The position numbers were made by a program, and so were the translations under genes. Source: Halarcobacter sp. (GTDB lineage Bacteria; Campylobacterota; Campylobacteria; Campylobacterales; Arcobacteraceae). From it: a stretch of DNA of 64,000 bases. Shown one piece after another: positions 1 to 64,000 of the stretch. Where the stretch lies: contig CP182352.1 in the NCBI GenBank assembly GCA_048571215.1, positions 608,001-672,000 on the forward strand. Direction: 5' to 3'. Each line of letters opens with the position of its first letter. Within the stretch, counting starts at the first letter, position 1. The notes beneath the pieces were generated by a model. That model did not search any database, was not told the DNA's origin, and was given only the letters and a program-made list of their open reading frames with translations.

Positions 1-142
1 AATAACTGTTTAAATCCAATTTTCAACTTATCGAATAGGCTTGAAATTTGCTCTGTCTGGTAGATTTATTTGAAGGGTTTACAGATGGAAATTTTAAATA
101 AAGAACTATGTAGATAAATAAAAAAGATAAAGAGTACTCTCC

Positions 143-283
143 TATGATGCACCTTTTTTTCAAGAAAAGTAAACTAGTTTGTATGAAGTCCTTTTGTAAC
201 TCCGTACTTACTAAAAGAGATGTTGTTTAGATAAAAGTCTACCAAATTCTTTTTTATTGGTCTTGAAAAAAAGGTGCATTATA
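143..283. repeat. 23-bp inverted repeat (143-165 / 261-283, 1 mismatch) with 95-bp spacer
   Basis: TATGATGCACCTTTTTTTCAAGA at 143 versus TCTTGAAAAAAAGGTGCATTATA at 261; the right arm lies in the last codons of the 617-aa ORF. Confidence 0.7.
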
Positions 284-2107
284 ATTTAAAAATTCCATGA
301 TTCCAACACTTTTAAAAAGTAAATGGGTATTCATAGCAGATAATTCTTTTTTCTTTAAAGTATTTAAATCTGCTAACAGCCTTTTTTTGTCAAATAGTTC
401 AATGTCTATTAAATCAGTTTTAAAATCATTTATTATACTCTCAATTTCAGGGATATCTTTCTGTATTCTATCTATGATATCTGCACTTTGTAAACCTTTG
501 TTTTTTTGATGTAAAACTTTATCTGGTAATCTATCTTTCATCAAATGTTTGATTATATTTTTCTCTTTATTCTCTTTAGAAATATATAGTTCATTTGGAA
601 GTTTTAACATATATTCTATTACTCTTTTATCTCCTGTAGGATCAGCTAAATTTATATTAAAATACTGTGATGCATTTGCACCAAATTCACATCTTTTATT
701 AAAACCTAACATTAGAATTTTTTTCATCAACTCTTTTTCATCATCTTTTGTAAAATAAAAAGAAAAGTCTTCATTTCTTTTTGATTTTTTTATTAACTGT
801 TTTATTTGTATATCTAAAGAAGGGTTTAAATAACTATAGTCACTCCACATAGTTTTTTTTAACATATTTGTAAAAGGTTTATAATATCTTGAATAAATAG
901 GTCTTAATAGTTTATTTTTGATTAAAGATTTAAGCCCATAGATTTCATATAATTTATCTGAGTCTAAAAGATAATTTATACCTGTGTAAGATGTCGTTGC
1001 ATTACCTGTTTCTCCACTAAGTAAAACTTCATGACTATTTTTTGAAACCTGACTATAAATATCCATTAACCAGTATGCATTAATGGTTGCATGAATTGGT
1101 TCATTAAAAACTTCAAGTGATAAACGCAATCCCTCAAGTGGCGTTAATTGTGCTGAATTTAAAAAGTGTGCATCTATATTCCCACATTTTTCTATAACAG
1201 CTTTCATATTAGCACTTTCATCACCATTTCTATCTCCAATTAGATCTTGTCTTATATTATATTGTGGTACATGGGAATATGTATGTAAAGTTTGATTCTC
1301 TTTTTTTAATAATTCACTAGCAACAGTGGAAACACTAGTACTATCTAATCCTCCACTTAACATAGAAGCTATTGGCTTATCACTTTGAATTCTACACCTT
1401 ACTGCTTCTGTAAATATCTCATTTAGCTCTTCAATAGCTTGATTTAAAGTTATACTATAATCAACTTTTATTTTTTCAGGGAACCAATATCTCTCTTTTT
1501 TTATCTCTTTTTTATTTAACCAAGCTCTATGAGCTGGATTTAGTACTTTTAAATTTTTGTAAAAAGTTGAGTCATCTTCAGATAAATAGACTATAGCATC
1601 TCTTCCAATTGCCTTTTCAATATCAATTGTCAAATCTATAAAAGGTATTTTTTTTATTAGCCTAATACTTGTAGAAACAATAATATAATCTGAATCAACA
1701 TAATAGTAAACAGCAGTATATCCATGATGATCTTGTGCTATAAAATATTCCTCTTTTTCAAAGTCATATATTAGTAAAGACCAATCTCCTATTATCTTAT
1801 CTACACACTCTTGTCCATATTTTAAATAAAGTTCCAAAATAAGTTTAGTATTGTCAATATCTATGCAAGAATTATGATTTATGTATTTTTTTAATTCTTT
1901 TTTATTGTATATTCTTCCATTAAAAATTATAGATATCTTTTTTGATTGTGATTTATATGTTTGAATATTGTTTATATTTGAATTGGATAAAATTAAATGA
2001 TTTTTTTCAAATAGAGAATGATTATATGAAAATGTATGAGAAAAACCTTTTAGGTCATCTTTTATAAATTGTTTTTTTAAACTTAGTATTGATAGAAAAC
2101 TGTGCAT
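254..2107 (-). CDS. Asparagine synthetase-like ATP pyrophosphatase / amide ligase (AsnB or lasso-cyclase-like fold)
   Basis: FNGRIYN and GDWSL in a degenerate Ntn domain, SGGLDS PP-loop, VLLSGE motif; no N-terminal catalytic Cys. Confidence 0.8.
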   Translation of the reverse strand: MHSFLSILSLKKQFIKDDLKGFSHTFSYNHSLFEKNHLILSNSNINNIQTYKSQSKKISIIFNGRIYNKKELKKYINHNSCIDIDNTKLILELYLKYGQECVDKIIGDWSLLIYDFEKEEYFIAQDHHGYTAVYYYVDSDYIIVSTSIRLIKKIPFIDLTIDIEKAIGRDAIVYLSEDDSTFYKNLKVLNPAHRAWLNKKEIKKERYWFPEKIKVDYSITLNQAIEELNEIFTEAVRCRIQSDKPIASMLSGGLDSTSVSTVASELLKKENQTLHTYSHVPQYNIRQDLIGDRNGDESANMKAVIEKCGNIDAHFLNSAQLTPLEGLRLSLEVFNEPIHATINAYWLMDIYSQVSKNSHEVLLSGETGNATTSYTGINYLLDSDKLYEIYGLKSLIKNKLLRPIYSRYYKPFTNMLKKTMWSDYSYLNPSLDIQIKQLIKKSKRNEDFSFYFTKDDEKELMKKILMLGFNKRCEFGANASQYFNINLADPTGDKRVIEYMLKLPNELYISKENKEKNIIKHLMKDRLPDKVLHQKNKGLQSADIIDRIQKDIPEIESIINDFKTDLIDIELFDKKRLLADLNTLKKKELSAMNTHLLFKSVGIMEFLNYNAPFFQDQ

Positions 2108-2345
2108 TATTTTTATTCTTTAAATTTTATTTGTGTGATTCTATCGTATTCAAGTTAATCTTAGACTAAATCATCTAATTATAATTAAAGTGAGGTTATG
2201 TCATATATTTTTCATCTTTTGGTAGAAATATTAATATTGTTTTTTGTTTGAATAAATGTATATATATTATATAGTTTCAATTATTTAACTGCTATTAACC
2301 AAATATTGTATAGAATAATCTAAATTAATAAAAAGAAAAATTATA

Positions 2346-3935
2346 ATGAATAGTTTCTTAGAAAAAAATTTTGATGAGATTGTAAGGGCATCATTTCTTC
2401 TTTCTCCTCAAGCAATTTATTGGTTAAATAAAGATGGTAAACTTCTTTTTGCAAATGATAATGCTTTAAATAGATTAGATTATACTTTGGAAGAGCTTCA
2501 AAATCTAAATCTTTGGGATGTTGATGTTACTGTTGATACAAAAGAGAAATACCTACAAGCTCTTGATAGTTTTGAAAAGGGGCAGATACTTGAATCAAAT
2601 GTAATTCAAACTTACCATAGAAAAAAAAACAATGAAACTTTTCCTGTTGAGGTTGTATCAAGATTTCATAAAATAGATTCAGAAGAATATATAGTATCTT
2701 ATGCAAAAGATATTACAAATAGAGTTCAACGAACAGAAAAAATAAATCTTTATTTTGAACTTATAAACTCTTCAAAAGATATGATTTTTTTAGTTGACTT
2801 AGAAACTGAAAGAATAGAGTTTGCAAATGATATTGTATGTGAAAGTTTAGGGTTTAGTTTTAAAGAACTAAATAAGATGAAGGTTTCTGATATTAGAAAA
2901 CCTGTAGAGGGTGAAAAAAAAATAAAGATATCTGAAGTTTTTGATAAACTAAAAGAGAGTAAAAACTTAATCACCCAAGGAATTTATATTACAAAAGATG
3001 GTAAAGAGATACCTGTAGAAACCTCTGTACATCTTAAAAACTATTTAGGTAGAAGTTTTGTTATTGCTATTTCTAGAGATATTAGTGAAAGAATTGAAAT
3101 AGAAAAAAAACAAATAGATTTAAATAAAAAGTTAAAAGAGTATAATCAAAATTTAGAAGAAGAGGTTAGAAAGTTTCAAAAAGAGTTGATTGATTATGAA
3201 GATATTATGAAAAAACAGTCAAAAATGGCAGCAATGGGAGAGATGATAGAAAATATCGCCCATCAATGGAGACAACCCTTATCTGCTGTATCTGTATTAT
3301 CAAGTGGTATGATGTTGCAAAACCAAGAAAATATTCTTGATAAAGAAACTCTAACTTCAAATTTAAATAAGATACATGAACAGGTTCAATATCTTTCTAA
3401 AACAATTGATGACTTTAGAAATTTTTTTAAACCTGATAAAGAAAAGAATAGCTTTAAAGTGAAGGATTTAATAAAAAATAGTATTAAACTTATTAAGTCA
3501 AGATATAATAATATTCCAATTCTATTTATTGAAGATATTGAAGATAATGAACTTTTTACTTATGAAAATGAACTTTTACAAGTTATACTAAATATTATAA
3601 ATAACTCAGTTGATGAACTTATTAATAAAGAGTGTAAAAGATTAATTTTTATTAACTCTTATAAAAAACATAATTATTTGATAATTAAGATAAAAGATAA
3701 TGGTGGTGGTATTGATGAGAAGATTATTGATAGAATTTTTGAACCATATTTTACGACAAAACACAATTATCAGGGAACAGGGATAGGTCTTTATATGTCA
3801 AACAATATTATAAGACATCTACATGGAAAAATAGAAGTAAAAAATATTATTACAAAACATGATGATATTGTTTATAAGGGTGCATCTTTTAAAATAAAAT
3901 TACCCTTGAGTTTTACAAAGGATAAATATGAATGA
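2346..3935 (+). CDS. Cytoplasmic PAS-PAS sensor histidine kinase
   Basis: Two PAS repeats (FPVEV/IPVET), H-box IAHQWRQPL, G boxes DNGGG and GTGIGL. Confidence 0.92.
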   Translation: MNSFLEKNFDEIVRASFLLSPQAIYWLNKDGKLLFANDNALNRLDYTLEELQNLNLWDVDVTVDTKEKYLQALDSFEKGQILESNVIQTYHRKKNNETFPVEVVSRFHKIDSEEYIVSYAKDITNRVQRTEKINLYFELINSSKDMIFLVDLETERIEFANDIVCESLGFSFKELNKMKVSDIRKPVEGEKKIKISEVFDKLKESKNLITQGIYITKDGKEIPVETSVHLKNYLGRSFVIAISRDISERIEIEKKQIDLNKKLKEYNQNLEEEVRKFQKELIDYEDIMKKQSKMAAMGEMIENIAHQWRQPLSAVSVLSSGMMLQNQENILDKETLTSNLNKIHEQVQYLSKTIDDFRNFFKPDKEKNSFKVKDLIKNSIKLIKSRYNNIPILFIEDIEDNELFTYENELLQVILNIINNSVDELINKECKRLIFINSYKKHNYLIIKIKDNGGGIDEKIIDRIFEPYFTTKHNYQGTGIGLYMSNNIIRHLHGKIEVKNIITKHDDIVYKGASFKIKLPLSFTKDKYE

Positions 3936-4467
3936 TAGATTACATGAAATTCTTGCTGAGGTTGGTGTAATACATAAAACTTTAATAAATGATGGAAAAA
4001 TTGAAGATATTGAGTATGTTTTAGAATATATAGAAACTTATGATGATGATATTAAATCTCACTATTTAACTCTTCTTTTGCAATATTATTTCCAACAAAA
4101 TAGTATTGATAATGTAAAAGAGTTATTATTGCTTGGTTACAAGTTTGATATGCGAATGGAAGATATAAAAGAGGCATTTATCCATATAACAACAAATAAA
4201 GAAAATGTAATACAATTACTTGAAGATAATGTAGTGTTTTTTAAAGATACTAACTATGAAGAGCCTTTAAAAGTGATGTATGAATATTATATGAATGGTG
4301 ATGAAGATTTAAAAGTGATTTTGGAAGAGACAGTTGAGTTAATAAAAAGAAATAGATATGTATGTGCATATGCATACAAAAATAGAAATTTTGAGTTTGC
4401 AGAGTTTTTTCTAAATGAAGATCTATTAGAGTCTTTGCAAAGAGATCTACCATACCTTTTAAAATAA
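3928..4467 (+). CDS. Hypothetical acidic protein, overlapping the end of the kinase
   Basis: 179-aa ORF with host-like codon usage, overlaps upstream stop. Confidence 0.7.
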   Translation: MNDRLHEILAEVGVIHKTLINDGKIEDIEYVLEYIETYDDDIKSHYLTLLLQYYFQQNSIDNVKELLLLGYKFDMRMEDIKEAFIHITTNKENVIQLLEDNVVFFKDTNYEEPLKVMYEYYMNGDEDLKVILEETVELIKRNRYVCAYAYKNRNFEFAEFFLNEDLLESLQRDLPYLLK

Positions 4468-4476
4468 GAGATAAGT

Positions 4477-5352
4477 ATTAAAAAGTTTAGAAAAGTTCAT
4501 GTTGAGATTACAAATATATGTAATTTAGAGTGTAGTTTCTGCCCTAGCAAAATATTGCCAAATGAAACTATGCACTTAAAAGATTTTGAAAAGTTAAATA
4601 CGCAATTAAAAGCAGTAACAAAAGAGTTAGCCTATCATGTTGTTGGTGATCCTTTAGTTTTATCAAATTTAGATAAATATTTAGATATTAGTTTGGAGAA
4701 TAATTTAAAAGTAAACCTAACAACGGCTGCTTATAATTTATCTAAAAATAGTTTTGAAACCCTTATGCATAAAACAATCAAGCAAATCAATTTTTCACTT
4801 AACTCTTACAATGCAAATACCCATAAAATATCCCTTCAAGAGTATTTAAAACCTATTTTTGATTTTTGTGAGTATGCAATAAACAAAAAACAACACTTTT
4901 TTATCAATCTTAGAATTTGGAATCTAGATGAATCAAAAAGTGCAAAAGAGTTCAACAAAGAGGTATTTGAAACTGCAAATAAAAGGTTTGGTAGTAATAT
5001 TGATTTAGAAAAAGTTTATGAAAATAAACCAAAAAATATAAAGATAGCAAGAATGATATTTTTCAATTTTGATGATTATTTTTTTTGGCCTAGTTTAAAT
5101 AATGAACTTGTATCAAAAGAGGGGTTTTGTTATGGTCTTGATTCCCATTTTTCAGTCTTAAGTGGGGGTAGGGTAGTTCCTTGTTGCTTAGATAAAGATG
5201 GTATTATAAATCTAGGAAATATAAATGAACAAGATTTAACACAGATTTTAAATTCAAAAAAAGTATTAGATATACAAAAAGGGTTTAAAAATAATATTTT
5301 ATTAGAAGAACTTTGCCAAAAGTGTGAGTATCGAACCCGTTTTGATAAGTAG
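4477..5352 (+). CDS. Radical SAM/SPASM-type protein; true start upstream of the ORF-track call (probable ATT start)
   Basis: In-frame extension KKFRKVHVEITNICNLECSFCP carries the CxxxCxxC motif upstream of 4555; C-terminal CYG...VPCC...CQKC. Confidence 0.8.
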   Translation: MKKFRKVHVEITNICNLECSFCPSKILPNETMHLKDFEKLNTQLKAVTKELAYHVVGDPLVLSNLDKYLDISLENNLKVNLTTAAYNLSKNSFETLMHKTIKQINFSLNSYNANTHKISLQEYLKPIFDFCEYAINKKQHFFINLRIWNLDESKSAKEFNKEVFETANKRFGSNIDLEKVYENKPKNIKIARMIFFNFDDYFFWPSLNNELVSKEGFCYGLDSHFSVLSGGRVVPCCLDKDGIINLGNINEQDLTQILNSKKVLDIQKGFKNNILLEELCQKCEYRTRFDK

Positions 5353-5415
5353 TTTTTAGATAAAATTGCTAATCTTATTTTAAATTAAAATATAAATTCT
5401 ATAGGAAATAAAAAA

Positions 5416-6246
5416 ATGAAAGATATGTTAGAGGGACAAATTATAAGTTTAAGTATAAGAGATTTTTTTACTAAACAGATGTTAAAAATAGCAATATTAC
5501 CATTGATTCTTACTATGTTAGTTATGCTTATATTTTTTTATACAGCAGCTGATTATGGTTTTCAAGCCCTACAACAATTTATGGAAGCTTCACAAAATGG
5601 TCAAGAAGCACAAATAGACCCAAATGCACCTTTTTATTTTATATGGCTTATGTATGTGATGGCATTTTTGTTTAAATACTCTATAACCTCTTGGTTGGTT
5701 GGATTTTTATTTTATACTGTTGGTACATTGTTTGTGATGATGTTTTCAGTTTTTTTAACTTTGATTATTATTGGTTTTTTAACTCCAATGATTTTAAATA
5801 TTATCCATAAAAGACACTATAGTGATATGAAGATAAATGGTTTTGCAACACTTATGAGCCCTTTATGGATACTACTTAGAAGCTCTTTGATTATGATTTT
5901 TCTTTTTATTTTATTTATCCCTTTGTATTTTATTCCTGTGATTAATCTATTTGCGATAAACTTTCCATTTTATTACTTTTTTCACAAGATGTTAACTTAT
6001 GATGTGGCTTCAACTATATTAACTGAGTCTGAGTATAAAACAATACAAAATAAAAAAGCGATGAGTTTTAGATTTAGGACTTTGTTTTTATATATCCTAT
6101 CTATGATCCCTTCAATTACTCTATTTACGGCAGTGTTTTTTATAATTTATCTTGGACATGGGTATTTTCAAGAGTTGAAAAAAATAAAAAGTTTTGAAAA
6201 AGATATAACTGATACAAAAGAGGATACAAAACTATTACAAGACTAG
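5416..6246 (+). CDS. EI24/CysZ-like membrane protein
   Basis: Multiple TM segments, size and pattern of Campylobacterota EI24-domain proteins. Confidence 0.6.
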   Translation: MKDMLEGQIISLSIRDFFTKQMLKIAILPLILTMLVMLIFFYTAADYGFQALQQFMEASQNGQEAQIDPNAPFYFIWLMYVMAFLFKYSITSWLVGFLFYTVGTLFVMMFSVFLTLIIIGFLTPMILNIIHKRHYSDMKINGFATLMSPLWILLRSSLIMIFLFILFIPLYFIPVINLFAINFPFYYFFHKMLTYDVASTILTESEYKTIQNKKAMSFRFRTLFLYILSMIPSITLFTAVFFIIYLGHGYFQELKKIKSFEKDITDTKEDTKLLQD

Positions 6247-6918
6247 TCTGTACCCTGTTCCTTGTACATTTTTAAGTACATTTTCTGGAAGTTTTTTTCT
6301 AAAGTTTTTGATAAATAATCTCATTGCATTTGGTGTCATGACATTATCTTCATTCCAAATGATATTTTCCATCTCTTCATAGGTGATGATTCTATTTTTT
6401 TGAATAAGTAGTTTTAAAAATTGGTTCTCTTTTTTTGTTAACTTAAACTCTTCATTTGGTGATTGAACAAAAGATTTACTCTCATCAAAAAGCCACCCTT
6501 CACATAGATTATAAACTCTAGCATTTTCATAACTTTTTATAAAGGCATGAAGTGATTCTATCAAACTTGCATCAGTTATAGGTTTAACAATATATTTTAC
6601 TAAGTGTAGTTCTGTCGCATCAAGCATATAGTCCAAATCGGTATATGCTGAGGTTATTATAACTCTTACTTTTGCATCAACTTTTCTAATTTTTTTGATA
6701 AGTTCAATACCTGTTTCATTAGGCATTTTTATATCTGTTATTATTAAGTCAGGTTTATTTAATTCATAAATATTATAGGCTTCTTTTGTATTTTTAGCTA
6801 CAAAAGTTTCTTTAAAAAGGTCTTTTAATATTTCATATATATTATTTCTTATCCCCTCTTCATCTTCAACATATAAAACTGTAAAGGTACTCAATCTTGA
6901 GATTAGTTCTTTATCCAT
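6235..6918 (-). CDS. OmpR-family response regulator
   Basis: LYVEDE, DIKMP, KP in REC domain; winged-helix C-terminus ending GTGYRL. Confidence 0.93.
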   Translation of the reverse strand: MDKELISRLSTFTVLYVEDEEGIRNNIYEILKDLFKETFVAKNTKEAYNIYELNKPDLIITDIKMPNETGIELIKKIRKVDAKVRVIITSAYTDLDYMLDATELHLVKYIVKPITDASLIESLHAFIKSYENARVYNLCEGWLFDESKSFVQSPNEEFKLTKKENQFLKLLIQKNRIITYEEMENIIWNEDNVMTPNAMRLFIKNFRKKLPENVLKNVQGTGYRLVL

Positions 6919-6976
6919 ATCAAACCTTATTATAAAAGATATGTTATCATATCAAAAATATGTTTAGGGAATTCAA

Positions 6977-8530
6977 TTGAAGTTTATTACTGAGAAAAAT
7001 TTATCAAAAATTATTATTTATATCTTTATTATCATTATGACAAGTATGATTATGATGATTTCTTATTTTTATGTGAAAAATACCTATGAAGAATTTGACA
7101 ATGAGATGGATAAATATGTACAAGAACATTATAGGAGTCAAAAGGTTGCTTTGAAAAAAGAGATTGATACTATTATCGATGTTATAAAATATAATGCAAC
7201 AAAAAATGATGAGAGTGAAAGTTTTTTAAAAGAAGATACTATTAGACTTCTAAATAATATCTCCTTTGATAGATATAGAAGTAATTATATTTTTGTATAT
7301 GATATAAAGAAGTTAGAGGGTGGAGATGATTTTGCTATTCTTTTAGTAAATCCAAATAGACTTGATTTGGTAGGAAAACTAATCTCTACAAACTATAAAG
7401 ATTCAAATGGAAAAAAATTTAGAGAAGAGTTTATGAAAGATATTAGAGAAAAGGGTGAGTCTTATACGGAGTACTCTTATAGAAAACTTGATACAGATAT
7501 TCCAAAACAAAAACTTTCATATTTTAAATATTTTCCAAGATGGAATTGGGTTATTGCAGTAGGGGTATATGTAGATGATATAGAAAAAGAGATTGAAAAA
7601 AACAGAGAAAATCTTCAAAGAAGAATTCAAAATCAAGTGATACAAAATATACTTTTATTTTTATTGTTTTTATCTTTTGCCATAGTGATTTCTATTTTGG
7701 TATCACAAAAAATCGATGATGTTCTAAAGTCTTATCAAAGAAGAGTTTATTCTAAATCAAAAGCATTAAAAGAGTTAAATGGAAGCTTAGAAAAAAAGGT
7801 AAAAGAGGAGATAGAAAAAAATAGAGAACATGAACAACTACTTGTTCAAAAATCTAAATTTATAGCATTAGGTGAGATGATTTCAAACATTGCTCACCAA
7901 TGGAGACAACCCTTATCGGAGTTATCTTCAATAATGATGTTTATAAAATTTAAATATGAAATGGGAAAACTAAATGACGAGATAATGGAGAAAAAAGCAA
8001 AAGAAGCTGAGTCCGTTTTAGATTTTATGTCCCATACCATTGATGATTTTAGAAACTTTTTTATACCAAAAAAAGAAAAAGAGAAGTTTACTTTAATCTC
8101 AGCTTTAGATTCAGTGATAACAATTGTTTCAAGCTCTTTGATAAATAATCAAATCAATCTTACAGTTTGTGTTGATGATAAAATTGAACTAAATACTTAT
8201 TTAAATGAGTTTCAACAAGTTATGTTAAATATAATCAAAAATGCAAAAGATGTTTTGATAGAAAAAAATATAAAAAATCCATGGATTAAAATATATACAG
8301 AGCTTCAAAAGGATTCTATTGTGCTTTTTGTAGAAGATAATGGTGGTGGAATAGTAGTTGAACCAAAGAGTAAAATATTTGAACCATATTTTACAACTAA
8401 AAAAGATAGTGATGGAACAGGAATAGGGCTTTATATGTCAAAAATCATTGTCGACAAAAATATGAATGGAAGATTAAAAGTTACTAATGCCCAAGAGGGT
8501 GCAAAATTTGAGATAATTTTGCCTAAATAG
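6977..8530 (+). CDS. Cache-domain membrane sensor histidine kinase
   Basis: Two TMs around an sCache_2-like region (WNWVIAVGVYVDDI), IAHQWRQPL, GTGIGL. Confidence 0.92.
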   Translation: MKFITEKNLSKIIIYIFIIIMTSMIMMISYFYVKNTYEEFDNEMDKYVQEHYRSQKVALKKEIDTIIDVIKYNATKNDESESFLKEDTIRLLNNISFDRYRSNYIFVYDIKKLEGGDDFAILLVNPNRLDLVGKLISTNYKDSNGKKFREEFMKDIREKGESYTEYSYRKLDTDIPKQKLSYFKYFPRWNWVIAVGVYVDDIEKEIEKNRENLQRRIQNQVIQNILLFLLFLSFAIVISILVSQKIDDVLKSYQRRVYSKSKALKELNGSLEKKVKEEIEKNREHEQLLVQKSKFIALGEMISNIAHQWRQPLSELSSIMMFIKFKYEMGKLNDEIMEKKAKEAESVLDFMSHTIDDFRNFFIPKKEKEKFTLISALDSVITIVSSSLINNQINLTVCVDDKIELNTYLNEFQQVMLNIIKNAKDVLIEKNIKNPWIKIYTELQKDSIVLFVEDNGGGIVVEPKSKIFEPYFTTKKDSDGTGIGLYMSKIIVDKNMNGRLKVTNAQEGAKFEIILPK

Positions 8531-8738
8531 CTACTTTTTTATCTTTTTTTTCTTTTTTTGCTGGTTGATATAACATATGATGCCATAAAGAGAAACCACA
8601 TAGAGCTACTCCTGCACCAATATGAACATTTTTTGCTAATTTGTTTTTCATAAACATTGATGTTACAACTGTAGCACCTAATGTTGCAGTCATTCCAATT
8701 TTTGCTATCTCTTTTTGTACTTCTAAATCAACATTCAT
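8523..8738 (-). CDS. Small 2-TM protein with HxxxG...WHH motif (fez-cluster accessory type)
   Basis: 71 aa, HIGAGVALCGFSLWHH; downstream of Fur boxes. Confidence 0.7.
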   Translation of the reverse strand: MNVDLEVQKEIAKIGMTATLGATVVTSMFMKNKLAKNVHIGAGVALCGFSLWHHMLYQPAKKEKKDKKVAI

Positions 8739-8848
8739 TGTTTCTCTTTCCTTTTTCTTCTTTTTTCCATTTTTCTTGCAGTTGTATTTAATGTTTTAAC
8801 TGTTAATGCAGTGGTTAAAACTGCTGCTAAAGGTAAAAGTAATGGCAT
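8735..8848 (-). CDS. Unannotated 37-aa peptide MPLLLPLAAVLTTALTVKTLNTTARKMEKRRKRKEKQ
   Basis: AAGGA RBS, ATGA overlap with next gene, hydrophobic N-half and basic tail. Confidence 0.7.
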   Translation of the reverse strand: MPLLLPLAAVLTTALTVKTLNTTARKMEKRRKRKEKQ

Positions 8849-8861
8849 GTTAAATCCTTAT

Positions 8862-8922
8862 TGATAATTATTATTAAAATATTATCATTAGTTAGCTAAA
8901 ACTAAACTGATAATTATTATCA
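8862..8922. promoter_or_regulatory. Two Fur boxes (8862-8876 and perfect 8908-8922)
   Basis: 7-1-7 palindromes TGATAAT-T-ATTATTA and TGATAAT-T-ATTATCA. Confidence 0.8.
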
Positions 8923-8932
8923 TATAATGCAA

Positions 8933-11041
8933 TTACCGTACCTTTACTCCTTGTATCGATGTTAACAATAAACCAATTGTTGTTCCATTATGTAAAAATG
9001 CAGTTGTTACTGGTGAAAATAAGCCAAATGTAGCACCTGCTAATATAGCAGAGTTTATTCCAACTGTTGCATTGAAATTGTTCTTGATTAGTTTCATAGT
9101 ATTATTTGCTAACTCTTTTGCATCTGCCACTGCATTTATATCATCTTTTAACAAACTAACATCTGCTGTTGCTTTTGCAATATCTGCACCTTTACTCATA
9201 GAGATACCAACATGTGCAGAGATTAAAGCGGGTGCATCGTTTATTCCATCTCCAACAAAAGCTACTTTTTTACCACTGTTCATTAAATCTTTTACAATTT
9301 GCGCTTTATCTTGAGGTAATAATTGGGCTTTCACTTCATCAATACCTAACTCTTGGGCAATCATTTTTGCTTTACTTTCTATATCACCTGTTAACATGAT
9401 GATATTTTTAACCCCAAGAGATTTTAATCTTTTTATTACATCTTTAGCATTAGGTCTTACTCTATCTGATAACTCAATTGTTCCTAGTAGTTTTCCATCA
9501 TAACCTATGTATAAAAGGGTTTTACCTTGTTCAAGAGATTCTTTAATTCTTTTTTTATGAGAAGAAAAATCTATTTTTTCATCATCTTCTAGAAAATGTC
9601 TACTTCCTATGATTACAGATTTCCCTCCCATTTGTGTTTTAACTCCATGGGCAACAATAAATTCAACCTCTTCATGGTGCATATGTACAAATCCATTATC
9701 TTTTGCTGCTTTTACTACAGCTTCTGCAACTGGATGAAAATAGTGTTCTTCTGTTGAAGCAGTTAAATTTAGGATCTCATCTTTTGTCCAATTTTTATCA
9801 TAAGATTGAACTTCAATAACTTCTAATTCACCAGAAGTTAGAGTTCCTGTTTTGTCAAATACAAAGGTATCAGCACTATTTAATGCTTCAATAGATTTTG
9901 CACCTTTTATCATTATCCCTTCATGTCCAGCTTTTGAAATAGTTGATTTAAATGCCACAGGAGTTGCAAGTTTTAATGCACATGAGTAGTCAGCTTGTAA
10001 AACAGAAGCTACCCGTTCCATATTCTTTGAAAGTACATAAGATATATCTGCGAGACCAAGTGTAACTGGTACAAGTTTATCTGCCAATCTTGTTGCTTTT
10101 AATTGAACTGATGATTTCTCATTTAAAGAGTTTTCAATATAGTGTTTTATTCTTTGTGTAGCAGTATTTGCACCTACATGTTCAGCCCAAATCCTAAGTC
10201 TTCCATCTTCTATAATAGTACCAGAGATTACTCTATCACCCCTTACTTTTAGAACTGGTTCAGCTTCACCTGTCATGGAAACTTGATTTACACTTGCACT
10301 ACCTTCTAAAATATGTCCATCAACTGGTATAGTATTACCAATACCAACCACAACAATATCTCCAATTTTTATATTTGCACTTTTTACTAAAGTTTCAGTT
10401 ACTTTCCCATCAACTTTAGTTTCTAACCAAGCTTCTTCAACATTTGGTTTAGATAACTCTTTTAATAAATCATCACTTTTATGTACAGTTGTTTCTTCTA
10501 TATATTCACCAAGCTCTAACATTACATTTGTAGAGTTAGCTGCAAAATAATCTTTTCTTAAAATAGAGATACCAACTGCAGCACTCTCTAAAACTTTTGA
10601 AGTTAGACCTTCATTATATAACTCTTTAGAACCTTCAATTACTAAAGGTATTGCCACACTAGATGTAACAGCTGCTTTTAGAAAATCATTTTTAATAAAT
10701 CTTTCTGAAACAAGTGCTGAACTGGCTCTTACTACACCCATAATACTAGGTTCTTCATCATTTACACAAGATACACAAACGGCAGCTTCTTTACAATTAC
10801 TTAAATAATCATCTCTAGTAGCATTAGATAACTTTTCTTCTATTAAATCTATTGTAGAAAAATCTTCAAGAATAAAAACTATACTATATGCTTTTTTATT
10901 TATTCTTACACTTTGAACACCATCTATTTGTTCAAAGTATATTTTTAAAATATTTGTATCAATAGATTTATCTTTTAATAAAGAATATTTATACCTAACT
11001 CTATTTTTTGTTTTGTGAACTTGTTTATAAGAATTACTCAT
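8933..11041 (-). CDS. fezB: Heavy-metal P1B-6-type ATPase, FezB-like
   Basis: TGE, DYSCALKL, DKTGT, HP, GDGIND, HNGTT; N-terminal R-rich NRVRYK segment. Confidence 0.85.
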   Translation of the reverse strand: MSNSYKQVHKTKNRVRYKYSLLKDKSIDTNILKIYFEQIDGVQSVRINKKAYSIVFILEDFSTIDLIEEKLSNATRDDYLSNCKEAAVCVSCVNDEEPSIMGVVRASSALVSERFIKNDFLKAAVTSSVAIPLVIEGSKELYNEGLTSKVLESAAVGISILRKDYFAANSTNVMLELGEYIEETTVHKSDDLLKELSKPNVEEAWLETKVDGKVTETLVKSANIKIGDIVVVGIGNTIPVDGHILEGSASVNQVSMTGEAEPVLKVRGDRVISGTIIEDGRLRIWAEHVGANTATQRIKHYIENSLNEKSSVQLKATRLADKLVPVTLGLADISYVLSKNMERVASVLQADYSCALKLATPVAFKSTISKAGHEGIMIKGAKSIEALNSADTFVFDKTGTLTSGELEVIEVQSYDKNWTKDEILNLTASTEEHYFHPVAEAVVKAAKDNGFVHMHHEEVEFIVAHGVKTQMGGKSVIIGSRHFLEDDEKIDFSSHKKRIKESLEQGKTLLYIGYDGKLLGTIELSDRVRPNAKDVIKRLKSLGVKNIIMLTGDIESKAKMIAQELGIDEVKAQLLPQDKAQIVKDLMNSGKKVAFVGDGINDAPALISAHVGISMSKGADIAKATADVSLLKDDINAVADAKELANNTMKLIKNNFNATVGINSAILAGATFGLFSPVTTAFLHNGTTIGLLLTSIQGVKVR

Positions 11042-11043
11042 GA

Positions 11044-11427
11044 TTATTGGTTATCTTGTGTTTCCATTTGTGCTTTTGCATCTTCATATCTCTCTTTCAA
11101 CTCTTCCATTCCCGCCTGAAAAAGTTCATTACCCTTTGAAAATGCCTTCATTATTGTTTGTTGAGCGTTTTTATTTGTAAGTAAATATGTTGCTGCTGCA
11201 CCAATTAGAGCACCTTTTATAAAATCTGCATTATTAAAAGTACTTTGATTGTTTTGTACAGGTTGATTATTAATCCCTTGGTTTATATATGGATTTTGTT
11301 GCATATTCATATTAGCAGCTGCATTTACTCTTGTACTTTCAATATTTGTATCATATGCAAATTGATTTTGTTGTACGCTATTTTGTGCATTTAAGCCATT
11401 AGGGCCCATATTTTTATTATTCATCAA
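11044..11427 (-). CDS. Small GxxxG membrane protein (YtxH-like, fez accessory)
   Basis: FIKGALIGAAATYLL followed by an amphipathic helix; N/Q-rich N-terminus. Confidence 0.7.
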   Translation of the reverse strand: MMNNKNMGPNGLNAQNSVQQNQFAYDTNIESTRVNAAANMNMQQNPYINQGINNQPVQNNQSTFNNADFIKGALIGAAATYLLTNKNAQQTIMKAFSKGNELFQAGMEELKERYEDAKAQMETQDNQ

Positions 11428-11794
11428 CTTTCTCCTCCTTGCCTTTGGTCTCTTTATTACAACAAGATGTTAAAGAATACTTTTCATCTAGTTTATCATC
11501 AAGTATCTCGATTGCATAAATACCAGCCATACCAATTGAAATAGTTGTCATGGCTTTAAGAAAACCACCTTTTTGTGTTAAGTAATTAGCAGTTTGGACA
11601 GCAGCACCAGTTGCAATGGCACCTTGAGAACTTCTTTTTACTGTTTCTTTTATAGCTAGTGTAGTACTAATCTCTTTATTTTTAACTTTTCTATAGTTTA
11701 CAGTACTAGATGCAATAGCTGAAGCTACTGCACCTGTTATAATACTTCTTAGTACTGGGTTGTCATTATTTGTAGTTGATATTGTATTTATCAT
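11417..11794 (-). CDS. Small Gly/Ala-rich membrane protein (fez accessory)
   Basis: GAVASAIA, GAIATGAA, GMAG segments. Confidence 0.65.
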   Translation of the reverse strand: MINTISTTNNDNPVLRSIITGAVASAIASSTVNYRKVKNKEISTTLAIKETVKRSSQGAIATGAAVQTANYLTQKGGFLKAMTTISIGMAGIYAIEILDDKLDEKYSLTSCCNKETKGKEEKVDE

Positions 11795-12034
11795 TTATTT
11801 CCCTTTATCCTCAATTACTTCTTTTAAAGATTCTTCCTCTTTTTTCTTTTTAATACATTGTGCAGTTGCATTTATAGTATCTTTTACATCATCGACTTTT
11901 TCTTTCCCTTTTGATGCAATATCTTTTGACTTGTTAAAAAGTGAGTCAACTTTTTGTTTAATCTTATCAGACTTGTTGTATGCAAATACTGCACCAGCTC
12001 CTACAGCTAATCCTGCTATAAATGGTAAGGCCAT
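11795..12034 (-). CDS. Small GxxxG membrane protein (FezA-like)
   Basis: MALPFIAGLAVGAGAVFAY plus charged tail. Confidence 0.7.
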   Translation of the reverse strand: MALPFIAGLAVGAGAVFAYNKSDKIKQKVDSLFNKSKDIASKGKEKVDDVKDTINATAQCIKKKKEEESLKEVIEDKGK

Positions 12035-12037
12035 AAT

Positions 12038-12709
12038 CTACTCCTCTTCTTTATTTATGTAGTTATTTAAAAGTGCTATTGCAGCAGCTCCAAGTGCCGC
12101 ACCACCAACCATTGAAATATTTAGTTTTGAAAATAGTTCAGTTAATTTTGACTGATCTACATTGCCACTTAACATATCATCTAAAATCATTTGATATTCA
12201 CCCATTTTTTCCATAATTTGATCTTGGTTAAAACCCTGGGTTGTATTTGCTACATTGTAATGATCTATTACACAATTTCTGAAAGCTGGAAGATGATTAT
12301 TATAAGAAGCAGCTTGCAATCTATAAAAAACATCTTTTATATCAGGTTCTTGAATATATGTTAATAGGTGATCATACATTGCAATATTTTTAATTTCACT
12401 TGCAACTCCTAATTCACAACATTCTATAAAGGTATCTGGAACCTGCAAGTTTGTTGACCAATTATTGAAAGGTATCTCAATCCCATATTTTTGAAATAAA
12501 GGAACAAGTAGGGCATAATGTCTTGCTTCTGATTCTTTGATATGTACAAATGGTTGTACAAAACCAAATTTTTCAATTATTTTTACATATGCCTCGTATG
12601 CTTTCATTTCATCATACATAGCTATTCTAAGAACTTGTGATAAAACAGCTTGTAGATCGTTTTCATCTACTTTTTGTGATAGTAGAATTGATTCATCATT
12701 ATTTATCAC
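12038..12709 (-). CDS. Ferritin-like protein (DUF2202-like) with C-terminal GxxxG anchor
   Basis: DEMKA, ESEARH, SEIKN, ASYNNHLPAF carboxylate/His pattern; GGAALGAAAIALL tail. Confidence 0.75.
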   Translation of the reverse strand: MINNDESILLSQKVDENDLQAVLSQVLRIAMYDEMKAYEAYVKIIEKFGFVQPFVHIKESEARHYALLVPLFQKYGIEIPFNNWSTNLQVPDTFIECCELGVASEIKNIAMYDHLLTYIQEPDIKDVFYRLQAASYNNHLPAFRNCVIDHYNVANTTQGFNQDQIMEKMGEYQMILDDMLSGNVDQSKLTELFSKLNISMVGGAALGAAAIALLNNYINKEEE

Positions 12710-13024
12710 CTATATAATCTCCTTTGACAAGTTATTTATAAGTAAGCTTATCTCTTCAATATTTTGCCCTTTTATTAAATCTTCCCATAAAGATGGTGTA
12801 AATATTTTAGAATCATAAAGGATGGTTACAGAAGCAATTATTTTATTTATCTTAATACTTTTTATTCCATTAATTCGTGAAGGTAAAGATTCAATATCAT
12901 CAATTGATACATTGTCACTCTCTTTTTGAATTTTTGGATTTACTCTTACTCTTATTCTTCCAGGGCTATGTGCTATTATTGTAAAATAACTTGCAATTTT
13001 TATTATCTGTTCTTCTGTAATCAA
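12710..13024 (-). CDS. HMA-like domain protein (FezC-like)
   Basis: HSPGRIRVRV R-rich motif, GIKSIKINKIIASVTILYD. Confidence 0.75.
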   Translation of the reverse strand: MITEEQIIKIASYFTIIAHSPGRIRVRVNPKIQKESDNVSIDDIESLPSRINGIKSIKINKIIASVTILYDSKIFTPSLWEDLIKGQNIEEISLLINNLSKEII

Positions 13025-13081
13025 AAATATCCTTTAATGTAATTTTTTCTATTTATAACTTTATGCAAACTTATTTTAGAC

Positions 13082-13096
13082 TCATAGTCATTATCA
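13082..13096. promoter_or_regulatory. Fur-box-like site overlapping the fur stop codon
   Basis: Minus strand TGATAAT-G-ACTATGA. Confidence 0.5.
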
Positions 13097-13549
13097 GTTT
13101 TTTTGACACTCTTCACATAAACCATAAATAGACATAACATGATTTTTTAAAACAAAGCCATTTTTTTCGGCAATTTTTATCTGTTTTAGTTCAATAATAT
13201 CATCAGTAAATTCAATGATTTTATGACAAGAGGTACAAATAAGATGATCATGGTGGTGATCAAGATTTAGCTCAAACCTTCTAGTGCCATCACCAACATC
13301 TAAAGCCTCTACAATATTCATCTCTTCAAAGAAATTTATGCTTCTATATACAGTTGCAATTCCAATATCTAAGTTGAATTCTTTGTGAACCTCAGATGCT
13401 ATCTCTTCAGCACTTAAATGTGTTTGACTAAAAAAAAGGATTTTAAGAATGTAATCTTTTTGAATAGAGTTTTTAAAACCAAGTTTTGAAATATGGGATT
13501 TAAAGTTTTTAAGGAATAGGTCATATCTTTTTTCTTGATTAGTTGACAT
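13094..13549 (-). CDS. fur: Fur-family transcriptional regulator
   Basis: HLSAEE, IGIATVYR, HHHDHLICTSC, terminal CEEC. Confidence 0.9.
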   Translation of the reverse strand: MSTNQEKRYDLFLKNFKSHISKLGFKNSIQKDYILKILFFSQTHLSAEEIASEVHKEFNLDIGIATVYRSINFFEEMNIVEALDVGDGTRRFELNLDHHHDHLICTSCHKIIEFTDDIIELKQIKIAEKNGFVLKNHVMSIYGLCEECQKN

Positions 13550-13690
13550 TTAATTATTCCCTATAAAAATTACTACTAATGAGATTAATAGCGTTGTTGC
13601 ATAAACTATGGGTAAGTTTTTATTTATTCGCATATTTCTTTTGAAAAAAATTGATGAGTCAAAATTAGACGATTGTTTTTTTGTTTTCAT
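13550..13690 (-). CDS. Unannotated 46-aa membrane peptide MKTKKQSSNFDSSIFFKRNMRINKNLPIVYATTLLISLVVIFIGNN
   Basis: AAGGAA RBS; its TAA directly abuts the fur ATG; C-terminal hydrophobic stretch. Confidence 0.6.
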   Translation of the reverse strand: MKTKKQSSNFDSSIFFKRNMRINKNLPIVYATTLLISLVVIFIGNN

Positions 13691-13699
13691 TTTATTCCT

Positions 13700-13764
13700 T
13701 AATATCGATTATCAGAATTATACTCCTATTAAACTTAACATATTTTTAATGATAATTATTATTG
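13700..13764. promoter_or_regulatory. Two Fur boxes (13700-13714, 13750-13764)
   Basis: TGATAAT-C-GATATTA (minus) and TGATAAT-T-ATTATTG. Confidence 0.7.
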
Positions 13765-13831
13765 ATTTAATTTTTAACAAAGGAAAAATATTTTAATATT
13801 GTGATAATAGTTAAAAATAAAAGGTTCAAAC

Positions 13832-14209
13832 ATGTTATTAGCAATTGGAGAAACAACTAGTAAAATTGTATTTAGTACTTTATTAACAAAAGCAATAAAT
13901 AATTTGCTTACATCAAAAAATAAAGATAAATTAGAAAAAAAGAATTATTTACTTAGTTATAAAACAAAGTTATTAATTAAGTTATATGAAAAAATATCTT
14001 TATTGGATGATAACTTTTTATCATCTGATTTAGATGTAATTAAATCTATCATAAATAAAATATCTATAATTATAGAAGATAAAGATTTTAATGAAAAGTT
14101 AGATAATTATCTTTTTATTTTAGAAGAATCAGATAAAAATAAGTATGGTATAGATATGCAATTAATAAATAATGAAATGAAACAAGTTATAAAAAAGAAT
14201 ATTAAATAA
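13832..14209 (+). CDS. Hypothetical protein
   Basis: 125-aa ORF with AAAGG RBS. Confidence 0.55.
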   Translation: MLLAIGETTSKIVFSTLLTKAINNLLTSKNKDKLEKKNYLLSYKTKLLIKLYEKISLLDDNFLSSDLDVIKSIINKISIIIEDKDFNEKLDNYLFILEESDKNKYGIDMQLINNEMKQVIKKNIK

Positions 14210-14223
14210 ACCTAATATTCTTT

Positions 14224-14775
14224 TTATAAAATAGTATGTTCAATTAGTATTTTAAGACCAATACCTATAAGTACAATACCACCAATCTTTTCAGCTTTAT
14301 CTTCTAAAAAAGATCCACCTTTTGTCCCTAAAAAAACTCCTAAAAAGCTGAATATAAAGGTGATTACTCCAATTAAAGTCATAGAGATAAATGGGTTTAA
14401 ATCCATTAATGTAAGAGTAAATCCAGCAGCCATAGCATCTATACTTGTTGCAATAGCTAAAACCAAAAGTATTTTATTTGTAACTTGTGATATCTCATCT
14501 TCTGTATTTTCTTGAAAACTTTCATAAAACATCTTAGCACCAATTAAAGCTAGTAAAATAAAGGCAATCCAATGATCTATTGATTGGATAAAACTTCCCA
14601 CTCCAACACTTGCAAGGTATCCAAAAAATGGCATTAATGCTTGAAATACACCAAAAAATAGTGCAACTTTAAAAGCTAAATAGATATCAAATTTTTTTGT
14701 TTTTACACCTATTCCTATTGAAACAGCAAATGCATCCATACTAAGTGCAAGTGCTAAAAAAATAACTTCTATCAA
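14224..14775 (-). CDS. mntP: Manganese efflux pump MntP
   Basis: ALSMDAFAVS and ATSIDAMAAG repeats. Confidence 0.9.
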   Translation of the reverse strand: MIEVIFLALALSMDAFAVSIGIGVKTKKFDIYLAFKVALFFGVFQALMPFFGYLASVGVGSFIQSIDHWIAFILLALIGAKMFYESFQENTEDEISQVTNKILLVLAIATSIDAMAAGFTLTLMDLNPFISMTLIGVITFIFSFLGVFLGTKGGSFLEDKAEKIGGIVLIGIGLKILIEHTIL

Positions 14776-14864
14776 TAAAACTCCTTAAAAATTGAATAAT
14801 ATCATATAAAATTTATCAAGAAGTTAAAATTTAATTAGCAATTAAAAAAGTTTTTATAAATTTA

Positions 14865-15662
14865 CTAATTAAATGCTGACATTACAATACCTCCATCAAC
14901 TCTTAGCATAGCGCCATTTGTAGTACTTGATAAACCACTTGCTGCATAAACAATCATATTTGCAGTTTCTTCAACTTCTGCAAATCTTTTTATAAGTGAA
15001 CTAGGTCTGTGTACTTCAAAAAACTCTTTTTCTATCTCTTCAAAACTTTTATTCTCTTTTTTTGCTAATTCATCTAAGAATTTCATTACACCTTCTGATT
15101 TTGAAGGTCCTACTATAATAGAGTTTGAAGTAACTGCTGTACCTTCTGTAAGTTGAGCAATTCCCCTTGCAACTGAGACTTGGGCAGTTTTTGTCATCCC
15201 ATAGTGTATCATCTCTTTTGGAATATTTAGTGCTGATTCACTAGAAATAAAGATAATTCTTCCCCAGTTTTGTTCCACCATTTTAGATAAATAGTGTTGA
15301 GATAATCTTACTCCACTCATCACATTTACATTAAACATATGTAACCAATCTTGTTCTGTTAAGTCTTCAAAGTTTTTTGGTTCAAATATTCCTAAATTGT
15401 TTATTAAAATATCTATTTGTGGTATTTGAGAAATAAGATAATTACATCCCTCATTATCTTTTAAATCAGCTTTAACACCACTAATTTTTGCTTCTGGAAT
15501 CTGTTTTTTAATACTTAGTATTGCTTTTTGTAGTTTTTGTTCATCTCTACCATTTATAATAACTTCTGCACCCTCTTCACACAACTTTTTTGCAGTTGCT
15601 AGTCCTATTCCTTGTGTAGCGCCGGTGATAAGTGCAATCCTATTTTCTACTTTTAAATCCAT
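14865..15662 (-). CDS. Short-chain dehydrogenase/reductase
   Basis: TGATQGIG, NNLG, YGMTK, VDGG. Confidence 0.92.
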   Translation of the reverse strand: MDLKVENRIALITGATQGIGLATAKKLCEEGAEVIINGRDEQKLQKAILSIKKQIPEAKISGVKADLKDNEGCNYLISQIPQIDILINNLGIFEPKNFEDLTEQDWLHMFNVNVMSGVRLSQHYLSKMVEQNWGRIIFISSESALNIPKEMIHYGMTKTAQVSVARGIAQLTEGTAVTSNSIIVGPSKSEGVMKFLDELAKKENKSFEEIEKEFFEVHRPSSLIKRFAEVEETANMIVYAASGLSSTTNGAMLRVDGGIVMSAFN

Positions 15663-15683
15663 AATTACTCCTTATTTAGGAGA

Positions 15684-15716
15684 ATTATAGTTTTAAAAAA
15701 TCGTTAAATTATCGCA
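15684..15716 (-). promoter_or_regulatory. GCGA-box promoter 1 (SDR)
   Basis: TGCGATAATTTAACGA-N11-TATAAT. Confidence 0.75.
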
Positions 15717-15720
15717 GAGC

Positions 15721-16479
15721 TTATATTATCTCTATTTTATATCCTGTATTATTTTGTGTAGTTATCAAATCCTTATGTAGCTTATTTCTAAGTCTAAAAA
15801 GTATTGACCTAAATGCTGCATAACCTGCTGGCTCATCTTGCCAAATAGCGTACTCTATTTGTTCTTGAGATATATTATATCCTGCACTATTACAAAGAAT
15901 TTTTATAATTTGAGTTTCTTTTTTAGTAAGTTTTACAGGCTCATCCCCATAATATAAGATTTCTGTTTCTTTATCAAAAAGATATCCATATTTTAACTTA
16001 ACAGTACGTGATTTTTGTTCCCTTACTAACTCTAATTGATGACTTAATGTTTTATTGATATTTTCTGTGGCATTTAGTTCATGATCTCTTTTTGTATCAT
16101 CTTTAGATTTTTCTAGGGCTATCTCAATTGCTGCATGGAGATGACTTTTTTTATATGGTTTTAAAATATATCCATATGCCAAGGTTTCAGAAGCTTTTTT
16201 TATAGTAGAGATTTCAGAATTAGCAGTTAAAAAAACAACTGGAACATTTGGTAATATATGTTTTAACTCTTTTGCTAACTCAATACCTGTTGTAGGACCC
16301 TTTAAATATATATCCATTAAAATCAAATCAGGTTTAATCCCTTTTTCAAGAAGTTTCATAGTTTTGCATTTATTTGGTGCTATACCACAAGGCTCATATC
16401 CTAGCTCTATTAATGTTTCTTTTAAATTCATAGCAATAATAGACTCATCTTCAACAATCAATATTTTTATTTTTTCCAT
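15721..16479 (-). CDS. Response regulator (REC + winged HTH), copy 1
   Basis: IVEDE, LMDIYL, LKP; C-terminal wHTH ending TGYKI. Confidence 0.92.
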   Translation of the reverse strand: MEKIKILIVEDESIIAMNLKETLIELGYEPCGIAPNKCKTMKLLEKGIKPDLILMDIYLKGPTTGIELAKELKHILPNVPVVFLTANSEISTIKKASETLAYGYILKPYKKSHLHAAIEIALEKSKDDTKRDHELNATENINKTLSHQLELVREQKSRTVKLKYGYLFDKETEILYYGDEPVKLTKKETQIIKILCNSAGYNISQEQIEYAIWQDEPAGYAAFRSILFRLRNKLHKDLITTQNNTGYKIEII

Positions 16480-17780
16480 TATTCCTCCCTTAGTGGGAAA
16501 AAGATATTACACTCTAATCCCTTATTATTTTTAAAATCTATTGTTCCATCTAATTGGTCTTCAACTATAGAATGGATTAGTTGCATCCCAATTGAATCAG
16601 TCTTATATAAGGATGTGATGTTTTTTAGTCCATCCCCATTATCTCTAATCTTTAAGTGAATCTCATCTTCTAATTTTTTTATATGGATACATAAAAGATT
16701 TTCTCTGTTTTCTTTAAAAGCATATTTTAATGCATTTACACAAAGCTCATGTAAAACCATACCTACTTGTATACACCTATTTGTAGAGAATATAAGTTGG
16801 TCTATATTTAAATCAACCTCCAAATAAGTTTTATTTGAAATATATAACTCTTTTATATCATCAATAAGCCTTTTTATATAATCTTCCAAATTTATATATG
16901 CAAGATTTTCCCCAAGATATAAAAACTCATGGACCAATGCCATGGTATTTATTCTACTTCTACTTTGTTTTAATATATATTTTACTTCATCATCTTGTAC
17001 TCTTCTATATTGCATAGTTAGTAAAGATGAAATTATCTCCATATTGTTTTTAACTCTATGATGAATCTCTTTTAATAATATCTCTTTTTCATCAACTGAT
17101 TTTTGTAGCTCTTGGTTCATATTTGTTATTTTATTTCTATATACAAATCTAGGAGTGATATCCCTACCAAAGGCACAAATATAATCTTGACCACCATAAA
17201 TAAATCCATGACCAGAAACCTCTATATTTATTATACTTCCATCTTTTTTTCTTTGGGTTGTTTCTAGTGTCCAGTTTTTTGTATTTTTTATTTCAAGCAT
17301 ACATTCTTGGGCACTATTTCTATCAAAATTTGGATCCATCTCTTCTAAAAACATATCAAGCATCTCATCTTTTGTATAACCCAACATATTGCAAGCGGCA
17401 TTGTTTATATATACAATTCTTGCATCCAAAGTAAACCAATATATTGCATCAACGGAGTTATCAAGGGCAAATTCATATGGCGCTAGTCTATCTTTATCTT
17501 TTCTTTTTAATTCCTTATATGCCTTGTCAATATTTCGTATAACTTTTTGCATATGGTTTATCATCAAATAAAGAATAATCCCTGTAGAAATTACAAATAA
17601 AATTGCAAAAGTCAAGGGTCCTTGTTGGGAAATACTATTGTGTTCAAAAATAATTGTTATAAGTTTATCAAAGAACATAGCCCCTAAAACACCAATGATG
17701 ATATATGTTAATGAAAATCTTCTGGCTAACTTATTTTTATTTAAAACTGTATTTTTAAAATTTTCAATTCTTTTTATCAT
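16479..17780 (-). CDS. 2TM-PAS-HisKA_2 sensor kinase, copy 1
   Basis: KEIHHRVKNN H-box, ELCVNALKYAF, DNGDG; PAS domain. Confidence 0.92.
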   Translation of the reverse strand: MIKRIENFKNTVLNKNKLARRFSLTYIIIGVLGAMFFDKLITIIFEHNSISQQGPLTFAILFVISTGIILYLMINHMQKVIRNIDKAYKELKRKDKDRLAPYEFALDNSVDAIYWFTLDARIVYINNAACNMLGYTKDEMLDMFLEEMDPNFDRNSAQECMLEIKNTKNWTLETTQRKKDGSIINIEVSGHGFIYGGQDYICAFGRDITPRFVYRNKITNMNQELQKSVDEKEILLKEIHHRVKNNMEIISSLLTMQYRRVQDDEVKYILKQSRSRINTMALVHEFLYLGENLAYINLEDYIKRLIDDIKELYISNKTYLEVDLNIDQLIFSTNRCIQVGMVLHELCVNALKYAFKENRENLLCIHIKKLEDEIHLKIRDNGDGLKNITSLYKTDSIGMQLIHSIVEDQLDGTIDFKNNKGLECNIFFPLREE

Positions 17781-17830
17781 TGTAAACCTTTTGAAAAATT
17801 ATAGCAAAAAATTTTTGTATAAAATAAAAC

Positions 17831-17863
17831 TGCGATAATTTAGCGATATTATTAATTTAAAGT
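17831..17863 (+). promoter_or_regulatory. GCGA-box promoter 2 (phenol hydroxylase operon)
   Basis: TGCGATAATTTAGCGA-N11-TAAAGT. Confidence 0.8.
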
Positions 17864-17926
17864 TCACTAGTCAAAGATGAATTATATGATTTATAAGACA
17901 TCTGAATACTAAAAAAAGGTTGTGAT

Positions 17927-18178
17927 ATGGGTGCAAGCACTTTACAAACCAAATTGGATAAGTATGTACATATAACAAATCAAACCCAAAAAGGTTTAAT
18001 TGAGTTTGATTTTTCAGTTGGCAATCCAACATTGTATGTAGAACTAGCCTTACCAGTAAAACAGTTTGAGGAGTTTTGTAAGAAAAATCAAGTGAAATTT
18101 CTCACAAAACAACAGCTAATTGATGTAGAAAACGACAAGTATAAATGGAAGTTTGGCGTAGTTGGAACATCAAAATAG
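17927..18178 (+). CDS. dmpK: Phenol hydroxylase assembly subunit P0
   Basis: IEFDFSVGNPTLYVELALP motif; first gene of operon. Confidence 0.88.
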   Translation: MGASTLQTKLDKYVHITNQTQKGLIEFDFSVGNPTLYVELALPVKQFEEFCKKNQVKFLTKQQLIDVENDKYKWKFGVVGTSK

Positions 18179-18198
18179 ATTTAAACAGGAGAAGAAGA

Positions 18199-19194
18199 AT
18201 GACTTTAGATATAAAAAGCGTTGATATAAAACCTAAAAGATTGACTTTTGGTCATGTTGCTAGAAGAATTGGAGAAGATAAAGCTGCAACAAGATACGAA
18301 GAGGCAACTTATGATTTACAATCAGTTACAAACTTTCATTATAGACCTACATATAATCCAAAGTATGAATTATATGATGAAAGAAAAACTGCAATTAAAA
18401 TGAGTGATTGGTATAAGTTTTTAGACCCAAGACAATACTACTACTCAAATTATGTGATGACTAGGGCAAAACAACAAGAAGTAGCTGAGCAAAATTTTGT
18501 TTTTATTGAAAAAAGAGATCTTCTTGCTGTTATGCCTCAAGATGTAAAAGAGCAAATATTAACTTGTGTTTTACCTTTACGTCATTATGAGTGGGGAGCA
18601 AATATGAATAATCTTCAGCTTGTATCAGAATCATATGGTGCAGCATATGCTAGTGCAGCAATGTTTCATGCAGAAGATAGACTAGGAAATGCTCAATATA
18701 TAACTAGAATCGGATTATTAATTGGTGAAAATGAAACAGAGTTTTTAGATAAGTCAAAAGAGATTTGGCTAAATGATGCATCTTGGCAACCACTTAGAAA
18801 AGCTATGGAAGATAGTTTTGTGTTAGAAGATTGGTTTGAGTTACATATGGCTCAAAATGTGATTATGGATGGTTTCTTACACCCATTATTTTTTAATGTA
18901 TTTGAACAAGAGTTAAATGCAAAAGGTGGTTCTGCACAAGGAATGATGACTGAGTTTATTACAACTTGGTTTGAGGAATCAAGTAAATGGATAGATAAAA
19001 CTGTAAGTGTAGCTAGTAGTGAATCTTCTGAAAACTGTGAGATTTTAACTAGTTGGGCAGCAAGATATATTGATATCATGGAAGAAGCAACTCTTTCTTT
19101 AGCAAAAAATTTAGTATCAGACCCAGAAGCTGTTGTAAATGAAATAAAAGAAAATCTAATTGACCGTTTAAATAAAAACGGTTTAAATCTATAG
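18199..19194 (+). CDS. dmpL: Phenol hydroxylase beta subunit P1 (start re-set to MTLDIK)
   Basis: TRYEEATYDLQ, NFHYRP, DPRQYYY; AGGAG RBS before 18199. Confidence 0.92.
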   Translation: MTLDIKSVDIKPKRLTFGHVARRIGEDKAATRYEEATYDLQSVTNFHYRPTYNPKYELYDERKTAIKMSDWYKFLDPRQYYYSNYVMTRAKQQEVAEQNFVFIEKRDLLAVMPQDVKEQILTCVLPLRHYEWGANMNNLQLVSESYGAAYASAAMFHAEDRLGNAQYITRIGLLIGENETEFLDKSKEIWLNDASWQPLRKAMEDSFVLEDWFELHMAQNVIMDGFLHPLFFNVFEQELNAKGGSAQGMMTEFITTWFEESSKWIDKTVSVASSESSENCEILTSWAARYIDIMEEATLSLAKNLVSDPEAVVNEIKENLIDRLNKNGLNL

Positions 19195-19202
19195 GAGATG
19201 TT

Positions 19203-19478
19203 ATGGCTGATAATAATGTAATGTTAATTCTTCAAAGTGTTGAAGAAGCAAGACCAATGGTAGAGGCGATTTTAAAAGATAATACAGCAGCTACAGTTCA
19301 AAATGAACCTGCAATGATAAAAATAACTTGCCCAAATAAGTTAGTAGTTAAAGCTGATACTATGGAAGAGCTTATTGGTAGAGAGTGGGATCCACAAGAG
19401 TTACAGTTAGTGTTAATCTCTCTTGCGGGTAATGTTGATGAAGATTATGATCATTTTACAATCTATTGGGATAACTAG
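19203..19478 (+). CDS. dmpM: Phenol hydroxylase regulatory/coupling protein P2
   Basis: MmoB/DmpM-like GREWD...LISLAGNVDED. Confidence 0.92.
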   Translation: MADNNVMLILQSVEEARPMVEAILKDNTAATVQNEPAMIKITCPNKLVVKADTMEELIGREWDPQELQLVLISLAGNVDEDYDHFTIYWDN

Positions 19479-19487
19479 GAGAAACTT

Positions 19488-21008
19488 ATGACAATGAATA
19501 CAAAAAACAGAAAAAAACGTTTAAATATGAAAGAGAAGTATCACCATATGACAAGACTTGGATGGGATACAACATATCAAGATATGGATAAGGTTTTCCC
19601 TTATGATAAATTTGAGGGTATAAAGATACATGATTGGGAAGCTTGGGAAGATCCATTTAGAATGACAATGGATGCTTACTGGAAATATCAAGGGGAAAAA
19701 GATAAAAAGCTTTATGCGATTATTGATGCTTTTGCACAAAATAATGGACAAAAAAACATTACAGATGCAAGATATGTATCAGCATTAAAACTGTTTTTAA
19801 CAGGTGTTTCTCCTTTGGAATATCAAGCACATAGAGGTTTTGCTCATGTGGCAAGAAACTTTAGAGGTGATGGTCCAAGAGTTGCTTGTCAAATGCAAGC
19901 AATAGATGAGTTAAGACATGTACAAACACAAATTCATACTTTAAGTCATTATAATAAACACTTTAATGGATTCTCTGAATGGTCTCATTGGCATGATAGA
20001 GTATGGTACCTTTCAGTTCCAAAATCGTTTTTTGATGATGCAAGAACAGCTGGACCTTTTGAGTTTATGATTGCAATTGGTTTTTCATTTGAATATGTTC
20101 TAACAAATCTATTATTTGTACCATTTATGAGTGGTGCTGCATATAATGGAGATATGGCGACAGTAACATTTGGATTCTCAGCACAAAGTGATGAGGCTAG
20201 ACATATGACATTAGGTTTACAAGCTATTAAGTTCATGTTAGAACAAGACCCAGATAATGTTCCTATTGTTCAAAAATGGATTGATAAATGGACATGGAGA
20301 GGATATAAGGTTTTAGGACTTGTATCTATGATGATGGATTATATGTTACCTGAATCTCCTCAATCTTGGAAAGAAGCTTGGGAATTATATTTTGAAGAAA
20401 ATACAGTTTCTTTATTTAAAGATTTAGAAAGATATGGAATAACAATTCCAAAATGTGCTGGAACAGTTGCAGCAGAAAAAGAGCATCTATCTCATCAAAT
20501 TTGGATGACATTTTATACTCATGGGGCAGCTGCACCTTTTCATACTTGGATTCCAGATGAGAAAAAGATGGATTGGTTGAGTGAAAAATATCCAAACACT
20601 TTTGATAAATATTATAGACCAGTGTATGAACATTGGGATAAATTAGAAAAACAGGGAAAAAGATATTACTCTGAGATGCTTCCTCAACTTTGTCAAACTT
20701 GTCAAATTCCAATGTTATATACAGAAGTTGAAAAAGGTGAACCAACTCAAATCGCCCATAGACATACGATGTATAATGGGGAAAGATTCCATTTCTGTTC
20801 AGATCATTGTAAAGAGATTTTTGAAGATGAACCAGAAAAATTTACTCACTCTTGGATGCCTGTTCAACAAATTTTCCAAGGAAATTGTGGTGGAGCAACA
20901 CTTCCAGAAGTATTAGATTGGTATAAAGTAAAATTTGGTGTAGATAACTGTGACTACAAAGGCTCAGAAGATGAAGCTACTTGGAAAAAGTGGCATGGAC
21001 AAGCATAA
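19488..21008 (+). CDS. dmpN: Phenol hydroxylase diiron alpha subunit P3
   Basis: DELRH and DEARH diiron motifs, WEDPFR, YHS-like C-terminus. Confidence 0.96.
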   Translation: MTMNTKNRKKRLNMKEKYHHMTRLGWDTTYQDMDKVFPYDKFEGIKIHDWEAWEDPFRMTMDAYWKYQGEKDKKLYAIIDAFAQNNGQKNITDARYVSALKLFLTGVSPLEYQAHRGFAHVARNFRGDGPRVACQMQAIDELRHVQTQIHTLSHYNKHFNGFSEWSHWHDRVWYLSVPKSFFDDARTAGPFEFMIAIGFSFEYVLTNLLFVPFMSGAAYNGDMATVTFGFSAQSDEARHMTLGLQAIKFMLEQDPDNVPIVQKWIDKWTWRGYKVLGLVSMMMDYMLPESPQSWKEAWELYFEENTVSLFKDLERYGITIPKCAGTVAAEKEHLSHQIWMTFYTHGAAAPFHTWIPDEKKMDWLSEKYPNTFDKYYRPVYEHWDKLEKQGKRYYSEMLPQLCQTCQIPMLYTEVEKGEPTQIAHRHTMYNGERFHFCSDHCKEIFEDEPEKFTHSWMPVQQIFQGNCGGATLPEVLDWYKVKFGVDNCDYKGSEDEATWKKWHGQA

Positions 21009-21017
21009 GGAGATAAA

Positions 21018-21380
21018 ATGGCTGTTAAATCAATAGGTAAATATGAAGCAAATATGATGGATAGAGTTGAGAACTTTCATGGTAATCAACTGGTTTTTAT
21101 TGGTTGGGATAAACATAGAATGATAAATTCAGCTATGGGTTTTCCTTTACCACCACAAATGCCATTTTCAGCACTTTTAAGTGATGTGATGCCAATGTGT
21201 TATAAAGACCATCCAGATTTTGAAAAAGTTGTTTGGGATGATTCTGTTATTTGGAATCTAAATGGTGAATCTTTTTCTCCTGATGTAAATAAATCATTGG
21301 AAGAAAATGGAATCGACCACAAATCTATTTTAAGATTTGAAACACCAAATCTTACAGGATTAAATGGCGTAGGGATGTAA
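21018..21380 (+). CDS. dmpO: Phenol hydroxylase gamma subunit P4
   Basis: ENFHGNQL, GWDKH, HPDF, GIDHKSILRF. Confidence 0.92.
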   Translation: MAVKSIGKYEANMMDRVENFHGNQLVFIGWDKHRMINSAMGFPLPPQMPFSALLSDVMPMCYKDHPDFEKVVWDDSVIWNLNGESFSPDVNKSLEENGIDHKSILRFETPNLTGLNGVGM

Positions 21381-21381
21381 G

Positions 21382-22440
21382 ATGAGTTATACAGTTGAGA
21401 TTGAACCAACAGGTGATGTAATAGAGGTTCAAGAGGGACAAACAATTCTTGATGCGGCATTAAGACAAGGGGTATATCTACCCCATGCCTGCAATCATGG
21501 CTTGTGTGGAACTTGTAAAATCGAACTTCTTGAAGGGGAAGTTGACCATGGAGATGCTTCACCATTTGCTTTGATGGATATGGAAAAAGATGAAGGAAAA
21601 TGTTTGGCATGTACTTCAAAACCTAAAGAGGATTGTGCAGTTGAAGCTGATATTGATGAGGATGCAGATGCAAGAAGTATCCCTGTAGAAGATTTTGAAG
21701 CAACAGTTGTAGAAATAAAAGATTTAACCCCAAGAATTAAGGGGATAGTTTTAGAACTTGATAAAAATATTGATTTTCAAGCTGGACAATATGTACAATA
21801 TTATGTTCCAGATTTTGAAGAACCTAGAGCTTTTTCAATTGCAAGTTCTCCTAAAAGTGGAAAAACTATAGAGTTAAATATATCTTTGATACCTGATGGT
21901 GAAGTTACACCTTGGATACATAATAATACAAAAGTTGGAGACAAAACAAAAGTCTCTGGTCCTTTTGGAAGATTTTTTGTAAAAGAATCAGCTCAAAAAC
22001 CTATGGTATTTTTTGCTGGAGGTTCTGGTTTATCAAGTCCAAAGTCTATGATTGAAGATCTACTTGAAAGAGGATGTACCTTGCCTATAACACTTTTTCA
22101 CGGAGCTAGAAATCAAGATGAGCTTTATTATGCAGATTTATTTAGAAACTTAGAAAAAGAGTATGAAAATTTTAGATATATACCTGCATTATCGGGAGAT
22201 AATTTAGTTGAATGGGACGGTGAAACTGGTTATTTAAATGATGTGGCAGTTAAAACCTATGATAATAACTTCTCAGGTCATAAAGCATATTTATGTGGAC
22301 CACCTGCAATGTTAGATGTATGTATTACTGCACTTATGAGGGGAAGGTTATATGAAAGGGATATTCATATAGAAAAATTCTTTTCTAAAGCAGATTTAGA
22401 TGCAAAAAACCAAAAAAGTCCACTTTTTAAATCTTTATAA
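21382..22440 (+). CDS. dmpP: Phenol hydroxylase reductase P5
   Basis: 2Fe-2S CNHGLCGTC, RAFSIAS, GGSGLS, YLCGPP. Confidence 0.95.
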   Translation: MSYTVEIEPTGDVIEVQEGQTILDAALRQGVYLPHACNHGLCGTCKIELLEGEVDHGDASPFALMDMEKDEGKCLACTSKPKEDCAVEADIDEDADARSIPVEDFEATVVEIKDLTPRIKGIVLELDKNIDFQAGQYVQYYVPDFEEPRAFSIASSPKSGKTIELNISLIPDGEVTPWIHNNTKVGDKTKVSGPFGRFFVKESAQKPMVFFAGGSGLSSPKSMIEDLLERGCTLPITLFHGARNQDELYYADLFRNLEKEYENFRYIPALSGDNLVEWDGETGYLNDVAVKTYDNNFSGHKAYLCGPPAMLDVCITALMRGRLYERDIHIEKFFSKADLDAKNQKSPLFKSL

Positions 22441-22483
22441 ACTAGTACTTATGTATAATAAGTGCTAGTTCTTATTTTAAATA

Positions 22484-22516
22484 CGCGAAATATTCGCGAC
22501 TAAAATTCACTATAAT
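22484..22516 (+). promoter_or_regulatory. GCGA-box promoter 3 (tauE-like gene)
   Basis: CGCGAAATATTCGCGA-N11-TATAAT. Confidence 0.8.
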
Positions 22517-22540
22517 TATAAAAAAATTAAAGGTTTTATT

Positions 22541-23344
22541 ATGTTAGATATGCAAACAATAATATATTTTTTACTATTAGGTTCTTTTGTTGGAGTGGTA
22601 TCAGGACTTTTTGGAATAGGTGGGGGTGGGATTATAGTTCCTATTTTAACTACGATTTTTTTATCCCACGGAATTGATGAGAGAAATGTTGTACATATGG
22701 CACTAGGTACCTCAATGGCCATTATAATAATAACATCAATTTCAAGTATAAGAGCCCAACAAAAGAAAAAAGCAATAGTGTGGAATATTGTAAAAATGAT
22801 GGTTCCAGGTATATTAATAGGTACATTTTTAGCTACTTTTATAGCGTCAAAATTAGATTCATTTTATCTATCAATAATATTTAGTATTTTTATGTTTTTC
22901 ACCTCAATTAATATGTTTATAGGCAAAAAGCCAAAAGCAGAATCAAAAGTTTTTTCAAATAAAACACATTTTTTTTCAGGGGGACTTATAGGTGGATTAT
23001 CCTCTTTAGTATCTATTGGTGGAGGGATATTAAGTGTCCCATATCTACTTGTGCAAAATGTAGATATAAAAAAAGCAATAGCAACATCATCAGCAATAGG
23101 TTTCCCAATAGCACTATCTGGAACCTTGGGTTATATAGTAAATGGTTGGAGCAATACTTCAATAGATACACTAACAATAGGATATGTAAACCTAGCAGCC
23201 TTTGCTTGTGTAGCAGTAGCCAGTTTCACCACAGCTCCAATTGGAGTTATGTTAGTACATAAAATAAATGTGAATATAATGAAAAAATTGTTTTCAGTAT
23301 TGCCTTTTATTTTGAGCATTAAGATGATTTATTCTTTGGTGTAA
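22541..23344 (+). CDS. TauE/SafE (TSUP) family membrane transporter
   Basis: GLFGIGGGGIIVP and SIGGG repeats, multiple TMs. Confidence 0.88.
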   Translation: MLDMQTIIYFLLLGSFVGVVSGLFGIGGGGIIVPILTTIFLSHGIDERNVVHMALGTSMAIIIITSISSIRAQQKKKAIVWNIVKMMVPGILIGTFLATFIASKLDSFYLSIIFSIFMFFTSINMFIGKKPKAESKVFSNKTHFFSGGLIGGLSSLVSIGGGILSVPYLLVQNVDIKKAIATSSAIGFPIALSGTLGYIVNGWSNTSIDTLTIGYVNLAAFACVAVASFTTAPIGVMLVHKINVNIMKKLFSVLPFILSIKMIYSLV

Positions 23345-23826
23345 CGTTTAAAATGAGCCGATGAATTACCCGCAGGGTAATTTATTGGCTCCACTGAGAC
23401 TGTGAAAGAACTCAATCTCAATTTATATAAATATTCTACATAAAAACACCTAAAAATAATCATCCTAAAAATACTAAAATGTTATAATATATTATATTTT
23501 AAAGGTGATTTATGGGTATATATAAACAAGGATTAGATAGAAATCAACAGTTACTTTTTCCACCAAGTTTGGATGAACTAGTTGATGAAAATAATATAGT
23601 AAGAGCAATTGATTCTTATGTAGAAATATTAAATATTCATAAGCTAAATATAAAAACTAAAAAATCATTAATAACAGATGGTCAACCTGCATTTCATCCT
23701 AAATTACTATTAAAAATATATATTTATGGATATTTAAATAAGATAAGAAGCTCAAGAAAACTAGAACAAGAGATTAAAAGAAATATAGAACTAATGTGGT
23801 TAACACAAGGATTAACTCCATCTTAT

Positions 23827-23867
23827 CTTGTGAAGCGAAGCGGTGCTTTAGCATCACTCTCTTTGAG
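23827..23867. repeat. 41-bp micro-insertion, copy 1
   Basis: CTTGTGAAGCGAAGCGGTGCTTTAGCATCACTCTCTTTGAG splits PSY|KTIANF. Confidence 0.85.
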
Positions 23868-24002
23868 AAAACAATAGCTAACTTTAAACAAATGTATAGA
23901 TGGGAACATGAAACTATTATCGATGACTATACTACTAAAATGAATACAAAAAAAGCAAGAGATATAGTTAGAAAAAGAGGTTCAATAGTAGAACATCCAT
24001 TT

Positions 24003-24030
24003 TGCAAGTGTGGATTCCGTTTCACTCCAT
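24003..24030. repeat. 28-bp micro-insertion
   Basis: TGCAAGTGTGGATTCCGTTTCACTCCAT splits EHPF|GTIKR. Confidence 0.75.
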
Positions 24031-24165
24031 GGTACAATTAAAAGAACTTTAGGTTGGGATTATTTTTTAGTAAGAGGAAGCAAAGGTATTCGGTGAGAGA
24101 ATGTTCTTATCATGTTTATATATAATTTTAGAAGACTTTTAAACCTTATAGGAATAAGTTTGTTT

Positions 24166-24206
24166 CTTGTGAAGTGAAACGGTGCTTTAGCATCACTCTC
24201 TTTGAG
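24166..24206. repeat. 41-bp micro-insertion, copy 2 (39/41 identical)
   Basis: CTTGTGAAGTGAAACGGTGCTTTAGCATCACTCTCTTTGAG splits GISLF|KKLC. Confidence 0.85.
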
Positions 24207-24406
24207 AAAAAGTTATGTATAACAATAAAAAACAAAGATTTAATCCAAATTACCAAAGATATAGAGGAATATATCTTAGTGTTTGGACTTTATTTGGTTT
24301 ATTTTTTACAAAAATTTTTATATCTAAAAAATTTAAGAAGAAATATCAGATATTTAGGAAGTTAATTTGGATTTTTACTGTAAATTTAGTTTATTTGGAA
24401 CTAAAT

Positions 24407-24775
24407 TCACAGTCTGTCTGATTTGTTATCCAGTTTACTTAGCATATCATTGATAGCTTTTTCAAATTCATCAAAATCTTCATCTAAAGTATCCCATAAA
24501 ACTTTGTCATCAACTCCAAAATAATGATGAGTTAAAACATCTCTCATTTTGGCTATTTCACTCCATGGGATTTCAGGGTATTCTTCTGTCAGCTCTTTTG
24601 GTATATTTTTTACAGCTTCTCCTATATTTTCAAATGCTTTTGCGACAGCATAAACTTTTTCAAGATTTTCCGTAAATTCATCGTATGTTATATTTTCAAC
24701 AAATTTTTTAATATTTTTACACTCATTAGATATATCTTCAATATAGAGTTTGTAATCTCTATTGCTTTTAAACAT
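24407..24775 (-). CDS. HEPN (DUF86/HepT-like) RNase toxin
   Basis: [20 protein letters not shown], matching R-x4-H-x-Y. Confidence 0.9.
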
Positions 24776-25064
24776 AGCTAATATCCTTTTGAATATAGCT
24801 TTTTACTTGTGGTTTTAATGTTTCATCTCTTACCAAGTCGATTTTTTTGTGAAAAAAATCTTCAAGTTGCTTAGTTAGTTTTAGATATTTAAATATTGAG
24901 AGTTTTTTATCTTTTTCAATTTTATATAAAATATCTATATCACTATTATCATTTGCCTCATCTCTCGCAAAGGAACCAAATAATCCTATAAATTGCACTC
25001 CAAATTGGTTATGATAATATTCTTGATTTGATTTTAAATAGTTTAAGATATCTTGTTTGTGCAT
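24768..25064 (-). CDS. Minimal nucleotidyltransferase antitoxin (MntA-like)
   Basis: [19 protein letters not shown]. Confidence 0.9.
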
Positions 25065-26047
25065 TATTCTATCTCCTCATCTTCATCAAATGGTATAAAA
25101 TGTTTTTTACAATACTCTTTAATCTCTGAATCATTGTTAAAATATTTATCACAAAAACTACTTAGCTCATTTTCTACAGATTGGTAGTTTCTTTCATCTA
25201 TAGTTAACATTCTCTCAGTCAGCTCTATAAAATTTTCATATTTGTCATTTACTTTACACAATTTATCTATAGTTTTAAAATCCAACTCTTTAAATTTTGA
25301 TTGAAATAGTATTTCACTTTCATAAGGATTTGACTTAAGCTCAATTATACCTATTCCAAAAGATTCATTAAGTCTTTGCATCTCATCTTTGAGATTGTCA
25401 TTAATTTCTAATGCAACCAAATACCCGTAATTTGCCCAACTTGAATTTGATACAGCTTGAAAATAATACTTTTTAAGTTCATAATCGGTATTAATCTCTT
25501 TTTTGATCTCATAAGAAGTTAGTTTAAAAGTATCTGACTTATTAAGTATTTTCATAAATGCTTTATTGACTTTTGAAGTTAAATTCAAAAACTCTATCCC
25601 AATCATATCAGGATGTATCCACTTTTGATGGTCATCTTTTGAATTTTTTGATTCCTCATGTAAAATTGTTTTTGTATATATCTTTTTATTTTTAAGATAG
25701 CTACTAAGTAGTTTATGTAAATTTCTTTCACTATAAGTTTGTTTTTTCTTAAGTTGCTTTGGCTCTGGCTTTTCTGTAATTTCAGAAGCAATTTCATTGA
25801 TATTTAAATCTTGTTCAAATTTTGACAAATAGTATAAATAAAAATTACCATCACCTTTTATTCTTTTTACTCTTGTGTCATTTTTTCTAATAAAATCACC
25901 TAATTGAGCAGATATTGTATCTTTAGGCGTTCTTGCATCTCTAAAGTCATAATATTTTTGGCTAATGATATGTTCATATATATCATTATGAGTTAAAAGT
26001 TTATGTAAATCTTCAAGGCTTTTAAGTATTGCTTCTTTTATTGTCAT
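25064..26047 (-). CDS. HrgA/COG2958-like protein (N-terminal HTH + PD-(D/E)xK nuclease-like domain)
   Basis: TPKDTISAQL HTH, WIHPDMIG, SYEIKK, YFQAVSNSSWANYGYLV. Confidence 0.8.
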   Translation of the reverse strand: MTIKEAILKSLEDLHKLLTHNDIYEHIISQKYYDFRDARTPKDTISAQLGDFIRKNDTRVKRIKGDGNFYLYYLSKFEQDLNINEIASEITEKPEPKQLKKKQTYSERNLHKLLSSYLKNKKIYTKTILHEESKNSKDDHQKWIHPDMIGIEFLNLTSKVNKAFMKILNKSDTFKLTSYEIKKEINTDYELKKYYFQAVSNSSWANYGYLVALEINDNLKDEMQRLNESFGIGIIELKSNPYESEILFQSKFKELDFKTIDKLCKVNDKYENFIELTERMLTIDERNYQSVENELSSFCDKYFNNDSEIKEYCKKHFIPFDEDEEIE

Positions 26048-26114
26048 ATCTTCTCTTTAAGTTTTAATAAATTATATCAGATTTAATTTCAGTAAATACT
26101 TTAGTGATATTTTT

Positions 26115-26184
26115 GGATAACGACTAAGCTCACCCGACAAAACCCGCACAGCGGTTTTTGGTCGGGTGGAGCGCCTGGTTAGCT
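26115..26184 (-). other. Integron attC site 1 (70 bp)
   Basis: AGCTAAC-CAGGCGCTC(C)ACCCGAC(C)AAAAACCGCTGTGCGGGTTTTGTCGGGTGAGCTTAGTC-GTTATCC; two extrahelical bases; HNH stop codon lies within TAAC. Confidence 0.92.
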
Positions 26185-26859
26185 GCCGTATTTTTGCAAG
26201 AATTCTTCATATGTAGAATATCTTTTGATGTTTTTGGATTTTTTGTTTTTCCCTAAAATTGTACTATCAATTCTCCGGTGCATGAAATTTACTAGCTTTT
26301 CAAATTGAGACAGAGCGATCATGTCCCACTTTGCGCCGAACTCCCTATTTATTGCGCCATATATAATGGTGTATTTCATTTTTTCTTTGCCGACGTCTGC
26401 TGTCTTGAATTCGTGATAGCGATCTATAAGGCGCTTAATGTAATTCCGATGATTTGCGCTGGATGCTATAGAACCAACTGGCGCGTTAACTTTAACCGAT
26501 TTCTTTTGTGTTTTTATTTCTACCCTGTTCGCTACTACCCCATTGTTTACAGAAGAGTCAAAGCTAATGACGTTTCCAAGTTGTGATTGATTTGGGAGTG
26601 CGGAATTAACTCCTTTGATTAGCGAAATCTTTTTGCGCAATACTTCTATTTCTGATATTTCACCCGCGGTGACCTTGGCGTGGCAGTTACTACAAAGAAG
26701 AATTAAATTATCTTCTTTATGCTCTTGGATTTCTGAATAAGGTTGGATGTGGTGTAACTCAAATGTTGTTACATCAGTTTCGCCACAAAATGGGCAAGCC
26801 ATCCCAGCTTCTTGGTATATCTTTTTCTTTATTTTTTCTGGAATTGCCTTTCTGCCCAT
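26179..26859 (-). CDS. HNH endonuclease-domain protein carried as an integron gene cassette
   Basis: CPFC..ELHHI..NLILLCSNCH; visibly richer in GC/CpG than neighbours; cassette starts TTAGCTGC, complementary to GCAGCTAAC. Confidence 0.88.
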   Translation of the reverse strand: MGRKAIPEKIKKKIYQEAGMACPFCGETDVTTFELHHIQPYSEIQEHKEDNLILLCSNCHAKVTAGEISEIEVLRKKISLIKGVNSALPNQSQLGNVISFDSSVNNGVVANRVEIKTQKKSVKVNAPVGSIASSANHRNYIKRLIDRYHEFKTADVGKEKMKYTIIYGAINREFGAKWDMIALSQFEKLVNFMHRRIDSTILGKNKKSKNIKRYSTYEEFLQKYGS

Positions 26860-27141
26860 GCTCTCAGTCCTTTTTGCAGCTAATTACTTATTAGTAATAC
26901 ATTATATATAAATAATATATAAAAACATCTAATATCATAACATTAAAAATGTAAAGATATTAACTCAAATAAGCTTTAAATAGTTAAAATTCAATAAAAT
27001 ATGAAATAATGTAAATAAATATGTACTTTTATATGTTAGATTATTAACGTATATCCGTAATATCTTATCATTTTGTATGACTATTGGGTGAAAATCTTGA
27101 TAGTTTAACAAAATGATAAATATATTATATTGTGATTGGCT

Positions 27142-27850
27142 AAAACTATTATCAAAATATTTGAGTGTAAATAAACTTTTGCTGTACCTCTTGGCTTTCT
27201 CAACTTTCTTTTGTGAAAAAGAAAGTAGCAAAGAAACCATCCCGCAGGTTTCGAAGGTGAAACTTCCCTCGTTTATTATTTATTGTTTCTGTTTTGTAAA
27301 ACTCACATAAAAATATGCTCCCAGCATATTTGTTCTGTTCAAACAGTTACAAAACTTTTCCGAAACAATAAATAAACACTCGGCTTCTCAAATGCGGGAA
27401 AGTAGGATAAGGACCTTTTCATTTTTTTATACCATTTTATTTGGATTGGTGTAATACTCAAATACTGAAAGAAAGTTCAAGGCTAGTGCATTTCAGTCCA
27501 GACTTTGTTGAAGCTGGAACTTTTTCTTTTTTTACGGTGAAAAGTGAGGAGTTGTTTGAGCGTAAAAAAAGAGTGACTAACTCACTCTTTTAGCGAGTCC
27601 CACAACGCAGTAAAAAAATAATAAGTGGAAGGTAGCTTTGCCTTTAACAACGCGTCTGGTTGCTTTTTTGCTTCTTTTTTACAACTAAAAAAGATGAAAG
27701 CGAAGAACTTGTTCTTCAAGACAATTGCATACAATAAAAACTATTATCAAAATATTTGAATATAAATGAACTTTTACTATACGTCTTAACTCTATCAACT
27801 TTCTTTTATAAAAAAGAAAGTAGCATACGAACCACCCGCGGGTTTCGAAG
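27142..27850. repeat. Structured non-coding repeat array: ~115-bp direct repeat (27142-27256 / 27737-27850) around two oppositely oriented long-hairpin units
   Basis: Nested stems TCCCGCA/TGCGGGA, GTTTTGTAA/TTACAAAAC, AAATATGCT/AGCATATTT, CCAGAC/GTCTGG, AAAAGAGTGA/TCACTCTTTT. Confidence 0.75.
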
Positions 27851-27909
27851 ACAGAAGTTTTACGAGCTTTTCATTTATTGAAATTTTTTATAAAAAACCC
27901 ACGAATTTA

Positions 27910-28944
27910 TCAATTCGCAGGTTCTTCTACAATAATATTTTTTTTCTTTACATGCCTTTTTGTAGCAAAAAGGTGTATATTATTAAAGCGTTGTTTTACA
28001 AGTCCCCATAAGCCTTGTGGTGCTTTTATCATAATAATAATTGTAAAGATTCCTAAAATCACTAAGTACCAAGTACCTAAGCTACTCATGGTTTCCCTCA
28101 TTGTTATATAAACTAGTGTTCCAATAATTGGACCCTCTATTGTTCCTATTCCACCTATTACAACTATAAAAAACATAATTGCTGTCCAGTCTATTGAGAA
28201 GGCTGCTTCTGGTGATACTCTTAATTTTGTAATAAAGATTAAAGCTCCTGCCATTCCTGTAACAAAGGCTGCTATTAGATATACTGTTAGTTTAACTTTT
28301 TTTACTTTTATACCTAGACTTTCAGAGGCTACTTCACTATCCCTAACGGCTGTTAGTGAGGTACCATATTTTGAACGAAGCAGATATGCTACAAGTAATA
28401 CAGAACCAACTCCTAGTAAAATAGCAAACCATAGAGTTAAAGACTCTCTCCACCAAGTTGGAATACCCCTCATAGTTTTTGTAATTGATAGTCCAGAACC
28501 ACCACCTAACCATGATACATTAGAAAATAGTAGTCTAAAGGTTTCAGCTAAAACCCAAGTTCCAACTGCAAAGTAAGCCCCTTTTAATCTAAAGGCAACT
28601 TTTGAAACCATAAAGGCAACTATTAGTGAAATTACACCAGCAAGGGGTATAACCATAAAGGGATCCATCCCTAGTTTATAAGCAAAAATAACTAAACAAT
28701 AAGCTCCAATTCCTACAAAAAGTTGTTGTCCAACTGATAATAGACCTCCATATCCAGCCAAAAGATTCCACATTTGTGCCAAAGATAAGATATATAAAAA
28801 CTCTGTAACTTTTCGTATATCAGCTCGTCCCAACCACCAAGGAGTTGATATTAAAAATATTATAAAAAATACTGTGAAGACAGAAAAACCTTTGGTGACT
28901 TTATTCCCTCTTGTTATCTCATATTTGTTTGATAAAGATTCCAT
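27910..28944 (-). CDS. Branched-chain-type ABC permease (LivM-like)
   Basis: WNLLAGYGGLLSVGQ, AVRDSEVASESLGI, IGGIGTIEGP. Confidence 0.9.
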   Translation of the reverse strand: MESLSNKYEITRGNKVTKGFSVFTVFFIIFLISTPWWLGRADIRKVTEFLYILSLAQMWNLLAGYGGLLSVGQQLFVGIGAYCLVIFAYKLGMDPFMVIPLAGVISLIVAFMVSKVAFRLKGAYFAVGTWVLAETFRLLFSNVSWLGGGSGLSITKTMRGIPTWWRESLTLWFAILLGVGSVLLVAYLLRSKYGTSLTAVRDSEVASESLGIKVKKVKLTVYLIAAFVTGMAGALIFITKLRVSPEAAFSIDWTAIMFFIVVIGGIGTIEGPIIGTLVYITMRETMSSLGTWYLVILGIFTIIIMIKAPQGLWGLVKQRFNNIHLFATKRHVKKKNIIVEEPAN

Positions 28945-29816
28945 TATTTTTCCTTTGTCTTTGGAAACAATCCATTTGGTTTAAGCATTAAAACTACTAT
29001 AAAAACTATGTGACCAGCTAAGATACCCCAACCTGGGTCTATATTTGAGCCAATAGTTTGTGCAATTCCCAAAATAACTCCACCAACTAATGTTCCCCAA
29101 AAAGAACCAAGACCTCCAATAATCACAACCTCAAAGGCATATAAAAGTTGAAGTGGACCAGCTGAAGGATCAAAATTTGTACGAATAGCCAATAAAACAC
29201 CAGCTATTGCAGTAACACCTAAAGCCAATCCCATAGCCATAGCATATATATGTTTTGTTTTTATCCCCATAAGTTGTGAGGTGATATGATCATCGGATGT
29301 AGCCCTAAAACACATCCCAAGTTTTGTACGATAAAAGATATATTGTAAGGCAAATATAACTGCTATTGCAATTATTATGGTGATTAAAGGGAAAACACCA
29401 ATTGCTATGTTATTACTTAGATTTATACTAGCAACTTCAATTTCTCCTGCATTTAGTCCTCTAAAATCTGCTGAAAAAACTTCAAGAAGCAGATTTTGAA
29501 TAATAATAGACATTCCAAAGGTTACAAGTAAAGCTGGCATTACATCATTTCCCAAAGTTTTATTTAGAACTAACCTTTGTAAAACATATCCAAATAGTGC
29601 CATTAGAGGTACTACTAAAACTATAGTATAAAAAGGGTTTATTTGTAGGGGTTGTACAATTGCATAGGCAAGATAAGCAGCAAGGATTATAAAATCTCCA
29701 TGTGCCATATTGATTATTCTCATCACACCAAATGACAAAGAAAGACCTGTTGCAAAAAGAGCATATAAACCACCAAGCAATAAACCTTGAACAATAACAT
29801 TAATCCATTCAATCAT
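28944..29816 (-). CDS. Branched-chain-type ABC permease (LivH-like)
   Basis: GVMRIINMAHGD, GGLGSFWG. Confidence 0.9.
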   Translation of the reverse strand: MIEWINVIVQGLLLGGLYALFATGLSLSFGVMRIINMAHGDFIILAAYLAYAIVQPLQINPFYTIVLVVPLMALFGYVLQRLVLNKTLGNDVMPALLVTFGMSIIIQNLLLEVFSADFRGLNAGEIEVASINLSNNIAIGVFPLITIIIAIAVIFALQYIFYRTKLGMCFRATSDDHITSQLMGIKTKHIYAMAMGLALGVTAIAGVLLAIRTNFDPSAGPLQLLYAFEVVIIGGLGSFWGTLVGGVILGIAQTIGSNIDPGWGILAGHIVFIVVLMLKPNGLFPKTKEK

Positions 29817-29818
29817 AA

Positions 29819-30517
29819 CTACACTCCAAAATAAGCTTGTGATATCTCATCACGCGATAATTCATTTGGATTTCCTTGTAAAGAGACTCGTCCTTCTTGA
29901 AAACAATAAACCCTATCTGATACTTTTAGCGCTTGATTAATATCTTGTTCAACTATTACAATAGAAATACCTTGTTTTTTTATCTCTGGAAATATTGCAT
30001 AAATATCTTTTACAATTACAGGTGCTAGTCCTAAAGAGATCTCATCACAAAGTAATACCTTGGGATTTGACATCAAACCTCTTCCTATAGCTACCATTTG
30101 TTGTTGACCACCTGATAGGGCAGTTCCAGGAGATAAGCGACGCTCTTTTAAGATAGGAAAAAGTTCATAGATTTTTTCTAAATTCCATTTACCATCTCGT
30201 TTAGATTCTTTACCTATAAGAAGATTTTCCTCAACTGTTAGACTAGGGAAAAGTTTCCTACCTTCTGGAACCATGGCTATGCCAAGTTTAGCAATATCAT
30301 CTGCTGCTAAGCCACCTATATTTTTTTTATTTAAAACAATAGATTCACTTTCTACACTTATAAGACCTGTAATTGATTTTAAAAAGGTTGATTTACCTGC
30401 TCCATTAGAACCAATAATTGCTACAGTCTCACCTTCATTTAACTTAAAGTCAATACCAAATAGTGCTTGAAAGTCTCCATATTTTGCTATTAGGTTTTTA
30501 CATTCTAAAATACTCAT
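29819..30517 (-). CDS. ABC ATPase (LivF-like)
   Basis: GSNGAGKS, LSGGQQQ. Confidence 0.92.
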   Translation of the reverse strand: MSILECKNLIAKYGDFQALFGIDFKLNEGETVAIIGSNGAGKSTFLKSITGLISVESESIVLNKKNIGGLAADDIAKLGIAMVPEGRKLFPSLTVEENLLIGKESKRDGKWNLEKIYELFPILKERRLSPGTALSGGQQQMVAIGRGLMSNPKVLLCDEISLGLAPVIVKDIYAIFPEIKKQGISIVIVEQDINQALKVSDRVYCFQEGRVSLQGNPNELSRDEISQAYFGV

Positions 30518-31236
30518 TCTACTTCTATCCCCATATATACCTCTTTTACTTCAGGACTATTCATAACCATTTTGGGCTCACCTTGAATAAGCATTTGACC
30601 AAAGTTTATAGCTACTAAACGATCAACTACTGAAAGTAGGGCATGAACAATATGTTCTATCCAGATTATAGAAACACCTTGTTTTCTTATGTTTTGGATT
30701 AGCTCTATTAGTTCATGTACTTCATGTTCAGTAAGACCGCCTGCAATCTCATCAAGAAGTAAAATTTTTGGTTGTGTTGACATTGCTTTTGCAAGCTCCA
30801 ATCTTTTTCTCTCAAGTAAGGATAAGGTTCCTGCTAATGTTTCTGATTTGTCTATTAGTCCTGTTTGTTCTAATACATGTAATGCTAACTGCTCAGCTTC
30901 TTTTTCTGAATGATTATTACCATAAACAGCTCCCACAAATACATTTTCAAATACACTCATTCCCTCAAAAGGGTGGGGAACTTGATATGTTCTCCCAAAG
31001 CCCTCTAAACATCTACTTGAAGCATCTAAAGATAAAATACTCTTGTCATTTAATAAAATATCTCCACTATCTGGTTTCAAATCCCCTGATATAAGGTTGA
31101 AAAGTGTAGTCTTACCCGCACCATTTGGACCTAATATACCTATAGCTTCACCTTCTTTTAGGTCAAATGATAAATTATCTGTGACCTTTAAGGAACCAAA
31201 ACTTTTTGAAACATTTTTTACTGATAATAAACTCAA
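30514..31236 (-). CDS. ABC ATPase (LivG-like)
   Basis: GPNGAGKT, LLLDE, IEH. Confidence 0.92.
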   Translation of the reverse strand: MSLLSVKNVSKSFGSLKVTDNLSFDLKEGEAIGILGPNGAGKTTLFNLISGDLKPDSGDILLNDKSILSLDASSRCLEGFGRTYQVPHPFEGMSVFENVFVGAVYGNNHSEKEAEQLALHVLEQTGLIDKSETLAGTLSLLERKRLELAKAMSTQPKILLLDEIAGGLTEHEVHELIELIQNIRKQGVSIIWIEHIVHALLSVVDRLVAINFGQMLIQGEPKMVMNSPEVKEVYMGIEVE

Positions 31237-31270
31237 AAAAACTCCTATTATTTTAATAATTCAAAAGCTT

Positions 31271-32563
31271 TTAATTCTTAATAGCTTTTAGTTTTCCTTG
31301 TACCTTGATATCTTTTGCTTGAGAGTTTTCAACTATAACCAAATCAAGTTTTTTATCTTTTCTTCTCCATTGACCTGAAACTAGTGGTGTTTTACTAATA
31401 TTTGGAACAGGACCTGTTTTGAAGTTTACATGTCCAACTACAGAGGCATAGTCTGTTGAGGCTATGGCATCTCTTATAGCTTCAAGATTACCTGGACCTT
31501 TTGATCTTTTTAATACATCAATTGCAACTTCAAATAAAGCATGTTTAAATCCAAGTGGCATAGTCCATTGTTTATTTGTAGCTTTTGTATAAGCATCTGC
31601 AAGTTGTTGTGATGTTTGTCCTGTTAGACCAGATGTGTATGGGTGAGTTGGAGACCACCATACTTCAACACTTAAGTTATTTGCTCTTTTCCCAAAAGGT
31701 TCAATAGCAATAGGGAACTCACTAGCTTTTGCAACTGTTACGATTTTTGGTTTAAATCCTTGTTGCCCAGCTTGGTTCCAAAAATTTGCAAAATCTGGTG
31801 GTGGAATAACTCCTGTTACTATCTCAACACCTTGTTTTTTAAATTCATATATATATGATGAAAAGTCACTTGATGGAGATTGATATCTTCCTAAATCAAC
31901 GATTTTATAACCTTTTTCTTTTAGAACTGGAGGGAAACCATGCTCTTTATCTCCCCAAGCATTACCATCAGAATCATTTGGAAAAAGAACACCAATCACT
32001 TTATTTGTAGGAATCTCTTCCCAAAGATTTGTGTAAGAACCAATAACATCTTCTAATCCCCAAAAGAAATGATATGTCCATTCAAATCCCTCTTTAGGAT
32101 CTCCTCCTCGACCAAAAAAGTGAGGTTGCCATGGAGTATCAGTTGTAAGGCAAGGTACACCATTTAGTTCACATTGATCTGCAACTGGATTTGTTGTTGC
32201 TGGAGTACTAGCAGCTATTACAATATCCACTTCATCATTTAATATTAGTTCAGATGCAACTTCAGAAGCTCGATTTGAATTAGATTGACTATCTTTATAA
32301 ATAATCTCAACAGGATGCGTTGTGCCATTTATTGTAATACCATCTTTTAGTGCTTCTTTTACTTGATTTAATGTAAAAGTATCTGGCTCTGCAAATATCG
32401 CTAATGGTCCAGTTTGAGGACTAACATAACCAATCTTAAAAGCTTTTCCTTTTTTACTAGATGCAGCAAAAGTGCTTGTTGCATTTAAAATTGTCATTCC
32501 TCCAACAGCAGCTGTACCTAAACGCTTTAAAGCCTCACGACGAGTTAAAGTATTATTGTTCAT
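31271..32563 (-). CDS. Tat-exported ABC substrate-binding protein (HAAT/aromatic type)
   Basis: TRREALK twin-arginine signal; IGYVSPQTGPLA. Confidence 0.88.
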   Translation of the reverse strand: MNNNTLTRREALKRLGTAAVGGMTILNATSTFAASSKKGKAFKIGYVSPQTGPLAIFAEPDTFTLNQVKEALKDGITINGTTHPVEIIYKDSQSNSNRASEVASELILNDEVDIVIAASTPATTNPVADQCELNGVPCLTTDTPWQPHFFGRGGDPKEGFEWTYHFFWGLEDVIGSYTNLWEEIPTNKVIGVLFPNDSDGNAWGDKEHGFPPVLKEKGYKIVDLGRYQSPSSDFSSYIYEFKKQGVEIVTGVIPPPDFANFWNQAGQQGFKPKIVTVAKASEFPIAIEPFGKRANNLSVEVWWSPTHPYTSGLTGQTSQQLADAYTKATNKQWTMPLGFKHALFEVAIDVLKRSKGPGNLEAIRDAIASTDYASVVGHVNFKTGPVPNISKTPLVSGQWRRKDKKLDLVIVENSQAKDIKVQGKLKAIKN

Positions 32564-32602
32564 CTTTTTTCCCTTATAAATGTATTTATGTCCTTCAAAA
32601 TC

Positions 32603-32635
32603 ATTATTACAAAAACTTATCGCTTCTTAATCGCG
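32603..32635 (-). promoter_or_regulatory. GCGA-box promoter 4 (ABC operon)
   Basis: CGCGATTAAGAAGCGA-N11-AATAAT. Confidence 0.75.
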
Positions 32636-32662
32636 AATTAAATTTTTTTTAAATCATTTAAT

Positions 32663-32695
32663 AGCGATAATTTCGCGAAACATTTTTGGAATAAT
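32663..32695 (+). promoter_or_regulatory. GCGA-box promoter 5 (family-3 SBP)
   Basis: AGCGATAATTTCGCGA-N11-AATAAT. Confidence 0.75.
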
Positions 32696-32746
32696 CTATT
32701 CAACAAATCTTAATAAGTTTTGTAAATCAAATTAGAGGGAGAAGGG

Positions 32747-33472
32747 ATGAGTGTTAAGTTTGGTAAAGTATTTTTCTTTACAATATTTGTTTTTTTTAGT
32801 TGTGTATCAGTATTTGCAGGTGAGTATAAAGCTTCATTAGCTCAAATGCCCGTATATGCTGAAAGTACAGACAAGGGTGTATTAGTTGATCTAACTAAGG
32901 CTATTGAAAAAGCAAGTGGTGAGACTATATCTATAAAAGTGATGCCTTTTGCAAGTTCTGTTTATATGGCACAAAAAGGAAAAGTAGATTTTCATATGCC
33001 ACTAATCAAAAATGATACAATTAGTGAAGACAAACTACCTTTTATGTACTCAAATGAGACTATCTTTCATGTTAATTTTGTTTTATATACAAAAAAAGGA
33101 AGTGATGTAACTTTAGATAATTTATCAAGTAAAAAAGTTGAAACAGATAGAGCTCATGTAAACTACTTTCCTTTTGATATTAAACCAACAAACTCTATTG
33201 CAAAAAGTTTAGAAAAAGTTGAGAGTGGGGCAATAGATGCCTTTATTTTTGCAGATTTTGCTACAGATCCATTTTTAAAACAATCAGGTTCTAAAGATAT
33301 ACAAAGAAGTTTATATAAAGTGTTTGAGTCTAAAATTGTATTACCTAAAACACAAAGGGGTAAAGATGTTGATAAGATGTTAACAACTGCAATTGAAAAA
33401 CTAAGAAAAAGTAAAGAACTAGAAAAGATTATGCATAATATCGACTTACCTTACGATAATTGGCAACCATAA
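32747..33472 (+). CDS. Orphan periplasmic solute-binding protein (family 3-like)
   Basis: Signal peptide, GVLVDL, GKVDF, GAIDAFI. Confidence 0.8.
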   Translation: MSVKFGKVFFFTIFVFFSCVSVFAGEYKASLAQMPVYAESTDKGVLVDLTKAIEKASGETISIKVMPFASSVYMAQKGKVDFHMPLIKNDTISEDKLPFMYSNETIFHVNFVLYTKKGSDVTLDNLSSKKVETDRAHVNYFPFDIKPTNSIAKSLEKVESGAIDAFIFADFATDPFLKQSGSKDIQRSLYKVFESKIVLPKTQRGKDVDKMLTTAIEKLRKSKELEKIMHNIDLPYDNWQP

Positions 33473-33477
33473 ACAAA

Positions 33478-33500
33478 ATAAGCGGTAAAAAACCGCTTAT
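33478..33500. terminator. Bidirectional hairpin terminator
   Basis: ATAAGCGGT-AAAAA-ACCGCTTAT between convergent genes. Confidence 0.7.
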
Positions 33501-35161
33501 TAATCTATCAAATCAAATGTTATATTAAAACAAGCACCTTTATACTCTTTTTTATTATATTTATATTGTTTATTGAACACTACAATTTTACCTTTATGTC
33601 GTTCATCTATTATATTTTGAGACATTGATAAGCCTAATCCAGTACCTTGATATTGATGTTTTGTAGTAAAATAAGGGTCAAATATTTTGTCAATAATATC
33701 TTCAGAAATCCCTTGTCCACTATCACAAATTGATAACTGAATTTTATTTGAATCAAGTTTTTTAGTTGAGATAAATATTAGTCTATCATTCTCTTTTTTA
33801 ATATTTTGTTTTAGGGCATCTTTTGCATTATTTAATATATTTATAAAAGCTTCAGATAACTCATTTTTATTTCCAAAAATCTTACCATCATCTTCTATAT
33901 CTAATATTAGGTTTATATAGTTGTGTTTTAATGAAGGGGCTATTAAATTTAATGATATCTCTATAACATCTTTTAAGAAAACTTCTTGAATTATATTTTC
34001 ACCTTTAATAAAGTTTCTAAAATTGTCAATTGTATTTGATAAATAATTTGACTGTTTCATTATAATCTCTACAGTTTCATTTATGTATTCTTTTGTTATC
34101 TCTCCAAATTCTGATTCTAGTTTGATTCCACTAGCTGAGGTTGTAATTACACTTAGAGGTTGTCTCCATTGATGGGCAATATTTCCTATCATTTCACCCA
34201 TAGATGCTAGTCTTGCTTGTTGCTCCATGATTTTTAAAGTGGAGATATTTTTTAAAGTTAAAAGAATTCTTTTCTTATCAGGTAATAAAGACATACTAAT
34301 ACTTACAGTTATTTTTCTATTTCCATTTACAATATAATCTTTTTCAAAATCTTTAGAATGACCAGTTTTTATAACTTGTTCTAAAGCATCTTGATTTCTG
34401 TCTCTATGTTCTAAGATAGTTAGTTCATTTGAACTTTTATTTAAAAGTTCTTTTTTTGTATAACCTGTCATCTCTAAAAAAGCTTTATTAAAGTTCAAAA
34501 AATTTGTTTCAAAATCGATAATTGCAATTCCATCTTTTGCATAATTAAAAATTGTTTCAAGTTCATTTTTTTTAGCTTCTAATTCATCTTTTAATTTTTG
34601 TTGTTTAGCTGATTCTCTCAATAGTTTTAAAGTATTTGTAGATAAAACTTTATACATTGACATTACTAGACTAGTTAGTTTTTTTGTATTGCCATCCATT
34701 CTTTTTTGAGCTTCTTTATAAGCTTCTTCATAAGATTTTCCTTTTTTCAATGACATAACCTTATATGCCATAAATCTATCTGATTCAAGGATGTGGGATA
34801 CTAACCATTGCACAAGAAAATCAAGTATATTCTCAGCAATCTCCTCTATAGTACTATTTTTTGCTTTTTTAATTAATTTTTTTAGTTCTTGTATAAAATT
34901 TTTATGAATTTTTTGATGTTTTATTTCACTTTCTTTATTATTTATATACTTATTCCAAATTGTTTCTTCTGAATTAAAATGGTAATTTGTATAATCGATA
35001 AGTTCATTAAATATATTATTAATATCTATAGAATTTGAATTGTATGCAAATTGTGTTGCTAAATTATTTATTATATCAACTAATTTTTTGTGTTGTTGAT
35101 CGACAATCTCAATGCCTGTATTAAAACTATCATTCCACGGAATAATATCAATTTTATTCAT
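33500..35161 (-). CDS. Bacteriohemerythrin-PAS histidine kinase
   Basis: W..TGIEIVDQQH, HFNSEE, HQKIH, HILESD; PAS; IAHQWRQPL; GTGLGL. Confidence 0.9.
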   Translation of the reverse strand: MNKIDIIPWNDSFNTGIEIVDQQHKKLVDIINNLATQFAYNSNSIDINNIFNELIDYTNYHFNSEETIWNKYINNKESEIKHQKIHKNFIQELKKLIKKAKNSTIEEIAENILDFLVQWLVSHILESDRFMAYKVMSLKKGKSYEEAYKEAQKRMDGNTKKLTSLVMSMYKVLSTNTLKLLRESAKQQKLKDELEAKKNELETIFNYAKDGIAIIDFETNFLNFNKAFLEMTGYTKKELLNKSSNELTILEHRDRNQDALEQVIKTGHSKDFEKDYIVNGNRKITVSISMSLLPDKKRILLTLKNISTLKIMEQQARLASMGEMIGNIAHQWRQPLSVITTSASGIKLESEFGEITKEYINETVEIIMKQSNYLSNTIDNFRNFIKGENIIQEVFLKDVIEISLNLIAPSLKHNYINLILDIEDDGKIFGNKNELSEAFINILNNAKDALKQNIKKENDRLIFISTKKLDSNKIQLSICDSGQGISEDIIDKIFDPYFTTKHQYQGTGLGLSMSQNIIDERHKGKIVVFNKQYKYNKKEYKGACFNITFDLID

Positions 35162-35247
35162 TAAAATCCTTATAAATACTATTATTATATAAATATAATA
35201 AATTATTAATTAATCATAAAAATATCAATAATAATTTAATAATTATT

Positions 35248-36009
35248 TTATAATAATTCTATTTTATAACCAGTATTATTTTGATTTATAATTAAATCTT
35301 TATGTATTTTATTCCTTAATCTAAAAAGCAAAGACCTAAAAGCGGCATATCCTGCTGGTTCATCTTGCCATATTGCATATTCTAATTGTTCTTGAGAAAT
35401 ATTTTGTCCTGGCGTTTGACATAAAACTTTTATGATTTTTATCTCTTTTGAGGTTAGTTTTACTGGATCATCCCCAAAATACAAAATCTCTTTTTCTTTA
35501 TCAAACAGATAACCATATTTTAGTTTGATAGTTCTTGATTTTGATTCTGTATTTAAAGATAATTTATGTTCTAAGGTTTTATTTATATTTTGTACAGCAG
35601 TTAAACTACTTTTATTTTTATTATCCTCATAGGATTTTTTTAGTGCAACTTCTATTGCTGCTTGAAGATGACTTTTTTTGTATGGTTTAATCAAGTATCC
35701 ATAGGCTAAAGTTTCAGAAGCTTCTTTTATTGTTGCAAGTTCAGAGTTTGCTGTTAAAAAAATAACAGGTACATTAGGTAAAATATTTTTTAATTCTTTT
35801 GCTAAAACTATTCCTGTTGTTGGACCTTGAAGATATATATCCATTAGAATCAAATCAGGTACAATTTTCTTTTCATTTAATAGTTTCATTGTATTACAAC
35901 GGTTATTTGCAATTCCACAAGGTTCATATTCCAACTCAGCTAAAACATGTTTTAGATTTAAAGCAATAATTGGCTCATCTTCAACTATTAAAATTTTTAT
36001 TTTACTCAT
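35248..36009 (-). CDS. Response regulator (REC + wHTH), copy 2
   Basis: Close paralogue of 15721-16479 (shared EYAIWQDEPAGYAAFRS). Confidence 0.92.
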   Translation of the reverse strand: MSKIKILIVEDEPIIALNLKHVLAELEYEPCGIANNRCNTMKLLNEKKIVPDLILMDIYLQGPTTGIVLAKELKNILPNVPVIFLTANSELATIKEASETLAYGYLIKPYKKSHLQAAIEVALKKSYEDNKNKSSLTAVQNINKTLEHKLSLNTESKSRTIKLKYGYLFDKEKEILYFGDDPVKLTSKEIKIIKVLCQTPGQNISQEQLEYAIWQDEPAGYAAFRSLLFRLRNKIHKDLIINQNNTGYKIELL

Positions 36010-37307
36010 TTAATCTCCTTTTTGGGAAATACAATATTGCATTCCAAACCATTATTATTTGTAAACTCTATTTTTCCATGTAATTGAAAATCAACTATAG
36101 AATGGATTAGTTGCATACCTATAGAATCAGCTTTTTCTAACTTATCTAAATCTTTAAGACCTTCACCGTTATCTCTTATTTTTACATGTATATCTTCACC
36201 TTTTAATCTCATATGAACACAGAGTAAGTTTTTTTTATCCTCTTTAAAGGCATATTTAAAAGCATTTACACAAAGTTCATGAAGAAGCATCCCTACTTGG
36301 ATAGATTTATTTATAGAAAACTCCATTTTATCGATATTTAAATCAACATCTATATGGGTATTATTTGAGATATATAACTCTTTTATATCTTCAATAAGTT
36401 TTTCAAGATACTCATTTACATTTATATAAGCTAGGTTTTCTCCTAAGTATAAAAATTCATGAACTAAAGCCATTGCATGGATTTTACTTCTACTCTCCTT
36501 CATCTGTTCTTTAAACTTTTCATCTTCCGATTTATATGCTTGCATATTAAGTAATGAAGAGATTATTTCCATATTATTTTTTACTCTATGGTGTATCTCT
36601 TTTAGCAAAATCTCTTTTTCTTTTACAGATTTTTGTAGCTCTTCATTCATATTTGTGATTTTATTTCTATTTGCAATCCTTTGGGTCATATCTCTAGCAA
36701 AAGCACAAATATACTCTTTATCATTGTAGATAAAGGAGTGACCAGAAACCTCCACTGGATATAAGGTCCCATCTTTTCTTTTATGTACTGATTCTATTCT
36801 CCAATTTGGAGTATTCTTTATCTCTTGCATACAAAAAGGTGAGGTCTGTCTTGTAAAGTTAGGGTCAACATCCTCCAAATACATATTTTCAAACTCCTCT
36901 TTTGAATACCCATCTAATTTGCAAGTGGCATTGTTAACATATATAAATTTTCCATCTAGGGTAAACCAATGTATGGCATCAACAGAATGATCAAGAGCAA
37001 ACTCATAGGGTGCCAATCTATCTTTCTCTTTTTGTTTTAAATCATTATATGCTCTTTCTATATTTTTAATAACTTTTTGCATATGGTTAATCATTAAATA
37101 AAGTATTATTCCTGTTGAAATAATAAATAAAATGCCAAAAGTTAGGGGACCTTGCTTGCTTATATCATTGTTTTCAAAAAAAATACTAACTAACTTATCT
37201 AGAAGGGTTATCCCCACTATTCCAACTAAAATAAAAGTTATAGAAAAACGTTTTGCTATTTTATTTGTATTAAAAAATCTTCTACTTATATTTAACATTT
37301 TTGTCAC
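36006..37307 (-). CDS. 2TM-PAS-HisKA_2 sensor kinase, copy 2
   Basis: Same 433-aa length and motifs as 16479-17780. Confidence 0.92.
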   Translation of the reverse strand: MTKMLNISRRFFNTNKIAKRFSITFILVGIVGITLLDKLVSIFFENNDISKQGPLTFGILFIISTGIILYLMINHMQKVIKNIERAYNDLKQKEKDRLAPYEFALDHSVDAIHWFTLDGKFIYVNNATCKLDGYSKEEFENMYLEDVDPNFTRQTSPFCMQEIKNTPNWRIESVHKRKDGTLYPVEVSGHSFIYNDKEYICAFARDMTQRIANRNKITNMNEELQKSVKEKEILLKEIHHRVKNNMEIISSLLNMQAYKSEDEKFKEQMKESRSKIHAMALVHEFLYLGENLAYINVNEYLEKLIEDIKELYISNNTHIDVDLNIDKMEFSINKSIQVGMLLHELCVNAFKYAFKEDKKNLLCVHMRLKGEDIHVKIRDNGEGLKDLDKLEKADSIGMQLIHSIVDFQLHGKIEFTNNNGLECNIVFPKKEIK

Positions 37308-37349
37308 CTTTTCAAAATTATATCATATAAATTTTTTTAAGTTAAACAG

Positions 37350-37382
37350 TGCGAATATTTCGCGAATAATTTTTTATATACT
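37350..37382 (+). promoter_or_regulatory. GCGA-box promoter 6 (mdh)
   Basis: TGCGAATATTTCGCGA-N11-TATACT. Confidence 0.8.
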
Positions 37383-37410
37383 TCAATAATTTATATATGA
37401 AGGGTAGCAA

Positions 37411-38346
37411 TTGAAGGGAAGTAAGGTTGGAATAGTAGGTGTTGGTAATGTTGGTTCAACTCTGGCATATGCACTAGCTACAAAAGGGGTTTGTGATTAT
37501 ATTTTATTAAAAGATATAAGGGGAAACTTCACAAAAGCAATGGCATTGGATATATCACAAGCTGCTAGTTCTGTTAGCTCTAAGACACTTATATTTGCAG
37601 TTGAAGAGGATAGTGAATTTAAAGATTGTGATGTGGTTGTAATAACAGCAGGCGTTGCAAGAAAACCTGGTATGAGTAGAGATGACTTACTAAATACAAA
37701 TGCTAAAATTATGAGTTCAATAATCAAAAGTGTCACTAAATACAATGAAAAAGCGATAATTATAATAGTATCAAACCCTTTAGATCTTATGGTTTATACT
37801 GCTCTTAAAATATCAAATTGGACACGAAATAAAATAATTGGTATGGCAGGTATTCTTGATAGTTCAAGAATGAACCATTTTATAAAAGAGAAATTAGGCG
37901 CTAAAAAAATCGAAACCTCTGTAATGGGTGGACATGGGGATGATATGGTTCCCTTAGTTGAATCAACAATGGTAGATGGTGTTTTTTTATCAAAACTTCT
38001 ATCAAAAGAGGAGATTGAGGAGATAATTGAAAAAACCAAAAGTGCTGGACTTGAGATTGTAAAATTACTAGAAACAGGATCTGCATATTATGCTCCTGCT
38101 CACTCAACAGCACTTATGGTAGAGTCTATTTTAAAAGATAAAAAAGAAGTTTATCCTTGTTCTGTAAAACTTAATGGAGAATATGGCTTTACTAATGTAG
38201 TAACTGGTGTCCCAATTATTTTAGGAAAAAATGGGATAGAAGAGATTATTGAACATAAGTTAAGTAAAAATGAAAAAGTTCAATTTTCAAAATCTGTTAA
38301 TTCTGTTATCTCTTTAATCGATAAACTTGATGCAAATGGAAAATAA
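37411..38346 (+). CDS. mdh: Malate dehydrogenase (LDH-like)
   Basis: GVGNVG, ARKPGMSRDDL, SNPLD, GGHGD, GSAYYAP. Confidence 0.88.
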   Translation: MKGSKVGIVGVGNVGSTLAYALATKGVCDYILLKDIRGNFTKAMALDISQAASSVSSKTLIFAVEEDSEFKDCDVVVITAGVARKPGMSRDDLLNTNAKIMSSIIKSVTKYNEKAIIIIVSNPLDLMVYTALKISNWTRNKIIGMAGILDSSRMNHFIKEKLGAKKIETSVMGGHGDDMVPLVESTMVDGVFLSKLLSKEEIEEIIEKTKSAGLEIVKLLETGSAYYAPAHSTALMVESILKDKKEVYPCSVKLNGEYGFTNVVTGVPIILGKNGIEEIIEHKLSKNEKVQFSKSVNSVISLIDKLDANGK

Positions 38347-38460
38347 ATATCCAATTTCAATCTAACAATTAAAAAATTTTTTTATTATAAATATTTATAA
38401 GTTTTATATATATTTTTTTTTGAAAAAAAGTTTAGAGTTTTTTTCATAATTTCTTTATTT

Positions 38461-38493
38461 TGCGATTATTATGCGAATTTTTTAAAGTAAAGT
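38461..38493 (+). promoter_or_regulatory. GCGA-box promoter 7 (meta operon)
   Basis: TGCGATTATTATGCGA-N11-TAAAGT. Confidence 0.8.
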
Positions 38494-38546
38494 TTCCTTA
38501 GTTAAAAAGTTAATTACTTTTTAAATGTTTTAGGGAAAGGGAAATT

Positions 38547-38870
38547 GTGAAACATACAATCTTAGTAAAAAACAAGAATAGAAAACATACTTGTATTGAG
38601 ACTAAAAATCTTATGGATGGTTTGAATGTTTATGCAAACCTAGTTCCTAAAGGTTGTCATAACGGTGCATGTGGTGTGTGTAAAATTCATGTTCTAAAAG
38701 GGGAATATTGCTCTAAAGGAAAAATGAATAGAAAACACATAACTGAGGAAGAGGAAAAAAATAACATTGTTTTGGCGTGTAGAGTTTTTCCTAAAGGTGA
38801 TATGGATATAGAGTTTATTCCAAGAACTATACCAAGTATCAAGAAAAAAGTATATGTATTAGGTAACTAA
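38547..38870 (+). CDS. dmpQ: XylT-type 2Fe-2S ferredoxin
   Basis: GCHNGACGVCK..LACRVFP, directly upstream of C23O. Confidence 0.85.
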   Translation: MKHTILVKNKNRKHTCIETKNLMDGLNVYANLVPKGCHNGACGVCKIHVLKGEYCSKGKMNRKHITEEEEKNNIVLACRVFPKGDMDIEFIPRTIPSIKKKVYVLGN

Positions 38871-38886
38871 ATTTAAGGAGAGTAAA

Positions 38887-39834
38887 ATGAGCGGTATTAT
38901 GAGAATGGGTCATATAGACATTAATGTTTTAGATATTAATGAGTCAAGAGAATATTATGAAAATATAATGGGACTAAGCGTTACAAGAGAAGATAGTGAT
39001 GGTACTTTATACCTAAAATGTTGGGATGAATGGGATAAATATAGCCTTGTTCTTAGACCAAGTGATGAGGCAACTTTTAACAAAGTGGGTTATAAAGTAG
39101 AAAAAGATTCAGATATCGATGATTTAAAAGCAAAAATAGAAGCTTATGGGATTTCAACTGAAATTTTACCAGCAGGAACTGTTGCAGAATGTGGAAGAGT
39201 TCTAAAATTTAACCTTCCAAGTGGACATGAGTTTAACTTATATGCAGAAAAAACTTTTATGGGGAAAGATGTTGGAGTTGTAAATCCAAGACCTTGGCCT
39301 TTTGAAGGAAGAGGTATAAAAGCTCACTGGATTGATCATGTATTATTGATGTGTGAGGGTCCAGAAAATGTTATGGCTTCTACAAAATTTTGTATGGAGG
39401 TTTTAGAGTTTAATTTAGCAGAACAAGTTACAGTTGGACCAGAAGGTTCTCTTCAAGCAGCAACTTGGCTTGCAAGAACTTCAACTCCTCACGACATAGC
39501 ATTTGTTGCTGGAGCTGAAACAGGTATGCATCATTTTGCTTTCTTCTTAGATGGATGGAATGATATTTTAAGAGCAGCGGATGTTATGGCTATGCATAAT
39601 GTAAAAATTGATGTAACTCCACAAAGACATGGTATTACAAGAGGTGAAACTATTTATTTCTTTGACCCATCAGGACATAGATTAGAAACATTTGCAGGAT
39701 TAGGTTACCTAATGCAACCAGATATGCCAACAGTTACTTGGACTGAAGATGAATTATGGAGAGGAATCTTTTACCATACTGGTGCAGAAGATGGAGCATT
39801 TACAACTGCTTATACATTATCCGCATATAAATAA
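38887..39834 (+). CDS. dmpB: Catechol 2,3-dioxygenase
   Basis: WDEWDKYS, IDHVLL, TPHDIAF, HHFAFFL, RHGITRGETIYFFDPSG..ETF. Confidence 0.95.
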   Translation: MSGIMRMGHIDINVLDINESREYYENIMGLSVTREDSDGTLYLKCWDEWDKYSLVLRPSDEATFNKVGYKVEKDSDIDDLKAKIEAYGISTEILPAGTVAECGRVLKFNLPSGHEFNLYAEKTFMGKDVGVVNPRPWPFEGRGIKAHWIDHVLLMCEGPENVMASTKFCMEVLEFNLAEQVTVGPEGSLQAATWLARTSTPHDIAFVAGAETGMHHFAFFLDGWNDILRAADVMAMHNVKIDVTPQRHGITRGETIYFFDPSGHRLETFAGLGYLMQPDMPTVTWTEDELWRGIFYHTGAEDGAFTTAYTLSAYK

Positions 39835-39842
39835 GGAATTTT

Positions 39843-40268
39843 ATGATTTTAACAGTAACTGAAAAATCTATATCAAGACAAGCTTCAAACCAAGCTTGTC
39901 TTTTGGCAATAGAAAAAGCAGAAGAATTAAATATAAAAATAAATGTTTCAGTTGTAGATAATAAAGGCTTGGAAATGGCTTTTTTAAGAATGGAAGATGC
40001 TTTTATACACTCAATTGATATAGCTAAAGATAAAGCATATACAAGTGCAAGTTTTGGTTTTCCAACAGATACCTGGACTACTATTTTCAAAAGCATGCCG
40101 CACTTGGAACAAGGTTTTTCTAATAGAGAAAGACTTGTTCCATTTGGAGGAGGTCTGCCGATTTTTGAAAATGGTATCAAAATTGGTGCTATTGGTGTAT
40201 CAGGTGGAACTGAAGAGGAAGATATTATATGTGCAAAATATGCAATTGAAAAAATAGGATTAGAATAA
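39843..40268 (+). CDS. GlcG/HbpS-family heme-binding protein
   Basis: SIDIAKDKAYT, GGGLPI, IGAIGVSGG. Confidence 0.88.
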   Translation: MILTVTEKSISRQASNQACLLAIEKAEELNIKINVSVVDNKGLEMAFLRMEDAFIHSIDIAKDKAYTSASFGFPTDTWTTIFKSMPHLEQGFSNRERLVPFGGGLPIFENGIKIGAIGVSGGTEEEDIICAKYAIEKIGLE

Positions 40269-41725
40269 TGAAAAAAGTACAACACTATATTAACGGACAA
40301 TTTTTAGACTCAGCAAATGGTGAGTTTTTTGATAACTTTAACCCCGCTACAAATGAATTGATTTCAAAAGTAGCTTTAGCAAGAGAAGCAGAAGTAAACG
40401 CTGCTGTTGCAGCTGCAAAATCTGCACTTACAGGTGAATGGGGACAAATGAAGCTAAATGATAGAATAGCTTTAATGTACGAAATAGCAAATGAGATTGA
40501 TAGAAGATTTGATGATTTTCTAGAAGCTGAAGCTTTAGATACAGGTAAACCATACTCTATAGCTAGACATATTGATATTCCAAGAGGAGCTGCAAACTTC
40601 AAAGTATTTGCAGATACTATGAAATCTGTTGCAGATGAAGCATATAGAATGGATACGCCTGATGGAAAAATGGCTATGAACTATTCTATGAGAAAACCAA
40701 AGGGTGTTATTGGTGTAATTTCTCCTTGGAATCTACCACTACTTTTAATGACTTGGAAGGTTGGTCCTGCTATGGCTTGTGGTAATACAGTTGTTGTAAA
40801 ACCATCACAAGTTACACCTACAACTACATCTTTATTGGGTGAAGTTATGACTAAAGTTGGAGTACCAGCTGGAGCATACAATGTTGTTCAAGGAAAAGGT
40901 TCAGTAACAGGGAACTTATTAACTGCACATAAAGATATAGATGCAATCACTTTTACAGGTGAAACTGTAACTGGTGAGATGATTATGAAAGCTTGTTCTG
41001 TTGGTGTTAGAGATGTTTCACTAGAGCTTGGTGGAAAAAACCCAGCTGTAGTTTTTGCTGATTGTGATATGCAAAAAGCTATAGCAGAAACTACAAGATC
41101 ATGCTTTGCTAACTCAGGACAAGTTTGTTTAGGAACAGAGAGAGTTTATGTACAAAGAGAGATTTTTGATGAGTTTGTAGCAAAACTTAAAGAATCGGCT
41201 TCTAAAATGAAACTTGGTATTCAACATGACGAATCATCTGATATGGGACCACTTGTAAGTGCTTCACATAGAGATAAGGTATTAGATTATTATAAAAAAG
41301 CAGTTGATGAGGGTGCTAATGTTGTTTTAGGTGGAGGTGCTCCTAAGATGCCTGGAAATATGAAAGATGGATATTGGGTAGAACCTACTATTTGGACAGG
41401 ACTTCCAGAAACTGCAACTGTTGTTCAAGAAGAGGTTTTTGGACCTTGTTGCCATGTACAACCTTTTGATACAGAAGAGGAGGCAATTAAAATGGCAAAC
41501 AACTCACCTTATGGATTAGCAGCTACACTATTTACTGAAAATCTAGATAAAGCTCATAGAGTAGCTTCTCAGATTGATGCGGGAATTGTTTGGATTAATT
41601 CATGGTTTTTAAGAGATTTAAGAACTCCATTTGGTGGTATGAAAGGTTCAGGAATAGGTAGAGAGGGTGGTCATCACTCACTAGAATTCTATACAGAACT
41701 TAAAAATGTATGTATAAAAATGTAA
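40268..41725 (+). CDS. dmpC: 2-hydroxymuconic semialdehyde dehydrogenase
   Basis: HIDIPRGAANF, LELGGKN, GQVCLG, WFLRDLRTPFGG. Confidence 0.94.
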   Translation: MKKVQHYINGQFLDSANGEFFDNFNPATNELISKVALAREAEVNAAVAAAKSALTGEWGQMKLNDRIALMYEIANEIDRRFDDFLEAEALDTGKPYSIARHIDIPRGAANFKVFADTMKSVADEAYRMDTPDGKMAMNYSMRKPKGVIGVISPWNLPLLLMTWKVGPAMACGNTVVVKPSQVTPTTTSLLGEVMTKVGVPAGAYNVVQGKGSVTGNLLTAHKDIDAITFTGETVTGEMIMKACSVGVRDVSLELGGKNPAVVFADCDMQKAIAETTRSCFANSGQVCLGTERVYVQREIFDEFVAKLKESASKMKLGIQHDESSDMGPLVSASHRDKVLDYYKKAVDEGANVVLGGGAPKMPGNMKDGYWVEPTIWTGLPETATVVQEEVFGPCCHVQPFDTEEEAIKMANNSPYGLAATLFTENLDKAHRVASQIDAGIVWINSWFLRDLRTPFGGMKGSGIGREGGHHSLEFYTELKNVCIKM

Positions 41726-41728
41726 GTA

Positions 41729-42529
41729 ATGGATAATAAAATGACAAATGAAAAAATTGAACAATATGGAAATGAATTATATGATTCTTTGAAGTCAACT
41801 AAATCTATTGCTCCATTGACAAGTAGAGAGGCAGATATAACAATTGAAGATGCTTATGCTATTCAAGATGTCTTAATCAAAAGAAGAATGAGTGAAGATG
41901 GTTCAAAAATCATTGGTAAAAAAATCGGCGTAACATCAAAAGTTGTGATGGATATGTTAGGGGTTGACCAACCAGATTTTGGATACTTATTATCAGATAT
42001 GATCTATTCTGATGGTGATGAGATTGATGTATCTACTAAAATGATTCAACCAAAAGCTGAAGGTGAAATAGCCTTTGTTTTAAAAGAAGACTTAATGGGA
42101 CCAGGGGTAACAAATGCAGATGTTCTAAGAGCAACTAAATTTGTTATGCCTTGTTTTGAGATAGTTGATTCAAGAATTACTGATTGGAAAATAAAAATCC
42201 AAGATACAGTTGCAGATAATGCTTCTTGTGGATATATAGTATTTGGTGGACAAAGTGCAGATCCAAGAGATTTGGATTTAACAACTTGTGGTATTACACT
42301 TGAAAGAAATGGTGAGTTATTACATACAGGTGCTGGAGCAGCAGCTCTTGGTAGTCCTGTAAATGCTGTAGTTTGGTTAGCTAATAAATTAGGTGAATTT
42401 GGAGTTGGTTTAAAAGCTGGAGAGGTTATTCTTTCAGGGGCTTTATGTGCTATGGTTCCAATTGAATCAGGGGATAATATGACTATAAATATTGGTGGAA
42501 TTGGTTCTGCCTCTTGTAGGTTTGTGTAA
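41729..42529 (+). CDS. dmpE: 2-oxopent-4-enoate hydratase
   Basis: GKKIGVTS, QPDFG, IQDTVADNAS. Confidence 0.9.
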   Translation: MDNKMTNEKIEQYGNELYDSLKSTKSIAPLTSREADITIEDAYAIQDVLIKRRMSEDGSKIIGKKIGVTSKVVMDMLGVDQPDFGYLLSDMIYSDGDEIDVSTKMIQPKAEGEIAFVLKEDLMGPGVTNADVLRATKFVMPCFEIVDSRITDWKIKIQDTVADNASCGYIVFGGQSADPRDLDLTTCGITLERNGELLHTGAGAAALGSPVNAVVWLANKLGEFGVGLKAGEVILSGALCAMVPIESGDNMTINIGGIGSASCRFV

Positions 42530-42669
42530 AGAGTTACTTATTACTTCTTTTAGAGTTTTTAAAAAGGGTGAAAACACAAGCTTTTTAGGTGAGATTTACT
42601 TTCACTGGTAAAAAGAAATTACAGAATAAAAGGTCCCTTTAAAATAGGGACTATTTTTAAGGATATAGA

Positions 42670-43554
42670 ATGAAAATTAATTGTGCATTGATAGGTCCAG
42701 GAAATATTGGTTTAGACCTAATGTATAAACTTCAAAGAAGTGAAATACTTAATCCATTATGGATGGTGGGGATTAACGAAGGATCAAAAGGTTTAGCAAA
42801 AGCTAGAGATAATGGTCTTAAAACTACACATAATGGTGTAGATGGATTATTAGAACATATTGAAAAAGATGAAATAAAAATTGCATTTGATGCAACGTCA
42901 GCATATGTACATGGTGAAAATAATAGAAAATTAAAAGAAAAAGGTGTAATGGTTATTGACCTTACACCAGCAGCTATTGGACCATTTTGTGTACCTTCAG
43001 TAAATCTACAAGAGTTATTGGCACAAAATACACAAAATGTAAACATGGTAACTTGTGGTGGACAAGCAACTATTCCTATGGTTGCAGCTGTTTCACAAGT
43101 ACAAGCAGTTGAATATGGTGAAATAGTTGCTACTATTGCTTCAAAATCAGCAGGACCTGGTACTAGAGCAAATATTGATGAGTTTACAGAAACTACAGCT
43201 TTAGGGATTGAAAAAGTTGGTGGGGCAAAAAAAGGTAAAGCAATTATTATATTAAATCCAGCAGAGCCGCCACTTATGATGAGAGATACTGTTCATTGTT
43301 TAACTGTAGGTGAACCAGATCAAGAAGCTATTACTGAATCTGTTCATAAGATGATAGCAAAAGTTCAAAGATTTGTACCTGGATATAAACTAAAAAATGG
43401 ACCAGTATTTGATGGAAATAGAGTATCAATCTTTTTAGAGGTTGAAGGGCTAGGTGATTATTTACCAAAATATGCAGGAAATCTAGACATCATTACAGCA
43501 GCTGCAACAGATGTAGCAGAGCAAATGGCTGAAAAAATAAAAGCAGGGGTATAA
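42670..43554 (+). CDS. dmpF: Acylating acetaldehyde dehydrogenase
   Basis: [31 protein letters not shown]. Confidence 0.95.
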
Positions 43555-43555
43555 G

Positions 43556-44584
43556 ATGGATTTAAATGGTAAAAAAATAAAAATACATGATATGTCTTTA
43601 AGAGATGGAATGCACTCTATTAGACATCAGTTTACTCTTGATCAAATGAAAAATATGGCAACAGCTATGGATGATGCAGGAGTTCCATATATTGAAGTAA
43701 CTCATGGGGATGGACTAGGTGGTTCATCTGTAAATTATGGCTTTGGATTACATAGTGATGAAGAGTGGTTAGATGCAGTTGTTCCAAACTTAAAAAAATC
43801 AAAAGTATCTGTACTTTTATTACCAGGGATTGGAACAGTACAAAATCTAAAAAGTGCTGTAAAACATGGTGCTTCAATGGTTAGAGTTGCAACTCACTGT
43901 ACAGAAGCTGATGTATCAGCACAACACATAAAAGCTGCACGTGAAATGGGACTTGATACAGTTGGATTTTTAATGATGTCTCATATGATTGATGAGAAAA
44001 AATTATTAGAACAAGCGAAATTGATGGTTTCTTATGGAGCAACAACAGTTTATGCAACTGATTCAGCAGGATATCTTTTACCAGAAGGTGTTTACAAAAG
44101 AATTGATACTATTAAACAACATTTTGGTGATGATATTGAAGTTGGTTTTCATGGTCATAACAATATGTCTATGGGAGTTGCTAACTCAATTGCAGCTATT
44201 GAAGGTGGTGCAAATAGAATTGATGCATCACTAGCTGGATTTGGTGCTGGTTCTGGAAATACTGCAACTGAAGTATTGGTTGCTGTTTTAAGTAGAATGG
44301 GTGTTGAAACTGGAATTGATTTAAATAAAATTGAAGATGCAGCTGAAGATATTGCATTACCAATTATGGGTAAACCTACAAGAATCTCAAGGGATTCATT
44401 AACTTTAGGATATGCAGGTGTTTATTCATCATTTTTACTTTTTGCAAGACGGGCACAAGAAAAATATGGTATTGATGCTAGAGCAATTCTTATAGAGTTA
44501 GGAAAAAGGGGAACTGTTGGTGGTCAAGAGGATATGATTGAAGATTTAGCCTTAGATATGGCAAAAGAAAAAGGACTTATATAA
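43556..44584 (+). CDS. dmpG: 4-hydroxy-2-oxovalerate aldolase
   Basis: [39 protein letters not shown]. Confidence 0.95.
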
Positions 44585-45372
44585 TGGCACTAGATAAAGA
44601 AACAATAGAAAAACTTGCAAAACATTGTGAAGATGCAGAAATAAATGCTTATGAGATTACTAAGATAACAGATGATTATCCTGAAATGACTTATAAGGAT
44701 GCCTTTGATATTCAATGGACAGCAAGAAGAAATAAAGAGGCTCGTGGTACTAAGATTATTGGTATGAAGATGGGGCTAACTAGCCAAGCAAAAATGAAGC
44801 AAATGGGTGTTGAAAATCCTTGTTATGGATATTTGGCTGATTACTTTGCATATGCTGATGGAGCTGAGATTGAGATTGATAAACTGATACATCCAAAGGT
44901 AGAAGCTGAGATTGCTTTTGTTTTAAAAGAGGATTTAGCAGGACCTGGCTGTCATATTGGTGATGTAATAGCTGCTACTGATTTTGTTATGCCTGCTGTT
45001 GAGATTATTGATTCAAGATATAAAGATTTTAAATTTGATTTAAAATCAGTTATTGCAGATAACTCTTCATCTTCAAGATATGTAACAGGTGGGCAAGCAA
45101 GGGATATTAAAGGTTTAGACCTTAAAACTCTTGGTGTAGTTATGGAAATAAATGGTGAAATAGTTCAACTTGGAGCTGGTGCTGCTGTTCTTGGACATCC
45201 TGCAACTTCTATTGCAATGCTTGCAAATATGATGGCTGAAAGAGGTGAAACACTTAAAAAAGGTGAATATATTTTATCAGGTGCAATCACAGCTGCTATA
45301 TCAGTAAAAAAAGGTGATAATGTAAATGTTAAATTCCAAGATTTAGGTTCTGTGTCATTTAAGTTTGTATAG
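44584..45372 (+). CDS. dmpH: 4-oxalocrotonate decarboxylase
   Basis: KMGLTSQAKM, IHPKVEAEI, SVIADNSSS. Confidence 0.92.
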   Translation: MALDKETIEKLAKHCEDAEINAYEITKITDDYPEMTYKDAFDIQWTARRNKEARGTKIIGMKMGLTSQAKMKQMGVENPCYGYLADYFAYADGAEIEIDKLIHPKVEAEIAFVLKEDLAGPGCHIGDVIAATDFVMPAVEIIDSRYKDFKFDLKSVIADNSSSSRYVTGGQARDIKGLDLKTLGVVMEINGEIVQLGAGAAVLGHPATSIAMLANMMAERGETLKKGEYILSGAITAAISVKKGDNVNVKFQDLGSVSFKFV

Positions 45373-45463
45373 GTTTTTTACTTTAAATGGTTCTATAAAT
45401 CATTTTAAAAGTAGAAAAAATTATCACTCCCTAAAAAATAGGGAGAATTTTTAAGGATACATT

Positions 45464-45655
45464 ATGCCAATAGCAACTATAAATATTATTGAGGGTCGCG
45501 ATGATGAAAAAAAAGAGAAGCTTATTGAAAAAGTAACTCTTGCTATTCATGAATCATTAGATGCTCCAATTGAGACGATTAGGGTGATTTTAAATGAGAT
45601 GCCAAAACAGCATTATGGTATAGCTGGAAAAAGTGTAAAAAAACTAGGAAAATAG
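45464..45655 (+). CDS. dmpI: 4-oxalocrotonate tautomerase
   Basis: Pro-1 (MPIA), EGR, IAGK; 63 aa. Confidence 0.93.
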   Translation: MPIATINIIEGRDDEKKEKLIEKVTLAIHESLDAPIETIRVILNEMPKQHYGIAGKSVKKLGK

Positions 45656-45657
45656 TA

Positions 45658-46674
45658 GTGAAGTTAAAATTAAGTGTATTAGACCAATCCCCAATACATG
45701 ATAACAAAGAGGCTAAGAGTGGTCTTTTTGATACAATAGAATTAGCAAAACTTTGTGAGGATTTAGGATATAAAAGGTATTGGTGTGCAGAGCATCATGA
45801 TACACCAGGATATGCAAGTTCATCACCTGAGATAATGGTTGCAGCTGTAGCTTCTGCCACTTCAAAAATAAGAGTAGGAAGTGGTGGGGTGATGTTAAAC
45901 CATTATAGTGCTTATAAGGTAGCTGAAATATTTAATACCTTAACTGCTCTTCATGGTTCTAGAATAGATTTAGGAATAGGTAGAGCCAATGGAGCAAATT
46001 TTTTAAGTGCAAGGGCACTTCATAATAAAAATAGTGATTCTTATGCCCAAAAAGCAAACGATTTAATAAATTATTTAAACGATACTGTACCCAAAAACGA
46101 TTATTTTCATGGGGTTGGAATATCTCCTAAAGATGTTGAATCAACTCCTGTATACCTATTGGGTTCTAGCGATGGAAGCTCTGCTTTAGCTGCCCATCTT
46201 GGAGCTAGTTTTTGTTTAGCTTTATTTATTGGAACCCATGAGAGACCAATAGAAATAATTGAAAATTATAAAAAGCAATTTAAAGCTTCAAAAACTTTTA
46301 ATAAACCAAAACCTATGATAGCAGTTGCTTGTATATGTGCACCCACAAAAGAGGAGGCAATACAAATAGCATCAAGCCATACCTATTGGAAAGTTCAAGC
46401 TTTTAGACACACTACAAGAGATGGTTTACATAGTCCCCAAGAGGTAGAAGAACTATACGAAGAGTTATCTTATGATGATAAAATATATTATCACGAGACT
46501 ATGAAAACTATGGTTTTAGGTACACCAAAAGAGTGTAAAGAGAAAATAGAAAATTTAGCAAAAGAGTATGGAGTTGATGAGGTTATGCTTGTTAATGTAA
46601 CTTACTCTTTTGAAGATAGAAAAAGATCATATAAACTTTTAGCCAAAGAGTTTAATTTAAATAAAGGAGAATAG
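45658..46674 (+). CDS. Luciferase-like (LLM) flavin-dependent oxidoreductase
   Basis: LSVLDQSP, WCAEHH, IRVGSGGVML, RIDLGIGRA. Confidence 0.88.
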   Translation: MKLKLSVLDQSPIHDNKEAKSGLFDTIELAKLCEDLGYKRYWCAEHHDTPGYASSSPEIMVAAVASATSKIRVGSGGVMLNHYSAYKVAEIFNTLTALHGSRIDLGIGRANGANFLSARALHNKNSDSYAQKANDLINYLNDTVPKNDYFHGVGISPKDVESTPVYLLGSSDGSSALAAHLGASFCLALFIGTHERPIEIIENYKKQFKASKTFNKPKPMIAVACICAPTKEEAIQIASSHTYWKVQAFRHTTRDGLHSPQEVEELYEELSYDDKIYYHETMKTMVLGTPKECKEKIENLAKEYGVDEVMLVNVTYSFEDRKRSYKLLAKEFNLNKGE

Positions 46675-47499
46675 ATGTCACAAAATCCTGAAATTGCAAA
46701 TAGTATAAAAACAGGAAGTTTTAATACAAATTATCATGATATTGGAGAGGGTGAACCAATCATTTTTATTCATGGTTCAGGACCTGGGGTTTCAGCATTT
46801 GCAAATTGGCGGTTGTGTATGCCTGTACTTGCTGAAAAATTTAGAGTAATTGCGCCTGATATGGCAGGTTTTGGTTTTTCTGATAGACCTGAAGGAATGA
46901 TTTATAACATGGATGTTTGGCTTAAACAAACAATCGATTTAATGGATGCTTTAGGTATTGAAAAAACAAATCTAGTGGGAAATTCATTTGGTGGAGCTTT
47001 AGCATTAGCTTTAACTATTAAATATCCTCAACGATTTGATAAAATTGTACTTATGGGTGCAATGGGAGTTGAGTTTGAGATTACAGCTGGACTTGATCAA
47101 GCTTGGGGATATACACCAAGCTTAGAAAATATGAAATCATTGCTTGATACCTTTGCTTATAGTAGAGTATTGGTAACTGACGAGTTAGCAAAATTAAGAT
47201 ATGATGCAAGTATTAGACCTGGATTTCAAGAATCGTTTGGTTCAATGTTCCCTGAACCTAGACAATCCTCAGTTACTGCAATGGCTAGTGATGAAGAGAA
47301 TATAAAAAAAATAAAAAACAATGTTCTAATTATTCATGGTAGAGAAGATAAAGTTATCCCTTTTGAAAACTCAATAAGATTACATAATTTGATAACAAAA
47401 TCACAATTACATGGTTTTGGAGAATGTGGACATTGGAGTCAAATAGAACATAAAGATAGATTTAATGAGCTTTTATTAGATTTTTTTAGTGAAGAGTAA
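46675..47499 (+). CDS. dmpD: 2-hydroxymuconic semialdehyde hydrolase
   Basis: HGSGPGVSAFANW, GNSFGG, HGREDKV, CGHW. Confidence 0.92.
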   Translation: MSQNPEIANSIKTGSFNTNYHDIGEGEPIIFIHGSGPGVSAFANWRLCMPVLAEKFRVIAPDMAGFGFSDRPEGMIYNMDVWLKQTIDLMDALGIEKTNLVGNSFGGALALALTIKYPQRFDKIVLMGAMGVEFEITAGLDQAWGYTPSLENMKSLLDTFAYSRVLVTDELAKLRYDASIRPGFQESFGSMFPEPRQSSVTAMASDEENIKKIKNNVLIIHGREDKVIPFENSIRLHNLITKSQLHGFGECGHWSQIEHKDRFNELLLDFFSEE

Positions 47500-47535
47500 T
47501 ATTGTATAATTAATTTTATTTAATTATACAAAGGA

Positions 47536-48498
47536 TTGATAATGAATTTTATAATTTTGGGTGCTGGTGGTATAGGTTCTTTTTATGGTGCAAAACTAAT
47601 TGAACACGGACATCATGTCTTATTCGTAGCAAGAGGTGAACACTTAAAAGCCTTACAGCAAAATGGTTTGAAGTTGCAGCACCCAAAATTTAAGTTTAAT
47701 AAAAAAGTTGATGTCACCCAACTTTCTTTTTTAAACTCTGAAATGCTTCTAAAAGTTAATGCTGTAATTATTACTACTAAATCAACTTCAACTGAATATA
47801 TTGCAAAGGAGTTGTCTTCATATTTAGCTTCAAAACAAGAGAGTTTTCCTTTCATTATCTCTTTACAAAATGGGGTCGAAAATGAAGATATCCTTTGCAA
47901 GTATTTCCCAAAAGATAAAGTAATAGGTGGTTTGTGTAGAAAAATTGGGGCACATATAGTAAAGCCTGGAGTTATTGAAGCTACAGGGGATATTGAAACT
48001 ATAATAGGTGCTATGAAACTTACAAATAAAAGTAAAGCATTTTTATTGGATTTTAAAAATATTTTAACAGATGCAAATATATTTTGTGGTATTACTGATA
48101 ATATAAAATTTGAGTTATGGAAGAAATTAATTATTAACAATGGAGTAAATGCTATTTGTGCATTGTTAAGAATTAAAACCGGGAAATTGATGTCCCATAA
48201 TAAGTTATCTAAAATAGTATTGGAACTTATGAAAGAAACAGCTACAGCTGCAAGGGTTCAAGGGGTAAAATTCACAAATGAAGATGTTATTCAAATGTAT
48301 GAACTTATTAAAAACTTTGATTCTATAAAACCTTCAATGTTAGTTGATGTAGAAAACAATAGACCTATTGAATTAGATGAGATATGCACTATAGTTATAA
48401 AAAACTGTGAATCACTTAAGCTAGACGCTCCTTATACTAGAACTATATCAACTTTATTATCTTATACTTATATAGAAAAAAGAGGCTTTAAAAATTAA
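47536..48498 (+). CDS. Ketopantoate reductase family protein
   Basis: GAGGIG, LQNG, WKKL, PSML.D...RPIE. Confidence 0.88.
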   Translation: MIMNFIILGAGGIGSFYGAKLIEHGHHVLFVARGEHLKALQQNGLKLQHPKFKFNKKVDVTQLSFLNSEMLLKVNAVIITTKSTSTEYIAKELSSYLASKQESFPFIISLQNGVENEDILCKYFPKDKVIGGLCRKIGAHIVKPGVIEATGDIETIIGAMKLTNKSKAFLLDFKNILTDANIFCGITDNIKFELWKKLIINNGVNAICALLRIKTGKLMSHNKLSKIVLELMKETATAARVQGVKFTNEDVIQMYELIKNFDSIKPSMLVDVENNRPIELDEICTIVIKNCESLKLDAPYTRTISTLLSYTYIEKRGFKN

Positions 48499-49376
48499 TG
48501 TTATATCAAATCATAAATATACTCTTTCCTGTATTATTAGCAAGTTCAATAGGGTATGTTTATGGAAAATTTCAAAAATTAGATATGGAGATACCAAATA
48601 AAATAAATCTTGATATTTTTATCCCTATTTTGATTTTTTATGCAATTAGTGAAAAACTTCCCTCTATCACAGTTCTTGGATATTTCTCTTTAGGTGCAGT
48701 ACTTGTGGTTTTTGGTTCTGGTATTATTTTGTACCCATTTTTAAAATTTTTAGATATTAACATAAGAGCTTTTTTACCCACAATGATGTTTAATAACTCT
48801 ATAAATTTAGGTTTACCTTTGGCTTTATTTGCCTTTGGTCAAGAGGCTATGGCTATGTTTATAGCCTTATCTTTAGTGCAAGTAATTGGGCAGTTTACGG
48901 TTGCAGTTGTTATGTATGGAGGGAGTTTTAAACTATTTGATTTATTAAAAAATCCTGTAATCATAGCTACGATTATAGCACTTATTTTTAACTATTTTGA
49001 TTTTCATTTACCACAATTAATAATCTCTTCTGTAGATATGTTATCTAAAGTTGCCATACCTTTAATACTTTTTTCCCTTGGGGTTAAATTATCTACTGTT
49101 AAGTTTGCACATTATAAAGTTGGCATTATTGGTGCAATTTTATGTCCATTATCTGGGCTTGCTATGGCATATTTAGCTATAGAGATTTTTGAATATACAG
49201 CTTTACAAAAAGATTTAATAATCCTTTTTGGGGTATTACCACCTGCTGTTTTAAATGCAATCTTAGCGGAAAAATATAATCAAGACTCTTCAATGGTAGC
49301 TTCTGTTGTAGCTATGGGAACACTTTCTAGTATTATTTATATCCCTATCGTTTTATATTTTTTATTACAAAACTAG
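48498..49376 (+). CDS. AEC-family transporter
   Basis: NSINLGLP, IPLILFSLG, PPAV. Confidence 0.85.
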   Translation: MLYQIINILFPVLLASSIGYVYGKFQKLDMEIPNKINLDIFIPILIFYAISEKLPSITVLGYFSLGAVLVVFGSGIILYPFLKFLDINIRAFLPTMMFNNSINLGLPLALFAFGQEAMAMFIALSLVQVIGQFTVAVVMYGGSFKLFDLLKNPVIIATIIALIFNYFDFHLPQLIISSVDMLSKVAIPLILFSLGVKLSTVKFAHYKVGIIGAILCPLSGLAMAYLAIEIFEYTALQKDLIILFGVLPPAVLNAILAEKYNQDSSMVASVVAMGTLSSIIYIPIVLYFLLQN

Positions 49377-49407
49377 TAATAATATTTTTATTTACACTTT
49401 TAATCTA

Positions 49408-49440
49408 TGCGATAAATTTACGAATTATTTTTTGTATTAT
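49408..49440 (+). promoter_or_regulatory. GCGA-box promoter 8 (small ORF)
   Basis: TGCGATAAATTTACGA-N11-TATTAT. Confidence 0.7.
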
Positions 49441-49472
49441 GCTTATAATAAATAACAAATATAGGCATAGTT

Positions 49473-49559
49473 ATGAAAGATTACTTAGGGTTACATTTCT
49501 TAGTTATTAATTTAAGTTTAGTATTCTTTATATTATGTCATTTGTATTTGAAATTTTAA
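49473..49559 (+). CDS. Putative 28-aa single-TM peptide MKDYLGLHFLVINLSLVFFILCHLYLKF
   Basis: Short hydrophobic ORF just downstream of a GCGA-box promoter; weak RBS (TAGGCA). Confidence 0.45.
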   Translation: MKDYLGLHFLVINLSLVFFILCHLYLKF

Positions 49560-49627
49560 AAATAGTTAGTTTAGAAATAATAAACCATGTTCTATAAAAA
49601 AGCATAATTTAGAGAAGATAGTTTTAA

Positions 49628-49659
49628 GTGCCCTTTTATGGAGGAGTATAAAAGAGCAC
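49628..49659. terminator. Hairpin downstream of porin
   Basis: GTGCCCTTTTAT...ATAAAAGAGCAC. Confidence 0.6.
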
Positions 49660-49667
49660 GAGTTATA

Positions 49668-50864
49668 TTAGAATTTATATGTTAAATAAACTCTTGTAGT
49701 GTCTGTATCTTTTGGTATCTTTTCAACCTCTACATGTTCATAGTTTACTTTAAGAAGTAAGTTTTTTGAAACAGGATATATTGCTATAGCACCCATTGCT
49801 GTAACATCACCGATTGGATGAGTTGAAGACATAGATTTACCAGCATACCCAACTGCAGTTGCACCCATAACAGGAACAGCAATAGCACCCACTATTGTAT
49901 CTGTATCTGCTCTAGTTGGAACTCCACCACCATGTACTGGCATTGCAGTAAAAGGAGTATCTGTTGTACCTGAACCTGCACCTACATATACAGGAGCATT
50001 CTTATCTGTACTTGAATTATATGCTAACACATATCCAAGTTTTCCTATCCCTAATGGTCCAGTAGCTTTTAATCCAAAAAGTTTTCCATCTTGTGCATTT
50101 GCAGCTTGAGTTTTATCAGTTGATGATAAGAATTGAGCTGAAAGCATGTGACCATTTAAATTATAGTCTGCTTGTAAATATAAAGCATCTTTATCTGTTG
50201 CAGAAGTTTTTCCACTTTCATCTAAATATTGAGCTTGTAGAGTTAAATTTTCAATAGAAGTATTTTTTGCATAGATTGTATATGCACCATCTTGAAAATC
50301 TTTAAAATCTCCTATATCATTTGATGTAGCATCAACTTTGTTTTGATATTTGTTTACATAACCTGCAACAAGAGTAGTGTTAGGAATATCAGTATTTGTT
50401 AAAACATAAGCTTCAAATGAATCTTTTAATACAGTCTCAGAAGATTTCCCATCAATTGCTGTACTTACAAGTGGTGTATAGATATATTGTCTACCAGCTT
50501 TCAAACTTGTATTAGAGTATTTATATTGAATATAAGATTCTGATAATCTAGCTCCTGATGCATCCAGTGGGTCTATTTGAGGTCCTGCTGTTGGAGCATT
50601 GAAGTCATCAGTTAATACAGTTGAAGCTTGAAAGGTAACTCCTGCTGAAAAACCATAAAAATCTCCAGTAATTACCCCAAGGCTACCACCAACTGCAGTA
50701 ATATCTTCTGATTTTGCTGCACCCAGAAAATTAGAATCAGAGTACTCTGCTTTAATCTCACCTTTAACCTTAAGATTTTGTAATGCATCTGAAAGGTTAT
50801 CTGCTAATAGTGGAGTAGTGATTGCTATAGATGCAATCAAACTTAAGCATGAAATTTTTTTCAT
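49668..50864 (-). CDS. Outer-membrane porin (OprD/Campylobacterota type)
   Basis: Signal peptide, KAGRQYIYTPL, C-terminal RVYLTYKF. Confidence 0.85.
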   Translation of the reverse strand: MKKISCLSLIASIAITTPLLADNLSDALQNLKVKGEIKAEYSDSNFLGAAKSEDITAVGGSLGVITGDFYGFSAGVTFQASTVLTDDFNAPTAGPQIDPLDASGARLSESYIQYKYSNTSLKAGRQYIYTPLVSTAIDGKSSETVLKDSFEAYVLTNTDIPNTTLVAGYVNKYQNKVDATSNDIGDFKDFQDGAYTIYAKNTSIENLTLQAQYLDESGKTSATDKDALYLQADYNLNGHMLSAQFLSSTDKTQAANAQDGKLFGLKATGPLGIGKLGYVLAYNSSTDKNAPVYVGAGSGTTDTPFTAMPVHGGGVPTRADTDTIVGAIAVPVMGATAVGYAGKSMSSTHPIGDVTAMGAIAIYPVSKNLLLKVNYEHVEVEKIPKDTDTTRVYLTYKF

Positions 50865-50970
50865 TTTATTCCCTTATGTTATATTTAGATTTTCAAAACT
50901 AAGATTTTTTCCTTAATATAAAAATTCGCAAAACTATTAAAGAAAATTCTTAGGATGAATTTCAATACTA

Positions 50971-51003
50971 AATATAGTTAAATGAAATCGCACTTTAATC
51001 GCA
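50971..51003 (-). promoter_or_regulatory. GCGA-box promoter 9 (porin)
   Basis: TGCGATTAAAGTGCGA-N11-TATATT. Confidence 0.78.
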
Positions 51004-51139
51004 TTTTTATTATTTTGATTAAAAAATCATTTCAAACTTCAAGATAATAAGAGTTCTAAAGTATGGTAAATAATTATTTTTTAATAATCAAAGTGCTATA
51101 CTTTTAATATTATTTATTCTTTAAAAAAAAGGCACTCTC

Positions 51140-52519
51140 ATGCAAAATGGAATTATATTTTTTTATTTGCTTGCAGTTTTATTTATAGGTTTAAAAGCAG
51201 GACAAAATATAAAAGGGATGAGAGAGTATGCTGTTGCTGGAAAATCTTTTGGAACCTTAGCTATTTTTGCAACCCTATCTGCTTCTTTTATAGGTGGTGG
51301 TTTTTCAATGGGAAATGCTGAAAAAGTGTTTTTAGTTGGTATCTCAAATATTGTAGCCTTGTGGGGATTTAGTTTAAAAGAGATTTTAGTAGCACAATTT
51401 GTAGCACCCAATATGCGACACTATCCACATGCTATCTCTGTTGGGGATATTATGGAACCAGCATATGGAAAAGAAGCAAGAGTATTTAGCGGAATATTTG
51501 GCTTTATTCTTTGCTCAGGAATTCTTGGAGCACAAATTGGAGCTATTGGATATATATTTAATCTTTTTTTAGGTTTGGATAGAACTTTTGGTATTTTAAT
51601 TGGAATGGGGATTGTGATTGCCTATGCAACAGTTGGTGGAATGAAAGCTGTAGTTTGGACTGATATTATGCAGTTTATAGTATTAGCCATTGGTATCCCT
51701 ATAGTATTATATTTTGGTATAAATCATGTGGGTGGTTGGGAAAATATAGTGGCAAAAGTACCACCTTCTCATTTAGAGATACCAACAGATACAATGTCAC
51801 TTATTGCTTTGACTTCATTGTTTTTAACCTTTTTATTAGGTGAAACCTTAGTTCCTCCATATCTTCAAAGGCTTTTAATAGGAAAAGATACAAAAAGAGT
51901 TTCAAGGGGGACTTTACTTAGTGGATTGTTTTCTATACCATTTTTTGCTATGACAGGACTTATTGGTTTAATTGCTTTAGCAATGAATCCCGAATTAGAT
52001 GCAAATCTAGCTATGCCTTATGTTATAAAAGAATCATTACATCCAGTATTACAAGGAATTGTAATAGCTGCTGTAATATCTATAATAATGTCATCGGCAG
52101 ATTCATTTTTAAACTCAGCTGCTATAGCTTTTAGTAATGATATTTTAAAACCTTTGAGAAAAACCTCTTTAGATATAAAAAAAGAGTTAAAAATAGCAAG
52201 ACTTATTACACTACTTGTGGGAGTACTAGCAGTAGTTTTTGCCTTATCAATTGATAGTGTGTTAGATATTTTAATCTATTCATATAATTTTTGGGCTCCT
52301 ACAGTATTAGTTCCTTTATCAGCTGCCTTATTAGGACTAAAAGTAAGTAGGTTGCGTTTTTTAGCTGGTTCTCTTAGTGGAATATTAGGAGTATTAATCT
52401 GGAATATAGTTTTTAATTCACCATATCAAATTGATGGTTTAGTTATTGGTACCTTATGTAATTTTATTATATTTTTTAGTATTGATAAAAAAGGTGCTAT
52501 AAAAAGGGTGAAGTTATAA
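51140..52519 (+). CDS. Sodium:solute symporter family protein
   Basis: YAVAGKS, GGMKAVVWTD, IMSSADS. Confidence 0.9.
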   Translation: MQNGIIFFYLLAVLFIGLKAGQNIKGMREYAVAGKSFGTLAIFATLSASFIGGGFSMGNAEKVFLVGISNIVALWGFSLKEILVAQFVAPNMRHYPHAISVGDIMEPAYGKEARVFSGIFGFILCSGILGAQIGAIGYIFNLFLGLDRTFGILIGMGIVIAYATVGGMKAVVWTDIMQFIVLAIGIPIVLYFGINHVGGWENIVAKVPPSHLEIPTDTMSLIALTSLFLTFLLGETLVPPYLQRLLIGKDTKRVSRGTLLSGLFSIPFFAMTGLIGLIALAMNPELDANLAMPYVIKESLHPVLQGIVIAAVISIIMSSADSFLNSAAIAFSNDILKPLRKTSLDIKKELKIARLITLLVGVLAVVFALSIDSVLDILIYSYNFWAPTVLVPLSAALLGLKVSRLRFLAGSLSGILGVLIWNIVFNSPYQIDGLVIGTLCNFIIFFSIDKKGAIKRVKL

Positions 52520-52552
52520 ATTCACTCTTTTTACAGCTATTAGTAAAGTTAA

Positions 52553-52822
52553 TCAAAAACTATATTTATTGTTCATTTTAGAAATTCTTAAAAGATTTAC
52601 ATACCAATCTTCATCTAAATCTTCTTTATCTAAATCTTTAAGGTTGATTTCTAAACAATAGGTGTCACTTAAATTGAGATCTTCAATTTTTTCTTCAGGA
52701 ATATAGAGGGCTTCAATACAATATAAATATAGCTGTTCTTCACTATCAATATCTTCCATTCCCCAACCATCTTCAAACTCACATAATAAAAAATATCCTT
52801 CTGATTCACTAATTGTTTTCAA
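52553..52822 (-). CDS. Small acidic hypothetical protein
   Basis: 89-aa ORF with AAGGA RBS. Confidence 0.6.
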   Translation of the reverse strand: MKTISESEGYFLLCEFEDGWGMEDIDSEEQLYLYCIEALYIPEEKIEDLNLSDTYCLEINLKDLDKEDLDEDWYVNLLRISKMNNKYSF

Positions 52823-53090
52823 ATACTTTAATCCTTTTTAATCTTAATAATCAATATAATTTTTGATACTATAATTTATTTACTTTGTGAAAACTTAAAA
52901 TTAAACTTTTATAACGGGTTTATAATTTTAGTCTAACACTTAAAAAAAAGAAAATATAGAGGAAAAATCCAAAAAGAAAAAACTTGAATTAGAAATTTCA
53001 AAGATTATCTTAATACCAAATAATCTAAACTACTATCATGACAAGAATATTGTATTTTAAAATATAAGTTGTAGAAAAAATAGTTGAGTT

Positions 53091-53121
53091 AAGTATAAAA
53101 GGTGTTAAACCTTTTATACTT
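53091..53121. terminator. Hairpin terminator of the feo operon
   Basis: AAGTATAAAAGGT-GTTAA-ACCTTTTATACTT. Confidence 0.65.
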
Positions 53122-53154
53122 GAAATTGATAAAATTGATTATTTTATCAATGGA

Positions 53155-53946
53155 TTATTTCATAGGTTTAGCTTCAACCCAAATAACAGCATCTTGACTT
53201 AGTTCTTTACCTTTGTATTCTTTGTCAGAACCAGCTCCTAGTGCGCAAAATCCCCAAAACCCAGCTTTAGGAATTGAGAATGTAAACTCACCATCTTTAT
53301 TTGCTTTGATTCCAATTGTTACAAATGAATCTTGTGGAGCTTTATATTTATTTGGTCCCATTGCATTATTTTTCATATCTGGTGTATTATTTATATATTC
53401 AACTTCTATTTCTGCAAAAGGTACTGGTTTTCCATTTGATTTTACTATACCCGTAAAACTTCCACCTTCCCAAATTGAATATGGTTTTGTTAATGGCACA
53501 ATCTCAGCTTTTAATCCTAATTGCGCATCCCAATCTGTTGGTGTTCCCGCTACATTGATTACTGTTTTTGTAATTTGTTGGATATATATTCCTTCACCTG
53601 CTTCAAAATATGGAACTGGTTTCATAACAAATACATGATCACCCATTCTTCTTGCTTTATATGATGATTCAAAAGCTTTTCCTGAGTTATGTTTACCTTT
53701 CCAAGTGATAGGTTTTAAACTATCTTTTAAATCTTTCTTTTTACCTTTATTAATTACATAAAACTCTTCTACTCCTGCCATATCCATTGTATGTTCATCT
53801 GCAAATGGGTGAGTAAATACATGTTTAAATTCTATTGTTTTACCTTTTTCTAATGCTGTATTTGGTGTATATACCATTTGAAAGTGTGCCAATGCGTCTG
53901 TTGCTAAAACTGTTGCTGCTGCTAATCCTACGATTACCTTTTTCAT
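53155..53946 (-). CDS. DUF4198-family periplasmic metal-uptake protein
   Basis: Signal peptide then AHFQM, FTHPF, EIVPLTKPY, GFWGF. Confidence 0.8.
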   Translation of the reverse strand: MKKVIVGLAAATVLATDALAHFQMVYTPNTALEKGKTIEFKHVFTHPFADEHTMDMAGVEEFYVINKGKKKDLKDSLKPITWKGKHNSGKAFESSYKARRMGDHVFVMKPVPYFEAGEGIYIQQITKTVINVAGTPTDWDAQLGLKAEIVPLTKPYSIWEGGSFTGIVKSNGKPVPFAEIEVEYINNTPDMKNNAMGPNKYKAPQDSFVTIGIKANKDGEFTFSIPKAGFWGFCALGAGSDKEYKGKELSQDAVIWVEAKPMK

Positions 53947-54042
53947 TTATTTTCTCCTATTTTATAATTTATATTTATAACCAAGTGTTAATTTTAGACT
54001 TTTTATAAGATCTAAACTATCACTAACAAATATCTTATTTAC

Positions 54043-54342
54043 TTACTCAGTAATGTCTGAACCTTTTACATGAACTTGATGTCCTTCTCCTGCATCAAAT
54101 ACAGCGGTATAACTATTTGAAGGTTTTTTAAATGTTACTTCACTATCCTCATTCATTTTTGCTTCATAGATACTTTTCCCATCTTGTAAAACATGGAATT
54201 TTACACCACTTGCGCTACTACCATCGGAAAAACCACCTTCGCAAGTGATTGTTCCATCTCCATTATCAAAACAACTCATAATTGCAGTATGAGCAAACAT
54301 CGAACTTGCAACAAATGCAAGACCTAATAAAATTTTTTTCAT
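54043..54342 (-). CDS. Small exported protein of feo operon
   Basis: AHTAIMSC..CEGGFSDGS..FDAGEGH. Confidence 0.75.
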   Translation of the reverse strand: MKKILLGLAFVASSMFAHTAIMSCFDNGDGTITCEGGFSDGSSASGVKFHVLQDGKSIYEAKMNEDSEVTFKKPSNSYTAVFDAGEGHQVHVKGSDITE

Positions 54343-54361
54343 TTTTTCTCCTTTTTTAAGA

Positions 54362-56830
54362 TTAAATTTGTTTATTTATTTTAGGCTTAATTCCACCCTT
54401 CCAATTTACATTTTTCTTTGGAAAAAAACCAACTATTAGTGCTACTGTAAGTACAGAAAAATAAAAGTAAGTCATTGCTTCTAGTCCTGTCCAACTATTA
54501 CTTAAGCCTAAAGTAAAAACTATGGAAGCTAAAGTAATACCCAAAAATACAGGAAAGAAAATAGCAAATATCATCCACTTATAACTATTTGTTTGTAGTT
54601 TCACAACAATCATTGTTGCAATACAAGGTGGAGTTAAAAGCATGAAAATTATAATTGCTGTAGCATGCAAAGGTGTATATCCACTATTTTGTGCTATAGC
54701 TTCTTCTGCTCTCATTGAATCAGCTTTATTATTTTCATATAAAGATCCAAGTGTTGCAACAGCACTTTCTCTTGCTGCAAAAGAACTTAAAAAAGCCACA
54801 TTTATTTTCCAATCAAAGCCTGCATATTGAGTAAGTGGTTCAATTGATCGTCCAGCCATTCCTAACAATGAATTTTCAACTTTTTCATTTTTCATATATC
54901 TTAAAATTCTTTTTCTTTTTTTAGATAGTTTTCTAAGTTCTTTATTTATAATTCTTGCTTCTTTATCTCTTTTAGGTTTTATAAATTTATATAATGAAGC
55001 ATTCATTTGTTTATATTCTTCATCAACAGAAGATGATCCAGACATCTTTTTTGCTTTATATCCATCATAATAATTTAAAAGATTTGAAACTTCATCTTTT
55101 GTATCAACTTCTTCAAAATATTTAGATTTTTTTACTTTTTTATAAAAAACGTCTAATGCTTTTTGTCCATCTGCATTAAATTTAATTTGCTCTTTATCTG
55201 AAAGTCCAGGGAATTGAAGCATTGCAAAAAGTATAATAGCCACAGCTAATACAATTGTTACTACTTTTTTAATATATAACCAAACTCTTTGTGAAGCTCT
55301 AATTATTACTCCTTTAACAGTGGGCATATGATAAGGGGGAAGCTCCATCAAAAATGGGGCTGTTTCCCTTGTTTTTAATATAGTTGTTGTAATTAATTTT
55401 GCTACTATCATCGCAATAAACAAGGTTACTGTTGAAATAAAAAACATCATAATTGCCATATCTGGTTTAAAAAAAGCTCCTAAAAGTAGAGTATAGAATG
55501 GAACCTTTGCTAAGCAGTTCATATATGGAACTGAAAAAATAGTTGCCATTCTTGCTCTATCATCTGCAATACCTTTCGTAGCCATTACTCCTGGAACTGC
55601 ACATCCTCCAACAATTGCACCACCTAAAACAAGAGGTAAAGTTGATTGACCGTGTAATCCAAACTTTTTAAAAACTCTATCTAAAATAAAAGCCATTCTA
55701 GGCATATAGCCCACATCTTCCATAATTGCGATTAATGAAAATAAAATAAAGAAGATTGGAATATAATTCATTAAAGCATTTGCACTATTTACCATCCAAA
55801 CACCAAAGTCGGTTATCATAGGAACATCTATAAAGTTTGCAGCAGGCAAAATATCAATAACAAAATTTTTAAATGCAGCTAAAATTGGCCAAGTATAATC
55901 TGTGAGTTTATACCCCCATACAATAGAGATTTCATATACCATAAACATAAAAAATATTAAAATAGGAATAGCTAAAAATCTATTTAAGATGATTTTATCT
56001 ACTTTGTCTGTTAAGGTTAATTCATTTTTGTGCTTTTCTTTGATAGCTTTGTGATAAATTATATCTGCTGATTCGTATCTAATAGAAGCAAGGAAAGAGA
56101 TTGTATCTTTATCATATTTTTCATGAAATAAATCTTCTTGAATTTTAGAAAACTTTTCAATATCTGAAAACTCTTCTTTTAAGCGATTTATTATTGTATG
56201 ATCTCCTTCTAAAGTTTTTATTGCAAGCCATCTTTTACTTTGACTTAAAGTTGCAGTAGATATTTTCTCTTCAATATACGCTATATGGGGTTCTAGTTCT
56301 TCATAATTTATTTTAAATTCTTCATAGTGATGCTTCTTTGAAGCTGCATCAACTATGGTTTTCATTATTTCTTTTCCCCCAATACCTTTTGCTCCACTAG
56401 CCTCAACTACAGGGCAGTTTAATAGTTTTGATATCTCTTGTGAATCTATTGTAATATCTCTTCTTTTTGCAACATCCATCATATTTAAGATCACAACAAC
56501 AGGGATACCTATTTCTAGGAGTTGAAAAGTTAAGTATAGATTTCTTTTTATATTTGAAGCATCAATTATATTTACTATTAAATCTGGATTTTCATCAATT
56601 ATAAAGTCTTTTGCAACTCTTTCTTCTAAAGAATATGAACTGAAAGAATAGGTTCCAGGCAAATCTACCATTTCAATTTTCTTCTTTTCATAGGTGAAGA
56701 ATCCTGTTTTTTTATCTACAGTTACACCTGGATAATTTGCAATATGTTGTTCTATTCCACTTACAAGATTAAAAATTGTGGATTTACCACAATTTGGTTG
56801 TCCTGCAAGTGCTACTTTTATTTTCTTCAT
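54362..56830 (-). CDS. feoB: Ferrous iron transporter FeoB (long form)
   Basis: GQPNCGKS, NYPGVTV, DLPGTYS, NMMD, MELPPY, PPCIAT. Confidence 0.95.
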   Translation of the reverse strand: MKKIKVALAGQPNCGKSTIFNLVSGIEQHIANYPGVTVDKKTGFFTYEKKKIEMVDLPGTYSFSSYSLEERVAKDFIIDENPDLIVNIIDASNIKRNLYLTFQLLEIGIPVVVILNMMDVAKRRDITIDSQEISKLLNCPVVEASGAKGIGGKEIMKTIVDAASKKHHYEEFKINYEELEPHIAYIEEKISTATLSQSKRWLAIKTLEGDHTIINRLKEEFSDIEKFSKIQEDLFHEKYDKDTISFLASIRYESADIIYHKAIKEKHKNELTLTDKVDKIILNRFLAIPILIFFMFMVYEISIVWGYKLTDYTWPILAAFKNFVIDILPAANFIDVPMITDFGVWMVNSANALMNYIPIFFILFSLIAIMEDVGYMPRMAFILDRVFKKFGLHGQSTLPLVLGGAIVGGCAVPGVMATKGIADDRARMATIFSVPYMNCLAKVPFYTLLLGAFFKPDMAIMMFFISTVTLFIAMIVAKLITTTILKTRETAPFLMELPPYHMPTVKGVIIRASQRVWLYIKKVVTIVLAVAIILFAMLQFPGLSDKEQIKFNADGQKALDVFYKKVKKSKYFEEVDTKDEVSNLLNYYDGYKAKKMSGSSSVDEEYKQMNASLYKFIKPKRDKEARIINKELRKLSKKRKRILRYMKNEKVENSLLGMAGRSIEPLTQYAGFDWKINVAFLSSFAARESAVATLGSLYENNKADSMRAEEAIAQNSGYTPLHATAIIIFMLLTPPCIATMIVVKLQTNSYKWMIFAIFFPVFLGITLASIVFTLGLSNSWTGLEAMTYFYFSVLTVALIVGFFPKKNVNWKGGIKPKINKQI

Positions 56831-56832
56831 TT

Positions 56833-57069
56833 TTATTCCTCTACTTCAATAAGCTCAGCTTCACTTTTTCTAACTGTTAAATGGTAGTTATGAAGTCTAA
56901 GTTCCATTGGATCAAAAAGTGGAGCTTCTCTAATAACTTCAATTTCTACATTATTTACAAAGCCCATATCAAGAAGTTTATGTAATAATTTTCCTTTTGC
57001 ATGTAGTTTTTTAACCTTTGCCATACACCCTTTTTCTAAAACAGCTAAAGTTTTTGTTTTAATATTCAT
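56833..57069 (-). CDS. feoA: FeoA
   Basis: KLLDMGF..APLFDP..RKSEA. Confidence 0.92.
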   Translation of the reverse strand: MNIKTKTLAVLEKGCMAKVKKLHAKGKLLHKLLDMGFVNNVEIEVIREAPLFDPMELRLHNYHLTVRKSEAELIEVEE

Positions 57070-57105
57070 AATTATCCTTTGTTTAAAATATCTTTATTTA
57101 TTTTT

Positions 57106-57213
57106 TTAATTTTTTATTAAAAACTGCTGCGTAGTATTTAAGTTTAAATTTTTATAAATAATTTTTAAGCTACAAGAGTAAGATAAGTCTTTTATCTCAA
57201 TAATATTTTTCAT
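57106..57213 (-). pseudogene. Possible remnant of an ABC ATPase N-terminus
   Basis: MKNIIEIKDLSYSCSLKIIYKNLNL then stop after 35 aa. Confidence 0.4.
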
Positions 57214-57339
57214 CTAATTCTTATCTTTTTTAGTTTGACAATTATTACTGCCACAATTGCAACCTCTATTCTTAAATATAGTTTTATAAATATAATATAA
57301 TGCAAAAATTGCAATTATTATTAAAAAAAAATCTTCCAT
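57214..57339 (-). CDS. FeoB-associated Cys-rich membrane peptide (41 aa)
   Basis: MEDFFLIIIAIFALYYIYKTIFKNRGCNCGSNNCQTKKDKN, AAGG RBS. Confidence 0.8.
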   Translation of the reverse strand: MEDFFLIIIAIFALYYIYKTIFKNRGCNCGSNNCQTKKDKN

Positions 57340-57378
57340 ATTGAACCTTATATAAGTTTTTATTATCATTAATTATTA

Positions 57379-57393
57379 TGATAATCGATATCA
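57379..57393. promoter_or_regulatory. Fur box upstream of feo operon
   Basis: TGATAAT-C-GATATCA. Confidence 0.75.
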
Positions 57394-57870
57394 TAATTAT
57401 TAAGAAATATTATTACTAATAAACTTTAAAGTTACTTAAAAAAAGTTGTCAGAAGATTAGTTTCTAAAATTTAGGAATTATTTAGAATATATAAAAAAGT
57501 TATAGAATCAATCATTGATTGATGAAAGTTTTATTGTAAATGTTACTTTATTATTATATTTATGAACATTTAATACTCTTCTCATATTTTCTGATTTGAT
57601 TAGAAAAATGCTTTATAAAGTTAAATTTTGTGATTAAAATAAATACTTAAAAAAATTTTTTAATCTAAAAAAAATAAATTTAATTAAAATATTCTTAATG
57701 AAATCTACATTTATTAAGTAATAAATAATCAAATATTTTTAAAAATAACTTCATATTAATTTGATACTATTTTATAGTATAAAAAATATACTTTAATAGT
57801 ATAAAATATACACTTTAAGTTAATTATAAATTATACAATTAAGTTATATAATTAATAAAAAGGAGAAATT

Positions 57871-60564
57871 ATGTCAGGTTTGGTAAATAATAATTATATT
57901 GAATTCTTTAGAAAGCATATCCCCGAAGTAGTTGAATATCAGAATAATCTAAATGAATTATCCCAACATTGGAGCATTATCAATATGTTAAATGACGTAT
58001 CTGAGGGTGGTACAAATATGGAAGATACTCAAAATGAATTTAACATATTATCTGGTAGCTTAATAAATAATTTGGCTGAAGAAAATATAAAACAATTATC
58101 TAATGAAATAATTACTCGTTCTCAGGTTGTGGTAGATATAGTAATTAGAAATTTATTTGAAAGAACTGCTGACATCGGTTTTTTGGCAACAGATGATTCT
58201 ATAAGGGAATTTTATACTAGATATTTTTTATATAATAATGATTTAGATAATAGTTTAAAATATGATGAAAAATCAAAAGTTTGCCAAAACTGTCCTGAAC
58301 CTTTTACAAATCAATGTAAGTCTGAAAATATTGATGAAAATTTTAAAAATATCTTACAACCAATTTTGTGTAAAGATAAAAAACCTTTAGAAAGAAGTGG
58401 AATAAATGCAAAATTAAATCAAATAAAATCAGAGATTAGAGATAGATTTAATGAGTATGTAAAAAAATATAGTGTTTATTTTGATGTAATTCTAACTGAT
58501 ACAAAAGGAGATGTACTAGTTACACTTGATGAAAAAAACTGTGTTAAAAAAAGTAATGACTCAATAATAAATGATGCATTAACCACAAATGAAGATTTTA
58601 TAGAAAAACTGTCAAAAACAGATCTAAGAGAGGATAGAGAAAGTACTTTAATGTATGCTTATAAAGTAACTAAAACAAATGATAAAGATTCAGAAGCTCT
58701 TGGTGTATTGATATTGTGTTTTAGATTTAAAGATGAGATGAGAGGGGTTTATAAAGGATTAAAAGAATCGAATCAAAACTTAAATCTTATGTTACTTGAT
58801 AAAAATGGAATAGTGATTACATCTAGTGATCTTCATCAATTTCCTTTGGGTACTAAAATGGATGTAACAAATAATAATGAGTTTAGTATTATAAGTTATG
58901 GGGGTAAAAAATATATTGCAAGTACTTCTAAAACAAAAGGTTATCAAGGGTTTTTTGGTTTAGGTTGGAGAGGTCATGCAATGTTTTGTATAGATGAAGC
59001 CTTTGAAAAAAAATCTACATTTGATTTAGCTTCAATTGATAAAAGTATATTAAATACTGTTTTACACTCAACTTCATTGTTTTCCCAAGAGTTACAAGAT
59101 ATTCCCATGCAAGCAAAAAAGATACAAGATAACCTTAATAGAACGGTATGGAATGGAAATCTACATCAAAACAGTGCAATAGGGAAAAAACTTTTATCTC
59201 AAGTTTCAAATACAGGGGAAAGAACTAAAGAGATATTTCACAACTCAATAAAAAGTTTAAATGAAACAGTTCTTCAAACTATTATTGGAGAAGTCTCTTT
59301 TCAAGCTTTGCAAGCAGTAGATATAATGGATAGAAATTTATATGAAAGGGCGAATGATTGTAGATGGTGGGCACTAACTCCTAAGTTTTCTGAAATTTTA
59401 TCAAAAGAGTATATTGATGAAGATGATTGTGAAACCATAAGTAGTATATTAAAATATATAAATGATTTATATACAGTGTATACAAACCTATTTATATACG
59501 ATAAAAGTGGAAAAATAATAGCTGTTTCCAATGAAGAGAGTAAGAATCTAATAGATATAAAATTAAATGAAGATTGGGTAGCTAAGACTTTACAAATAAC
59601 AGATTCACAAAGATATAGTGTTTCAGATTTTGATAGTACATTTTTATATAACAATGAATATACCTATATTTATGGGGCAGCAATATCATCAAATAAAACA
59701 AAATCTAATGTGGGTGGAATAGGTATTGTATTTGATGCCAAACCACAATTTAAAGATATATTAAAAGATATATTGCCTTTAGGAGAAAAAAACTTTGCTT
59801 TATTTACAAATAAAGATTCAACTATTATCTCATCTACAAATTCTCTTCATAATATTGGGGATAGATTAGATATAGATTATAAATTTTTTGATTTGTCAAA
59901 TAATGAATCATATTCAAGTATTATTGAATACGAAAATAAATATTATGCAGTTGGTTCTCGATGCTCTTTTGGTTATAGGGAGTATAAAAATGGTGATGGT
60001 TATGAAAATGATGTAATCTCTTTAGTTTTTATCTATCTATCAGATAAAAATAGTGAAATTGAAGTTAAATCAGATAACAATAAGTATTTTTCAAATGTGG
60101 TTTTCAAAAAAGATTCTTCTCAAATAAAAGATATAGGTACTTTTTTTATTGGTAATTATTGGTATGGTTTTGAATTAACTAGTTTAGTAGGTGCTGTTGG
60201 TCTTGAAAGTTTGCAGCCGGTAAATTCAGGAGGAATAGTTGCAGGAAGAGTTATGTATAACGATATGTCTATTGAAGTTATAGATTTACATGAGTATTTA
60301 AAAGCTAAAGCATCAGCTGAACAAGAGATTATTATATTTGAAGTTGAAAAAGGCAGTTCTCTTATAAAGCTAGGATTGATAGTTGATAAATTAGGAGATT
60401 TTTGTGAAGTACCACAATCTCAACTAAAATCAGCAAAAAGTAATTTTTCAGGTGTGTTTAGTTTTGTATCTGAAACTGTAAATCCTCCTGCAGGAATTAA
60501 TACTATATTACAAATTATTGACCCAGTAGTTTTATTAGAAAGATTACAAAAAAAAACTCAATAG
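57871..60564 (+). CDS. Soluble protein with tandem sensor-like repeats and a C-terminal CheW-like domain
   Basis: Internal repeat RNLFERTADIGFLA / RNLYERANDCRWWA and GYQGF / GYREY; C-terminal IEVIDL..LGLIVDKLG; no TM. Confidence 0.7.
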   Translation: MSGLVNNNYIEFFRKHIPEVVEYQNNLNELSQHWSIINMLNDVSEGGTNMEDTQNEFNILSGSLINNLAEENIKQLSNEIITRSQVVVDIVIRNLFERTADIGFLATDDSIREFYTRYFLYNNDLDNSLKYDEKSKVCQNCPEPFTNQCKSENIDENFKNILQPILCKDKKPLERSGINAKLNQIKSEIRDRFNEYVKKYSVYFDVILTDTKGDVLVTLDEKNCVKKSNDSIINDALTTNEDFIEKLSKTDLREDRESTLMYAYKVTKTNDKDSEALGVLILCFRFKDEMRGVYKGLKESNQNLNLMLLDKNGIVITSSDLHQFPLGTKMDVTNNNEFSIISYGGKKYIASTSKTKGYQGFFGLGWRGHAMFCIDEAFEKKSTFDLASIDKSILNTVLHSTSLFSQELQDIPMQAKKIQDNLNRTVWNGNLHQNSAIGKKLLSQVSNTGERTKEIFHNSIKSLNETVLQTIIGEVSFQALQAVDIMDRNLYERANDCRWWALTPKFSEILSKEYIDEDDCETISSILKYINDLYTVYTNLFIYDKSGKIIAVSNEESKNLIDIKLNEDWVAKTLQITDSQRYSVSDFDSTFLYNNEYTYIYGAAISSNKTKSNVGGIGIVFDAKPQFKDILKDILPLGEKNFALFTNKDSTIISSTNSLHNIGDRLDIDYKFFDLSNNESYSSIIEYENKYYAVGSRCSFGYREYKNGDGYENDVISLVFIYLSDKNSEIEVKSDNNKYFSNVVFKKDSSQIKDIGTFFIGNYWYGFELTSLVGAVGLESLQPVNSGGIVAGRVMYNDMSIEVIDLHEYLKAKASAEQEIIIFEVEKGSSLIKLGLIVDKLGDFCEVPQSQLKSAKSNFSGVFSFVSETVNPPAGINTILQIIDPVVLLERLQKKTQ

Positions 60565-60583
60565 AGAAGATATAAAAGATAGA

Positions 60584-60610
60584 TAAAATAGGGGATAAAC
60601 CCTATTTTAT
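60584..60610. terminator. Bidirectional hairpin terminator
   Basis: TAAAATAGGG-GATAAA-CCCTATTTTA between convergent genes. Confidence 0.7.
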
Positions 60611-60625
60611 ATTTTAAAAATATTA

Positions 60626-61909
60626 TTAAGAACCATACATTAAATCAGGTAAGAACATTACAATATCAGGAATATATGTAATAGCTATAAGACCTACTAA
60701 AATAGTAAGTGTCCATGGCCAAGCGGCGACAATTACATCTTTGATACTCATCCCAGTAAGTCCAGAGGTTACAAAGAGGTTTAAACCAACTGGTGGGGAT
60801 ACCATACCAAGTTCCATATTTACAGTAATAACAATACCAAAGTGGATTGGGTCAATTCCAAGTGCAATTGCAACTGGAAGTAATAATGGAACCATAATCA
60901 TAATAATAGCACTTGGCTCCATAAATGAACCAGCTAAGATTAGAAGTAAATTAACCATAAGTAAGAACATATATTTATTTACATTTGCTTCAACTAAAGC
61001 TTCTGTAATCATTTGTGGAATATTTTCAATTGTTAAAAAGTGTGCAAAAAGCATTGCATTTGCAATAATAAACATAATCATAGCAGTGGTTTTTGCTGAT
61101 TCTAAAGCAGTTGTATAAAGTTCATTAAATTTGATATCTTTATAAATAAATACAGATACAATAAATGCCCATACACAAGCAACTGCTGCTGCTTCAGTTG
61201 GAGTAAAGATACCACCATAAATACCACCAATTACTAATACAATGGTAAATAAACCCCAAGATGCATCTTTCATTTTTGATAGTCTAACTTTAAAAGGTTG
61301 TGGTTCAACTTTTTCAAAACCAAGTTTTCTAGCACCAATATAAGTTACTACCATCATCATAATCCCAAGCATAATCCCTGGAACTACACCAGCCATAAAT
61401 AGTTTTCCAATAGAAACTTCTGCTGTTACACCATATACGATAAGTACAATTGATGGTGGAATTAGAATACCCAATGAACCTGCTGTTGCGATAGTACCAA
61501 CTGCATATTTTTTTGGATATCCAGCTTGCATAATTGCACCAAACATAATAGAACCAATAGCAACAACAGTTGCAGGAGAACTTCCAGAAACTGCTGCAAA
61601 TATGATTGAGGCAAAAATAGCTGAAATTGGTAAACCACCTGGTAGGTGACCAACACAAGATTTAGCAAACTCTATGATTCTTTGTGCCGCACTACCTTTA
61701 GAAAGTAGATTACCAGCAAAGATAAACATAGGAATAGCCATAAGTGAGTAGTGTTCTATTTTTTCAAACATCATAGCTGAAATTTCAATAGGTGAAATAT
61801 CAGTAAATACAAGAAGAGTAACAAAAGTTGATGCCCCTAAACAAATAGCAACAGGTGTTCCTAAAATAACAAGTACAAAAAATATCCCAAATAATAAAGC
61901 TACACTCAT
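60626..61909 (-). CDS. dctM: TRAP transporter large permease
   Basis: AVSGSSPAT, ILIPPSI, FTPTEAA, SPPVGLNLF. Confidence 0.93.
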   Translation of the reverse strand: MSVALLFGIFFVLVILGTPVAICLGASTFVTLLVFTDISPIEISAMMFEKIEHYSLMAIPMFIFAGNLLSKGSAAQRIIEFAKSCVGHLPGGLPISAIFASIIFAAVSGSSPATVVAIGSIMFGAIMQAGYPKKYAVGTIATAGSLGILIPPSIVLIVYGVTAEVSIGKLFMAGVVPGIMLGIMMMVVTYIGARKLGFEKVEPQPFKVRLSKMKDASWGLFTIVLVIGGIYGGIFTPTEAAAVACVWAFIVSVFIYKDIKFNELYTTALESAKTTAMIMFIIANAMLFAHFLTIENIPQMITEALVEANVNKYMFLLMVNLLLILAGSFMEPSAIIMIMVPLLLPVAIALGIDPIHFGIVITVNMELGMVSPPVGLNLFVTSGLTGMSIKDVIVAAWPWTLTILVGLIAITYIPDIVMFLPDLMYGS

Positions 61910-62526
61910 AGCATACCTCCTGTTTTCTTTTCAACTTCTTTTACCATTTTATTTAGTTCCTTAACATTTTCATTGTCAACATTATCTTTTGCTCCAATTC
62001 CCATACCAGCTAAGACTTGTTCTGCTTCACTCTCTTTTAAAATCTTGTCATGACTTGTACTTAAAATTGCATGAATTCTTTCCGCAACTCTAAAGGCTGC
62101 AAATGAAAATGCAACAGGTATAACTAAATATGGAATCCACATAGGCATACCCCAAAGGTCAATTGATCTCTCTTCTAAATCAATAACTAAAAGTAAGTAT
62201 TCATATCCATAATAGGCAACTGCAATTAGAAATACTATGGTAACTAAGTGTGAAACCAAAAGCATTGCTTTTGCTACCCTTGATGGTACAACATCTAATA
62301 CTATTGTTACTGCAATATGGGCATCTTTTTTAAAGCAATATGCTGCTCCAAAAAAAGCACTCCATAAAAACATAAAAATAGATAGTTCTGCTGCCCAAGT
62401 TAATGAAGCATCAAATACATATCTAGCCACTACATTTGTAAATGAAATTGCAACACCGGCACTAATACCAAATGCAGCAATTGATTGGTTTATAAATCCA
62501 ATTATTTTACTTATTATTTTAATCAT
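61906..62526 (-). CDS. dctQ: TRAP transporter small permease
   Basis: NVVARY, WAAEL, AHIAV. Confidence 0.9.
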   Translation of the reverse strand: MIKIISKIIGFINQSIAAFGISAGVAISFTNVVARYVFDASLTWAAELSIFMFLWSAFFGAAYCFKKDAHIAVTIVLDVVPSRVAKAMLLVSHLVTIVFLIAVAYYGYEYLLLVIDLEERSIDLWGMPMWIPYLVIPVAFSFAAFRVAERIHAILSTSHDKILKESEAEQVLAGMGIGAKDNVDNENVKELNKMVKEVEKKTGGML

Positions 62527-62530
62527 AATT

Positions 62531-63583
62531 TTACTCCGTTGCTAAAACGCCTTTTATTAACTCTTCACCGATTTTATCGGCATCATAAAACTCTGGATAG
62601 ATTTTACTTACAGCTTGCCTCCAAGTATTTTTTTGATTTTCTGTAAGTTCAATTATATCTAGTTTTCCTGTATTTTTAGAATACTCTTTTATCAAATCAA
62701 ATTGAGCATCATTTAATTCCTCTGCATACTCTCTTTCTTTTAAAGTTGCTTCATTCATAGCTTGAATAACTGCATCTTTTAAATTTTGAGGTAGTTTATT
62801 CCAAAAAGTTTCACTCATTACGACTAAGTATCCTAGGTAACCATGATTTGATATAGTAAGATATTTTTGTACTTCATGAAATTTTTTTGTATAGATATTT
62901 GAGTTAGTGTTCTCTTGACCATCTATAACTCCTTGTTGAAGTCCTGAATAAACTTCAGAAAATGGCATCATTTGAGGGTTTGCCCCAATTACATGAAATT
63001 GTGCTTCCAAAACCTTTGATGACATAATTCTAAATTTTTGACCTTTGGCATCTTGGGGTAAAATTAAAGCTTTTTTTGAAGAGCTTAATTGTTTAAACCC
63101 ATTATCCCAAAAGTTAAGTGCTAAATAACCTTTAGCTGTAACCATTTGTTTTAGTTCTTGACCAACTTTTCCATCTTGAACTCTATGTAAGTGGTGTATA
63201 TCTTTAAATAAAAATGGCAAATCAAATAGTGCTAGTTGGGGTACAATTTTGCCAAATTTTGAAAAACTTGGTGCAGCCATTTGAACCGAATCCAATTTTA
63301 AAGCTTTTAATACCGCATTGTCAGTATAAAGTTGAGATGATGGATATACTTGTACATCTATCATTCCTTTACTTAACTGTTCTAATCTTTGCTCAAAGAA
63401 ATTTGCTGCTTTTCCTTTTGGGGTATTTTGATTAACTACATGGGAAAATTTAAGAATATATGGTTCTTTATTATTTTCACTTAGGGGTTTATTAATCCCT
63501 TTGTTATCTTTGTCTCCACATCCAGAAAATAAAAGCAAAGTGGCTAGTACAATACTAGAATTTAGGTATTTAAAGCTAGTCAT
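62531..63583 (-). CDS. dctP: TRAP substrate-binding protein, probable lipoprotein
   Basis: Lipobox-like LFSGC; FSHVV..TPKG, WDNGFKQ, KFRIM, DGQEN. Confidence 0.92.
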   Translation of the reverse strand: MTSFKYLNSSIVLATLLLFSGCGDKDNKGINKPLSENNKEPYILKFSHVVNQNTPKGKAANFFEQRLEQLSKGMIDVQVYPSSQLYTDNAVLKALKLDSVQMAAPSFSKFGKIVPQLALFDLPFLFKDIHHLHRVQDGKVGQELKQMVTAKGYLALNFWDNGFKQLSSSKKALILPQDAKGQKFRIMSSKVLEAQFHVIGANPQMMPFSEVYSGLQQGVIDGQENTNSNIYTKKFHEVQKYLTISNHGYLGYLVVMSETFWNKLPQNLKDAVIQAMNEATLKEREYAEELNDAQFDLIKEYSKNTGKLDIIELTENQKNTWRQAVSKIYPEFYDADKIGEELIKGVLATE

Positions 63584-63725
63584 TTTTTATCTCTCCTTTT
63601 TCCTTTGTAGATAAATTATAATCAAAAGTTATGTAGTTATTATGTATTTTAAAATAAATTTTTGAATTTAATTTTAATATAACAGCTAGATTTATAATTG
63701 AGATTTAATTAGTGGGATTTGAGGT

Positions 63726-63754
63726 AAAAACTATCGGTTTTACCGATAGTTTTT
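63726..63754. terminator. Intrinsic terminator between dctP paralogues
   Basis: AAAAACTATCGGT-TTT-ACCGATAGTTTTT. Confidence 0.8.
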
Positions 63755-63763
63755 ATTGAAAAC

Positions 63764-64000
63764 TTATTTAGTGTTAAGTGCACCTTCGATTAAATCTTTT
63801 CCAATTTTATCTTTATCATAAAATTCTGGATAGATTTTACTTACAGCTTTTTTCCAAGCAGCTCTTTGCTCTGGAGTTAATTTAATAATTTCTAATTTAC
63901 CAGTTTTTTCTGCATAATCTTTAATTTTTGCAAATTGTTCATCATTTAACTCTTGTGCATATTGTCTTTCTTTTGCAGTTGCTTCATGAATAGCTTGTAC
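63764..64000 (-). CDS. dctP: Second DctP paralogue, 3' end only (runs off window)
   Basis: ..AVSKIYPEFYDKDKIGKDLIEGALNTK*, aligns with the C-terminus of 62531-63583. Confidence 0.85.
   Translation of the reverse strand, partial: VQAIHEATAKERQYAQELNDEQFAKIKDYAEKTGKLEIIKLTPEQRAAWKKAVSKIYPEFYDKDKIGKDLIEGALNTK

Follow-up and report, generated by a model that had tools for sequence, protein, structure and literature searches.

Dmp-type phenol hydroxylase and meta-pathway operons of Pseudomonas are under sigma54-dependent control of the DmpR/XylR type. Two-component control of aromatic catabolism is known from TodS/TodT (toluene) and StyS/StyR (styrene), where TodT and StyR have a NarL/FixJ-type HTH and use palindromic or pseudopalindromic boxes upstream of the promoter, for one operon each. 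Direct repeats with a period of 11 bp are the hallmark of tandem binding by the OmpR family. The pho box of E. coli PhoB is a pair of such repeats that takes the place of the −35 and stops about 10 bp short of the −10. The Campylobacter/Helicobacter regulators CosR, HP1043, DccR and RacR control stress, respiration or envelope genes. To our knowledge their half-sites are AT-rich, none being GCGA, and none of these regulators has a HisKA_2 partner kinase or an associated catabolic island.

We analysed a window of 64,000 nucleotides from a 3.6-Mb Halarcobacter genome, which contains a phenol/catechol island (Table 1). Like the DmpR/XylR systems, it combines a DmpKLMNOP-type hydroxylase with a meta pathway, and one regulator type would govern both. 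The hydroxylase components matched the Pfam families Phenol_hyd_sub, Phenol_Hydrox (twice), MmoB_DmpM and Phenol_monoox and a Fer2, FAD and NAD reductase. The meta operon encodes ferredoxin, catechol 2,3-dioxygenase (C23O), an HbpS-like protein, HMS dehydrogenase, hydratase, acetaldehyde dehydrogenase and aldolase, together with decarboxylase, tautomerase, a luciferase-like oxidoreductase, HMS hydrolase, an ApbA-like reductase and an AEC-family permease. Its genes follow the order given for the catechol meta pathway of Arcobacter sp. CAB (PMC3656443). The same source describes the orthologous pathway as functional in a cultured Arcobacter, where a yellow ring-fission product formed with catechol and not with acetate (PMC3656443).

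Table 1. Features of the island, in window coordinates. Promoter rows span the box and the −10, which are separated by 11 nt.
Feature	Coordinates	Strand	Remarks
Short-chain dehydrogenase/reductase (SDR)	14865..15662	(-)	predicted target
SDR promoter	15684..15715	(-)	box GCGATAATTTAACGA 15701-15715; −10 TATAAT 15684-15689
RR1	15721..16479	(-)	252 aa; REC, linker insert of ~25 aa (helical), OmpR/PhoB winged-helix domain
HK1	16479..17780	(-)	433 aa; membrane-anchored PAS + HisKA_2 + HATPase sensor kinase (Pfam)
−10 of HK1-RR1 operon	17798..17803	(-)	TATAAT, extended TGC; 28 nt from box at 17832
Phenol hydroxylase (PH) operon promoter	17832..17863	(+)	box GCGATAATTTAGCGA 17832-17846; −10 TAAAGT 17858-17863
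DmpKLMNOP-type phenol hydroxylase operon	17927..22440	(+)	six components; predicted target
Hydroxylase genes K, L, M	17927-18178, 18145-19194, 19203-19478		
Hydroxylase genes N, O, P	19488-21008, 21018-21380, 21382-22440		
TauE promoter	22485..22516	(+)	box GCGAAATATTCGCGA 22485-22499; −10 TATAAT
TauE/SafE-family permease	22541..23344	(+)	predicted target
Liv-type ABC importer operon	27910..32563	(-)	binding protein, 2 ATPases, 2 permeases; predicted target
Liv-type importer promoter	32603..32634	(-)	box GCGATTAAGAAGCGA 32620-32634; −10 AATAAT after TGT
SBP_bac_3 promoter	32664..32695	(+)	box GCGATAATTTCGCGA 32664-32678; −10 AATAAT after TGG
SBP_bac_3 solute-binding protein	32747..33472	(+)	predicted target
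HK3	33500..35161	(-)	hemerythrin-PAS-HisKA-HATPase kinase, directly downstream of RR2
RR2	35248..36009	(-)	253 aa; RR1 paralogue, 76% identical
HK2	36006..37307	(-)	HK1 paralogue; 65% identical overall, PAS domain 59%
−10 of HK2-RR2(-HK3) operon	37317..37322	(-)	TATAAT, extended TGA; 28 nt from box at 37351
MDH promoter	37351..37382	(+)	box GCGAATATTTCGCGA 37351-37365; −10 TATACT
Malate/lactate dehydrogenase-family enzyme (MDH)	37411..38346	(+)	malate dehydrogenase family, NF004863, 374.9 bits (cut-off 283); predicted target
Ferredoxin/C23O meta-pathway operon promoter	38462..38493	(+)	box GCGATTATTATGCGA 38462-38476; −10 TAAAGT
Meta-pathway operon	38547..49376	(+)	predicted target
Tautomerase gene	45464-45655		in meta-pathway operon
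Mini-ORF promoter	49409..49440	(+)	box GCGATAAATTTACGA 49409-49423; −10 TATTAT
Mini-ORF	49473..49559	(+)	28 aa, hydrophobic, conserved, unannotated; predicted target
Conserved hairpin	~49630-49662		after mini-ORF; terminator common with convergent porin gene
Opr-family outer-membrane porin	49668..50864	(-)	profile score under cut-off; predicted target
Porin promoter	50971..51002	(-)	box GCGATTAAAGTGCGA 50988-51002; −10 TATATT

The pattern GCGANNNNNNNRCGA (GCGA-N7-RCGA) had exactly nine matches in the window, against a mean of 0.05 in dinucleotide-preserving shuffles, none of which (0/100) reached nine. All nine boxes are intergenic and oriented towards a downstream ORF, with exactly 11 nt separating each from a sigma70-type −10 downstream. 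The first-pass annotation, whose positions marked the outer limits of each box and its −10 taken together, had thus correctly described nine tandem sites with this spacing, all pointing towards a downstream gene, and no such tandem in the window outside 15.7-51 kb. The pattern search found none beyond the nine in the window, nor did we find there a one-mismatch box that had both an AT-rich spacer and a −10. The annotation had also remarked that the motif stands out where CpG is scarce. The observed/expected CpG ratio was 0.24 for the window (genome, 0.23), and boxes account for 20 of the 24 intergenic GCGA/TCGC tetramers found from 14865 to 52519. Its target list (hydroxylase, meta pathway, importer, SBP, porin, TauE, SDR and MDH) stood, each having a box, and was incomplete by the ninth promoter, which belongs to the mini-ORF.

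The box is located almost exclusively in the island. Nine of the 18 matches in the genome lie inside this 35-kb stretch. The other nine comprise three identical copies, one of which was inspected and lies in 23S rRNA, two matches in GC-rich repeats adjoining a tyrosine-recombinase gene, one within a long ORF, two overlapping matches in a threefold 11-bp tandem repeat at 3374219 and one upstream of an EamA transporter gene. This last box is 0.3 Mb from the island, so the supposition that the motif marks the functional extent of the region does not strictly hold.

A consensus was derived from 60 unique sites in 11 genomes, with the −10 positions left out of the search pattern. At the fixed offset the −10 nevertheless reads T in 52/60, A in 57/60 and T in 59/60 sites. 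Conservation is confined to the two tetramers, a TT (57/60 and 56/60) and the −10, with the 11-nt spacing fixed. We give practically no credence to a non-regulatory likeness, arising from a duplicated promoter cassette or by chance in CpG-poor, AT-rich DNA. While −10-like hexamers arise readily in AT-rich intergenic DNA, the shuffles argue against chance, and the conserved positions are set in sequence that varies from site to site, so the sites did not arise by copying a single element. Moreover, box positions are kept at orthologous promoters of 10 other genomes, as a check of orthologous loci revealed.

Within the island are genes for two paralogous pairs of kinase and regulator, each combining a PAS and HisKA_2 kinase with an OmpR-type regulator. 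RR1 matched the Pfam families Response_reg (76.1 bits) and Trans_reg_C (39.1 bits; cut-off 26.2), and scored far below the cut-off of the PhoB equivalog (67 vs 296 bits). Its AF2 model has a beta-sheet, three helices and a beta-hairpin wing, the linker insert (residues 131-155) being modelled at low confidence (pLDDT <50). The best Foldseek matches were the full-length OmpR/PhoB regulators PrrA, KdpE, MtrA, PhoP and CosR, including the CosR-DNA structures 8uvk and 8uvx. In the predicted recognition helix stretch, EPAGYAAFRS-LFRLR-K-HKDLI, the polar and charged residues are invariant in 18/18 aligned homologues from four clades, and we match these residues to the invariant GCGA. A HisKA_2-type partner kinase is unusual for OmpR-type regulators. 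HK1, annotated here as co-transcribed with RR1, was nearest to the NCBIfam models PhyK and LOV-kinase, both under cut-off. HK3 was seen in this genome alone among those compared, with no counterpart at that position in the compared loci.

We searched 60 other genomes for the regulator (E ≤ 1e-40) and found orthologues with at least 71% identity in 10 of them. Box clusters on the regulator's contig were present in the genome studied here and in 10/10 other regulator-bearing genomes, and in 0/15 congeners without the regulator, although these counts overstate independence because the compared genomes are kin. Regulator-bearing genomes had 50/90 matches inside islands and two more adjoining a third paralogue (a third pair occurs in two relatives); the 51 matches of the congeners were scattered or in rRNA-like copies. 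The boxes stand before orthologous operons while the flanks diverge. They are kept at the PH (10/10) and porin (10/10) promoters, at the C23O operon wherever it has its own promoter (9/9), at the MDH promoter in all two-system genomes (7/7) and at the SDR promoter wherever this gene adjoins the regulator (8/8). The SDR box, 5 nt past the RR1 stop codon, has ACGA as second half-site in all eight. In G002 and G017 the TauE gene is likewise preceded by a box, and the back-to-back boxes of the Liv-type importer and SBP_bac_3 are each identical to their counterparts here. The mini-ORF and its box are both kept in G002, G017, G015 and G023.

It is very unlikely that another factor reads the box, be it a DNA-binding protein encoded elsewhere or a different sigma factor for which GCGA is a −35-like element, with the neighbouring regulators being incidental. 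This would explain why G010 retains the porin promoter with an intact box though no regulator was found there at E ≤ 1e-40, which we read as a relic of a decayed island. Conversely, the clusters track the regulator genes, the −10 is of the housekeeping type and the 11-bp direct repeat fits tandem binding by the OmpR family. The window contains no sigma gene, and no further transcription-factor gene in it is conserved along with the island. We therefore infer that RR1 and RR2 bind the box. The box sequences do not separate promoters of RR1 from those of RR2. A single activator had been proposed; there are two paralogous pairs, and the DNA-reading residues are common to both.

Control by sigma54/DmpR is ruled against by the absence of a GG/GC −24/−12 element at the island promoters, as judged by sequence inspection, and of a DmpR-like or NtrC-family activator in the window. 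The sole sigma54 activator of the genome is of the GAF type and lies 2.4 Mb away. Together with the adjoining regulator genes and their co-occurrence with the box, this upholds the earlier preference for an OmpR-type regulator. Unlike those of the DmpR/XylR systems, the island promoters are of the housekeeping type with an OmpR-type box. TodS/TodT and StyS/StyR likewise pair a PAS-bearing sensor kinase with a response regulator for aromatic degradation genes, but the island has an OmpR-type winged helix, a direct-repeat box at the −35 position and nine promoters, and its two paralogous systems would use one common box. CosR, HP1043, DccR and RacR come from the same phylum, share this fold and likewise have boxes that overlap AT-rich promoters with no −35. 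The similarity to PhoB comprises a REC and winged-helix regulator and one box common to many promoters of the regulon. Differences are the half-site (GCGA vs CTGTCAT), the kinase (PAS/HisKA_2 vs the HisKA kinase PhoR), the helical insert of about 25 aa between the domains and the targets (aromatic catabolism vs phosphate scavenging genes). We found no description of such a control scheme for a phenol/catechol-degradation pathway.

The box spans about −38 to −24 and faces the same side of the helix as the −10, with 21.5 bp, or about two helical turns, between the centres. According to the usual description, promoters in this bacterial group have no conserved −35, so its absence is not diagnostic of activator dependence. 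The same regulators could instead act as repressors at this box, covering the −35 region and blocking RNA polymerase until an aromatic signal releases them. The position of the box fits a repressor as well, and promoters with good −10 elements, T-rich upstream tracts and some TG extensions might fire unaided; in species that lack the regulator, the core of the EamA promoter works with no box at all. We nevertheless consider repression improbable. A repressor needs overlap rather than a fixed phase, whereas the spacing is fixed at 11 nt (9/9 in the window; −10 positions at that offset in 52-59 of 60 sites), and the centre distance matches pho boxes and the sites of other class II activators of the OmpR family. 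Two-component catabolic islands are also usually switched on by the phosphorylated regulator. We thus infer activation rather than repression, with phenol as signal, although whether the inducer is phenol, catechol or another compound is a guess from gene context.

Boxes sit in both kinase-divergent intergenic regions, where they are read reversed from the kinase strand. The −10 of the HK1 operon appears as ATTATA at a fixed distance in 8/10 PH-class promoters, and G015 and G022 have ATTTTA there (TAAAAT on the kinase strand). For the HK2 operon the distance is kept in 7/7 MDH-class promoters. Since the same box lies on the other strand 28 nt upstream of each kinase operon's −10, autoregulation of both systems is likely.

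Taken together, the nine boxes are probably the operator through which RR1 and RR2 activate the whole phenol/catechol island. The PAS/HisKA_2 sensor kinases would phosphorylate the regulators, which would then bind the two GCGA half-sites head-to-tail in place of a −35 and recruit housekeeping RNA polymerase in a PhoB-like class II mode. The regulon would include the phenol hydroxylase, the meta pathway, transporters, the porin and the mini-ORF. The PAS domains of HK1 and HK2 are conserved inside each clade and differ between clades, so that the two pairs have common DNA-reading residues and different sensor domains. HK1, which adjoins the hydroxylase, and HK2, which adjoins the meta pathway, may therefore sense different aromatic signals that both feed one common box. 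The core of this proposal, a putative undescribed OmpR-type regulon with a direct repeat over the −35 rather than sigma54/DmpR control, is strongly supported by comparative genomics. On the best reading, the box would be a PhoB-like, −35-replacing activator box of a new Arcobacteraceae regulator subfamily.

The 64-kb window holds exactly nine occurrences of the box, a double tetramer of the form GCGA-N7-(G/A)CGA. A pattern search recovered every site named in the first-pass annotation and no further match in the window. Dinucleotide-preserving shuffles of the window held 0.05 matches on average, and nine were reached in none of 100 shuffles. The genome has a G+C content of 28.5% and is strongly depleted in CpG (observed/expected 0.23, and 0.24 in the window), and 20 of the 24 GCGA/TCGC tetramers in the intergenic DNA of the phenol/catechol island fall inside the nine boxes. 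The genome-wide motif scan that the first-pass annotation had proposed returned 18 matches in 3.61 Mb, half of them in the island. Boxes with one mismatch, a -10 element and an AT-rich spacer numbered nine genome-wide and zero in the window. A search of the whole window against Rfam gave no match at gathering scores.

All nine window sites are followed, at the claimed fixed distance of 11 nt, by a -10-like hexamer (TATAAT, TAAAGT, TATAAT, AATAAT, AATAAT, TATACT, TAAAGT, TATTAT, TATATT). With this hexamer taken as positions -12 to -7, the box extends from -38 to -24, and the two are 21.5 bp apart from centre to centre, or two helical turns. No -35 hexamer is present at these promoters, where the bases at the -35 position belong to the AT-rich spacer of the box. 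The 11-bp period and tandem direct-repeat form of the box resemble those of OmpR/PhoB-family sites. At OmpR-family class II promoters, two head-to-tail monomers on direct repeats one turn apart replace the -35 element and contact polymerase, and the pho box and other class II activator sites have the same box-to--10 geometry as the island. The island promoters share the PhoB-type class II layout, in which the box ends some 10 bp before a sigma70 -10 and a -35 is lacking, and they carry a new half-site, GCGA.

The island encodes a DmpKLMNOP-type phenol hydroxylase with all six components and a catechol meta pathway with its ferredoxin, catechol 2,3-dioxygenase (TIGR03211, 405 bits against a cut-off of 320) and lower-pathway enzymes. 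Every catabolic or transport unit of the island has a box upstream that is oriented toward it. The island is interrupted by one box-free insertion, which separates the TauE gene from the ABC operon and resembles a mobile or defence patch. The target of the ninth box is a 28-aa hydrophobic ORF, which is conserved in four other genomes (G002, G017, G015 and G023) with mostly conservative changes. It is followed by a conserved hairpin, a terminator shared with the convergent porin gene.

Two further sequence elements were observed near box promoters. Directly past the -10 of the meta-operon promoter lies an inverted repeat, the arms of which are kept in seven to eight of nine genomes, while its loop varies in length and sequence. 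Its fold (-9.3 kcal/mol, z-score -1.32, with 23 of 200 shuffles as good) is not significant alone, and the repeat may act as a second operator or form a stem-loop at the 5' end of the mRNA. The porin leader carries an extra single half-site, TTTTGCGA, which is conserved in several genomes.

Positions of island features and of loci outside the island. Positions refer to the window unless a genome handle is given (G000, genome of the window; G002, G010 and G017, related genomes).
Feature	Position	Strand	Description
HK1-RR1, kinase/response-regulator pair	17780-15721	-	Between hydroxylase operon and SDR gene
DmpKLMNOP-type phenol hydroxylase, six components	17927-22440		Order K, L, M, N, O, P; Pfam families for all six
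Box-free insertion	23500-27900		Between TauE gene and ABC operon; DUF772 transposase fragment, HepT-like RNase, HARE-HTH protein, HNH nuclease
HK3, hemerythrin-PAS-HisKA kinase	33500-35161	-	Directly downstream of RR2
HK2-RR2, kinase/response-regulator pair	37307-35248	-	Adjoins MDH and meta operons
Inverted repeat TTAAAAAGT-N5-7-ACTTTTTAA	about 38501-38526	+	Directly past -10 of meta-operon promoter
Meta operon, enzymes			Ferredoxin, catechol 2,3-dioxygenase, dehydrogenase, hydratase, acetaldehyde dehydrogenase, aldolase, decarboxylase, tautomerase, hydrolase (Pfam/NCBIfam)
Meta operon, further genes			Luciferase-like oxidoreductase, ApbA-like reductase, AEC permease (Pfam/NCBIfam)
Transport and other units			TauE-family permease; Liv-type ABC importer; divergent SBP_bac_3 binding protein; malate-dehydrogenase-family gene; Opr-family porin
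28-aa hydrophobic ORF (MKDYLGLHF...)	49473-49559	+	Unannotated; target of ninth box (49409); ribosome-binding site
Conserved hairpin	about 49630-49662		After 28-aa ORF
Extra single half-site TTTTGCGA	50926-50929	-	Porin leader, ~40 nt downstream of porin -10
Off-island matches, three identical copies			One checked, inside 23S rRNA
Off-island matches, two	G000:C1:895239-899000		In GC-rich repeats adjoining tyrosine-recombinase gene
Off-island match, one			Within long ORF
Off-island matches, two overlapping	G000:C1:3374219-3374244	-	In tandem repeat of 11-bp unit GCGAAAAATAT (x3), between TATAAT and start of 800-aa ORF
Off-island match, one	G000:C1:923472-923486		Reverse-oriented box upstream of EamA-family transporter gene
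Third paralogous HK-RR pair	G002:C6:41000-49000; G017:C28:12000-20000		One box in divergent intergenic region
Box look-alike	G010:C2:411000-422000		Before porin gene, with truncated ApbA-like gene and AEC permease

The regulator search covered 60 other genomes, 24 of them congeners. Orthologous regulators (71-96% identity) were found in ten, namely nine congeners and one member of another genus in the family; two congeners with only ~40% homologues were left out of this count. In all ten, box matches cluster on the contig of the regulator. Their 90 matches include 50 in islands, two by a third kinase/regulator pair (in G002 and G017) and two at an EamA gene. The 15 congeners without an orthologous regulator had no box cluster, and their 51 matches were scattered or lay in a multi-copy sequence of the 23S-rRNA type, which in G000 is within 23S rRNA.

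We fetched the islands and labelled their ORFs by BLAST against the proteins of the window. The box recurs before the matching units in the related islands, where the first-pass annotation had suggested a motif scan. It is kept at the promoters of the hydroxylase operon (10/10), SDR (8/8), MDH (7/7) and porin (10/10), and at those of TauE, livK and SBP3 (3/3 each). All nine catechol 2,3-dioxygenase operons with their own promoter also have it; in G007 and G009 this operon is fused to the hydroxylase operon and promoterless. The flanks of orthologous boxes show no sequence conservation. Among the 60 unique sites, which come from relatives and are non-independent events, the information content lies in the two tetramers, a T before the first tetramer and a TT after it. 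A TT at +21/+22 is present in 57 and 56 of these sites, and the -10 positions T27, A28 and T32, which were outside the search pattern used to collect them, in 52, 57 and 59. With conserved and free positions so clearly set apart, the sites nevertheless form a clean phylogenetic footprint. The finding is real, and robust in statistical as well as phylogenetic terms. That the pattern arose by chance has a negligible probability in our estimate, being hard to reconcile with the shuffle test, the conservation across 60 sites and the co-occurrence of box clusters with regulators.

The SDR (8/8) and mini-ORF (5/5) promoters invariably have ACGA as their second half-site and the others GCGA, which suggests graded affinity. 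Spacer and flank bases (positions 11 and 16) were also compared for a possible division of the boxes between RR1 and RR2. There were trends, but both kinds also occur in genomes with a single system.

A box look-alike was also seen in G010, where it forms an intact box promoter before a porin gene, and no orthologous regulator was found in that genome. This locus is a decayed remnant of the end of the island.

Control of dmp-type phenol hydroxylases is a textbook example of sigma54 with DmpR-type activators. Upstream of the hydroxylase and meta operons, no -24 GG/-12 GC promoter was present, with GG occurring only in ribosome-binding sites, and none of the 41 window proteins is an NtrC-family activator. 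A Pfam scan placed the sole true Sigma54_activat protein of the genome at 3.04 Mb, 2.4 Mb away, with a GAF N-terminus. The XylR_N family (PF06505) had no match in a genome search, the control for which was likewise matchless in 14 genomes. With no sigma54 element, no NtrC-family protein in the window and a distant, GAF-type sole activator, the sequence, as far as it can tell, rules out classical DmpR-type control, and the first-pass view that the island departs from it holds at the two main promoter regions. The same enzyme set as in DmpR/XylR systems here seems to be governed from housekeeping promoters with an OmpR-type box instead of sigma54.

The island-encoded response regulators, RR1 and RR2, are 76% identical. 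Both have a receiver domain (Pfam Response_reg, 76.1 and 74.1 bits) and a winged helix (Trans_reg_C, 39.1 and 39.7 bits, cut-off 26.2). The receiver residues E10, D11, D56, T85 and K107, forming the acidic pocket, phospho-acceptor Asp, Thr and Lys, are invariant in all 18 aligned regulators. AlphaFold2 predicts an OmpR/PhoB topology of sheet, three helices and beta-hairpin wing (E159-177, H186-197, H205-213, H220-233, E239-249), with a pLDDT of 82-91 over most of the winged-helix domain and a model mean of 78. The linker has a predicted helical insert of ~25 aa, in a low-confidence part of the model. The best Foldseek matches were the full-length OmpR/PhoB regulators PrrA, KdpE, MtrA, PhoP, RpaA, CosR and PmrA (E 2e-14 to 8e-12).

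Named NCBIfam equivalogs, such as PhoB, RpaB, KdpE and CreB, all scored far below their cut-offs for RR1 and RR2, the best full-length scores being 68 for RpaB (cut-off 330) and 67 for PhoB (cut-off 296). The 159 close homologues (E <= 1e-5) carry only generic names, and their named sources are Arcobacter, Halarcobacter, Aliarcobacter and Poseidonibacter. A contig search with the regulator alignment, using patterns from the receiver domain, found no close named orthologues; its matches were generic receiver proteins of at most 52% identity, and the nearest full-length ones, from Aliarcobacter/Arcobacter, were 35% identical. The regulator tree has two well-supported clades (100/99), one with RR1 and the regulators of single-system genomes and the other with RR2 and the third paralogue. 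RR1 and RR2 appear to represent a new lineage-specific OmpR-type subfamily that is paired with HisKA_2 kinases and would read the box.

In the 18 regulators, which come from four clades, the stretch EPAGYAAFRS-LFRLR-K-HKDLI, covering the predicted recognition helix and its surroundings, varies at only three positions, in side-chain size (I/L/V; N/G/S). This near-invariance matches that of the GCGA tetramers. A different protein reading the box is improbable in our judgement, as it is hard to reconcile with the co-occurrence of regulators and box clusters and with the conservation at orthologous promoters.

The kinases HK1 and HK2 are 65% identical. Each has two hydrophobic segments at its N-terminus and PAS, HisKA_2 and HATPase domains, and the models closest to them, PhyK and LOV kinases, score below cut-off. 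A HisKA_2-type kinase is an unusual partner for an OmpR-family regulator. The PAS domains of HK1 and HK2 share 59% identity, and between G000 and the related genome G006 those of HK1 are 91% and those of HK2 80% identical. Clade-specific kinase residues lie in the helix-loop region past the phospho-accepting His box. Receiver helix 1 is clade-specific too, with KETL in the clade of RR1 and the single systems and K(H/Q)(V/I)L in that of RR2. We infer that two signalling channels, insulated from each other and with different ligands, would converge on one DNA box. In place of the single co-regulating activator of the first-pass annotation, two paralogous kinase/regulator pairs with OmpR-type regulators were found. 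A further kinase, HK3, occupies its position only in G000 among the genomes compared, and might link the oxygenase-dependent pathway to an oxygen or iron signal.

At both kinase operons, and likewise at the third paralogue and in other genomes with a single system, a -10 lies on the opposite strand at a distance of exactly 28 nt from the box. This -10 is an extended TGnTATAAT in 15 of the 17 PH- and MDH-class promoters, those upstream of the hydroxylase and malate-dehydrogenase-family genes, whereas G015 and G022 read TAAAAT; it is followed by a conserved ribosome-binding site. One box thus likely serves two divergent promoters, and the two-component systems are likely autoregulated. The third pair, which adjoins a distant porin homologue (32-33% identity), may constitute a separate small regulon with the same box.

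In the mechanism that we propose, phosphorylated RR1 and RR2 would bind the box and, once bound, activate the nine promoters. We regard this scheme as a whole as probable. The main rival is that RR1 and RR2 repress rather than activate: promoters in the bacterial group of the host are generally described as lacking a -35, and the island promoters, having good -10 elements, might be active unaided. The fixed spacing between box and -10 argues for stereospecific contact, and hence activation, rather than mere occlusion, and we consider repression unlikely, albeit less so than a different binder.

Upstream of an EamA-family transporter gene elsewhere in the genome, a reverse-oriented box lies 28 nt from TACAAT, in a geometry identical to that of the kinase promoters. 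EamA orthologues are present in all 18 congeners examined, and the box is common to G000, G002 and G017 only, where the upstream neighbour gene differs and conservation starts exactly at the box. The promoters of the other 15 have no box, although G003, G011 and G013 retain a recognisable core. As a lead from three close relatives, the pattern suggests that one lineage has drawn a chromosomal gene into the regulon. The box does cluster in the island, but it is no strict delimiter of its functional extent, since the EamA box lies outside. The first-pass interpretation was largely right.

Two other off-island loci were observed. The tyrosine recombinase (Phage_integrase and SAM_4) lies beside repeated GC-rich imperfect palindromes separated by small ORFs, in an integron-like array, and this repeat string is also found in G002, G003 and G022. 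The threefold 11-bp repeat, absent from relatives and next to an ORF with no Pfam family, is probably an unrelated tandem repeat.

The published evidence from a cultured relative concerns catechol use only. According to the available text on Arcobacter sp. CAB, this organism grows on catechol via the meta pathway, forms a yellow ring-fission product with catechol and not with acetate, and has its meta-pathway genes in an order identical to that of the island (PMC3656443). Phenol is a putative substrate and inducer of the island, and the terms 'two-component' and 'histidine kinase' do not occur in the available text (PMC3656443). A full-text literature search found no paper on phenol or catechol gene regulation in Arcobacteraceae, nor one on OmpR-type control of a multicomponent phenol hydroxylase.

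The motif provides an experimentally checkable regulon map of nine promoters and two predicted autoregulated operons, in a phylum with very little work on aromatic catabolism or its control. It assigns accessory genes to the pathway, namely the ABC importer, binding protein, porin, TauE, SDR, MDH and mini-ORF. The duplicated kinase/regulator pairs, with the same DNA-reading residues and different sensors, offer a natural system for studying signal integration and insulation after duplication, and the motif predicts GCGA as the new DNA specificity of a compact regulator subfamily particular to this lineage. In AT-rich hosts, phenol/catechol biosensors could be built with the short box and the sensor pairs as parts. 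More tentatively, and as a possibility that we hold to be somewhat doubtful in its entirety, this may be a mobile Arcobacteraceae island with its own code. Two insulated PAS/HisKA_2 kinases with different clade-conserved sensors would signal to two OmpR-type regulators with the same DNA-reading residues, and these to one GCGA-N7-GCGA box at every promoter, including those of the kinase operons, the porin and the 28-aa membrane peptide, with the host EamA gene recruited in one lineage. If true, a dmp-type phenol hydroxylase would for the first time be seen under OmpR-type control independent of sigma54, and the island, which would be recruiting host genes, would hold a natural circuit with two inputs and one operator.
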